From: Selaginella moellendorffii
Lineage: Eukaryota > Plantae > Lycopodiophyta
NCBI RefSeq assembly: GCF_000143415.4
Contig: NW_003314265.1
Coordinates: 3,716,443 to 3,780,442 of the forward strand
DNA length: 64,000 nucleotides
Direction of reading: 5' to 3'
Of this stretch, positions 1 to 64,000 are shown one piece after another. The notes beneath the pieces are model-generated. The model saw only the letters and a program-made list of their open reading frames with translations. It ran no database searches and was not told where the DNA came from. How positions within the stretch are numbered: the first letter of the stretch is position 1; each line of letters begins with the position of its first letter. Position numbers and translations under genes: made by a program.

Positions 1-3000
1 TATTGAGTTTTTGCTGACCTCACATTAGATTAATCTACTCCTTTTTGGTGTCAGATTCTTTGTGAAAATATTTCCTGAGCGAGTGTAACCACTGAATTTC
101 CTCATCTGATGATGATGATGATGATGATATAAACATATTTATAATTTTTTATCTTTTTTAAAAAACCAAAGTCTTTTTTATTTTAAATGTAAATAGTTTA
201 GGTTATAAAGTTAAACTGTTTTCTGCCTTGATATCTAAGTATATTCTACGAGGGGTAGTGGATATACCTATAATATTCTTGGATATTCTAAGATTAGTAT
301 TCAATAAGATTAATCTTGTGTTTAAAAATTATGAACATATTTATAATTAAAAACTTCCATTTGATTAATTATATTAATAAATAGGAATAACACTACTATT
401 AAGCAAACCAAGTGTTGATGCACAGAAAATTATTAATTTAGTTTCAATTTTATATTTAGTCTTCAGTTATTACCACCTTTAAGTTTTAAAGTTAAAAATA
501 ATTAAAATATTTTCTAAAGAAATCATTGCTATTACCTATAATCTATTTTTTAAATAATAACCCACAAGCTTGATGGTGTTTAATTTTTTCTTTTTTTTAG
601 TTACTGTGCTTTTTGCCATGGTCTGGAAGACACGTGACAAGAGAAACAAGAAACACTCATACAGATTTAATTTGAAGGTCTAGGTAAATGTGCATCTCTT
701 TTTGCAAACTCTTATATTCAAAAAACAAGAGAACAAACCATCTTTATAGCCTACTCCTTGAAATCAATCTAGAGTGCCTCTTCTCGCTAATATGTCTTCC
801 TTGCTGATGTACATCTTTGAATTCATGAAATTTCTAGGCTGTAGCATACATGTCCTAAAATTTACAACACAAGTAATTAAACAAGCAAAAGTTCCACCCC
901 TAGCTTTAGATCAAGCTTACAAAAATGCAACACTTTACAAGCAATCAAACTTGCAAGAAGCTGCTATAGTGAGAAAGCAAGAGAGAACATTGCTCAACAT
1001 TTCTAACAAAGTTGATGAGGCTTAGGCTGCTGGGCAGTGCTTACCTTTCAATCTACAAATTAGTCTCAATCCTTTGAATAGAACCTTTCAAGAAATATAA
1101 TATAGATATTTTTTCCTAATACATATATACATACATACATATATTACTCCCATTACTTCATGCCAAGAGCACAGGCTTTTGGATCGAGCTGAGATGCATT
1201 GTGATGGAGGAAATGCTACTCTTCTCTTTTCACGATACTTTGAAGATCTATTTATTGTTTTTATTTCCTCATTCCCAATCTATTGTCATAGCCATTAATA
1301 AACTATAGTTTTATTTGCTTTCAAAGGTTTTTATTCAGCATCATTATTACATTAGACAACACAGATTTGACAACCTTCTGCAAAGATTTGTTAGCTCATA
1401 TTTTCAAGAAATTGGGGTGAAAATATTTTCCTCCGAAGATTCATAAAGATAAGTAGTTTCTTTGTGGTTGAGATCTAGAAACAAACCAAGAACAAAGATT
1501 TGTGATGGCCAAGTAGTGTCCACACTTTGGACTCACCCCTTCTGGAGCAAACTGACTTATTAGAATTAGAAGGAGTGAATCCTACTTTGTAATCATTGCC
1601 TCAACTAAATTAAACTCATAGACAAGAAGATGCTCAAAAGTAGGCTTGCCAAGTTCATTGTAGAGGTTGTTCATAAGTCTCTCATCAGGAGGGCATATAT
1701 AATTTTTTATGATCACAAACCAAACAATGTGTCATCAAGAAGAGTTGCAGTCTACCATTTAATTTATCTTACTTCTAACACAAGACAATAAGGTTGTTAA
1801 GAGTTCTCTCTTCATTGTTTTCTTAACTAAAGGCATAAGGAGCTCTATGATCTACTGAAGTTCCAAAAAGGCATACTAATTACATCAAGTAACCATTAAG
1901 TAGGCCTTTAGTGTTCTTGCTCATGGTGACCCCCCTTTTCTTGAGTTTAGAGAGGTTTGCAAGCATCATCAGATTGTGAGAATGAGTATGTACCATTATA
2001 ATTACTTTGCCTTTAAATTTTATTTGTATATTACTATGGATTTTGTGAATAAAACCAGGACCTTAAGTTTGGCTTCTTCCTCCACCTTACATTAATATAA
2101 ACAATTTCAAGATCAGCAAGGCACTGAAATCAGTAGCAAGGCTTGCTATTGTGTAACTACATATTCTTCTCCAAGAAGTTGTCTACACTTAGAGGGTAAT
2201 GTGTATAATTGTGTGTTCTTCTCTAAGAAGTTGTCCTAAGCCCAAAGGGCAATGCAACTTTTTTGGTGGCAAAGATCTATATATGCCACTAGACAACACA
2301 AAAACATGGATTGTGTTGTTTAGTGGCAATATAACCAATTGTGCTTTAGATTGATGGTTGTTTGACCACTTCTTGTTATAAAAAGTTTGCTTCCTTTATA
2401 TATAGTAAAGAATAAGGTATTAGTACTATTGGTATTTGAGAGTAGCTAAAGTATTATAAGGTATTATGTGAAGCATGGACAACTCTCAAAGTGGTGGAGT
2501 TATGAAATATGGTATTGTTTATTTTTCAAATTAACAATTTTTTCTATTTAAATATAATAAAATAAAGAGAATAACTTGAGAGAAGGAAATGACCCATAAA
2601 CAAAGAGTCCACCCACCAAGTCTTAGGATATTTAGGGTTAAATATCCTTGGATTTGAATAATACTAAGTTGAGTGACCTCCAAAAAGTTTAAATTCAAAA
2701 ATTTAGAATTGGCATCAGAAGAAAGAAAATTGTTTGTTGAATCTTTGTTAGATTGATGAACTTGGTCTTGTGTATCACATCCACAACTATATAAAATTAT
2801 CCATTACCTTCAATCTATCAAATTAATACAAGGATACAAGTTTAAAACTTGATATATCCGGTAATATTTATATTTAAACATTAGATATAAATATGGAGAA
2901 TTTAAACTTGATGTAAAATTATTAAAAAGTTATCTAATTCTTAAATTATTATAATACTAACTCTTAAAGTTACTCCAAATTTTATTTTATATTTAAATTT

Positions 3001-3737
3001 TAGACTATATATTAGAAACATTTCAAAGCAATAATGCTTCCCCTAGCAATGGTAGTGGGTTGTAATTCTCTCTCATGAGTGATCTTTTCTCTATGTGAAC
3101 ACTATGTGCCACCTTTTGGTGGTGGAAACCTGGTCCAAAACACATTCTCATCCTCCAAGTCTAAAATCCTCAACTGTTGCATAATGAGATATCACCATTG
3201 TGATCATAAACTTGTGGTGCAATAATTCTCTTACTTGCATAAAGTCTAAATGTGACAATATGTACTTGTACAAAACTTAACTCACTTTTCTCACTACTGA
3301 GAGTTCTTGCTACAGCAAATACATGGGCTAAACCCATGCAAGTCAATTGTCCTACTACTAGGTAAAGTAGCAACATCTTCCTAGTTTGGACTTTTCAACA
3401 TATCCTCAAAGTACCTATTCAGCGAGTAGATCGATAATACTGTTGTCCAAGCATTGCAGTTGCATCATTGCCTGCTGCAAATGCCCATTCCAGGCAAGCG
3501 CTACGAGCATGCCATTCCCTGAAACAACACTCAGATGCTGAATTCTGGCAAAGCACTGTCACGCATGTTGAATGCTGCCACTCTGTCCATACATCTTTGT
3601 TGGATTGTGGAACTATGGACACTAGAGAAATGTATATTCTACATTCAATTCATAAGAAGCACTCCATACTTCATAGAATATAACAAACCAGCTCCTCTTT
3701 ATTTACGTATATGAATCCATGTCAGAGGAACATAAGC

Positions 3738-4466
3738 TTACATGATTCCATAGCTAGACATTGGGTTGAAGCCCACAGGCACAACAGCAGCACTGAAGAT
3801 CTGAACCTCCTTGAGTTCACCATGAAAGTAGCGTTTGTTGTCACGGGGGTCATAACCAATGAAGACAGGTAGGCTGGAATTGAGGTTGACTATCTTGGAG
3901 CCGTTCTGTGACTTATCAAGTTTAGAATCAACGTAGATAGACCCAACAGTGCCATTTCGGACTGCAGCAACATGGTGCCAAGTTCCATCAGTGACTGGCA
4001 CTGTTCCCTTAATGTTGAACTGGTACTCACGATTGTACACCGTAAACCATAGATTGCCATTGAGGATCCATAGCCACCACTCACCATAGATATCAGAGCG
4101 TTGCTGGATGATGCACAGTTGCTGCTTGATGTGGGGTGGGACCTTCACCCAAGCATGAACAGCAAAATCAGTCTGCCCAGAGAGAGAGGGCGTGGTGCCC
4201 ATGAAAATGTATGTTGCACCATCAAACACAATACCATCAGTTGTGTGAGCAAGTTGGGACTCGGCCTGCTTCACAAGCCCAGTTGCCTTGTTCCCAGACG
4301 AGTCTGCGACCAGGTAGCCTATCTTCTCATCCAGCTTCCACCATGCAAACAGTGACTTAGAGATGCTCACAGCCTCATCTGATGTCGAAGAAATGGAATT
4401 CGAAGCATCCACCACAGTGGCCAGAAGAACAGCAAGAGCAAAGTAGAAAGAGAGACGGGAAGCCAT
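3738..4466 (-). CDS. Secreted LamG-like jellyroll (concanavalin A-like lectin/glucanase, Laminin_G_3-type) protein, intronless
   Basis: 242-aa ATG ORF with N-terminal signal peptide (FYFALAVLLATVVDA). Motifs AWWKLDE..G..VADSSGN, FAVHAWVK, DGTWHHVAAV, IYVD and FIG..YFHGELKEVQIF are typical of LamG_3 domains. Confidence 0.8.
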   Translation of the reverse strand: MASRLSFYFALAVLLATVVDASNSISSTSDEAVSISKSLFAWWKLDEKIGYLVADSSGNKATGLVKQAESQLAHTTDGIVFDGATYIFMGTTPSLSGQTDFAVHAWVKVPPHIKQQLCIIQQRSDIYGEWWLWILNGNLWFTVYNREYQFNIKGTVPVTDGTWHHVAAVRNGTVGSIYVDSKLDKSQNGSKIVNLNSSLPVFIGYDPRDNKRYFHGELKEVQIFSAAVVPVGFNPMSSYGIM

Positions 4467-6710
4467 TGTGTTATGATTTTCACTTGGTGTTGCATTCTTA
4501 TATATCCTTCTTACAGAGAACTCCAGAATGCCTTAATACATTAATTAACAAGGAAAATCTGAAAATTTAGAACAAACAACAGTTCGTACATAGACCCTTG
4601 TGGAAGGTATAACAACCTATGGTACATATTATTGAATGTCTCAAGACTTTAGGAATTGCCTCAATTAACACGAGACAATATCTAGCCGGACCTCTAGAAA
4701 TATTCCACGTGGCAGCTGTGCCTTATCCATGCCACCTGGATGGCCAGGTCAATGCCTATGTGGCAGGCAGGTTGGCTCTGAGCTGCAGGAGATGCACGTT
4801 TTGTATTGTGGCTGGCAGGTCAGACTCAGTGTTCCTCCTTATCCTTCATCTAGAAGTCTACCGTGGCATTCCTGCATGGGGGACGTCGCAGCCTGAAAGA
4901 GAGAAAAACATTAAGAGATGAACCTCATGTGTAAGATGCTTGGTGGCCTTTCCATGAGTATTTTTCATTTTCTTTTTATGCCACTGACCTTAAGTTGAAA
5001 ACAAAAGAAGAGAGAAAAACTACTAACTTGATAAACAAAGTACCTATTCAAAGTAAGCACCCTAATGACTTTTATTACATCAGTCTGCATACTAACTATA
5101 ATGCAATGGAAAATAGTACCTTAAAAGTTAAAAGCCTTCTTTGTTATTGTGATTAACATGTTCAAACAATAGTATCCTTACAATCTTTACTTAGTATTAG
5201 TTTGCAAAAAGCAATGGACTTGAATCAGTAGGGATGTATACCATTTTTGCTATTTTTTAGTATTTCCCATTATAGGATGTTTATGCTCTTGAAGTTGAAC
5301 TCTCTAAGCTATTTCATTATATCACAAAATAAAATTGATAAATCATATTATCTTCTCACACCCATGAAGTTATCTCCTTGACCAAAAGCTAGTGAAGAAT
5401 AGGCTTTGCTGCCCATCACCATTATACATGTAGTTATTTCCTCCTACATCAATTGAGGGTGTAATCACCAAAATTCTCATTGCCTTAAGTACTATGATTA
5501 AATGAATAAGTGCACTAATTGTAAATGCAGTAATGATATGCATCGTGGTATATTAGGAAGAAAAGGAAAAAAAATCAAACTTATATCTTGCATGGAAATC
5601 CTCACTCAATATAAAATGACAACCTGCACTTCATGTGAAATGTTGTAACTGAGATTTTTCTTTATTTCAGAGCACTCAAAAACAGATGAAAACCACACTG
5701 CCCCTTCAACTAGAATTATTGATAATTTTAAAAGACACTTTGCTACCTAGGACTTGAAAAAGGAATGATTAAATAAAATCCCCCACATGCTTGCTATTTC
5801 TGTAGCCTTCACCATGTGCCTCTATGCTAAATGCTTATTCTTTTTTGATTTGTTTGCACAAAAGCATTGGTTGATTACTCACATTTGAGCAGAACTTAAT
5901 ATATCACACACTTTAATTAAAAAACTGCTACCTAATAAAAAAAATTTACACAAAAAAGTGAGATGGCAACACACCACGCCTTGTTCTGAAGAGCACTCAC
6001 TGACCAGGATATCACCCTGGTAAAAAGCATGTTCCCTGTTCCCGAGGAACTAACAAGGTGCGGCACTGGGAAAGAATACACCAACTATGCTGGCCACCGA
6101 GTGCAAGCCAAGATGTACCCGCGTGAGCAAGAGGTTGAACCCTCATGGTTGTGCATCCGGATCTCCAATATCACGTAAGTATGGCCGTGAAACCTGTTGC
6201 CTTCCAGGGCTTCCTCACTGCTTGCTGTATCCGCTCCCGATCCTGCATCGAGTTGGCAATCTCGTGTTGAGTTGGCAATGCTCATCCTCGTGTATTTTCT
6301 GGGGGGCCTTGTTGGTTAAAATCTCTTTCAATTGTTAACACTTTGAAAGCAATCAAACCTGCAAGATTATAGTGATTAGAAAACAGGAGACTCAAAGTTT
6401 CTAACAAAGTTGATGAGCCAACTATGGGAAGTTCTGAGCAACTGAAGTATTTTCAACATGATGCTTTGAATAACATAACCATGTACATGGCATTTCATGG
6501 CAGAAAGCTCCGTGTTGGCATTTTGCACTCACGTTTGCAAAAGTTTTAAAACTCCATCATGGCAAAGGAGCCAGGAGCTTCTTTTGTCCAAATATGAGAG
6601 CTCACTTGGTGCATTACTGATGTCAGTCCTTGTCTCCTTGATCGTCCATGGATTCTTGTGCTTGCTTAATACCTTGAAGCGGCAGCCGAGACTCCATTGT
6701 CATCTAAATG

Positions 6711-8528
6711 TTACTGTGATTGGAGAGAAGTGGCAGCCACCGCGTAGATGTTCCTCAGAGAAATCCGTGCCGCGCCTGCCTCCGATGCGTTCTCCGACAC
6801 TCTCCTTGCCGCGATCTCGCCGAGCTTGACGTCGCGGTGGATGGTACACGAGCTGAGCAGGCTTGCCCACTGCGACTGGCTCGGCAAATCGGGCATCTGC
6901 TCAATCAGATCCTGCGTCTCGCGGAGCCGCCCCGATCGCCCCAGCGTGTCCACCACGCACGAGAAGTGCTCCGGGGCCGGATCCAGGCCGTGATCCCGGA
7001 TCAACCCAAATATTTCTAGCGCCTCGCCCAGCGACCCCGAGCTTGTGCAAGCGCCAAGAACAGCCAAGAACGTGACCCTGTCCGGCCGCGATCCGTCCAG
7101 CGCCATGCTCCGGAGCGCATCGATCGCGCCGCGGCGGCCATCGCTGGAGCTAGAGTAGCCCGAGATTATCCCGTTCCAAGACAGGGAATCCCTCCCCGGC
7201 ATCGATCCGAAGACAGCCCGCGCCTCGCCGCACCGGCCAACCTGCGCCAGCGCCGCGATCATCGCGTTCCAGGAGACGCTGCTCCGCGCGGGCATCCGAT
7301 CGAAGACCGACCGCGCGTCGTCGGCCCTGGCGTTCTGTCCGTACCCCCCAATCAGTGTGTTCCAGGAGACAATGTCCCGGGCGGGCATGGTACGGAAGAG
7401 GATCTCCGCGCTGTCCACACGCCCGTTCTGGGAATATGCCGCCATCAGCTTCGTCCCGGCCACCGTGTCCCGCTCGGGCATGGAATCGAACACCGCCCCA
7501 GCCTCGTTCAAATCTCCCGCGCGGGCATATCCCGACATCACGGTGGTATATGCCACCACGTCCCGCCGCGGCATCCTGTCGAATATCCCCCGCGCGTCGT
7601 GGAGGCGATCATCCGCCTGGACGAGCCCTAGCAGGAGCGAGTTCCAGGTCGCCAGGTTCCTCTCCTCCGCCATGGCGTCGAAGCACGCCCTCGCGTCGCC
7701 GGCCCGCCCGGCCATGGCGAATGCGGCGATGAGCGCGTTCCACGACACCGTCGTCCTCTCGGGCATGGATTCGAAGAGGGACTGCGCGAGATCGGCGCAG
7801 CCGGCGTCTGAGAGCGCAGTGATCATACAGTTGCAGGATCGCGCGCTCCACAGCGGCATGGCGTCGAAAATCGCCTTGGATCGCTCGAGGTCGTCGCCGC
7901 GGCATTGGGTGGCGAGCATCGCGTTCCACGAGATGGCGTTCCTCTCCGGCATGGCGTCGAAGACGCGCCCGGCCTCGTCGATCCGGCCGGAGAGGGCGTA
8001 GGCCTGGAGCAGCGTGGTCCACGACACGACGCTGTGCTCGCCCATCCTCGCGAACACCTCCACCGCCCGCTGCAAATGCCCGTTCGAGGCATATGCCGCG
8101 AGGAGCGCGTTCCAGGCGACGAAGTCCGGGCCGGGCAGGCGATCGAAGACCGCCTGCGCGTCGCCGACTCGCCCGAGCTGCGCGTACATGGCGATCATGC
8201 TCGTGCAGCACACCGAGTTGGGCGACGCGACGCGATCGAAGATCTCGCGCGCGCGGTCGTGGTGCCCGTTGTGGGCATACGCCTGGAGGAGGATGTTCCA
8301 GGAGAAGCGATTGGGCTGCGCGATGGCGTCGAACGCCGACTGGGCCTCCTCCACGCTCCCGCATTTGCCATACATCTGGACGAGGAGATTGGCGAGGTAG
8401 ACGCTGCCCCTGTCCTCGTCGCTGGCGAGGATCCGCGAGTGGATCTCTCTCCCCCTGGCCAGATCCCGGGCGCTGGAACACGATCGCAGGGTGGAGGCCA
8501 GCCAATCCACCCTGCTCTTCCGGCTCAT
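6711..8528 (-). CDS. Pentatricopeptide repeat protein (PLS-class, ending in E-like domain, no DYW)
   Basis: 605-aa intronless ORF with tandem ~31-aa repeats (VSWNxLIxAYAxxG..ARxVFDxMPxR) and a C-terminal PDRVTFLAVL..HFSCVVDTLGRSGRL..WASLLSSC segment. Confidence 0.95.
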   Translation of the reverse strand: MSRKSRVDWLASTLRSCSSARDLARGREIHSRILASDEDRGSVYLANLLVQMYGKCGSVEEAQSAFDAIAQPNRFSWNILLQAYAHNGHHDRAREIFDRVASPNSVCCTSMIAMYAQLGRVGDAQAVFDRLPGPDFVAWNALLAAYASNGHLQRAVEVFARMGEHSVVSWTTLLQAYALSGRIDEAGRVFDAMPERNAISWNAMLATQCRGDDLERSKAIFDAMPLWSARSCNCMITALSDAGCADLAQSLFESMPERTTVSWNALIAAFAMAGRAGDARACFDAMAEERNLATWNSLLLGLVQADDRLHDARGIFDRMPRRDVVAYTTVMSGYARAGDLNEAGAVFDSMPERDTVAGTKLMAAYSQNGRVDSAEILFRTMPARDIVSWNTLIGGYGQNARADDARSVFDRMPARSSVSWNAMIAALAQVGRCGEARAVFGSMPGRDSLSWNGIISGYSSSSDGRRGAIDALRSMALDGSRPDRVTFLAVLGACTSSGSLGEALEIFGLIRDHGLDPAPEHFSCVVDTLGRSGRLRETQDLIEQMPDLPSQSQWASLLSSCTIHRDVKLGEIAARRVSENASEAGAARISLRNIYAVAATSLQSQ

Positions 8529-8633
8529 GTGATAGAACGCGTACGGTTGATCCTACGCGGTACGGACGTTAACTGTCAGTGGCATATTCCGCGTTCTAAA
8601 TTTGGACACTCTTTGATCCTAGGGCAAGTCATT

Positions 8634-9096
8634 ATGGAAGAGGAAGCGGCGGCCCTGGCGGAGCACATTCTCCGGATGCGAGGAACTTGGATCTCGCCGG
8701 CGAAACGCGAGAAGGTGGTGGCGGCCAAGGGCCTCCCCGAGGGATGGTCCGTGGTGGCAGGGCTGCGCAAGGATCAGGGGCGCTACTTCTTGGCATTCCG
8801 CGACTTTCGAAGGTAGGAAGTGTTTGCTCGATCGCTTCCATCGCTTGTAAGTAAACTAGCTTCTCCTCTACAGCCCGGATGGCACGTCGTGGCCCACTTT
8901 CGGGGCGGCTTCGAAGTATGTGATGGCCAACTTGGAGCTGGGAGAGAAGATCCGGGAGCTCAAGAGCTTGGAGGCCGTGGAAGGTGGTGGCGCGTTCGAA
9001 TGCGTGACGTGCAGGAAGAAGTTCATGGAGAGCAGGCAGTGCATTGGACACATGAGTTGGCATTCCAAGAAACGAAAGCGCAATTGCCTGGATTAG
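8634..9096 (+). CDS. Small MBD-like domain plus C2H2 zinc-finger protein; exons 8634-8812 and 8874-9096
   Basis: A GT..AG intron (8813-8873) joins LPEGWSVVAGLRKDQGRYFLAFRDFR to SPDGTSWPTFGAASKYV (MBD-like LPxGW..SPDG..). This is followed by FECVTCRKKFMESRQCIGHMSWH (C2H2), a basic KKRKR tail and TAG at 9094-9096. Confidence 0.7.
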
Positions 9097-9130
9097 TTTA
9101 TGCCGGGTCATTCTTTTTAAGGGCGGCTGC

Positions 9131-9354
9131 GAGCTGGTTTTTCATCCGGAGGGCTTGGAGACGGAGGTGACATGGGAGGATCAGCAGACTTAAAACCAAG
9201 TTCCACGAGCTCAAGGCAAAAGGAATCTCTAGGACGCGAGCAACGGGTGCTGAGCGATGAGGACTGGTTTACATTAGAGTTCCCTCAATTTTGACACTAG
9301 CTGTGAAGAAAACGAAAATTATTAGATCAAGCTGTGTAGGCGGATCCATCATTG
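9131..9354 (+). pseudogene. Deletion-eroded duplicate of the prefoldin-4 locus
   Basis: Collinear blocks match 10331-10920: GGAGACGGAGGTGACATGGGAGGATCAGCAGA, CCAAGTTCCACGA, GGTGCTGAGCGA, AGAGTTCCC, TTATTAGATCAAGC, GGATCCATCAT. Confidence 0.8.
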
Positions 9355-9572
9355 TGATATACACAAATTCACTGTTTTTAAATTTTAATTTAATCATATA
9401 AACCTAAAGATAACTCAAAAATGATCTGAAGAAACTACAAACATACTTTAATTAGACAAAAATAATAAATATTCATATTTGAAAATATTTTTGTCTACTT
9501 AAAGTATCTTTGTAAATTGATGCAAATATATTTAGAGATTTAGTTTGTTAATAATAGTTTATGTATATTGTC

Positions 9573-9608
9573 ATATATATATATCTGTGTGTGTGTGTGT
9601 GTGTGTGT
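9573..9608. repeat. Compound (AT)n-(TG)n microsatellite
   Basis: atatatatatat c tgtgtg... seen directly. Confidence 0.9.
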
Positions 9609-10300
9609 TAGTTTGCAATACGCCATATTTACAATTGCAATAGTTCACATTTTATTCACAATTAATATAAATATAGTTTACGCAAATAGAATCATGTAGA
9701 ACCATTTTTAATGTGTATATCACAATAAACATAGTTCACAAATATGCAATAAATGTAATATATTGTAAAACATAATGTAAATCTATGCATATTATTAATA
9801 TTGCCATCTCTGTAAATTGATATAAAAATTTATTTATGTTTTATTTATGATAAAAGAATTCATTAAACCTACTATTAACATATTTAGGTGTATTTTTAGT
9901 TTCTCCAAAAGGTAAAAATATTTTTATATTTAAGCTTGAAATGCAAAAATATTTATTATATAATAACAACTATGAACACTGTCTAGTTAATTTAATAAAC
10001 AATGGTAATTTGATAATATATAATTGTGAACTTGGACAATGAATTTAAAGGAATATAAATAAGTTTTGTAAGGATTGTTATCAATTAATATTGCTTATTA
10101 TTCAAATCGATTGTAATTTATTTATTTATGAATCAAAGTAGCCTGGTGGTCAAAAAATATTTATAATTATTATAATTTTCCAAAAAGGCTAAAAAGATAT
10201 TTACATAATTAATCATTTGTATTTTGTAACTTATTAAATTATATATGTAATCATAATATAATTTATGCCCTAAAAAGAATACCCATTTAGGGCAAAAGCG

Positions 10301-10793
10301 ATGCAGCAGGCAAGTAGCGCTGTGGCTCGAGCGCTGGTTTCATCCTTTCTCTGGCGTGGCAGGGGGAGGGCGTGGAGACGGAGGTGACATGGGAGGATCA
10401 GCAGAACATCAACGCGTTTGGGCGACTCAACGCCAAGTTCCACGACCTCGAGGACGAGATCAAGGCGAAAAAGGCACGTAACTCTTGCTTGCTCTCGTCG
10501 CGGTTTTGAGAGAATGTTGGTTGCGCAACCAGGAGCTGGCGGAGAATCTCGAGGACGCCAGCAACGAGCTGGTGCTGAGCGACGAGGAGGTTGTGCGCTA
10601 CCAGATTGGCGAGGTGTTTGGGCACCTGAGCAAGGAGGAGATTGAGAGCAAGCTCGAGTGCCTCAAGGAGGAGAGCGATCGAGAGCTGGGGAGGCTGGCG
10701 GAGGAGAAGGACGAGGTTGTGTCCAAGATGAACGAGCTCAAGCGGGTGCTCTACGCCAAGTTCAAGGACTCCATAAACCTCGAGGAAGAATGA
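10301..10793 (+). CDS. PFD4: Prefoldin subunit 4; exons 10301-10309, 10363-10473, 10533-10793
   Basis: Spliced product MQQ|[37 protein letters not shown]|[29 protein letters not shown]...[14 protein letters not shown] matches plant PFD4 as I know it. Both introns need GC donors. Confidence 0.92.
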
Positions 10794-10892
10794 GAGTTCC
10801 CAGATTCTAGCTCTAGCTTGACACTTATTATCTGTGAGAGAAACGAGAGGGAAACGATTTATTAGATCAAGCCGTGTGTGTAAACATACCCA

Positions 10893-13587
10893 TCAAGCGT
10901 AAGGGGGATCCATCATCGTCCACTCAAAGACTTGCTCGTATTGCAGTGCCGCTCGATCCCACGAGAAGTCCTGCGACATGCCGCGCTTGATTATCCCATT
11001 CCACGACTCTTTGTGGTTCCTGTACGTTGAAATGGCTGTAAACAACGCCTGCACAGAAGAGCAAATTGTTATTTGGATCACAACACACAACCATGTCAAC
11101 TTACTCCTATCATGGCGTCCTTCGACAATGGAGAAAAAGTCCATCTGTACAAACGTTTTGGTTTTGCTAGGTAACAAAAGGAAAATGTGGAGCTTTGCTC
11201 ACCCTGTCCCAGCACCTAGTCCACCATTTGCAAATGGATTGAATCCCTCGACTGTGTCCTGCAGTGACAGCAAAAACCAAAGAGATGAGTTATTGAGTTA
11301 AAATGATCCCGACCACGTACCCGAAGGCCCCCGGTTGAATGAACGACGGGTATAGTTCCATATCTCATTGCGTAGAGCTGGTTTAGTCCACAAGGCTCAA
11401 ATCGCGAAGGCATCAGCAAGATATCACACCTGCAACATCAACAATCAAATACGAGAAACAAGGAACAGCAGCGGCCAATTGTTACCCGGCAGTGATCCGA
11501 TGCGCAACCGGCACGTTGAAACCAACCCATCCTCGAAACTTTTCTTTGTAATTCACTTCGGCCCACACCATCCACGACTCGATAGAAGGCTCTCCAGAGC
11601 CCAGCATTATCTGCAAAACATGACTATATGAACTTTGAAAGTAAGAAAAATCATTCCGAGTGTACCATTTGCACGTCGTCGGACAAGAGCTCTGGCAATG
11701 CTTCCTGGATAAGATCTGGACCTTTCTGGTAGTCTAAACGTCCGATAAATCCAATCTGTGAAGTGAAACCAAGTGATTCGAGATAAAGAGACACTCCAGA
11801 ATTTTCTTGCGTACCAGCGGGACATCCGGCCTCACCGCCAACCCCAGCTCCTTTTGAATTGCCGCTTTGCACTGAGCCTGGACTTAAAAACCACAGCATG
11901 AACCCTGTGAACTCTGCGTTTTATCGCCTCACCTTTCCCGAAAAGTCGTCAAGTGTATACTGTGAAGCGATGTTCCTGTCTGTCGCTGGATTCCAGTCAT
12001 CAACGTCAATCCCGTTTGTTATACCTGTCACATAGCTATGATAAAAACTCTGAGAACCAGCTCAAAACATCGAAGTAGAACAGGCCAAGGTGTCAAGTGT
12101 CACCATTAATTACTGAGTTCCTGCTACGAAGGAGACCGTCCAAACCGAATCCACCCTCTGCGGTGGTCATCTCCCAAGCATATCCCTGGCAACGGAAAAA
12201 AAATAAATTTCCTGAGAGTTGAAGAAAGAAAAGGCCAAAAGGCGAGAACCTGGCTGACTGTGAGGATGCGATCTGCAGTAACAATGCCACCTTTCAAGTG
12301 ATTGACAGCTTCTCCTTTGTCAAGAGCATGCGCCCTCGCCCAGTTTGGAAACACCCATTCCAATGCTCCATACCAGTCAGGAGGCAAGCCGAGGTTTCCA
12401 TATGTTGTCGATGGCTCAACTCCCTAGTGCGTGTCAAGGTCAGTCAGCTCAAACTAAAACCAGGAAATCGAGGTTTGGATCCACCTGATGTGCGAGATTG
12501 TGGATGGCAAGAACGCAGCGGGAGTCTTTGTACACATTGTTTCGACGGTACTTGGAAGATATCAGCCTACATTATGTATCCCGTAAGTCGCAAACAAGGA
12601 AGAAAAACCATACCACCACTTACACTGGAACCAGACCGGCATGCCAGTCATTGGCAATGAACAAACACTTATCGCCATATACGCAGCCACCGAGAGGCAA
12701 AACCAGAGGAGCTTCGCACGCGGCATGGCACAAAAGAGTGAATCGAAACTGCCAAGAGAAAACACAGCTCGAAAAATCGATGGAGAAACACTCGCGTACT
12801 TGGTTGTCGCCGAAAGTTCCACGCGTGTCTCCGTACGGGGTTCCAAGGCGATGATACGAGGGATGATCCACGAAAACCTGTCAAAAGGAGCTGATCAAAA
12901 CTTGAGAAAAGAAGAGAGTTCCATACCCAATCAACACCCGCTCGATACTCGTGGAAAAACGCGACTTCGTGCTCGGCTCCGAAACATCCCACCTTGATAC
13001 GGCACTGCGCGTCGACCGCTGCCTTGTACAAGTGCTGCGTCGCTGCGCTGAGGTAGCGAGGTGTTATAACCATGACGCGGTGGCCTCTGCGAGCAAGCGA
13101 GACTGGTAGCGAGCCGCAGACGTCGCCAAGGCCGCCAGTCTTGGAGTATGGCGCGGCTTCGGACGAGACGATCACCACATTGAAAGGAGTCTTCGCGCGA
13201 CGGCTGGTTTCGCTAAGGTCGGATCGAGAAAGTATCGTGTCTCGCAGGGAGTCGAGTTCCAATGCTGCTGCTGGCTCCCCGGCACCTACACGAAAAAAAA
13301 AGGAACAAATTGCTCTATCGTCTCGGCAAGGAGAAAAGGAATCTTACCCTCGATCTTCGTCGCGGTCTGGGAAGCCAATGCACGGCAATTTGGCCTAGAA
13401 GAGATCACAACGATCTCAAAAAACCATGGAAACTATAGAAACTCCCAAACCTTTTCGTGGAGGAAAAGCTCCCATTGAAGCTCTTGCTTTTTACGACCGC
13501 CACAGCGATCTTGGGCGCTCCGGGAGCTGGATCGCCACCGCCCACCTTGGCCGCAATGGCAGCACGGCATGCGTTCGCGGCCGCCAT
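10893..13587 (-). CDS. SS1: Soluble starch synthase I (GT5), multi-exon, with transit-peptide-like N-terminus
   Basis: [59 protein letters not shown] and C-terminal MDPPYA spread across short-intron exons. Confidence 0.9.
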
Positions 13588-13773
13588 CGCTCGCTGCTCG
13601 GCAAAACCCAGACAAAGCTACAAAATTGTTCTGTCAATCCATAGCGGACGTGTGTCGTGTCGTCCATTTGTTACAAGAAAAAAAGATTCTCTAAGCATAT
13701 GCAGTTATGCCGTCAACGGCCGAGTCACCAAGGTCAACGCATTTTTCTTTTTTTTTGCTCAATCCAAAATTCT

Positions 13774-15464
13774 CTAGTTCTTCTTGCGCACCAAGTCCTG
13801 GATGGAGACCACGGTGCCCGCGACCCCAGCCAGCGCGCTGACCACGACAATCCCCACGATCCCCACCAGCCTCCACCGCTGCTGCGCCTGGATCAAGCTC
13901 CGGTAGAAGATCTTGACGTAGAAGACGCAGGGGAAGACGACGCACAGCGTGACGCTCACCGAGGAGCCGATGAGCTCGATGATGTTTGCGAAGTATGGGA
14001 AGAGGAGCGCGCCCAGGGTGATGCCCAGCAGCAGCGCCGTCCGCAGCGCCATGGAGGCGGCGTGCACGAGCCTGGAGTCGCTCCTCCACGGCAGCCGCGG
14101 CAGCAGCACACCCTCGAGCTCGCACGAGATGGGAGAGAGGAAGAGCGCGAACTGGGTGACGGGGGTGATGAGCGTCGCCCAGATGGCCACCTTGGACGCC
14201 AGGAGATTGGGCGGCATGCTGAGGTGAACCTGGGCTTTGGTCTGCGCTCCAAACATCACGGAGCCGATTATGCCCACGATCACGTTGAGCAGCGTCGCCA
14301 TGGCGAAGCTGAGCGTCAGGACCTGCAAAGTTCGTCAGCCCAGTCTCAAGCTTGCATCTAGTGAGACAAAGACTTACCGATGGTCACTTTAGAGGAAGTT
14401 TTTGTGTGGCAGTGGCAGTGGATGGAGTAGTACCTCGGAGAATCTGCCGGGGGACTTCATGGAGCGGTAGACGTTGGGAAGAACCGCGGTGGCGCCAAAG
14501 GTGAAGGTGTAGACACCGGTGGCGATGGGGACGTTGCGGGGACGGAAGACGGCCACGTCCTGGTCGAAGCCGATGTTGTTCTTGATGCCCGCGACGAGGA
14601 GGCAGACGATGGTGACGAGGATGCTAATGGCGCACCAGAAGGAGAGGTAGGAGATGGTGCTGAGCTTGCGGAACCAGACGGTGGGGAGGATGACCAGGAA
14701 GGCGATGCAGGTGAAGATGGTCTTGCCGGTGAATCCCAGGACGCGGAGGTGGGAGCGGGGGAAGATGAGGAGCATGGTGTCGCCCATGGACACCATGTAG
14801 CCGACGAGGCTGCCCAAAATGTCGATGTAGAAGAAGGTGGTGATGAGGAGGCGGCCCCAGCGCGGGAAGGCCTTGGCGGCCACGTCCTGGTAGTTGCGGA
14901 GGCTCTCGTCGGGCTCCATGCACAGGCAGACGAGCTTGGAGCCCATCCAGAAGAAGGTGGCGGTGATGCACAGCACCGCCAGGCCCAAAAAGCCGCACCG
15001 CTCCACCGCGTACGCGGACGACAGGGTTCCCAGCCCTGCAACACAAACAACAGCAAAGGTGGTCGATCGGTCGAGAGGGATAGAGAGCGAAGCTAGATCT
15101 ATGAAGCAATCCCAGAGAGAGAGAGAGAGAGAAAGCTAAGATCTATGCATTGCAGAGAAAGAGTTAAGAGGAGAGGCTTACCGATGAGCAAGACGAAGGC
15201 ATTGATGGTGGCCTGGAAGAAGGTGGAGTGGCCGGGCTGAGCAGCGTTGTCGCTCAAGCAATCGACGCACGGGCAGGCCCTGGAATCCGTGCATCGCCCA
15301 GACTCGACAAGCTCTTCCGCTCGCGGCTTGCTTTCGTCCCTCTTGTAGCTGGATCGATCGGTGGATTCTTGGGTGGGGCTCTCGCCGCCGCCGCCGCTGG
15401 AGCTGTTGTTCGCGAGAAGATGAAAGCCCTGCTGGTGGTGATCGCGAGGGGAAAGGCTTCCCAT
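13774..15464 (-). CDS. Amino-acid transporter, AVT1-like (Aa_trans family); about 3 exons
   Basis: STFFQATINAFVLLIG|LGTLSSAYAVERCG, NYQDVAAKAF, PNVYRSMKSPGRF, PYFANIIELIGSS; multiple TM helices. Confidence 0.88.
15114..15132. repeat. (GA)n microsatellite in an intron of the amino-acid transporter
   Basis: Seen directly. Confidence 0.85.
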
Positions 15465-16720
15465 GAATCACCACCACTTCGCCCACCACCACCAGTGCCT
15501 GTCGATGGCTGCGTCGCCACACCCGGGCGGCGGGGCCATTAGCCGTCTCACTGCTTACCTCCTCCTTTCTCCGCCATTCTCCAAGCAAAACGCCCTTTCA
15601 CCTCCTTGCCGCGAAAGCGAGTGCCACGTCAAGAGTAAAAACCTACCATTGCCAAGTCAGCAAGCCAAGAAAGAACTTCCTTCATGGCTTCGCCGCCAAC
15701 TTTGCATGGTCTTTCTTGGTCGTTGTCTCGCCGCCTTGACCGATTTGACCATCGTTCTCACGCATAGATTAATACTGTAACGCTTCTTTCTTTGTCAAGC
15801 GCAACTGGTGTGAACAATGCAAAATATTTACTTAAAATACGAGATAAAATAAAGAAAGTTTGCTTACCTTTATAAAAATAAAATTTTATAAAACCTTGAA
15901 AACTTATACCGATACTAATCAATCGAATCGAGAGGAGATCACTATTCACAGGGCCCTTGTGCTTCATAAACAAAGCAACACGCAAAGAAAAATCTTCCAC
16001 CCCAAATAAAACCAACCTGTATTTGGAGCGCTTGCCATGGTGCTTGAAAACTTCGCTTCTATTCAATCCCATCTTCCGCTTAATCTGCCACAAGTAGCGA
16101 CAAGGAGAAAGCTCGCTTTCACGCTGGGCCGAAAGGCTTTGCATGTGATTTCTCGAGCTTCGCTTTGCCTTGGCTGCGCTGTGCTTCGTTTTGCCTCGGC
16201 GCGCTTTGTTTTTCTTGTCCGCCTCTGTCACCCTGTCCCCTGCACTGCTGCGATAAGCTAAGCCTGCAATGCGAGTGATTTGATTCCTCTACACCTCCTC
16301 CTCCTCCAGAGCTGCGACCTCTGCTCACACTTCGCTTTCGGCTAGCGCGGAAGAGTTCGTTGTTGCTGGTTGGTATGGCGTGCATTTCGGGAAAGAGCTC
16401 AGTCATCAGTAGCTAAAAGAGCGCTTGAACTGTGGCTTGTGAGTGTGTGTGTCCTTGCAGCTCCGCATTTACTTCCACTATCATGGACTTGATTGCTGCT
16501 GAGTGTGTTGCTTTGCTGCCGAGAGTGTTCTTCCTGTGACACCATTATTCCGCTGGTTGAAAGTTTCCTCCCTGCTCTTCACTCCGCGGAATAGACAGCA
16601 GTAGATGCCGGGGCAAACCTGGCAACAGCGGGGGATCCACAGGAAAAACTGGAAAGGAACTCACGGTAAGTTGAGCAGTGGAAGAAGCTGAGAGAAGCGT
16701 ATCTTTTGTGTGGGAACATT

Positions 16721-17392
16721 ATGGAGAGCTCCATCGACGACAAGGCTGGACCAGTTGCAATTGGAGCCAAGGGGACCATCGTCTCACTTATGGAGAAAGA
16801 GCTCCAGCTCCACCAGGAAAGCTCCAAAACAATCAAGCTCGCTGCGCCTCAGCTGCAGGTCAGGAACGAGGCTGTGTCAGTCTACTGCGGAAACTTTGCA
16901 AGCAACGCAAGAGGTAACAGGAGCTCACCAGTGACAAAGTCGGGATCATGTACAGAACGTAGTCCCGGTGTCATCAAAACAAGCTGCAAGGACGCACTGG
17001 GAAGATCCAGCTCTCTGAGAAACTCCAGATCGAAGGGAGCAAAACTCTTCCAGTTCCCTTCTCCAAAGTCCAGGGACGCTCCAAGGAAACAAGTCGTGTC
17101 ATATCACAACGCCGGGAGCTCCGGAATGTTGTCTTTCGTCAGCAGCAGCAACAACGACGCCTTGTCCAGAAGCTCTCAACTCTCGGCTGGGTCGGTGGAT
17201 GATCACTTGCTTCCTATCCTGAGTCCTGGACGTCAGAAGCTTCCCAAACTTTCCAGTCCATCAAAGTTTTCCGTTGCTTCTCCCGTCCAGATAGCAGACA
17301 CCAGGTGCTACAGAGGTGGTCGCGAGCTCTTCCGACCTTTTCCAAAGTCTAGCACATCGCCAAAGAAGCAGCTCAATTTCTGGAGGCTTTAA
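16721..17392 (+). CDS. Hypothetical Ser/Lys-rich protein (223 aa)
   Basis: Open frame from ATG 16721 to TAA 17392. Short segment GAKGTIVSLMEKEL; no recognised domain. Confidence 0.5.
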   Translation: MESSIDDKAGPVAIGAKGTIVSLMEKELQLHQESSKTIKLAAPQLQVRNEAVSVYCGNFASNARGNRSSPVTKSGSCTERSPGVIKTSCKDALGRSSSLRNSRSKGAKLFQFPSPKSRDAPRKQVVSYHNAGSSGMLSFVSSSNNDALSRSSQLSAGSVDDHLLPILSPGRQKLPKLSSPSKFSVASPVQIADTRCYRGGRELFRPFPKSSTSPKKQLNFWRL

Positions 17393-17675
17393 ACCTGCAG
17401 ATCCAGAACACACCCATCAGAAAGAAAAACAAAATTATGCAGTCATACATACCGTCCATTGTTCAAGCACTTCTAGTCACCTGAGGTAAGTAAGAAAGCG
17501 AAGGTAAGAACAAATGACAATTGCACACTGTTAGCAAAATAGGAAAGCAGTAAAAGAAAGCAGAAGCTTTACAGTAAACATTTCCCAATCTCGGCATTCA
17601 CCTCCGCAAGCCCAAGACTTTATTCCTGGCTGCATCACCTCGAGCACTACCGCGTCATTTTTTTCTTTTTCTTCT

Positions 17676-19408
17676 TCATCTAAAACGTTTCGTGTGCTCT
17701 CCCAGCAGTGGAGCATCCGAGCCGATGCTATCCTGAAGAGACATCCCTGTCCCCGGCTTGCCTTTTAGTCCCGGACTCTTCTGCGTGATTCCGCTGTTCC
17801 TGGAAGAACGTAAAGGTCCGGAGTTTGGAACAACGCCGTCAGCCAAAGGATATGAGAGTCTTTTCTTCGCTGCATCTTTGTCTGGAGTTGCAGGCCTTTG
17901 CTTGGGAGTACTGCTGGAGCGGGACCGAGCTCTTGTGGATTCTGTCGGTGCCATGTAGCTTGGAACCGAAGGATAGCTCGCAAGGCTCTCGTCATCCCTC
18001 ACTGAACTTGAAATGCTTGAATTGTTGGGATGTTTCACAGCAATAGCTGACAAGCTATTGTTTATTGTACTTCGGGGCGTCCTGTCGTCGACCAAACGCG
18101 TACTTCTCGGACTGGCCGAGTGAAGCATTCCTCTCGCGGATGGTGTGTGGTTGCCGTTGCTTTTGTTCGTGAGACTGGGACTATTCAGCTCGTTTTCCTG
18201 CTTCCGCCTGCCGCTTGAACTAAACCGCCCGGAATCAACCTCTAGTATTTTAGTTACCACGTCCTCGGTGCTCTTTAGAGAGAAGCCATCGGGAGCATCT
18301 TTCTCCATAGCACGGCCCTCCCACGGCCGAGCAGTCATCCACCGCTCTAACCAGCTCCATCCCCAGTGTGACTTTTCTGGATCGCCATCCAGATACATCG
18401 CAGAAGCATCTTTTGGTTCCGATCTCCACAGCTGCAATAAGAAGAAAGATGTACTTCTGAGCCAAATTCCTGGAGGCGTAAGCTTACTTGGTGAGAAAAA
18501 GCGTAGGCCAGAGCTCTCTCTCTTTTCATGGCAGCTTCCTGTTTGCTTTGCATCTTAGCTTGAATTTCCTCGGCAGTCTTCACGCTGTGATCCCAAACTT
18601 CCACACTCGTCTCAACCTTTGGAAACCAAAAGACAAACGAAGTCTAGTCAGCTGGAAAGCTGTGTTAAAATACGTACGTCAGGAAGCGCTTCTTGTTCCT
18701 CGAGTCGCTTTTGCCAAACTTGATTCTTCAGAGTTTGAGATTCTTCCGCCATCCTGACTCTTCTTGCACGTACCCGAGCTTGGACGCGCACAAGAGCTTG
18801 CATGCATCGTAACGTCATAGTTGCCTGACGACGGACGGCATGCCCGCGAACCAAAGCTTGTAGCCTTACCAGACCTCTCAAGGCACGCAGTGCACGTCGA
18901 GCCTGGTTGATCAAATATGAAACAAATGAAGACTAAGATCCACAGAAAAAACACGCACCAGATATCCTCGAAAGGCAGTCTGGATCTTCACAGCGGCCCA
19001 CTCCTCTTTCGGTTTTCCACCATGGACAGAAGGTCGTCCACCAGTAAGTCGAACGACAGCAGCGGCCGCCTGAGCAGCAGCAACAGCAGCCTCGGCCGCC
19101 GCAGCAGTAGCAACAGCAACAGCCATCGCATGCTTGCTTTGCTCGTCTTCGGTTTGAAGTACCGAATTATCATCCGTTGCACCATTCCATTTTTTTTGGT
19201 GTTGGTTTTCATCCTGGATCTGTTTTCTCTGAAACGAGGAGGAAGTGTTAGTGCTCGAGATGAGAATCAGAGAAAAGATCCAACTCACATTATTGTTATC
19301 TAATTTTTCCGACTCCTTGACGGACGAGGTGTCGGTTTTCTCCTTTTCATTTTTGGAGGGCGATCCAAATGCTTTTTTCACGGCAGAGAACCACTTCTTC
19401 TTCCCCAT
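17676..19408 (-). CDS. IQ67-domain (IQD) calmodulin-binding protein, multi-exon
   Basis: [57 protein letters not shown]|[46 protein letters not shown]. Confidence 0.95.
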
Positions 19409-20717
19409 TTGGAAGGCGTTTTCCCTGAATCGCTGCACAGTTCCACAACTCGCTCAGTGCAAATCCAGCAGCTCACAACGCACACATCTATATCTCCACC
19501 GAAATTCATCGCTAAGCTACATTCCAATGCGCGATCTAGCTAGAAATGCACATCACTCGAGCGCCAAATCCACATTGTCCCCAAAATGCTCACCTCGACA
19601 ATGCACAGCGATCTTCGCACGCCCGGGAGGCGATCAAGGCGCCGCTGCGCGGATCATCGCAGCGGCATTCTCCGGAGATTCACGGCCACGACCGCCGCTC
19701 GCCGGAATCGCTGTAGCGCCCCCGCGCCCGCGCCTCCGCCTTGGCCTCCACTCCACCTACCTAAGAACTACAACAAAACCACTAAGCAAAACGCGATTCC
19801 GTACCAGCACGTACGCCCGGGCGCTGCGGCCGTCGGATTGACAGCATCGACGGTCCCCATCGCCGGCTTTGGACAAAACGTGCCACATTAAAGGAATAAC
19901 GTGCTTACATGTCGACCATCGAACGGAAAAATGGGACTGGTGAATCCACGTGGACTGCGTTTAACACACGAGTAAAAACCCCCGCGCGGACTTTTTATCC
20001 ATGGCGTGACATGCCCGTTACGTATGGAGAGAGCGGGCGGCTGCGATTTGACAGATCAACGCCTCAAAAATTGACTTCCAGCCAAACGCCCTGCCAAATA
20101 ATTACTTCCAGTCTCACAGTGGATCGTGATTCGTTAAATCTAATGCGCTATATTGTCCTAGGCTCCATGGTTTAGCTTACAATATAGACTTGCACGATTA
20201 TACCCGGAATGATGCTTGTGTATGACTATCACAAGGTTTTATATTCATCGTAAGAACTGTGGAGTGAAAAGTAGCAGCCTTGCTATCCAAACACACGAAA
20301 AGCAATTGAGCGAAACGCACTAGCGACTAGTCTTTTCCAGCAGGTGTCCACTCTCTGTCTTTCCATTTCTTTTAGATCTCGCAGAGTGCTTTTGGTGCGT
20401 CGGTGCCTTTCACCTGCGTCATTGCACGGCAGATCAAGTAAGTCCAGGGAGAAACGACACTATGAATCACAATGCCATCTATCCGCAAAAGTACTTAGAA
20501 TCTGATTTTGTAAGCATCAATAGCGAACTGAGAAAAATATCCCTGCGGTTTTCAGCAAGACCTGAAACCCGGGGGAGATATTGATCAAGAGCGAAGCTCG
20601 CGAGAATCATAGATAGAGAAATCTGCAAGTCACGAGAAGATCAACACAAGAGACCATGACACAAAACCGCACAGAGCTTACTGTATGTCTCCGAAACATC
20701 TTGCCGGTTGCTTCTAC

Positions 20718-21941
20718 TCATTTCAGCGTGTAGCTAACTTTTGTCACTCCTTTTTTCACTCTGATCTGCGTCACCTGTGAAGCGCGCAACATATGTTAAC
20801 TCAAAACCTCTTGACGCTCTTTCTTTCGAAGTCGCTTACTTTCAAGCCCGTGAGTGAGCTAACATCGTCGACATGGGTGCCACCGCAGGGGCATCCCGTG
20901 TGATCTCCGATCCTCACGATTCTGGGACTGCTATCCTGTGGCATTGAACATTGGAGGTCAGATACAAAGATCATAAGTTGTATCCAATTCATAAGAGTAT
21001 ACCTTGGATATATAATCGGGAAGGCTCCCGCCGCACAAGCCAGCAGCCTCGTCATAAGATAGCACAGATGCATTTACCTGTAGTACTAGCACGAATAAAT
21101 ACACTGGCACCAAAAAGAATAAGAACAAAGACAAAGCATCGGCATAGCACAACTCACCGAAGCACCACTTGCTATCAAACGATCAATTTCTTTCTGCAGG
21201 GCAACACGAGTCGACTCTATCTCACCGCTCGGAATTGCTCCTATGTACTCGACAAAAGCTCTATCCCGGAAAGAAAAGCTTTGCAAAGTGTAAAGTTGAG
21301 AATCGAAAGTCATACCCCTCTGGAGAATGGTTTCCTTTTGCCGGCTCCAAAGTTCGTCCCACAAGTTTCATGCATACATCTATCAAGTGCCCCGCAGTGT
21401 GCAGCCTGTTCTCGAAAAAATAAAGAAAGAAAAACTGGATAAGTACGGGTTTGCTTGTAGATTGTGTCGCACCTTGAGTGTAATTCCCTGCGTTGCGACT
21501 CAACTCTCAGGGTGACTTCCTGGCCAGCTTCGAAAGTAGAGTCTGATGGCTCAAAGACACCGTAGTGATAGACCTACAGCCAGCACAAGAGTGAAGCAGT
21601 AAATCCTCTGAGAAGAAACAAAACGAAAACTTACAACTCCATTCTTCATCCTTGTGTCCTGAACTTGGAATGTAGTGTCTCCATTCAAGCTCGAAATGGA
21701 GCCCCTGTCCGCGGGCTGTCCACCTCCTTGAGGATACAAGATTGTCCGATCCGAAACAATGGCTACTCGCTCAGAATCCTGGAGAATGAGGAGAGGACTC
21801 CATCTAAACATCCTAGCTAGAAAACTCACTCGCTACCTTTGTGATGGAGAGCACCTTGGCTGTTGCTTGGAGCTGCCGCATATTGTCGAAATACGAGAGC
21901 TTGGTGGGCTGCGCTGCCGCCGCCACGACCGCCTCCGCCAT
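20718..21941 (-). CDS. Free-standing alanyl-tRNA editing protein (AlaX-type), multi-exon
   Basis: PTKLSYFDNM, DRTILYPQGGGQPADRG, RLHTAGHLID (HxxxH), PCGGTHV (CxxxH), ending KKGVTKVSYTLK*; no synthetase catalytic domain. Confidence 0.88.
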
Positions 21942-22166
21942 GCTTCTTGCCAAGCAGCAAACGAATGACGCCCTAATAGAACCCATCTCTGTTCTTCCCG
22001 GACTGCTAAGGACCTTCTGGGCACGGTCAAGGGAGCTTCTTATGAACTTTCGTAAGTTAGAGTTCCACTAAGATCCTTCTAACAGACATTTCTTTTCTAA
22101 CAAATCTCATTTTACCACCTTCTAGGCAGCGGCCAAGGGAGCTTCTTCAAGACACCTCTCACAAAC

Positions 22167-22285
22167 CAAGGCGAGGACTGGTCAACGTGGCGCCACTAGA
22201 GGGAATGCCGGTGGTCAACATGGGAGATCACAGCCAAAGGTAGAAGCTGTCCAAAAGTTTGTGGAATGATTGTCTCGGAAGCTCA
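22167..22285 (+). pseudogene. Inverted, eroded fragment of 2-ODD exon 3/intron 3
   Basis: CAAGGCGAGGA.TGG..AACGTG..GCCACT.GAGGGAATGC.GGTGGTCAACATGGG.GATCA...AAAAGTTTGTGGAATGAT is the reverse complement of about 22605-22740. Confidence 0.75.
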
Positions 22286-22372
22286 CCGTTAACATTAGCG
22301 TTAACAAAAAAAATTCATTCAGTTTTATTCATGAGAATGGGAAAAAAATTGGCGCTTTTGAATGCTCAAGGC

Positions 22373-23532
22373 TCAAGCCACATAGACATTCTTCCCGGAG
22401 AAGTGCTCCGTGTACACCTCGTGCATGTAATCCCTATAAGTCCTGCTGCGGTACTTTGCCGGACTCTCCTGGCTCACCAGCTCTGGAATCGGGCTGATCT
22501 CCGCATCCAGTGACGGCCCCAGGAACGCCCCGACGGACAGCCTCGAACTCTTCGAGTTCACCATCACCCTGTGCAATATGCTCTTGTACCTCCCATTGCT
22601 CAGCTTCTGAGATCACCAACCAAGGACAACATCAAGATCATTCCACAAACTTTTCGACTGCTCGTACCTCTAGCTGATCGCCCATGTTGACCACCAGCAT
22701 TCCCTCGAGTGGCCTCACGTTGTACCAATCCTCGCCTTGCTTCAGCTGCAATCCCCCGACTCCATCCTGGAGCACAAACGTGAGGCCGCCGCTGTCGGTG
22801 TGGCCTTCCATGCCCAAGGCCTGCCTCGGGTTCGGGCAAGCCGGATAGAAGTTTGCTCTCGTCAGAAGAACCATGTCTGCGAATGCTTCCAGAAGACGGT
22901 TTGAGCGGAGGCCAAGTCCCTCGGACATGACCAACAGCATCCTCTTCCCGAGCTTGAAGATGTTTCTGGCGTACTCGGATCCAACGTCCCTGTTGCATAT
23001 AGAGCGTCAGCAATCTAGATCAATACGAAAAATCAAGGAGCGAGAAACTGACTTGTAGCTGGCTGGGAACGCGGGCCAGGGGTGCACTCCGAGGGACTCT
23101 TCCTTGAGCCACATCTGGAGGTGGTCGTGCCACTCAAGCTTCTCTTCTTTCGAAGGCATCATGCTGGTGCAGTAGCGGACGGGTGTGAAGATCTCCTCGG
23201 TGTAGTACCGCATCTTGTCCTCGCTGGGCGAGTTGAAGAACTCGAGAGCACACCTCATCACATCCTCGGTGTGAATTCCGTGGTTCTTGAGCTGCAAGTC
23301 AGAAGAACAACAACTTACAGGAAAAAGATACCTCATCAAAACTTACGTAGAACATTCCGTACTTTGTGCAAGCGTCAACGAGATCCCTCTCGAAGCTCTC
23401 GCTCGCCACGTCGACTATCGGCAGCACCGCGTACCGGGAGACATCGGCAGCTCCATTCGGCATCATGTATCTCTCCGGAACGCCCGACAGTGTCCCGTTG
23501 CAGCTGTCAACAAATGCCTTGATGCCAGCCAT
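22373..23532 (-). CDS. 2-oxoglutarate/Fe(II) dioxygenase (DOXC class), cassette copy 1, 4 exons, frame intact
   Basis: MAGIKAFVDS..VPERYMMP..LPIVD..ACTKYGMFY|LKNHGI; NFYPACP..HTDSGGLT..GGLQ..VNMGDQLE|..SNGRYKSILHRV..RLS gives HxD, H and RxS. Confidence 0.92.
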
Positions 23533-24072
23533 GGATGGGACTGTGTAAGCAAGAAAGCTTGGAAGACGAAAGATGGAAATGGAAATGTATGCTTGGATGC
23601 TAGGCTCTCTCAACTTTGAGATGTGGATATCAGTCTCCTCCCAGTGCCCTGCTGATATAGTTGCAAAAAACTAAGATTTCTATTTGGCAGTACGAATTTA
23701 AGAACGTTACGATTTGCACGAACTTTCCATGGATCCGCCTCCATTCAAGACCAATTTGTAGACTTTTCCGTCTCAATGACAGATTAGCGTTCATCTGGGG
23801 CCAAATGCGAACGCTAATCTGTCACTGATATGGGAAATGCAGTCAACGCTCAACTTAGTTGACTTGCGCATAGAAAACTTAGCCACGAAACTACGTTGTT
23901 GCCAAGTTTATGTTAAACTCTCTGCTTGAAGAAGCTTGCCATTTCAAAGAGCAAGCGACGGCTCGAGGCAGAGCGTCACATGGACTGCAATTATAACAAG
24001 ATATAAAGGCATGAAAACCATGATTCTGAAGAGCTTTCTCGTTACCTTGTGCGGTCCACAAAGCTGGCAGCA

Positions 24073-25778
24073 ATGGCGCTAGCAATGGCCAAGGAACTCT
24101 TCTCCATCGCCAGCAATCGCTGGATCGTCGCAGTCTCGGGCTTCTACTTGATAGCAATCACCGGAAGCACGCTCACCAGCTTCAGCTTGTTCTCAAAGGA
24201 GCTCAAAATCTCCCTGCATTACAAGCAAGAGTCCGTCAATACCATCAGCTTCTTCAAGGATCTCGGCACCAGCATGGCTTTCCTGGCCGGCTTGCTCAAT
24301 GCGAGAGTCGGGCCCCCCGTCTCACCATGTTCGTCTCCGCATTGCTCAACCTGTTCGGCTACACCATGGCCTGGCTCGCCATCACTCACCAGATTGCTCG
24401 TCCACCAGCATGGCAAATGAGCTTCTATATTTTTCTCGTCGGCGCCTCTGTAGGCTTTGCAGTCACGGCTGTTCTGACCACCTGTGCCACAAACTTCCCG
24501 AAACACCACCAGGGGATGCTGCTGAGCTTGCTCGACGGCAGCAATGGCCTGGGAGCAACCGCATTCGCGGTTGTGTTCCAGACTTTCTTCCAGGTCCACG
24601 CTCGCTCGTTTCTGCTCTTCCTGGGGCTGCTACCGACGTTCCTGTATCTGCTGCTTGGCCTCTTCCTCGGGCCCGTGCCTGTCATCGAGAAGTCCAGCGA
24701 CAAGTCCATTCTCCGCTCGTTCCTCATCACCACCTTTGCCTTAGCTGCCTATCTCCTCGTCGTCACAGTCATCGAGGGGACCATACCGAGCAGGCTTCCA
24801 GACTCGGTGCCTTTCGTGTTCTTTGGTTTGATGCTGCTCATCGTCCTACTTCCAGTTGCTCTGGTTGTCCGAGCTAAGATTCGATCACATTCGAACAGTG
24901 CTGGTGCTGTCGAAAGCATACCGCCATCTCATAACTCTGAAGCTCAGCTCGCGGATATGAATTCCACGCCTAGTTCTCTGCAAGTCGTCGACCATTCTCC
25001 TTCTCAAGCTTCCAGCGCTGGCATCCACAGATGGTTCCAAGTTCCAGCGAGAGGGAAGGACTACAGACTCGTCCACGCCTTGCTGAGCATCGATATGTGG
25101 CTCATGCTCATCGCGACTTCCTGCGGCCTGGGAACCGTGTCCACCTTCTACAACAACTTGGGCCAGCTGAGCGCCTCCCTGGGATACTCCACCGCAAGGA
25201 TGAACATCTTCGTGGCTCTCCTCAACCTCTGGGACTTCCTGGGAGCAATCGGTTGCGGCTTCGTGTCCGAGATACTCCTCCACAAGTTTGGCATTGGACG
25301 GCCGTTCGTGTTCGCTGCGGTGGTCGGCTTTCTAGCGCTCGGCAACTTGCTCATCGCCTTGGGCCTTCCCGGCGCGCTGTACATCGGCTCCATCATCATC
25401 GGCCTCGCCACCGGAGGCCAGTGGGCGGTGCTGTCGACCATCATCGCGGAGATCTTCGGGCTCAAGCACTATGGAGTTCTCCAGAGCTTCCCAAACATCG
25501 CAAAGGGGATTGGGACGTATGTCCTGTCGGTGGAAGTTGCGGGTGTGTTCTACGATCGGCAAGCCAGGAGATACCGGGGCCCTGACACGCTGGAGGCCTC
25601 GCTCTTGTGCCACGGTGCCAAGTGCTACAGGGAAACGTTCTTCGTCATGGCCGCCACCTGTTTGTTTGGGTGTGCCATCGCCGTGGCTCTCAGCTTGAGG
25701 TCCGCCAAGTTCTACAGTGCGGAGGTGAGGCCCAGCTTGACGAGAAAAGTTGCTGCTGTTGTTGACGATGCATGCTAG
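24073..25778 (+). pseudogene. NFD4/nodulin-like MFS transporter, copy 1; +2 frameshift near 24311-24318
   Basis: GTCGGGCCCCCCGT here versus GTCGGCCCCCGT in copies 3 and 5. Otherwise near-identical to the intact 36361-38064 ORF. Could be a homopolymer sequencing error. Confidence 0.75.
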
Positions 25779-28060
25779 CAGTCTTGCATTTTTTTTAAGC
25801 TACACGAAAAGGAAAGAAAAATATGAGCGCGTCTTAAGCAAAAGAAGTCAAGAGAGACCGAATGCTTTCTCCTAGAGTGAGCTAAACAAGACACTCCAGC
25901 GCCAAATCAACCCAAGCTAAAGATGATTCTTACCTCGTGAATGGATGAGCGATCCCGCAATGCGCCGCTTGCCCTAGGATCCATGTTCCATGAGCTCTGT
26001 GCCCTGCTTGACCATCGTTTACTCCCGCCTAGTTGTGTAGAAAGCACCAATTATGGTAGTTTAATCCATTCAAGCTTCTTGGTTTTCCATTTTCATCCAT
26101 TGTGCCAAACCAAACCATGCAGTAAAAAGCGAAGTTAATATCAACATTACCTAGTGGCGCAAACAATCGGCCCTGCGTGATTGCTGTGCTAATGCTTCTC
26201 TGCAGAAAAAGGCTCCGAATGGGCTTTTTCATCCGCCCTAACTTGGGAATCACAAGCTCCATCTGCCGATGTAACAACCAAAAAGAAACATTGAGCACCG
26301 CCCGAGGCACCAGCTGCAAGCCTTGAATGCCGCGAGCACCAGCGAGAAATCTCTGGAGAAATCTCTCGATTCCCCGATGCACGAGTTGTAGAAGCGCTTC
26401 CTGTCCCAGCACCTCCCGGATCCATGAGCTATAAAAGTGTTTCCCTGGTCATTACTTCGATTGGGAGCTGCTCTTGTTGCCCGCGCCACAGGTTGTCGCG
26501 GTCCTTGATCGAGCTCCCAGTGCGGAATTCGGCGTCCAGCTTGCTGGGTTAGTCTTGTATCGCTTGCTCTTTGGTGCAACAGATCTACAAAAAAGTGATT
26601 TCTCGGAGAATCAACAAAGCATTTTCAAGAGAAAGATCTGCCCAAACAACTTAAGAAATGGTAGCCGATGACGTAGCGAGCTGCCAACCCACGTGGAGCG
26701 CCACATCAACATTGGTTGTTTACTATGATATATAACATCCCTACTTCAAGGTCAGTAAAATAACTTCCAAGGGGTTATTCCTTTTCTTGAACCTCTTGTT
26801 TCAGGTCTACTGTATCTGTTGATCAACACATGAAAGTAAAACAATTGATATTTCTGGAGGTATTGCTTGTTGATTTGTCCTCCCAACGCTACATTGACTT
26901 TCGTTGACTCATTTGTAGAATTCAACATGCGAAAATTTAAACCCAGAGACAGTGTCATAGATCAGCTCACCCCCAACGCGACACATACTGCAGTGTGCGG
27001 TGTTGAATGCATATTTAATCCTAAGTAACTGACAGCTAGTTTCAGCCATAACATCGCTAAGCACAAACCCATCACTTCGAAGAACAAATTTCTTCCGAAA
27101 GCTGAAGAGATGTTTGCTCCATAATATTGTCATGTGGAATGAGGGATGCCTAAGCATTTTTCCATGGTATTCATGATGGTAGAACTTATAATGTTCTCAA
27201 TGTTTATCCTAGTGTGAGCAACAGTTCTACCCATAATGTTCATGTCAATGTGCGTGGAGTTAAGGATGTCAGCATATTATCAGTTCAGTGAATTTTTCAT
27301 GAAAATATGAATACTCGATTAGAAATTGTCATCTTTTGTATATTTAGTAGCTCTTGTAGTAGGATCACTGAATGGCTCAAGCACAGGGTTTTGTAGGAAC
27401 TTTATCCCATGTATGTATATTATCTGATAGCTTGCCAAGTTGCACACGAACTACCTCTAGATGGTTATCCATGAATTTGACTTCACCCATGTTGAGTGTC
27501 CCACATGTGGGAGCTAATCCGATGTTTAAGATAGTCTTGGACATTCGAGTTGACAATGTTGACCTATCTATTAGTCAAATGCTAGCTAAAACTGAATGTG
27601 AAAGTCAAAATGCTAGATGATATTTCCAAATACTTACAATCAGCTGAAACTAGGCATTTGTGCTCAAGACAAAGCTCATAACAGCAAGAAGAATGATTGA
27701 TGGGACTTTTGCCAAAGCTTACCCGGTGCTACTGGAGCATATTCTGTAAGGAAGTGGATATGTTGGCCAGGAGGGAGTGGAGTCCAGGTGTGATTCAGCC
27801 GGCAAAAGGGACTTGTACATGACATTCAACTGTATTAATCTTACCTCTGTAACTTTGGATACACCAAAGCATAACGGGTGAAGATTTGAACTATACTTTT
27901 AACAAGCTATGACCAACGTAGCTATTTCATAGACATAAGCCTGTGTGGTTTTGTGTCATGGTTTCTTGTGTTGATCTTCTAATGACTTTTACAGATTTCT
28001 TTATAAGTTCGCCCTCGATCAATATTTAGTATTTACTGAAAACTACAGGCAAAAATTTCT

Positions 28061-29605
28061 TTTTTCTATGCGGTGGGCTTTGAAGATTTAGATATATGAT
28101 TTTGATGTTGTTCATCACTTTAAAAGTTCTATAGCTGATGCTAATTTTCTTTCTCGAGCTCTTTTTTCCTTCTCCACTCTCTTCTCATGTTTTTAATGAG
28201 TTTGTTATTCCGGCACCTATGGATTTTCTAGACGAGAATTCTGTATCGTCAGCAGTTACTATACTCGACATTTAGTGTCCGCAAGATGCAAAGAAGGATC
28301 TACCTTCTCTTGATGAGGTTCGTGAGGCTAAAAAACTTGAGCCATGGATATAAAGGCTTCGAAATGGGGTTTAAGAATCTTGCATCATTTGCTGATGATT
28401 TGCCATTCCGGCATTTACATTCTCAGTATCTTTTTTATGATGGCCTTTTTTATTTTGTGGGGACGGATCCTAATGATCATTTACGATTGGTGGTGCCTTC
28501 TGTCATTACTCAGCGGTTTCTCCATGCTTACCACGATTCTCCTATTTTAGACGGGCATATGGGACATTGTCGTGTGAACAAGAAACTATGCAGGTCTTTC
28601 TATTACCCGAAAATACGACGTGATGTTATCCAATATTTGCATAGCTGCATTTGGTGCCAAGTTCATAATACTCCCTCTCGTGCCGCAGAAGGATGGTTGG
28701 AATTAATTGCAATTTCCCATCTGTTTGAGTTGGTGGCATTTGATCTTATGGGACCTTTTCCACGGTTGATTGTTGGCAATGAGTATGTTATTATTGCTTC
28801 TGACTACTTGACTCGTTAGGTGGAAGTTGATGCTTTTACTAGCGCATTTGCAACTGCTGTTGGATACTTCCTCCTCAATCGAGTGGTGTTCCAGCAATTT
28901 TGTCCAGAACGAATTCTTTCGGATAATAGTTCTGCATTTATGGTTGAGGCATTTCATGTTTTGACATCTCGGTTGGGGATACGCCACATTTTCATGAGTG
29001 TTTATCATCCACAATCAAACAATCAGTGGAATGGCTCATTCAAACATTCAAAGGGATGATCACGAAATACGTGACCTTTCAGCATTCGGATTAAGATGGT
29101 TATTTGCCGTTTCTTCGGTATGCAAATGTCACAAGGGTGTAGAATTCTATTGGTGTTTCACCATATAAACTTCTATATGGTTATGATTCAATATTACTAA
29201 CAGAGCTGGGTTTACCTTCGCAATTTCCACGAGTTGCTGATGCTAAGTCGTGGGATTAATATTTGATGAATATTCTTCCACTTGTCTGAACAAAATTTGC
29301 TAACACTTAAGCCGCATACAAGTGGGATAACAATGGCGTTACAACTCCTATCATCATTCACTTGTAAAGTACAAAGTGGATGACTTAATGTTAGTCCGTT
29401 TTCCCCATTTTACGGTATGTGGTTTATCTAAGGGGCTCTTTATTCAATGAAAAGGACCATATCAAATGTTGTAGCAAGTTAAACCATAAGTTTATAAAGT
29501 TTGGCATAACGTCCAACAAGTCGATCCTCCAGAGATTATGCATGTGCAATGGTTGAACACTTTATACGAAGGGATCAAGAGCAACTACTACCCCCTACAA
29601 ATCCA
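28061..29605 (+). mobile_element. Degenerate Ty3/Gypsy pol fragment (RNaseH end, integrase), no LTRs
   Basis: YHDSPILDGHMG..CxxC zinc-binding motif, FELVAFDLMGPFP, DYLTR, PERILSDN, YHPQSN; many stops. Sits in the empty site AAAAATTTCTCAACT seen at about 46388-46402. Confidence 0.85.
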
Positions 29606-30024
29606 TTCTCAATTACCTATCGAAGTTCAAATGGCAACCGAAAATCCCAAGAAAATGAAAAGAAAGAGTGGACACCTGCTGGAAAACCACTGCTTTTGGT
29701 GAGGACTTTCACCTTAGTCATATACCTCAAAGCTTCTTCGCTGCCCTAAAAAAATGATGAGAGTTTATATAATAAGAAGCTTCATTTGTTTTTCAAATTG
29801 TGATTTTAAAAAGTTATATTGCTTAACAATATGTTGCTGGATTGTTAAACTTTTACAATCTTCTACGCAAAACACAGTCGGCTTGCTATGAAATTTCGTA
29901 CCTCTATATAATATTGTGATAAAATCTTTGCTTATCAAACTAAGATCCTTGTGAGCAAACATTTCTTGCAATTGTTTTATTTCTGAGAATGAGAAAAAAA
30001 TTGGTACCTTTGACTACCCAAGAC

Positions 30025-31195
30025 TCAAGCCACATAGACATTCTTCCCGGAGAAGTGCTCCGTGTACACCTCATGCATGTAATCCCTATAAGTCCTGCTG
30101 CGGTACTTTGCTGGACTCTCCTGGCTCACCAGCTCTGAAATTGGGCTGATCTCCGCGTCTAGTGACGGCCCCAGGAACGCCCCGACGGACAGCCTTGAGC
30201 TCTTCGAGTTCACCATCACCATGTGCAATATGCTCTTGTATCTCCCATTGCTCAGCTTATGATACAAGACAATCAACCAAGACAAAGATCAATCCACAGT
30301 TTCCCAAAACGTTTTCGACTGCTCGTACCTCTAGCTGGTCGCCCATGTTGACCACCAGCATTCCCTCGAGTGGCCTCACGTTGTACCAATCCTCGCCTTG
30401 CTTCAGCTGCAATCCCCTGGAGCACAAACGTGAGGCCGCCGCTGTCGGTGTGGCCTTCCATGCCCAAGGCCTGCCTCGGGTTCGGGCAAGCCAGATAGAA
30501 GTTTGCTCTCGTCAGAAGAACCATGTCTCCGAATGCTTCCAGAAGACGGTTTGAGCGGAGGCCAAGTCCCTCGGACATGACCAACAGCATCCTCTTCCCG
30601 AGCTTGAAGATGTTTCTGGCGTACTCGGATCCAACGTCCCTGTTGCGTATAGAGCGTCAGCAATCTAGCTCAATACCATAATCAAGGAACGAGAAACTGA
30701 CTTGTAGCTGGCTGGGAACGCGGGTCAAGGGTGCACTCCGAGGGACTCCTCCTTGAGCCACATCTGGAGGTGGTCGTGCCACTCGAGCTTCTCTTCTTTC
30801 GAAGGCATCATGCTGGTGCAGTAGCGGACGGGTGTGAAGATCTCCTCGGTGTAGGATCACATCTTGTCCTCGCTGGGCGAAGTGAAGAACTCGAGAGCGC
30901 ATCTCATCAAATCCTCGGTGTGAATTCCGTGGTTCTTGAGCTGCAAGTCAGAAGAACAACAACTTAGCAAACATGTACTACAGGAAAAAGACACCTCATC
31001 AAAACTTACGTAGAACATTCCGTACTTTGTACAAGCGTCAACGAGATCCGTCTCGAAGCTCTCGCTTGCCACATCGACTATCGGCAGCACCGCGTACCGG
31101 GAGACATCAGCAGCTTCATTCGGCATCATGTATCTGTCTGGAACGCTGTCCAGCGTCCCATTGCAGCTGTCAACAAATGCCTTGATGCCAGCCAT
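30025..31195 (-). pseudogene. 2-ODD copy 2, pseudogene
   Basis: CGA>TGA nonsense at 30857-30859, an 11-bp deletion near 30415, and the intron-3 CAG acceptor changed to CAT. Confidence 0.88.
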
Positions 31196-31656
31196 GGATG
31201 GGACTGTGTAACCAAGAAAGCTTGAAAGATGAAAGATGGAAATGTATGCTTGGATGCTAGGCTTTCTCAACTTTGAGATGCGGATATCAGTGTCCTCCCA
31301 GTGCCCTGCTTATATAGTTGCAAAAAATAAGATTTGCACGAAGATGATAAGAATCCGCCGATTCCGGATCCGCCCCCGCTCAAGACCATTTTGTAGACTT
31401 TTCCGTACCCGTGACTTGACCAGCGTCCGCATCTGGCCCTGCCCCAGATCCACATCAAGCGTCAATGCTCAACTTAGTTGACCCACGACATAGAAAATTT
31501 GGAGCCACGAAACTTCGGAATTGTCACGTTTTTGTATCGAACAGGAAAGATCGTCGACGCAAGTCCGGTCGTGGCACGGACTGCAAAAACAAAAGCCTTT
31601 GCATAAAGCACGATGATTTTATAGAGCTTTCTTGTTACCTCACAGCGCTGGCGGCA

Positions 31657-33032
31657 ATGGCACTAGCAATGGCCAAGGAACTCTTCTCCATCGCCAGCAA
31701 TCGCTGGATCATCGCAGTGTCGGGCTTCTATCTGATAGCAATCACCGGAGGCACGCTCACCAGCTTCAGCTTGTTCTCACAGGAGCTCAAAGTCTCCCTG
31801 CATTACAAGCAAGAGTCCGTCAATACCATCAGTTTTTTCAAGGATCTCGGCACCAGCATGGCTTTCCTGGCCGGCTTGCTCAATGCGAGAGTCGGACCCC
31901 GTCTCACCATGTTCGTCTCCGCATTGCTCAACTTGTTCGGCTACACCATGGCCTGGCTCGCCATCACCCACCGGCATGGCAAATGAGCTTCTATATGTTT
32001 CTCGTCGGCGCCTCTGTAGGCTTTGCAGTCACGGCTGTCCTGTCGACCTGTGCCACGAACTTCCCCAAACATCACGGGATGCTGCTGAGCTTGCTGGACG
32101 GCAGCAATGACCTGGGAGCAACCACATTCGCGGTTGTGTTCCAGACTTTCTTCCAGTTCCACGCTCGCTCCTTTCTGCTCTTCGATAAGTCTAAAGCTCA
32201 GCTCGCGGATATGAATTCCACCCCGAGTGCTCTGCAAGTCGTTGACCATTCTCCTTCTCAAGCTTCCGGCGCTGGCAGCTGCAGATGGTTCCAAGTTCCA
32301 GCGAGAGGGAAGGACTACAGGCTCGTCCACGCCTTGCTGAGCATCGATATGTGGCTCATGCTCATCGCAACTTCCTTCGGCCTGGGAACCGTGTCCACCT
32401 TCTACAATAACTTGGGCCAGCTGAGCGCCTCCCTGGGACACTCCACCGCAAGGATGAACATCTTCGTGGCTCTCCTCAACATCTGGGACTTCCTGGGAGC
32501 AATCGGCTGCGGCTTCGTGTCCGAGATACTCCTCCACAAGTTTGGCATTGGACGGCCGTTCGTGTTCGCTGCGGTGGTCGGCTTTCTAGCGCTCGGCAAC
32601 TTGCTCATCGCCTTGGGCCTTCCCGGGGCGCTATACATCGGCTCTATCATCATCGGCCTCGCCACCGGAGGCCAGTGGGCGGTGCTGTCGACCATCATCG
32701 CAGAGATCTTCGGGCTCAAGCACTATGGAGTTCTCCAGAGCTTCCCAAACATCGCAAAGGGGATTGGGACGTATGTCCTGTCGGTGGAAGTTGCGGGTGT
32801 GTTCTACGATCGGCAAGCCAGGAGATACCGGGGCCCTGACACGCTGGAGGCTTCGCTCCTGTGCCAAGGTGCCAAGTGCTACAGGGAAACGTTCTTCGTC
32901 ATGGCCGCCACCTGTTTGTTTGGGTGTGCCATCGCCGTGGCTCTCAGCTTGAGGTCCGCCAAGTTCTACAGTGCGGAGGTGAGGCCCAGCTTGACGAGAA
33001 AAGTTGCTGCTGTTGTTGACGATGCATGCTAG
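31657..33032 (+). pseudogene. MFS transporter copy 2, pseudogene
   Basis: 16-bp frameshifting deletion between CACC direct repeats near 31970, and a ~375-bp internal deletion at 32183 relative to copy 4. Confidence 0.9.
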
Positions 33033-34681
33033 CAGAGTCTTGCATTTTTAAGCTACACAAGAAAAGGAAAGAAAAATATGAGTGCGTCTTAAACAAAAGA
33101 ACTCGCAAGAGCGACCGAATGGTTTCTCCTAGAGTGAGCTAAACAAGACACTCCAGCGCCAAATCCACCCGAGTTTCAGATGATTCTTACCTCGTGAATG
33201 GATGAGCGATCCCGCAATGCGCCGCTTGCCTAGGATCCATGTTCCATGAGCTCTGTGCCCTGCTTGACCATCGTTTACTCCCGCCAAGTTAAAACCAACG
33301 TCATGCTAGTTGACCAAATATGGTACTTTAAACCGGCTCTGATCATGTGCAGATACCTTATTCAAGCTTCTTGGTTTTTCATTCCATTGTGCCAAACCAT
33401 GCAGTAAAAAGTGAAGTTAATATCAACATTACCTAGTGGCGCAAACAATCGGCCCTGCGTGATTGCTGTGCTAATGCTTCTCCGCAGAAAAAGGCTCCGA
33501 ATGCGCTTTTTCATCCACACACTCCATCTGCCGATGTAACAACCAAAAAGAAACATTGAGCACCGCCCGAGGCACCAGCTGCAAGCCTTGAATGCCGCGA
33601 GCACCAGCGACCTCTGGAGAAATCTCTCGATTCCCCGATGCACGAGTTGTAGAAGCGCTTCCTGCCCCAGCACCTCCCGGATCCATGAGCTATAGAAGTG
33701 TTTCCTTGATCATCGATTGGGAGCTGCTCTTGTTGCCCGCGCCACAGGTTGTCGCGGTCCTTGATCGAGCTCCCAGTGCGGAATTTGGCGTCCAGCTTGC
33801 TGGGTTCGTCTTGTATCGCTTGCTCTTTGGTGCAACAGATCTACAAAAAAGTGGTTTCTCGGAGAATCAACAAAGCATTTTCAAGAGAAAGATCTGCCCG
33901 AACAACTTAAGAAATGGTAGCCGATGACGTGGCGCGCTGCCAACCCAAGTGGAGCGTCACATCAACATTGGTTGTTTACTACTCATTCCACATGACAATA
34001 TTAGGGAGCAAACATCTCTTCAGCTTTCTGAAGAAATTTGTTCTTAGAAGTGATGGGTTTGTGGTTAGCGATGTTATGGCTGAAACTAGCTGTCAGTTAC
34101 TTAGGATTAAACATGCATTCAACACCGCACACTGCAGTATGTGTCGCGTTGGGGGTGAGCTGATCTATGACACTGTCTCTGGGTTTAAATTTTCGCATGT
34201 TGAATTCTACAAATGAGTCAACGAAAGTTAATGTAGCGTTGGGAGGACAAATCAACAAGCAATACCTCCAGAAATACCATTTGTGTTACTTTTATGTGTT
34301 GATCAACAGATACAAAGAAAATGAAAAGAAAGAGTGCTTTTCGTGAGGACTTTCACCTCGGTCATATCATTCTGGTACCTCAAAACTTCTTTGCTGCCTT
34401 GAAGAAATGATGAGAGCTTACATAATAAGAAGCTTCATATGACTTTCGTATGTCTTTCATATTGTGATTCTAAATAGTTATATTGCTTAACAATACATTG
34501 CTGGACTTCCTCCCAGATTGTTAAACTTTTACAATCTTCTAGGCAGCAAACAATCGGCTTGCTATGAAATTTCTTATCTCTGTATAATATTGTGATAATA
34601 TCTTTGCTTATCAAACTAAGATCCTTGTGAGCAAACATTTCTTGCAACTGTTTTATTTGTGTGCCTTTGACTACCCAAGGC

Positions 34682-35855
34682 TCAAGCCACATAGACATTC
34701 TTCCCGGAGAAGTGCTCCGTGTACACCTCGTACATGTAGTCCCTATGAGTCCTGCTGCGGTACTTTGCCGGACTCTCCTGGCTCACCAGCTCTGGAATCG
34801 GGCTGATCTCCGCATCTAGTGACGGCCCCAGGAACGCCGCGACGGACAGCCTCGAGCTCTTCGAGTTCACCATCACCCTGTGCAATATGCTCTTGTACCT
34901 CCCATTGCTCAGCTTCTGAGATCACCAACCAAGGACAACACTAAGATCATTCCACAAACTTTTCGACTGCTCGTACCTCTAGCTGATCGCCCATGTTGAC
35001 CACCAGCATTCCCTCGAGTGGCCTCACGTTGTACCAATCCTCGCCTTGCTTCAGCTGCAATCCCCCGACTCCATCCTGGAGCACAAACGTGAGGCCGCTG
35101 CTGTCGGTGTGGCCTTCCATGCCCAAGGCCTGCCTCGGGTTCGGGCAAGCCGGATAGAAGTTTGCTCTTGTCAGAAGAACCGTGTCTTCGAATGCTTCCA
35201 GAAGACGATTTGAGCGGAGGCCAAGTCCCTCGGACATGCCCAACAGCATCCTCTTCCCGAGCTTGAAGATGTTTCTGGCGTACTCGGATCCAACGTCCCT
35301 GTTGCATATAGAGCGTCAGCAATCTAGATCAATACGAAAAATCAAGGAGCGAGAAACTGACTTGTAGCTGGCTGGGAACGCGGGCCAGGGGTGCGCTCCG
35401 AGGGACTCTTCCTTGAGCCACATCTGGAGGTGGTCGTGCCACTCGAGCTTCTCTTCTTTCGAAGGCATCATGCTGGTGCAGTAGCGGACGGGTGTGAAGA
35501 TCTCCTCGGTGTAGTATCGCATCTTGTCCTCGCTGGGCGAGTTGAAGAACTCGAGAGCGCACCTCATCAAATCCTCGGTGTGAATTCCGTGGTTCTTGAG
35601 CTGCAAGTCAGAAGAACAACAACTTAGCAAACATGTACTACAGGAAAAAGACACCTCATTAAAACTTACGTAGAACATTCCGTACTTTGTGCAAGCGTCA
35701 ACGAGATCCCTCTCGAAGCTCTCGCTCGCCACATCGACTATCGGCAGCACTGCATACCGGGAGACATCGGCAGCTCCATTCGGCATCATGTATCTCTCCG
35801 GAACGCTCGACAGTGTCCCGTTGCAGCTGTCAACAAATGCCTTGATGCCAGCCAT
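34682..35855 (-). CDS. 2-ODD copy 3, apparently intact
   Basis: Same four exons and splice sites as copy 1; HTD, H and RLS retained. Confidence 0.88.
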
Positions 35856-36360
35856 GGATGGGACTGTGTAAGCAAGAAAGCTTGGAAGACGAAAGATGGA
35901 AATGGAAATGTATGCTTGGATGCTAGGCTTTCTCAACTTTGAGATGCAGATATCAGTGTCCTCCCAGTGCTCTGCTTATATAGTTGCAAGAAAATAAGAT
36001 TTCTAGTTGGCAGTACGAATTTAAGAACGTTACTTATTACACGTTATTTGCACGAACTTTCCATCCATTCAAGACCAATTTGTAGACTTTTCCGTCTCAA
36101 TGACAGATTAGCGTTCGCATCTGCTAATCTGTCACTGATATGGAAAATGCAGTGAACGCTCAAATTGGTTGACCGGCACATAGAAAACTTAGCCACGAAA
36201 CTACGTTATTGCCAAGTTTATGTCAAACTCTCTGCTTGAAGAAGCTTGCCATTTCAAAGAGCATCACATGGACTGCAATTATAACAAAATATAAAGGCAT
36301 GAAAACCATGACTATGAAGAGCTTTCTCGTTACCTTGTGCGGTCCACAAAGCTGGCAGCA

Positions 36361-38064
36361 ATGACGCTAGCAATGGCCAAGGAACACTTCTCCATCGCCA
36401 GCAATCGCTGGATCGTCGCAGTCTCAGGCTTCTACTTGATAGCAATCACCGGAGGCACGCTCACCAGCTTCAGCTTGTTCTCACAGGAGCTCAAAATCTC
36501 CCTGCATTACAAGCAAGAGTCCGTCAATACCATCAGCTTCTTCAAGGATCTTGGCACTAGCATGGCTTTCCTAGCCGGCTTGCTCAATGAGAGAGTCGGC
36601 CCCCGTCTCACCATGTTCGTCTCCGCATTGCTCAACCTGTTCGGCTACACCATGGCCTGGCTCGCCATCACTCACCGGATTGCTCGTCCACCGGCATGGC
36701 AAATGAGCTTCTATATGTTTCTCGTCGGCGCCTCTGTAGGCTTTGCAGTCACGGCTGTTCTGACCACCTGTGCCACAAACTTCCCGAAACACCACCAGGG
36801 GATGCTGCTGAGCTTGCTCGACGGCAGTAATGGCCTGGGAGCAACCGCATTCGCGGTTGTGTTCCAGACTTTCTTCCAGTTCCACGCTCGCTCCTTTCTG
36901 CTCTTCCTGGGGCTGCTACCGACGTTCCTGTATCTGCTGCTTGGCCTCTTCCTCGGGCCCGTGCCTGTCATCGAGAAGTCCAGCGACAAGTCCATTCTCC
37001 GCTCATTCCTCATCACCACCTTTGCCTTAGCTGCCTATCTCCTCGTCATCACAGTCATCGAGGGGAGCATGACAAGCAGGCTTCCAGACTCGGTGCCTTT
37101 GGTGTTCTTTGGTTTGATGCTGCTCATCGTCCTACTTCCAGTTCCTCTGGTTGTCCGAGCTAAGATTCGATCACATTCGAACAGTGCTGGTGCTGTCGAA
37201 AGCATACCGCCATCTCATAACTCTGAAGCTCAGCTCGCGGATATGAATTCCACCCCGAGTGCTCTGCAAGTCGTCGACCATTCTCCTTCTCAAGCTTCCG
37301 GCGCTGGCATCCACAGATGGTTCCAAGTTCCAGCGAGAGGGAAGGACTACAGGCTCGTCCACGCCTTGCTGAGCATCGATATGTGGCTCATGCTCATCGC
37401 AACTTCTTGCGGCCTGGGAACCGTGTCCACTTTCTACAACAACTTGGGCCAGCTGAGCGCCTCCCTGGGATACTCCACCGCAAGGATGAACATCTTCGTG
37501 GCTCTCCTCAACATCTGGGACTTCCTGGGAGCAATCGGCTGCGGCTTCGTGTCCGAGATACTCCTCCACAAGTTTGGCATTGGACGGCCGTTCGTGTTCG
37601 CTGCGGTGGTCGGCTTTCTAGCGCTCGGCAACTTGCTCATCGCCTTGGGCCTTCCCGGCGCGCCGTACATCGGCTCCATCATCATCGGCCTCGCCACCGG
37701 AGGCCAGTGGGCGGTGCTGTCGACCATCATCGCAGAGATCTTCGGGCTCAAGCACTATGGAGTTCTCCAGAGCTTCCCAAACGTTGCAAAGGGGATTGGG
37801 ACGTATGTCCTGTCGGTGGAAGTTGCGGGTGTGTTCTACGATCGGCAAGCCAGGAGATACCGGGGCCCGGACACGCTGGAGGCCTCGCTCTTGTGCGACG
37901 GTGCCAAGTGCTACAGGGAAACGTTCTTCGTCATGGCCGCCACCTGTTTGTTTGGGTGTGCCATCGCCGTGGCTCTCAGCTTGAGGTCCGCCAAGTTCTA
38001 CAGTGCGGAGGTGAAGCCCAGCTTGACGAGAAAAGTTGCTGCTGTTGTTGACGATGCATGCTAG
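36361..38064 (+). CDS. NFD4/nodulin-like MFS transporter copy 3, intact, intronless
   Basis: 567-aa frame. NRW..FSLFSQELK..ISFFKDLG, TCATNFP, NNLGQL..LGY, EIFGLKHYGVL, C.GAKCY are typical of the family; many TM segments. Confidence 0.92.
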   Translation: MTLAMAKEHFSIASNRWIVAVSGFYLIAITGGTLTSFSLFSQELKISLHYKQESVNTISFFKDLGTSMAFLAGLLNERVGPRLTMFVSALLNLFGYTMAWLAITHRIARPPAWQMSFYMFLVGASVGFAVTAVLTTCATNFPKHHQGMLLSLLDGSNGLGATAFAVVFQTFFQFHARSFLLFLGLLPTFLYLLLGLFLGPVPVIEKSSDKSILRSFLITTFALAAYLLVITVIEGSMTSRLPDSVPLVFFGLMLLIVLLPVPLVVRAKIRSHSNSAGAVESIPPSHNSEAQLADMNSTPSALQVVDHSPSQASGAGIHRWFQVPARGKDYRLVHALLSIDMWLMLIATSCGLGTVSTFYNNLGQLSASLGYSTARMNIFVALLNIWDFLGAIGCGFVSEILLHKFGIGRPFVFAAVVGFLALGNLLIALGLPGAPYIGSIIIGLATGGQWAVLSTIIAEIFGLKHYGVLQSFPNVAKGIGTYVLSVEVAGVFYDRQARRYRGPDTLEASLLCDGAKCYRETFFVMAATCLFGCAIAVALSLRSAKFYSAEVKPSLTRKVAAVVDDAC

Positions 38065-39662
38065 CAGAGTCTTGCATTTTTTTAAGCTACACAAGTAAAG
38101 GAAAGAAAAATATGAGTGCGTCTTAAGCAAAAGAACTCGCAAGAGCGACCGAATGGTTTCTCCTAGAGTGAGCTAAACAAGACACTCCAGCGCCAAATCC
38201 ACCCAAGCTTCAGATGCTTCTTACCTCGTGAATGGATGAGCGATCCCGCAATGCGCCAGGATCCATGTTCCATGAGCTCTGTGCCCTGCTTGACCATCGT
38301 TTACTCCCGCAAAGTTAAAACCAACGTCATGCTAGTTGTGTGGAAAGCACCAAATATGGTACTTTAATCCGGCTCTGATCATGTGTATTCAAGCTTCTTG
38401 GTTTTCCATTTTCATCCATTGTGCCAAACCACAAAAAGCGAAGTTAATATCAACATTGTTACACGACACACCCTTGCCACGTGTCCATTAGGGTTTTCTT
38501 GTTCTGTCCGCTATGATCCCGATTTGTCTCATGGTATTGGAGCTGGGATAGCGCCATGGAAGGAAAGCCATCCATCCACAAGTTTGATGGAGAAGGGTTT
38601 AAGGGATTCAAGATCCATCTTGAATCCTATCTCTTATTTTATGGTTTGTTGGGGATTGTAGATGGGACAGAGTCATCACTGGCTCTAGGCTTTAGCGCTG
38701 TTGAGGTGCGTGATTGGAACCTTCGGGATTCCAAGGCTAGAGGGAATATTGTGATGTGCTTGTCCTCAAATGTTCTCTTTGCTGCCCTATTGATTCCAAA
38801 GTCCACTGCGGCAGAGCTTTGGAAGTGGTTGAGTGACACTTATGGCACCAAGAGTGAAATGGATGTCTTCAACATCCATTCACAAATGGATTCCTTGAGG
38901 CTAGAGGAAAATGGCAATATCCAGACTCACATTGCCAAGCTCTAGGGCTTCTTCACACAACTTGCAGCTGCTGGGGCGAAGCACTATCTCACAGATGAGC
39001 AGCAGAGGCTGCGGCTCTACAGGTCCTTGCCAGCAAGCTGGAAGAATGTAGTTGAGAGCTTGCTTCTCCAACCAAGGATGACTTGGGCAAATGCCGTGAG
39101 GAGTCTTCGCAACATTGAGGCCATGCGAAGTGAGAGAGCTGAAATGCCACAGGCTATGTATGCTTCACAGGCTTCTGGTGATGCCCAGGTGGCAAAACCG
39201 CATGCAGCTGCAAATGCCCAGAAAGGGCAAAATTCTGTGGCATCTGGGCGTGCCAAGCCCAAACTTGCTAAGAATCAGTGTGCTCGCTGCTTGGAGATGG
39301 GCCACTGGGCTTGAGATTGCCTTGCTCCCAAGCCTGTCAAGCGACTAGCTACGTTGGCGAAAGCTAATTTGCTTGAGTGTGATGGAATTGCTACTGCAAA
39401 TGAAGCTGTTGAGGAGCTCTACAACGCAGAGGCAATTGCCGCACCAAGCTGGTGGCTCTTAAACTCTGGTTGTACTAATCTTATGAGCAATAAGAAGAGT
39501 CTTTTTGAGTTTTATCAGCCAAGCATTGGAAAACGTGGTGTTCATTTAGGTGACAATACCACCATCCATGTGGACGGCATCGGGCAATTCTGGCTCTCAC
39601 TCGATCATGGGAGGACCATGGCCTTTGATGGTGCCATGCATGTTTCCACCTTGCGACGAAAC

Positions 39663-41377
39663 TGTAAGCAACTAAATTTTCCATTCTACTTTAGTCACTT
39701 AACTACATCTCTGACCATTTGGAGGAGTCTCATTCACAACCTCCATAAGTCCAATCCAGGACTTGGGACTTCCTAGCCCCGAGAATGGCATCCATGCCAC
39801 TCAATATTTGCACTTGGTCCAAGTGCTCCACGTGTCCGATCCCATGACCGACACTCAAAGGTACCACCGACATAGCAGCCCGTTACGCTAAGGCCATGCC
39901 CAATCACCTCTGCCACACTGGTAGTCCAATACCACTTGCATCACCGTCTTGGCTCTCCAAGACTAGGCAAACCATCCGTGAGTGGTCATCTCAGATCCAC
40001 TCCTTAGCATCCTTAGGATGCCCACCGACAAGGGGAATGGCCTTCCCCAATATCCCTCTGTCAGTCCCCATTAAGTTCCTTTCTGCCCCTGGCCGTGTTT
40101 GCCAACACTGCCACTGGATCGAGACCCACAGGCTTGACCACTAAGTCCCACGGTCCTCTAGGACTTCCTCACCACACGATTGTGTCCTTGGTCACTACCC
40201 CAGAGGACTGCTCCTCTTTCTTTCCACAGTCTGGGCCTTTGGGACAACATTTCGGAACACCGTGGCCTTACACGAGCCACCTGGGTACTCTCCTCGCCTT
40301 CTACCCTTGGGTGCTCTAGCCATGGGCTTAGAGCGGGTTCCATTGAGCCACACCAGGTATCCAAGTAGGTAGTGCCACCCACACTTGGACTGGGAGCATC
40401 GGCCAGTCGATCTCCCGGGGGAACTAGAGCCGGCTCTTGAACACTTCACCAAGCTACCCCGCTTGTCGGTCTGTGTTCACTCTAGTCTTGGACTTCCTAG
40501 TGGGCAGCTCATCACCCAACATTGGGTCCGGCCTTCCTGGGCCAAACTGGCCTTTCCTGGCCAAACTGGCTCCACTGCAGTCCTCCCCCTACTATACTTT
40601 TGGAGCTCACCAAACCCCCCAGGGTCTGGGAGACGAACGCTTTGGGCTTTCACCCTCTCAGACTCGAACTCGGACTCGGATTTGGACTCGGACTCGGATT
40701 CGGACTCGAACTCGAACTCGGGCTCGGACTCGGTCTCGGCCTCGGCCTCGGTCTCGTTCTCGGTCCCGATCTCGGTCTCGGTCTCGGTCTCAGTCTCGAC
40801 TTCGGACTCCATCTCGGACTCCATCTCGGGTCCATCTCGGACTCCATCTCGGGTCCATCTCGGACTCCATTTCGGGTCCATCTCGGACTCCATCTCGGGT
40901 CCGTCTCGGACTCCATCTCGGACTCCATTTCGGGTCCATCTCGGGTCCACCTCGGACTCCATCTCGGATCCATCTCGGGTCCACCTCGGACTCCATCTCG
41001 GATCCATCTCGGACTCCACTTCGGACTCCAACTCGGGTCCATCTCGGACTCCACTTCGGACTCCAACTCGGGTCCATCTCGGACTCCACTTCGGACTCCA
41101 ACTCGAGTCCATCTCGGACTCCACTTCGGACTCCAACTCGAGTCCATCTCGGACACTTCCACGTGTCATGTGTTGGTCCTTTTGGGTCCCTTTTTGGAGC
41201 CTCGCTTTTTGCTCGCTTCGTGCTCGTTCCTCGAGCACTTCGTTGGGAGTTCCACTCCCGCTCTTGACTTTTCAAGTCGGAGCTTTTGGTCCAAACGTGT
41301 TACGCTGGTTTGGCTCTCGCTTCAGCCACTACCACGTGGCACCTCCACTTTGGGGCCTAGGGATTTTGTATCTCACA
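39663..41377. mobile_element. 1715-bp solo-LTR-like insertion nested in the Copia element
   Basis: TGT...ACA termini flanked by GAAAC duplication (39658-39662 and 41378-41382). Removing it restores the Copia frame HVSTLRRN|LMSVAKI. Confidence 0.85.
40661..41155. repeat. Minisatellite: degenerate (A/T)CTCGG hexamers, then 11/12-mers TCGGGTCCATC and TCGGACTCCATC forming a 35-bp higher-order unit
   Basis: Seen directly; it explains the spurious multi-frame ORFs here. Confidence 0.92.
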
Positions 41378-44300
41378 GAAACTTAATGTCCGTCGCCAAG
41401 ATATGTGATCAAAATGCGGTGGTAGTCTTTGATGTGAAGGGAGTCTCTTTAGTTGACTCTAGTGACTTTCAAATGCTTAGTATACAGTTGCTTCGTGGGT
41501 CACGCATTGGGTATTTGTATGAGATTACTGCTATCGACCCAGTTCAGGCCTTTCAGACTGTGGAGGCAGATTCTCGTGCGGAGCTTTGGCATAAAAGACT
41601 TGGTCATGTTCATTACCAATCTCTTCAACGGATGAAATCCTAAGATATTGTTACTGGATTGGATTTCCGACATATCTCATCTACATTTTGTGAAGCTTGT
41701 GTTTTAGGCAAGCATCACCGCCAGAATTTCTCACTGAGTAAGCATCGAGCACTTGGACTTTTGGACTTAGTCCATTCTGATCTTTGCGGCCCCATGGACG
41801 TGCCAAGTCACAATGGCACAAGATATTTCATCACATTCATTGATGACTATAGCCATCGAACATGCATCCACTTCTTGATACGTAAGAGTGATGCAGTTGC
41901 TGCCTTTCAAACATACAAGGTGTACGTTGAAAACCTCCTTAGTCGAAAGATAAAAGCTCTTCGAGTTGATGGTGGTGGTGAATACCTCAACAATGAGCTT
42001 CGGGGCATCTGTCGTGATGTAGGCATACGACTGCAAGCTACAGCCCGCTACACCCCCCAGCAAAATGGTGTTGGAGAAAGGAAGAATCATACTCTTGTCA
42101 ATGCTGCTCGTGCTTTGTTAGCTAATGCACATCTTGACAAGATGTTTTGGCAAGAGGCCATAGCCACAGCAATGCATGTACAAAATCGCCTTGCCATGGC
42201 TGCTTTGGATGGAAAAACCCATGAGGCATTTTGGACAGGTTCTACTCCTGATGTGTCCCACTTTCGGGTCTTCGGTTGTGCAGCATACGCACATACCCTT
42301 GATCAACTTTGGAAAAAACTAGATCCCAAGAGTAAAAAATTCATCTTCGTGGGATATGCACAGGACGACACTATCGGGAGAAAAGCTTACAAGTTGTGGG
42401 ATCTTGCATCTCACAAGGCTATTGTAAGCACAGATGTCATGTTCAATGAAGACGACTTTCCCATGCGTACAGAGGCTCTTCAAGATCCTTCCTTTATTGC
42501 TGAAACTCGACTTGTTCCTTTAATCCCACTTATGGGAGATGGTCCACTCTTGCCTCCACCTCAAGATCCTATTCATGAGTTGCCACCAGAGATTCCATTG
42601 TGGAATCCTCCACTTCTAGACATGCTTGAACCAGCTGATCTTCCTGTAGTTGAGGACATGCCTCCAACACCTCCACCACCTTGTCGACGTCGTGGCATGC
42701 ATGATCCGATGCCAGTTCTTGATCACCCCTGGGAACGTCGGCCCTCGTTAAAAGTCCGGGAAAATGCTGAAGCAGATGCTGCAGAGCTTGATGACTTTTG
42801 TGGCCTTGTTGACATCGGCATCCCCATGACCTATGATAAGGCCATCTCAGGACCTGAGGCTTCATCTTGGATGGAAGCTATTGCGGAAGAAGTTTCTTCC
42901 ATTCGGGCTAACGGAACTTATGTTCTAGTTGATTCAGCGCCACCGGGACGATGTGTTTTGGATCCAAAATGGATTTTTTCCAAAAAGTATGGGAAGATGG
43001 CCAGGTTGTACGTTATAAGGCACGGTTGGTTGTTCGCGGTTTTCGCCAAGTCCATGGCCTTCACTACGATGAAACATTCTCACCGGTTGTAAAAATGGCC
43101 AGCCTCCGTACTCTTTTTGCCCTTGCGGCTGCTCGCAAATGGCAAGTCCACCATATGGATGTCAAAACTGCATTTCTGAATGGGGATTTGCAAGAGGACA
43201 TCTATATGCATATACCTCCTGGTTTTGAGGACGATGTTGCCCCTGGTGGCCCTATATGGCAATTGCGGAAAGCTTTGTATGGCTTAAAACAGAGCTCCTG
43301 TATTTGGTATCAAAAATTTGATGCCACCCTACGTGCTCAAGGCTTTCGTCGCTGTTATGCTGATCACAATGTGTATGTCAATGGTCATGCTGAGTGCATG
43401 GTTATTGTGGCCCTCTACGTTGATGATTTGCTCATCATGGGTGATGACAACGATGCCATTGCTGCTCTGAAAGATGCTCTCAACCAGCAATTCCAGATGA
43501 AGGACCTTGGCCAAGTCTCCTACTTTCTTGGCTTTGAAGTCACACGTGATCCTGATTCTGGTGGCTACATGCTTAGCCAACAGCGTAAAGTTGAAGTCTT
43601 GCTGGATCGGTTTGGTATGCGTGATTGCCACCCCATCAAGACCCCGATGGTCATTGGTGCTATCAACCTCACAGTTGAGCAATCTGGTGAGCTTCTACCC
43701 ACTGGGACTCCCTATTGGCATCTCATTGGTTGCCTCACATATTTGGCCCTGATGACTCGCCCCGACATCACATATGTGACTATTGCCTTGAGTCAGTACA
43801 ACACATCACCAACCACCATACATTGGCAAGCTGCCAAGCGTATTGTGAGATACCTCCGGGGCACTATGGACTATGGCATTGCTTATTCAAGGGGTGATGC
43901 ATCATTAGCATGCTACACAGATGCTAGTTTTGCCAACAACAAAGGTCATCACTCGACTTCTAGCATTTGCCTTTCCTTCTCAAGAAGTGCCATCACGTGG
44001 GCCTCCAAGTGACAATCTATGGTGGCCCTTTCTAGTGCAAAAGCGGAGTGCATCGCACTCACTACTAGTAGCAGGGACGTGGTCTGGGCTTGAGGGTTAC
44101 TTGCTAAGCTGGGATGTGCATGAGCTGGCCCCACTACTTCTTGGTGTGACAACTGAAGCAGCATTGCCATGTCCAAGAACCCCATCCACCATGCCCGCTC
44201 GAAGCACATTGAAGTCCAATTTCACTACGTGCGTGAGTTGGTTGACGGGGGCACCCTCGCCATCCAACATCTCGGGACACAGGATATGCCAGCCAATCTT

Positions 44301-46847
44301 CTCACTAAGCCGTTGGGGTCACACCAATTTCAGCTCCTACGTGACAGATTTGGTTTGGTGAGTGGCTTCGGTTTGGGGGGGAGTGTTACACGACACACCC
44401 TCGCCACGTGTCCATTAGGGTTTTCCTGTTCTGTCCGCTAGCGCGGTGTGCTTTGATCCCGATTTGTCTCAAACATTACCTAGTGGCGCAAACAATCGGC
44501 CCTGCGTGATTGCCGTGCCTTCTCTGCAGAAAAAGGCTCCGAATGGGCTTTTTCATCCGCCCTAACTTGGGAATCACAAGCTCCATCTGCCGATGTAACA
44601 ACCAAAAAGAAACATTGAGCACCGCCACCAGCTGCAAGCCTTGAATGCCGCGAGCACCAGCGACCTCTGGAGAAATCTCTCGGTTCCCCGATGCACGAGT
44701 TGTAGAAGCGCTTCCTGCCCCAGCACCTCCCGGATCCATGAGCTATAGAAGTGTTTCCCTGATCATCGATTGGGAGCTGCTCTTGTTGCCTGCGCCACAG
44801 GTTGTCGCGGTCCTTGATCGAGCTCCCAGTGCGGAATTTGGCGTCCAGCTTGCTGGGTTCGTCTTGTAGCGCTTGCTCTTTGGTGCAACAGATCTAGAAA
44901 AAAGTGACTTCTCGGAGGATCATCAAAGCATTTTCAAGAGAAAGATCTGCCCAAGAAATGGTAGCCGATGACGTGGCGCGCTGCCAACCCAAGTGGAGCG
45001 TCACATCAACATTGGTTGTTTACTACTCATTCTACATGACAATATTATGGAGCAAACATCTCTTCAGCTTTCTGAAGAAATTTGTTCTTCGACGTGATGG
45101 GTTTGTGCTTAGCGATGTTATGGCTGAAACTAGCTGTCAGTTACTTAGGATTAAACATGCATTCAACAGCGCACACTGCAGTATGTGTGGGGTGAGCTGA
45201 TCTATGACACTGTCTCTTGGTTTAAATTCTCGCATGTTGAATTCTACAAATGAGTCAACGAAAGTTAATGTAGCGTTGGGAGGACAAATCAACAAGCACT
45301 ACCTCCAGAAATACCATTTATGTTACTTTCATGTGTTGATCAACAAATACAGTAGACCTGAAACAGGAGGTTCAAGAAAAGGAAAAACCCCTTGGAAGTT
45401 ATTTTACTAACCTTGAAGTAGGGATGTTATATATCAGGATGCCTAAGCATTTTTCCATGGTATTCATGATGGTAGAACTTATAATGTTCTCAATGTTTAT
45501 CCTAGTGTGAGCAACAATTCTACCCATAATGTTCATGTCAATGTGCGTGGAGTTAAGGATGTCAGCATACTATCAGTTCAGTGAACTAACTTTTACATGA
45601 AAATATGAATACTTATGAAACTTGAACATAGAATATTTACCTCATTCATCATAGCCAATTAGAAATTGTCATCTTTTGTATATTTAGTAGCTCTTGTAGT
45701 AGGATCACTGAATGGCTCAATCACAGGGTTTTGCAGGAACTTTATCCCATGTATGTATGTTATCTGATAGCTTGCCAAGTTGCACACGAACAAGCTCTAG
45801 ATGGATCCATGAATTTGACTTCACCCATGTTGAGTGCCCCACATGTGGGAGCTAATCCGATGTTTAAGATAGTCTTGGACATTCGAGTTGACAATGTTGA
45901 CCTATCTATTAGTCAAATGCTAGCTAAAACTGAATGTGAAAGTCAAAATGCTAGATGATATTTCCAAATACTTACAATCAGCTGAAACTAGGCATTTGTG
46001 CTCAAGACAAAGCTCATAACAGCAAGAAGAATGATTGATGGGACTTTTGCCAAAGCTTACCCGGTGCTACTGGAGCATATTCTGTAAGGAAGTGGATATG
46101 TTGGCCAGTAGGGAGTGGAGTCCAGGTGTGATTCAGCCGGGCAAAAGGGACTTGTATACGACATTCAACCGTATTAATCTTACCTCTGTAACTTTGGATA
46201 TACCAAAGCATAACGGGCGAGGATTTGAACTGTACTTTCAACAAGCTATGACCAACGTAGCTGTTTCATAGACATAAGCCCGTGTGGTTTTGTGTCATGG
46301 TTTCTTGTGTTGATCTTCTAGTGACTTGCAGATTTCTCTATGAGTTCGCCCTCGATCAATATCTAGGTCTTGCTGAAAACTGCAGGCAAAAATTTCTCAA
46401 CTATCTATCGAAGTTCAAGTTGCTGAGGGATGGCAGCTGAAAATCTCAAGAAAATGAAAAGAAAGAATGGACACCTGCTGGGAAACCACTGCTTTTGGTG
46501 AGGACTTTCACCTTAGTCATATCATTCTGGTACCTCAGAGCTTCTTCGCTGCCTTAAAAAAATGATGAGACTTTATATAATAAGAAGCTTCGTATGTCTT
46601 TCATATTGTGATTTTAAAAAGTTATATTGCTTAACAATACATTGCTGGACTTCCTCCCAGATTGTTAAACTTTTACGATCTTCTACGCAGCACACAGTCG
46701 GCTTGCCATGACATTTCGTACCTCTATATAATATTGTGATAAAATCTTTGCTTATCAAACTAAGATCCTTGTGAGCAAACATTTCTTGCAACTGTTTTAT
46801 TTGTGAGAATGAGAAAAAAATTGGTGCCTTTGACTACCCCCCAAGAC

Positions 46848-48029
46848 TCAAGCCACATAGACATTCTTCCCGGAGAAGTGCTCCGTGTACACCTCGTGCA
46901 TGTAATCCCTATAAGTCCTGCTGCGGTACTTTGCTGGACTGTCCCGGCTCACCAGCTCTGGAATCGGGCTGATCTCCGCGTCTAGTGACGGCCCCAGGAA
47001 CGCCCCAACGGACAGCCTTGAGCTCTTCGAGTTCACCATCACCCTGTGCAATATGCTCTTGTATCTCCCATTGCTGAGCTTCTGATACAAGACAATCAAC
47101 CAAGACAAAGATCAATCCACAGTTTCTCAAAACGTTTTCGACTGCTCGTACCTCTAGCTGATCGCCCATGTTGACCACCAGCATTCCCTCGAGTGGCCTC
47201 ACGTTGTACCAATCCTCGCCTTGCTTCAGCTGCAATCCCCCGACTCCATCCTGGAGCACAAACGTGAGGCCGCCGCTGTCAGTGTGGCCTTCCATGCCCA
47301 AGGCCTGCCTCGGGTTCGGGCAAGCCGGATAGAAGTTTGCTCTCGTCAGAAGAACCATGTCTGCGAATGCTTCCAGAAGACGGTTTGAGCGGAGGCCAAG
47401 TCCCTCGGACATGACCAACAGCATCCTCTTCCCGAGCTTGAAGATGTTTCTGGCGTACTCGGATCCAACGTCCCTGTTGCATATAGAGCGTCAGCAATCT
47501 AGAGCAATACCGTAATCAAGGAGCGAGAAACTGACTTGTAGCTGGCTGGGAACGCGGGCCAGGGGTGCGCTCCGAGGGACTCTTCCTTGAGCCACATCTG
47601 GAGGTGGTCGTGCCACTCGAGCTTCTCTTCTTTCGAAGGCATCATGCTGGTGCAGTAGCGGACGGGTGTGAAGATCTCCTCGGTGTAGTATCGCATCTTG
47701 TCCTCGCTGGGCGAGTTGAAGAACTCGAGAGCGCACCTCATCACATCCTCGGTGTGAATTCCGTGGTTCTTGAGCTGCAAGTCAGAAGAACAACAACTTA
47801 GCAAACATGTACTACAGGAAAAAGGTCTTTCTTGAAAACTTACGTAGAAAATTCCGTACTTTGTACAAGCGTCAACGAGATCCCTCTCGAAGCTCTCGCT
47901 TGCCACATCGACTATCGGCAGCACCGCGTACCGGGAGACATCGGCAGCTTCATTCGGCATCATGTATCTGTCTGGAACGCTGTCCAGCATCCCGTTGCAG
48001 CTGTCAACAAATGCCTTGATGCCAGCCAT
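46848..48029 (-). CDS. 2-ODD copy 4, apparently intact
   Basis: Four exons, splice sites and catalytic motifs intact. Confidence 0.88.
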
Positions 48030-48516
48030 GGATGGGACTGTGTAACCAAGAAAGCTTGAAAGATGAAAGATGGAAATGGAAATGTATGCTTGGATGCTAG
48101 GCTTTCTCAACTTTGAGATGCGGATATCAGTGTCCTCCCAGTGCCCTGCTTATATAGTTGCAAAAAATAAGATTTTCAGGTCGGCAGCACGAAGATGATA
48201 AAAATGTTACCATTGCGCCGATTCCGGATCCGCCCCCCGCTCAAGACCATTTTGTAGACTTTTCCGTACCCGTGACTTGACCAGCGTCCGCATCTGGCCC
48301 TGCCCCAGATCCACATCAAGCGTCAATGCTCAACTTAGTTGACCCACGACATAGAAAATTGGAGCCACGAAACTTCGGAATTGTCACGTTTTTGTATCGA
48401 ACAGGAAAGATCGTCCACGCAAGTCCGGTCGTGGCACGGACTGCAAAAACAAAAGCCTTTGCATAAAGGACGATGATTTTATAGAGCTTTCTTGTTACCT
48501 CACAGCGCTGGCGGCA

Positions 48517-50298
48517 ATGGCGCTAGCAATGGCCAAGGAACTCTTCTCCATCGCCAGCAATCGCTGGATCATCGCAGTGTCGGGCTTCTACCTGATAGCA
48601 ATCACCGGAGGCACGCTCACCAGCTTCAGCTTGTTCTCGCAAGAGCTCAAAGTCTCCCTGCATTACAAGCAAGAGTCCGTCAATACCATCAGTTTTTTCA
48701 AGGATCTCGGCACCAGCATGGCTTTCCTGGCCGGCTTGCTCAATGCGAGAGTCGGACCCCGTCTCACCATGCTCGTCTCCGCATTGCTCAACTTGTTCGG
48801 CTACACCATGGCCTGGCTCGCCATCACCCACCAGATTGCTCGTCCACCGGCATGGCAAATGAGCTTCTACATGTTTCTCGTCGGCGCCTCTGTAGGCTTT
48901 GCAGTCACGGCTGTCCTGTCGACCTGTGCCACGAACTTCCCCAAACATCACCAGGGGATGCTGCTGAGCTTGCTCGACGGCAGCAATGGCCTGGGAGCAA
49001 CCGCATTCGCGGTTGTGTTCCAGACTTTCTTCCAGTTCCACGCTCGCTCCTTTCTGCTCTTCCTGGGGCTGCTACCGACGTTCCTGTATCTGCTGCTTGG
49101 CCTCTTCCTCGGGCCCGTGCCTGTCGTCGAGAGGCCTGGCGACAAGTCCATTCTCAACTCGTTCCTCATCACCACTTTTGCCTTGGCGGGCTATCTCCTC
49201 GTCGTCACAGTCATCGAGGGGACCATACCGAGCAGGCTTCCAGACTCGGTGCCTTTGGTGTTCTTCGGGTTGATGCTGGTCATCGTCCTACCTCCGGTTG
49301 TTCTGGTTGTCCGAGCTGAGCTTCGATCACATTCGAACGGTGCTGGTGTTGTCGATCAACTGCAAAGCATCCAGACACCACCGCCAACTGAGAAGTCTGT
49401 CGATCAACTTGAAAGCATCCACGCACCACCGCCAACTGATAAGTCTGAAGCTCAGCTCGCGGATATGAATTCCACCCCGAGTGCTCTGCAAGTCGTCGAC
49501 CATTCTCCTTCTCAAGCTTCCGGCGCTGGCAGCTGCAGATGGTTCCAAGTCCCGGCGAGAGGTAAGGACTACAGGCTCGTCCACGCCTTGCTGAGCATCG
49601 ATATGTGGCTCATGCTCATCGCGACTTCCTGCGGCCTGGGAACCGTGTCCACCTTCTACAACAACTTGGGCCAGCTGAGCGCCTCCCTGGGATACTCCAC
49701 CGCAAGGATGAACATCTTCGTGGCTCTCCTCAACATCTGGGACTTCCTGGGAGCAATCGGCTGCGGCTTTGCGTCCGAGATACTCCTGCACAAGTTTGGC
49801 ATTGGACGGCCGTTCGTGTTCGCTGCGGTGGTCGGCTTTCTAGCGCTCGGCAACTTGCTCATCGCCTTGGGCCTTCCCGGCGCGCTGTACATCGGCTCCA
49901 TCATCATCGGCCTCGCCACCGGAGGCCAGTGGGCGGTGCTGTCGACCATCATCGCGGAGATCTTCGGGCTCAAGCACTATGGAGTTCTCCAGAGCTTCCC
50001 AAACATCGCAAAGGGGATTGGGACGTTCGTCCTATCGGTGGAAGTTGCGGGTGTGTTTTACGATCGGCAAGCCAGGAGATACCGGGGCCCCGACACGCTG
50101 GAGGCCGGGCTCTTGTGCCACGGTGCCAAGTGCTACAGCGAAACCTTCTTCGTCATGGCCGCTACCTGTTTGTTTGGGTGCGCCATCGCCGTGGTTTTCA
50201 GCTTGAGGTCCGCCAAGTTCTACCGTGCGGAGGTGAGGCCCAGGTTGATGAGAAAAGTTGCTCCTGCTACTGTTGACGATGGAGTCCAGTCATGCTAG
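48517..50298 (+). CDS. NFD4/nodulin-like MFS transporter copy 4, intact (593 aa, most divergent copy)
   Basis: Full ORF with a 48-bp tandem repeat in the central loop and a distinct C-terminus. Confidence 0.92.
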   Translation: MALAMAKELFSIASNRWIIAVSGFYLIAITGGTLTSFSLFSQELKVSLHYKQESVNTISFFKDLGTSMAFLAGLLNARVGPRLTMLVSALLNLFGYTMAWLAITHQIARPPAWQMSFYMFLVGASVGFAVTAVLSTCATNFPKHHQGMLLSLLDGSNGLGATAFAVVFQTFFQFHARSFLLFLGLLPTFLYLLLGLFLGPVPVVERPGDKSILNSFLITTFALAGYLLVVTVIEGTIPSRLPDSVPLVFFGLMLVIVLPPVVLVVRAELRSHSNGAGVVDQLQSIQTPPPTEKSVDQLESIHAPPPTDKSEAQLADMNSTPSALQVVDHSPSQASGAGSCRWFQVPARGKDYRLVHALLSIDMWLMLIATSCGLGTVSTFYNNLGQLSASLGYSTARMNIFVALLNIWDFLGAIGCGFASEILLHKFGIGRPFVFAAVVGFLALGNLLIALGLPGALYIGSIIIGLATGGQWAVLSTIIAEIFGLKHYGVLQSFPNIAKGIGTFVLSVEVAGVFYDRQARRYRGPDTLEAGLLCHGAKCYSETFFVMAATCLFGCAIAVVFSLRSAKFYRAEVRPRLMRKVAPATVDDGVQSC

Positions 50299-50640
50299 CA
50301 GAGCTTTCATCTTCCATTTTTTTTGGTTCCAAGCTGTACAAGAACCAATGATCACATGAAAGGCCAAACAATAAGAGTAGAATAGGATGCTTCCAGCGTT
50401 TTTCAAAAAATAGAACTGGCAAGAGCTTCCGGAGCGACCAAATGCTTTCTTTCTTTCCTGGAGGGCCGTGCATTTCAATCGGAGGGAAGAATGCTATCAT
50501 CCCAATGCTAGAAATACTCCAGCGCCAGAGCGCTTGGGATCGGATTCTTACCTCGATCGAACAGGATCACTACGCCCTTTTAGGGTTTTTCGCCCTTTTG
50601 ATTCAGTATTTAATTGGGCTTTTTTAGGGTTTACTCGACA

Positions 50641-54084
<3,444 letters not shown>

Positions 54085-55506
54085 GTGGTTCAACTTGCTG
54101 CAAGATTTGATACAGTGCTTTCCACTGAACAATAATCCCCTTAAATAAACCACATACCGTAAGATGGGGAAAACGGATTAATACGAAATCATCCACTTTA
54201 TACTTTATAGGTGGACGATAATGGGAGTTGTAGTGCCATTGTTGTTCCATTTGTATGCAGCCTAAATGCTCGACAAACTCTATTGAACAAGTGGAAGAAT
54301 GTTCGTCAAATATTGATCTCACGATTTAGCATTAGCAGCTCATAGCAATTGCGAAGGTAAACCCAACTCTGTTGGTAATATTGGATCATGACTATATAAG
54401 AGTTTATATGGTGAAGCACCAACAGAACTCTGCACCCCTGTGACATATGCATACCGAAGAGACGGAAAATAACCATCTCAATTCGAATGCTGAAAGTTCA
54501 CATATTCGCAATCATCCCTTTGAATGTCCAAACAAGTCGTTCCACGAAACTATCTAATTGTGGATGATAAGCACTCATGAAAGTGTGGCGTATCCCCAAC
54601 CAAGATGTCAAAACATGAAATGCCTCAGCCATAAATGCGAGACCATTATCCGAAAGAATCTGCTCTGGATAAGAATGCTAGAACACCACTCAATTGAGGA
54701 GGAAGTATCCAAAAACAGTTGTAAAGGCGTTAGTAAGAACACTAACTTCAACCCAACAAGTCAAATAATCAGAAGCAATAATAACATATTCATTGCTAGC
54801 AATCAACCGTGGAAAAAGTCCTATAAGATCAAATACTACCAACTTAAACGGAGAAATTGCAATTAACTCTAACGGTCCTTCTGGAGCATGAGGGGGAGTA
54901 TTACGAATTTAGCATCAAACGCAGCTATGTATATGCTAGATAACATTACATCATATTTCAGGCTAATAGAAATACCTGTGTAACTTCTCGATCACACGAC
55001 GATGTCCCATATGCCCACCTAAAACAAGAGAATTGTGGTAGGCATGGAGAAACCGCAAAATAAAGACAGAAGGCACCACCAGCTGTAAATGACCATTAGG
55101 ATCCGTCCCCACAAAGTAAAGAAGGCCATCTTCAAAGCGTTACTAAGAATACAAATGTCAGAATGGCAAGTCATTAGCAAGTTATACAAGATTCTTAAAC
55201 CCATCTCGAATCCTTCATATCCATGGCTCAAGTTTTTGAGCCTCGCGAACCTCATCAATAAAAGGTAAATCCTGCTCTGCACCTTGCGAACACTGAACGT
55301 CGAGTATAGCAACTGCCGACGGCATAGAATCCTCGTTTAAAAACTCCACAGACGCCGGAATAACAAGCTCATTATAAATATAAGAAGATAGTGGAGAAAG
55401 AAGAGGAGTTTGAGAAAGGGCATTAGCATTAGCCATAAAACTCTCAAAGCAATGAATAACATCAAAATTATATATCTGAAACTTCAAAACTCATCAAGCA
55501 GAAAAT
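54085..55506 (-). mobile_element. Second, inverted copy of the Gypsy integrase fragment
   Basis: Collinear with 28061-29485, with the same junction to the cassette spacer (GCAGGCAAAAATTTCT). Confidence 0.85.
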
Positions 55507-57767
55507 AGAAATTTTTGCCTGCAATTTTCAATAAGACCTAGATATTAATTGAGAAATCTACAAGTCACCAGAAAATCAACACAAGAAACCATGACACAAA
55601 ACCACACAGGCTTATGTTTATGAAATAGCTATGTTAATCATAGCTTTAGTTCAAATCCTCACCTGTTATGCTTTGGTGTATCCAAAGTTACAGAGGTAAG
55701 ATTAATATGGTTGAATGTCGTATACAAGTCCCTTTTGCTGGCTGAATCACACCTGGACTCCACTCCCTACTGGCCAACATATCCACTTCCTTACAGAATA
55801 TGCTCCAGTAGCACTGGGTAAGCTTTGGCAAAAGTGCCCATCAATCATTCTTCTTGCTGTTATGAGCTTTGTCTTGAGCACAAATGCTTAGTTTCAGCTG
55901 ATCCTTACAATTGTAAATATCTGGAAATATCATCTAGCATTTTGACTTTCGTATTCAGTTTTAACTAGCATTTGACTAATAGACAGGTCAACATTGTCAA
56001 CTCGAATGTCCAAGACTATCTTAACATTGGATTTGCTGCCACATGTGGGACACTCAACATGGGTGAAGTCAAATTCATGGATAACCATCTAGAGGTAGTT
56101 CGTGTGCAACTTGGCAAGCTATCAAATAATATACATACATAGGATGAAGTTCCGGCAAAACCCTGTGCTTGAGCCATTCAGTGATCCTACTACAAGAGCT
56201 ACTAAATATACAAAAGATGACAATTTCTAATCAAGTATTCATATTTTCATGTAAAAGTTAATTCACTAAACTGATAGTATGCTGACATCCTTAACTCCAC
56301 GCACATTGACATGAACATTATGGGTAGAATTGTTGCTCACACTAGGATAAACATTGAGAACATTATAAGTTCTACCATCATGAATACCATGGAATAATGC
56401 TTAGGCATCCTGATATATAACATCCCTACTTCAAGGTTAGTAAAATAGCTTCCAAGGGGTTTTTCGAACTTCTTGTTTCAGGTCTACTGTATTTGTTGAT
56501 CAACACATGAAAGTAACACAAATGGTATTTCTCGAGGTATTGCTTGTTGATTTGTCCTCCCAACGCTACATTGACTTTCGTTGACTCATTTGTAGAATTC
56601 AACATGCGAAAATTTAAACCCAGAGACAGTGTCATAGATCAGCTCACCCCCAACACGACACATACTGCAGTGTGCGGTGTTGAATGCATGTTTAATCCTA
56701 AGTAATTGACAGCTAGTTTCAGCCATAACATCGCTAAGCACAAACCCATCACTTCGAAGAACAAATTTCTTCCGAAAGCTGAAGAGATGTTTGCTGCATA
56801 ATATTGTCATGAAGAATGCGTAATAAACAACCAATGTTGATGTGGCGCTCCACGTGGGTTGGCAGCGCGGTACGTCATCGGCTACCATTTCTTAAGTTGT
56901 TTGGGCAGATCTTTCTCTTGAAAATGCTTTGTTGATTCTCCGAGAAATCACTTTTTTCTAGATCTGTTGCACCAAAGAGCAAGCGATACAAGACTAACCC
57001 AGCAAGCTGGACACCGAATTCCGCACTGGGAGCTCGATCAAGGACCGCCTGTGGCGCGGGCAACAAGAGCAGCTCCCAATCGAAGTAATGACCAGGGAAA
57101 CACTTTTATAGCTCTTGGATCCGGGAGGTGCTGGGACAGGAAGCGCTTCTACAACTCGTGCATCGGGGAATCGAGAGATTTCTCCAGAGATTTCTCGCTG
57201 GTGCTCGCGGCATTCAAGGCTTGCAGCTGGTGCCTCGGGCGGTGCTCAATGTTTCTTTTTGGTTGTTACATCGGCAGATGGAGCTTGTGATTCCCAAGTT
57301 AGGGCAGATGAAAAAGCCCATTCGGAGCCTTTTTCTGCGGAGAAGCATTAGCACAGCAATCACGCAGGGCCGATTGTTTGCGCCACTAGGTAATGTTGAT
57401 ATTAACTTCGCTTTTTACTGCATGGTTTGGTTTGGCACAATGGATGAAAATGGAAAACCAAGAAGCTTGAATGGATTAAAGTACCATAATTGGTGCTTTC
57501 CACACAACTAGGCGGGAGTAAACGATGGTCAAGCAGGGCACAGAGCTCATGGAACATGGATCCTAGGGCAAGCGGCGCATTGCGGGATCGCTCATCCATT
57601 CACGAGGTAAGAATCATCTTTAGCTTGGGTGGATTTGGCGCTGGAGTGTCTTGTTTAGCTCACTCTAGGAGAAACCATTCGGTCTCTCTTGCGACTTCTT
57701 TTGCTTAAGACGCGCTCATATTTTTCTTTCCTTTTCTTGTGTAGCTTAAAAAAAATGCAAGACTCTG

Positions 57768-59538
57768 CTAGCATGCATCGTCAACAACAGCAGCAACTTT
57801 TCTCGTCAAGCTGGGCCTCACCTCCGCACTGTAGAACTTGGCGGACCTCAAGCTGAGAGCCACGGCGATGGCACACCCAAACAAACAGGTGGCGGCCATG
57901 ACGAAGAACGTTTCCCTGTAGCACTTGGCACCGTGGCACAAGAGCGAGGCCTCCAGCGTGTCAGGGCCCCGGTATCTCCTGGCTTGCCGATCGTAGAACA
58001 CACCCGCAACTTCCACCGACAGGACATACGTCCCAATCCCCTTTGCAACGTTTGGGAAGCTCTGGAGAACTCCATAGTGCTTGAGCCCGAAGATCTCCGC
58101 GATGATGGTCGACAGCACCGCCCACTGGCCTCCGGTGGCGAGGCCGATGATGATGGAGCCGATGTACAGCGCGCCGGGAAGGCCCAAGGCGATGAGCAAG
58201 TTGCCGAGCGCTAGAAAGCCGACGACCGCAGCGAACACGAACGGCCGTCCAATGCCAAACTTGTGGAGGAGTATCTCGGACACGAAGCCGCAACCGATTG
58301 CTCCCAGGAAGTCCCAGAGGTTGAGGAGAGCCACGAAGATGTTCATCCTTGCGGTGGAGTATCCCAGGGAGGCGCTCAGCTGGCCCAAGTTGTTGTAGAA
58401 GGTGGACACGGTTCCCAGGCCGCAGGAAGTCGCGATGAGCATGAGCCACATATCGATGCTCAGCAAGGCGTGGACGAGTCTGTAGTCCTTCCCTCTCGCT
58501 GGAACTTGGAACCATCTGTGGATGCCAGCGCCGGAAGCTTGAGAAGGAGAATGGTCGACGACTTGCTGGAACTTCGAACCATCTGTGGATGCCAGCGCCG
58601 GAAGCTTGAGAAGGAGAATGGTCGACGACTTGCAGAGAACTAGGGGTGGAATTCATATCCGCGAGCTGAGCTTCAGAGTTATGACATGGCGGTATGCTTT
58701 CGACAGCACCAGCACTGTTCGAATGTGATCGAATCTTAGCTCGGACAACCAGAGCAACTGGAAGTAGGACGATGAGCAGCATCAAACCAAAGAACACCAA
58801 AGGCACCGAGTCTGGAAGCCTGCTCGGTATGGTCCCCTCGATGACTGTGACGACGAGGAGATAGGCAGCTAAGGCAAAGGTGGTGATGAGGAACGAGCGG
58901 AGAATGGACTTGTCGCTGGACTTCTCGATGACAGGCACGGGCCCGAGGAAGAGGCCAAGCAGCAGATACAGGAACGTAGGTAGCAGCCCCAGGAAGAGCA
59001 GAAAGGAGCGAGCGTGGAACTGGAAGAAAGTCTGGAACACAACCGCGAATGCGGTTGCTCCCAGGCCATTGCTGCCGTCGAGCAAGCTCAGCAGCATCCC
59101 CTGGTGGTGTTTCGGGAAGTTTGTGGCACAGGTGGTCAGAACAGCCGTGACTGCAAAGCCTACGGAGGCGCCGACGAGAAACATATAGAAGCTCATTTGC
59201 CATGCCGGTGGACGAGCAATCTGGTGAGTGATGGCGAGCCAGGCCATGGTGTAGCCGAACAGGTTGAGCAATGCGGAGACGAACATGGTGAGACGGGGGC
59301 CGACTCTCGCATTGAGCAAGCCGGCCAGGAAAGCCATGCTAGTGCCGAGATCCTTGAAGAAGCTGATGGTATTGACGGACTCTTGCTTGTAATGCAGGGA
59401 GATTTTGAGCTCCTGTGAGAACAAGCTGAAGCTGGTGAGCGTGCCTCCGGTGATTGCTATCAGGTAGAAGCCCGAGACTGCGACGATCCAGCGATTGCTG
59501 GCGATGGAGAAGAGTTCCTTGGCCATTGCTAGCGCCAT
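57768..59538 (-). pseudogene. MFS transporter copy 5 (inverted), frameshifted by a 67-bp tandem duplication
   Basis: 58498-58564 is repeated at 58565-58631; the ORF splits into 533-aa and 232-aa pieces. Confidence 0.88.
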
Positions 59539-59953
59539 TGCTGCCAGCTTTGTGGACCGCACAAGGTAACGAGAAAGCTCTTCAGATTCATGGTTTTCAT
59601 GCCTTTATATCTTGTTATAATTGCAGTCCATGTGACGCTCTGACTCGAGCCGTCGCTTGCTCTTTGAAATGGCAAGCTTCTTCAAGCAGAGAGTTTAACA
59701 TAAACTTGGCAATAACGTAGTTTCGTGGCTAAGTTTTCTATGCGCAAGTCAACTAAGTTGGGCGTTGACTGCATTTTCCATATCAGTGACAGATTAGCGT
59801 TCGCATTTGGCCCCAGATGCGAACGCTAATCTGTCATTGCGACGGAAAAGTCTACAAATTGGTCTTGAATGGAGGCGGATCCATGGAAAGTTCGTGCAAA
59901 TCGTAACGTTCTTAAATTCGTACTGCCAAATAGAAATCTTAGTTTTTTGCAAC

Positions 59954-59960
59954 TATATAA
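59954..59960 (+). promoter_or_regulatory. Candidate TATA box of the 2-ODD (TATATAA)
   Basis: About 120 bp upstream of the ATG; conserved in copies 2-5 across both promoter subtypes. Confidence 0.5.
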
Positions 59961-60080
59961 GCAGGGCACTGGGAGGAGACTGATATCCGCATCTCAAAGT
60001 TGAGAAAGCCTAGCATCCAAGCATACATTTCCATTTCCATCTTTCGTCTTCCAAGCTTTCTTGCTTACACAGTCCCATCC

Positions 60081-61249
60081 ATGGCTGGCATCAAGGCATT
60101 TGTTGACAGCTGCAACGGGACACTGTCGGGCGTTCCGGAGAGATACATGATGCCGAATGTCGCTGCCGATGTCTCCCGGTACGCGGTGCTGCCGATAGTC
60201 GACGTGGCGAGCGAGAGCTTCGAGAGGGATCTCGTTGACGCTTGCACAAAGTACGGAATGTTCTACGTAAGTTTTGATGAGGTATCTTTTTCCTGTAAGT
60301 TGTTGTTCTTCTGACTTGCAGCTCAAGAACCACGGAATTCACACCGAGGATGTGATGAGGTGTGCTCTCGAGTTCTTCAACTCGCCCAGCGAGGACAAGA
60401 TGCGGTACTACACCGAGGAGATCTTCACACCTGTCCGCTACTGCACCAGCATGATGCCTTCGAAAGAAGAGAAGCTCGAGTGGCACGACCACCTCCAGAT
60501 GTGGCTCAAGGAAGAGTCCCTCGGAGTGCACCCCTGGCCCGCGTTCCCAGCCAGCTACAAGTCAGTTTCTCGCTCCTTGATTTTTCGTATTGATCTAGAT
60601 TGCTGACGCTCTATATGCAACAGGGACGTTGGATCCGAGTACGCCAGAAACATCTTCAAGCTCGGGAAGAGGATGCTGTTGGTCATGTCCGAGGGACTTG
60701 GCCTCCGCTCAAACCGTCTTCTGGAAGCATTCGCAGACATGGTTCTTCTGACGAGAGCAAACTTCTATCCGGCTTGCCCGAACCCGAGGCAGGCCTTGGG
60801 CATGGAAGGCCACACCGACAGCGGCGGCCTCACGTTTGTGCTCCAGGATGGAGTCGGGGGATTGCAGCTGAAGCAAGGCGAGGATTGGTACAACGTGAGG
60901 CCACTCGAGGGAATGCTGGTGGTCAACATGGGCGATCAGCTAGAGGTACGAGCAGTCGAAAACTTTTTGAGAAACTGTGGATTGATCTTTGTCTTGGTTG
61001 ATTGTCTTGTATCAGAAGCTCAGCAATGGGAGATACAAGAGCATATTGCACAGGGTGATGGTGAACTCGAAGAGCTCAAGGCTGTCCGTCGGGGCGTTCC
61101 TGGGGCCGTCACTAGACGCGGAGATCAGCCCGATTCCAGAGCTGGTGAGCCAGGAGAGTCCGGCAAAGTACCGCAGCAGGACTTATAGGGATTACATGCA
61201 CGAGGTGTACACGGAGCACTTCTCCGGGAAGAATGTCTATGTGGCTTGA
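60081..61249 (+). CDS. 2-ODD copy 5 (inverted), apparently intact
   Basis: Four exons with GT-AG introns; all catalytic motifs present. Confidence 0.9.
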
Positions 61250-61980
61250 GTCTTGGGTAGTCAAAGGTATCAATTTTTTTCTCATTCTCACAAATAAAAC
61301 AATTGCAAGAAATGTTTGCTCACAAGGATCTTAGTTTGATAAGCAAAGATTTTATCACAATATTATATAGAGGTGCGAAATTTCATAGCAAGCCAACTGT
61401 GTGATGCGTAGAAGATTGTAAAAGTTTAACAATCTGGGAGGAAGTCCAGCAATGTATTGTTAAGCAATATAACTTTTTAAAATCGCAATATAAAAGACAT
61501 ACGAAGCTTCTTATTATATAAAGTCTCATCATTTTCTTAAGGCAGCGAAGAAGCTTTGAGGTACCAGAATGATATGACTAAGGTGAAAGTCCTCACCAAA
61601 AGCAGTGGTTTTCCAGCAGGTGTCCATTCTTTCTTTTCATTTTCTTGAGATTTTCAGCTGCCATCCCTCAGCAACTTGAACTTCGATAGATAGTTGAGAA
61701 ATTTTTGCCTGCAGTTTTCAGCAAGACCTACGGGGAGAGAAATCTGCAAGTCACTTGAAGATCAACACAAGAAACCATGACATAAAACCACACGGGCTTA
61801 TGTCTATGAAACAGCTACGTTGGTCATAGCTTGTTGAAAAATATAGTTCAAATCCTAGCCCGTTATGCTTTGGTGTACAGAGGTAAGATTAATACGGTTG
61901 AATGTCATATACAAGTCCCTTTTGCCGGCTGAATCACACCTGGACTCCACTCCCTACTGGCCAACGTATCCACTTCCTTA

Positions 61981-62138
61981 TGCCAAGTGCTACAGGAAAA
62001 CGTTCTTCGTCATGGCCGCCACCTGTTTGTTTGGGTGTGCTCGCCGTGGCTCTCAGCTTGAGGTCCGCCAAGTTCTACAGTGCGGAGGTGAGGCCCAGCT
62101 TGACGAGAAAAGTTGCTGCTGTTGTTGACGATGCATGC
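61981..62138 (+). pseudogene. 3' remnant of a sixth MFS copy, followed by the cassette spacer to the window end
   Basis: AKCYRKTFFVMAATCLFGC...RKVAAVVDDAC fragment fused to inverted spacer at 61980. Confidence 0.85.
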
Positions 62139-64000
62139 ACTCGCAAGAGCGACCGAATGGTTTCTCCTGGAGTGAGCTAAACAAGACACTCCAGCGCCAA
62201 ATCCACCCAAGCTTCAGATGATTCTTACCTCGTGAATGGATGAGCGATCCCGCAATGCGCCGCTTGCCCTAGGATCCATGCTCCATGAGCTCTGTGCCCT
62301 CCATCGTTTACTCCCGCCAAAGTTAAAACCAACGTCATGCTGGAAAGCACCAAATATGGTACTTTAATCCAGCTCTGATCATGTGCAGATACCTTATTCA
62401 AGCTTCTTGGTTTTCCATTTTCATCCATTGTGCCAAACCATGCAGTAAAAAGCGAAGTTAACATCAACATTACCTAGTGGCGCAAACAATCGGCTGCGTG
62501 ATTGCTGTGCTAATCTGCGCGCTTTTTCATCCGCCCTAACTTGGGAATCACAAGCTCCATCTGCCGGTGTAACTGTAACAACCAAAAAGAAACATTGAGC
62601 ACCGCCCGAGCAAGCCTTGAATGCCGCGAGCACCAGCGACGTCTGGAGAAATCTCTCGATTCCCCGATGCACGAGTTGTAGAAGCGCTTCCTGCCCCAGC
62701 ACCTCCCGGATCCATGAGCTATAGAAGTGTTTCCTTGATCATCGATTGGGAGCTGCTCTTGTTGCCCGCGCCACAGGTTGTCGCGGTCCTTGATCGAGCT
62801 CCCAGTGCGGAATTCGGCGTCCAGCTTGCTGGGTTCGTCTTGTATCGCTTGCTCTTTGGTGCAACAAATCTAGAAAAAAGTGATTTCTCGGAGAATCAAC
62901 AAAGCATTTTCAAGAGAAAGATCTGCCCAAACAACTTAAGAAATGGTAGCCGATGGCGTGGCGGGCTGCCAACCCACGTGAAGTGCCACATCAATATTGG
63001 TTGTTTATTACTCATTCTTCATGACAATATTATGGAGCAAACATCTCTTCAGCTTTCTGAAGAAATTTGTTCTTCAAAGTGATGGGTTTGTGCTTAGCGA
63101 TGTTATGGCTGAAACTAGCTGTCAGTTACTTAGGATTAAACATGCATTCAACACCGCACACTGCAGTATGTGTCGCGTTGGGGGTGAGCTGATCTATGAC
63201 ACTGTCTCTGGGTTTAAATTTTCGCATGTTGAATTCTTCAAATGAGTCAACGAAAGTCAATGTAGCGTTGGGAGGACAAATCAACAAGCAATACCTCCAG
63301 AAATATCAATTGTTTTACTTTCATGTGTTGATCAACAGATACAGTAGACCTGAAACAAGAGGTTCAAGAAAAGGAATAACCCCTTGGAAGTTATTTTACT
63401 GACCTTGAAGTAGGGATGTTATATATCAGGATGCCTAAGCATTTTTCCATGGTATTCATGATGGTAGAACTTATAATGTTCTCAACGTTTATCCTAGTGT
63501 GAGCAACAGTTCTACCCATAATGTTCATGTCAATGTGCGTGGAGTTAAGGATGTCAGCATATTATCAGTTCAGTGAATTTTTCATGAAAATATGAATACT
63601 CGATTAGAAATTGTCATCTTTTGTATATTTAGTAGCTCTTGTAGTAGGATCACTGAATGGCTCAAGCACAGGGTTTTGTAGGAACTTTATCCCATGTATG
63701 TATATTATCTGATAGCTTGCCAAGTTGCACACGAACTACCTCTAGATGGTTATCCATGAATTTGACTTCACCCATGTTGAGTGTCCCACATGTGGGAGCC
63801 AATCCGATCTTAAGATAGTCTTGGACATTCGAGTTGACAATGTTGACCTATCTATTAGTCAAATGCTAGTTAAAACTGAATGCGAAAGTCAAAATGCTAG
63901 ATAGATACTTACAATTGTAAGGATCAGCTGAAACTAGGCATTTGTGCTCAAGACAAAGCTCATAACAGCAAGAAGAATGATTGATGGGACTTTTGCCAAA

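Follow-up and report, generated by a model that had tools for sequence, protein, structure and literature searches.

What holds a dioxygenase gene and a transporter gene head to head through repeated duplication is the question raised by a 64,000-nt stretch of the Selaginella moellendorffii genome (NW_003314265.1, positions 3,716,443 to 3,780,442; hereafter the window). Self-BLASTN revealed five copies, one of them inverted, plus a remnant of a unit containing a DOXC-type 2-oxoglutarate/Fe(II) dioxygenase (2-ODD) gene and an intronless Nodulin-like/NFD4 MFS gene on opposite strands, a layout that had been described in a first-pass annotation and on which Pfam searches agreed. The segmental repeats were unit 1 (22322 to ~29630), unit 2 (29631-34334), unit 3 (34335-38457), unit 4 (46430-51536), the inverted unit 5 (61664-54086), and the remnant (61738-64000), which retains only the last ~53 MFS codons (61982-62135) and shared spacer. 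Pairwise identity among unit copies was 89-98% and the start codons of the two genes were 540, 461, 505, 487, and 542 bp apart in copies 1 to 5, respectively, such that the previously estimated spacing of ~460-540 bp was reproduced (461-542 bp). The units of the window neighbor retroelements and an SRP54 fragment, including a Copia-type retrotransposon between units 3 and 4 (40400..44400, plus strand; gag-pre-integrase, rve, and RVT_2 domains) and a truncated 5' part of an SRP54 gene (50600..51650, plus strand) with a perfect 112-bp tandem duplication at its end. The earlier description of SRP54 as co-duplicated and shredded needed correction, as the gene occurs once, in this truncated form, and is otherwise represented by just 36-bp traces (38294-38328 and 62301-62336).

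An array of this kind could be an artefact of allelic or collapsed/expanded repeats that were mis-joined, leaving fewer true units, and the sequenced S. moellendorffii genome comprises two haplotypes that are ~98.5% identical (PMC8839085). The window also differs in arrangement from the public scaffold GL377663.1 (GCA_000143415.2) by the inversion of unit 5 and by the truncated SRP54 with its perfect duplication, SRP54 being intact at the corresponding place in the scaffold. However, that independent assembly carries a similar multi-copy array of at least five units at ~97-98% identity, the copies within the window differ by 2-11% (dS 0.04-0.12), far above the allelic level (dS 0.01-0.02), and the disabling mutations differ between copies. 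An artefact is therefore very improbable and the earlier treatment of the array as real was upheld.

The 2-ODD gene was modeled with four exons, GT-AG introns, and a 326 aa product, and was intact in four of the five copies. These were copy 1 (22373..23532, minus strand; exons 23347-23532, 23053-23291, 22668-22989, and 22373-22606, GT-AG throughout), copy 3 (34682..35855, minus strand), copy 4 (coding region 46848..48029, minus strand; exons 47844-48029, 47536-47774, 47152-47473, and 46848-47081), and copy 5 in the inverted unit (60081..61249, plus strand). Copy 2 alone is a pseudogene (30025..31195, minus strand): exon 2 contains two premature stops, exon 3 has lost 11 bp, and the acceptor of intron 3 reads AT instead of AG. 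All three introns of copy 4 were present in spliced RNA contigs (three to four runs, four studies), and these joints back the four-exon model at the two junctions where the public model P0122 differs from it. The exon ORFs matched DIOX_N and 2OG-FeII_Oxy at 45 and 65 bits (Pfam cut-offs 27.3 and 23), both domains being also present in the full-length public relatives P0122 and P0125. The HxD...H triad and RxS motif were retained in copies 1, 3, 4, and 5 as HTD, a distal His in KSILHRV, and RLS, aligning with enzymes of a second Selaginella lineage (lineage B, below), Diphasiastrum, and Amborella. Judged by domains, iron triad, and RxS motif, the predicted proteins belong to the DOXC-class plant 2-ODDs. 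An N-terminal extension suggested by a 400-aa call in locus L001 and by P0121 was rejected as coding, as the length of the upstream in-frame ORF ranges between 0 and 76 codons across copies.

The MFS gene was intact in copies 3 and 4 only, encoding 567 aa (36361..38064, plus strand; in-frame loop deletions as in public protein P0002) and 593 aa (48517..50298, plus strand; 99% identical to LOC112342070), respectively, with the central loop of copy 4 lengthened by a 48-bp tandem duplication (49350-49447). The exon model and MFS frame check thus confirmed the earlier report that both genes are intact in these two copies. MFS pseudogenes occur in copy 1 (24073..25778, plus strand) through a 2-bp insertion that shifts the frame at codon 80, in copy 2 (31657..33032, plus strand) through deletions of 16, 320, and 55 bp, and in copy 5 (57768..59538, minus strand) through a 67-bp insertion with loss of frame after approximately codon 324. 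The copy 1 insertion was also found in public copy L002a and is therefore not a sequencing error. Full-length matches to the Nodulin-like, MFS_1, and NFD4_C domains (for copies 3 and 4, PF06813 in the N-terminal half at 153-162 bits and PF23262 in the C-terminal half at 44-45 bits) substantiated the gene identities first proposed, and the residues invariant across the Nodulin-like/NFD4 family were kept. An AlphaFold model of the copy 4 protein (pLDDT 86, pTM 0.85) displayed 12 long helices, and the combination of PF06813, PF23262, and the predicted MFS fold places the protein in the Nodulin-like/NFD4 MFS, although its identity to angiosperm NFD4-like proteins is just 33-35%.

Comparison of the copies gave omega values of 0.03-0.28 for the 2-ODD and 0.37 for MFS copy 3 versus copy 4, so that dN/dS was not near 1 and both coding sequences are under purifying selection. 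After the recent amplification the enzyme copies were mostly kept and the transporter copies are mostly decaying. At the dispersed loci L003 and L004 an intact 2-ODD sits beside a shredded MFS, with the surviving MFS remnant including its 5' end; likewise, within the window the MFS is decaying wherever another copy can be spared, with its 5' end retained. Dosage selection on the two-gene cassette, as first suggested, is at odds with an MFS that is dead in three of five units and shredded at these two loci next to intact 2-ODDs, and any such selection would therefore act on the enzyme alone.

Transcript evidence consisted of unstranded assembled RNA contigs that derive from a single copy of the array lineage (lineage A) or from the allele of that copy, and revealed how the two genes are joined. 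GT-AG joints in the contigs identified a spliced 5' leader of the copy 4 2-ODD mRNA (48030..48793, minus strand) with introns at 48146-48210, 48441-48498 (alternative 48294-48347), and 48658-48767. The joints recurred in as many as four runs, drawn from four studies, and one contig (X1 record 2) connects 2-ODD exons 2 and 1 to 48658. The leader crosses the entire spacer; its exon 48499-48657 and last intron sit antisense within the coding region of the MFS (start at 48517), with which the leader overlaps head-on by at least 277 nt. Leader splice sites were kept in nearly all copies, dispersed ones included, and the NCBI model P0121 from another locus begins in the same antisense stretch of the MFS. 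A bidirectional promoter implies divergent, non-overlapping starts within 1 kb, whereas here minus-strand 2-ODD exons lie at 48499-48657 and beyond 48767. The divergent pair is thus interlocked and not joined via a simple bidirectional promoter, and the idea of a plain shared promoter within the 460-540 bp spacer had to be abandoned. Bidirectional-promoter and 5'-overlapping divergent pairs are likewise head to head, less than 1 kb apart, and long kept in their arrangement; unlike the classic shared promoter, the transcripts here overlap head-on and the promoter of one gene lies within the coding region of the other.

Such an antisense overlap explains structurally why the two genes duplicate together, and it could bring about interference instead of co-regulation. 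Transcription of the leader over the MFS promoter and at least the first 90 codons would interfere with the MFS by transcriptional collision or double-stranded RNA, and the two genes would be expressed alternately with no shared substrate. The extent of the overlap, which includes the whole spacer, a leader isoform that in two runs roughly equals the coding joints in depth, and the several upstream ATGs and non-conserved in-frame extension of the leader, as expected of a regulatory leader, are consistent with such a relation. It is nevertheless unlikely, as RNA contigs covered the 2-ODD and MFS regions in the same four samples (unspliced, unstranded contigs spanning the copy 4 MFS at 48794-50326) and run X7 contained a shorter leader that ends near 48494, short of the MFS start codon.

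Linkage of the two genes outside the window, another point of the first-pass annotation, was found within S. moellendorffii but not in the clubmoss Diphasiastrum. An exhaustive protein search and a cluster look-up identified MFS paralogues that form head-to-head pairs with 2-ODD paralogues, termed lineage B, on GL377588.1 and GL377623.1 with both genes intact. The lineage B 2-ODDs are 45-46% (P0125 and P0126, by alignment) and 42% (P0127, by search) identical to lineage A, each faces an MFS that is ~43% identical to the window MFS, and the start codons are 526-561 bp apart in two of three pairs. The other S. moellendorffii NFD4-like MFS genes were not paired with a 2-ODD, and the closest Diphasiastrum relatives of either gene had no partner gene within 10 kb. 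Comparison of lineage A and B spacers identified no conserved motifs, and the literature searched did not contain the pairing. The A and B MFS proteins are sister lineages in one clade at 100/100; unlike other Nodulin-like/NFD4 MFS, this clade was found only in Selaginella and on long branches. The 2-ODDs of both lineages fall together in a clade made up of lycophyte sequences only (99/97), and synonymous divergence between the lineages is saturated (dS ~1.7). With sister MFS lineages and recurrence around anciently diverged paralogues, the pairing is, on sequence comparison, far older than the amplification. In the 2-ODD tree, Diphasiastrum P0124 clusters with B and not A, and an AU test of A and B 2-ODDs together gave p = 0.03. 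The duplication of the unit may predate the clubmoss split, to before which the age of the pair would reach if this tree is right, or the tree may be misled by the long lineage A stem (0.89, with 1.0-1.4 for the MFS).

Function leads point to carboxylic acids on both sides of the pair. The nearest solved structures of the 2-ODD by sequence were jasmonate oxidase JOX2 (6lsv, 7e-53), F6'H1 (4xae), and ANS, and it resembles DMR6/DLO, JOX, F6'H1, and F3H/FNS I in DIOX_N plus 2OG-FeII_Oxy, iron triad, RxS, and a short-intron gene. Unlike seed-plant DLO/F3H-like groups, it falls in a lycophyte-only clade, with the lineage A protein having a shortened N-terminus that evolves fast and being only ~39% identical to an Amborella DLO-like protein. 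The enzyme is thus not in the clade of DMR6/S5H, which had been named at first as an example of DOXC enzymes: the 2-ODD lay outside the DMR6/DLO clade (DOXC38) in a tree that included no characterised DMR6 sequence and whose DLO-like and F3H-like names are NCBI automatic. According to a published paper, no S. moellendorffii enzyme is listed in the salicylate-hydroxylase cluster DOXC38 and 26 are in species-specific groups (PMC8839085, citing Kawai 2014). For the MFS, the best NCBIfam match was the L-lactate carrier SfMCT (2.4e-20; 72.6 bits against a family cut-off of 320), no PDB relative was found by sequence, and the best folds for the predicted model were OxlT (8hpk), SfMCT (6hcl/6g9x/6zgr), and MCT1 (7ckr/6lz0) at TM-scores by target of 0.76-0.82. 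The model thus resembles oxalate/monocarboxylate carriers in fold and not in family membership, consistent with the relation to organic-acid carriers noted previously, although identity to OxlT, SfMCT, and MCT1 is only 11-15% and the central loop of the window MFS is long and disordered. The literature searched contained no NFD4-like MFS of known substrate, and a Selaginella expression-atlas preprint mentions neither gene family.

Taken together, the locus is probably best explained as an old interlocked two-gene unit of the Selaginella lineage that duplicates as a block and was recently amplified, with most 2-ODDs and few MFS genes retained. The unit would comprise a cytosolic DOXC-class enzyme and an intronless Nodulin-like/NFD4 carrier read in opposite directions. 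The 2-ODD mRNA begins within the MFS coding region and its long spliced leader runs antisense over the MFS start codon. Because of that origin, a working 2-ODD copy has to carry the MFS 5' end along, and the pair duplicates as a block. A single ancient block duplication would have given rise to lineages A (the window array) and B (GL377588.1 and GL377623.1), with lineage A recently amplified as repeats and retroelements recombined unequally, and with further copies dispersed to two other loci. Selection would then have retained most 2-ODD copies and a minority of MFS copies, the latter presumably serving in trans. The substrate oxidised by the 2-ODD would be a small molecule particular to the lineage, most probably a carboxylic acid, and this acid or its oxidised product would be moved by the MFS.

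A putative functional coupling of enzyme and transporter is plausible, and it is suggested tentatively that the pair was long kept since both proteins handle one lineage-specific organic acid, forming a minimal two-gene interlocked cluster. A true modify-and-transport module goes further: both proteins would act on the same metabolite, for instance a phenolic or other organic acid that is hydroxylated and then exported or imported into the vacuole, with co-regulation from a shared region and amplification of the cassette under dosage selection. Both genes being intact in two lineages diverged to saturation, purifying selection on both, RNA contigs over both in the same samples, the unusually long stems of both lineage A partners, and the proximity of the MFS to carboxylate carriers and of the 2-ODD to carboxylic-acid enzymes such as JOX2 and F6'H1 all fit such a module. 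It is weighed down by the loss of the MFS beside intact 2-ODDs, by the antisense overlap as a non-adaptive reason for linkage, and by the unpaired Diphasiastrum relatives, so that it is a possible reading and one that we doubt. The interlocked transcripts make the locus a clean case for asking whether plant gene neighbors are held by function or by shared DNA, and should the tie turn out to be purely structural, the pair would usefully caution against taking co-duplication for co-function. Both gene families are large, and a pairing that outlasts synonymous-site saturation offers a concrete hypothesis for de-orphaning them together by trying the carrier on the substrate and product of the enzyme.

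Plant metabolic clusters with a transporter include the sorghum dhurrin cluster with SbMATE2 and the poppy BIA cluster with BUP1. They share with the Selaginella pair a specialised-metabolism enzyme and a membrane carrier that are physically linked and co-inherited. Unlike them, the pair has two gene types with a single enzyme and no scaffold-forming enzyme, overlapping divergent transcripts, a lycophyte host, and an MFS carrier of the nodulin-like type. A plant biosynthetic gene cluster is usually defined by at least three non-homologous biosynthetic genes of one pathway that are co-expressed toward one product, whereas each unit here has a single type of enzyme and one carrier. A DIT1/PvcA gene beside the L003 copy was considered as a sign of an isocyanide cluster and rejected, as in the public haplotype the gene piece is interrupted by a stop and the MFS at that locus is shredded; the window contains no similar gene, and the DIT1/PvcA gene was treated as a chance neighbor. 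Iron export by analogy to Leishmania LIR1 was also discarded based on a weak nodulin-like match (E ~1e-3). As a side observation, the LIR1 paper conflates the Nodulin-like family with VIT-like nodulins.

Pfam searches identified DIOX_N and 2OG-FeII_Oxy pieces on one strand and an unbroken, intronless Nodulin-like/MFS_1/NFD4_C open reading frame on the opposite strand, confirming the gene types named in the first-pass annotation. Self-BLASTN of the window resolved five units, one inverted, plus a remnant (mutual likeness of 89-98%) and the start codons of the 2-oxoglutarate dioxygenase (2-ODD) and the MFS gene lie 461-542 bp apart, in agreement with the five-fold amplification and the ~460-540 bp divergent spacing described previously. 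A four-exon GT-AG model, applied to an alignment of all window copies and the copies from four public loci, gave a 326-aa 2-ODD that is intact in copies 1, 3, 4, and 5 and disabled in copy 2 (two premature stop codons, a deletion of 11 bp, and loss of a splice acceptor). Both the HxD...H iron triad and an RxS motif are present in the protein, and its closest solved structures by sequence are JOX2, F6'H1, and ANS. The MFS gene is intact in copy 3 (567 aa) and copy 4 (593 aa; central loop with a 48-bp tandem duplication; 99% identity to S. moellendorffii LOC112342070), so that copies 3 and 4 are whole in both genes as had been claimed. MFS copy 1 carries a 2-bp frameshift that is the same in the public haplotype, copy 2 large deletions, and copy 5 a 67-bp insertion.

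Alignment with the public scaffold GL377663.1 showed ~97-98% identity and a different arrangement; the window is therefore either the alternative haplotype of this locus or a second assembly of it. Allelic pairs had a dS of only 0.01-0.02 and the array copies are therefore paralogues rather than alleles, with a dS of 0.04-0.09 among the window 2-ODDs, reaching 0.16 in comparisons with the dispersed ones; that the array is an assembly artefact is considered highly improbable. Intron and spacer variants are common to copies in a mosaic pattern (window 22322-61664 compared with the public loci L001 and L002), including an intron 1 deletion of 14 bp in both copy 1 and copy 5 as well as two types of spacer (copies 1/3/5 and copies 2/4), and unit-to-unit adjacency is not the same in the two haplotypes. 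These mosaic variants and differences in unit order suggest that unequal crossing-over or gene conversion has shaped the array. One 2-ODD copy on GL377663.1 (L002:15651-17229) has its last ~16 codons replaced by unrelated sequence and is annotated as fused to an alanyl-tRNA-synthetase fragment; another such fragment, similar to it, borders the array in the window (~20.1-22.3 kb).

The transcription units of the pair were investigated for copy 4 (2-ODD coding region 46848-48029, minus strand; MFS 48517-50298, plus strand) using contigs from four runs of four studies, guessed to be RNA by label (24-34 Mb of contigs each, matched at >=97%). The contigs omit precisely those three introns that the 2-ODD model predicts (47082-47151, 47474-47535, and 47775-47843) and are therefore RNA, and the 2-ODD model is right. 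Further minus-strand GT-AG introns were found upstream of the 2-ODD ATG at 48146-48210, 48441-48498 (alternative 48294-48347), and 48658-48767, and a single contig links 2-ODD exons 2 and 1 via leader exons as far as 48658. Since leader exon 48499-48657 has minus-strand splice sites at both edges and overlaps the MFS ATG at 48517, the 2-ODD transcript starts at least 277 nt within the MFS coding region and runs antisense across the MFS start and presumed promoter. The leader splice sites are kept in nearly all copies, and the NCBI 2-ODD model P0121 from another locus begins within the same antisense stretch. The MFS body (48794-50326) is covered by unspliced contigs and copy 4 MFS is likely expressed, rather than proven to be so, because these contigs are unstranded.

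The near relatives of the 2-ODD in a full-length protein search were lycophyte proteins only, including three S. moellendorffii paralogues, each of which is paired head to head with a gene for a Nodulin-like MFS (555-557 aa). Two of them, P0125 and P0126, occur on GL377588.1 as two inverted pairs ~25 kb apart, both with start codons separated by 526-561 bp, and the P0127 pair is on GL377623.1. These pairs (lineage B) are diverged from the window type (lineage A), with 2-ODD identities of 45-46% for P0125 and P0126 (alignment) and 42% for P0127 (search) and MFS partners ~43% identical to the window MFS. An exhaustive protein search and cluster look-up placed the lineage B MFS proteins as the closest relatives of the window MFS anywhere, and the two are sisters (support 100 in a quick tree, 100/100 in a careful tree) nested in a lycophyte clade (97/97) with unresolved inner order. 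Synonymous divergence between A and B is saturated (~1.7), and the pairing long predates the array; the other NFD4-like genes of S. moellendorffii have no adjoining 2-ODD.

The 2-ODDs of both lineages fall within one lycophyte-only clade (99/97), inside which the Diphasiastrum protein P0124 joins B (99/97; 66% identity, compared with ~46% for A against either). Constraining A and B together cost 12.8 log-likelihood units (AU p = 0.03), and both partners of lineage A have long stem branches. Two readings fit this tree: either the unit was already duplicated when the clubmosses split off, or lineage A accelerated and is misplaced. In Diphasiastrum, neither the nearest 2-ODD nor the nearest MFS has a partner gene within 10 kb.

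The anatomy supports a long-standing pair of interlocked genes that are duplicated together as one block, and a recent amplification in which enzyme copies were retained and most transporter copies left to decay. The 2-ODD copies have dN/dS values of 0.03-0.28, and MFS copy 3 against MFS copy 4, the comparison singled out in the first-pass annotation, gave an omega of 0.37 (dN 0.045, dS 0.12), i.e., not near 1. At the dispersed loci GL377601.1 and GL377572.1, the A-type 2-ODDs are intact and the adjacent MFS is present only as fragments, the 5' end among them. The dispersed pair on GL377601.1 adjoins part of a DIT1/PvcA isocyanide-synthase gene that is interrupted by a stop codon (L003:8715-9317); nothing similar occurs in the window.

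That the enzyme and carrier handle the same metabolite is a tentative reading, for which the strongest point is that both genes persist in each of two ancient lineages; the interlock of the transcription units speaks against it, as does the fact that the transporter has been lost repeatedly. A purely regulatory, antisense relation between the genes was judged unlikely. Sequence searches returned no solved structural relative of the MFS; its top NCBIfam match was the lactate carrier SfMCT, far below cut-off, and a confident predicted model (pLDDT 86) had a fold nearest to OxlT, SfMCT, and MCT1. The SfMCT match and fold likeness favor a carboxylate as cargo, as a lead only. According to PMC8839085, the DOXC enzymes of S. 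moellendorffii form many species-specific groups, and the salicylate-hydroxylase cluster contains no S. moellendorffii member. The literature searched contained no paper describing the 2-ODD/NFD4-MFS pairing and no substrate for NFD4-like carriers.

SRP54, described earlier as co-duplicated and shredded, occurs once, in truncated form, and is otherwise reduced to 36-bp traces in other units. A perfect 112-bp tandem duplication (51424-51646) lies exactly at its break-off point. On GL377663.1, the SRP54 gene is complete, and after it come genes for aldose epimerase, GT34, and patatin, all three absent from the window. An intact 605-aa pentatricopeptide-repeat gene (6711-8528, minus strand) lies upstream of the array, and an AT-rich stretch holds a concanavalin-A-like lectin/Laminin_G_3 domain open reading frame (3738-4466, minus strand; E 3e-23). 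Between the pentatricopeptide-repeat gene and the array, exon-sized minus-strand open reading frames match Aa_trans (amino-acid transporter; 14389-15006) and DUF4005 (17676-18437) and have the appearance of typical plant genes with several exons. Mobile elements include a Copia-type retrotransposon that separates units 3 and 4 (40400-44400) and has an internal short-tandem-repeat array in its gag region (40656-41154); a gag open reading frame (52734-53627, minus strand); and a Gypsy integrase fragment (28286-28819) in spacer DNA that recurs inverted at 54086-56410.
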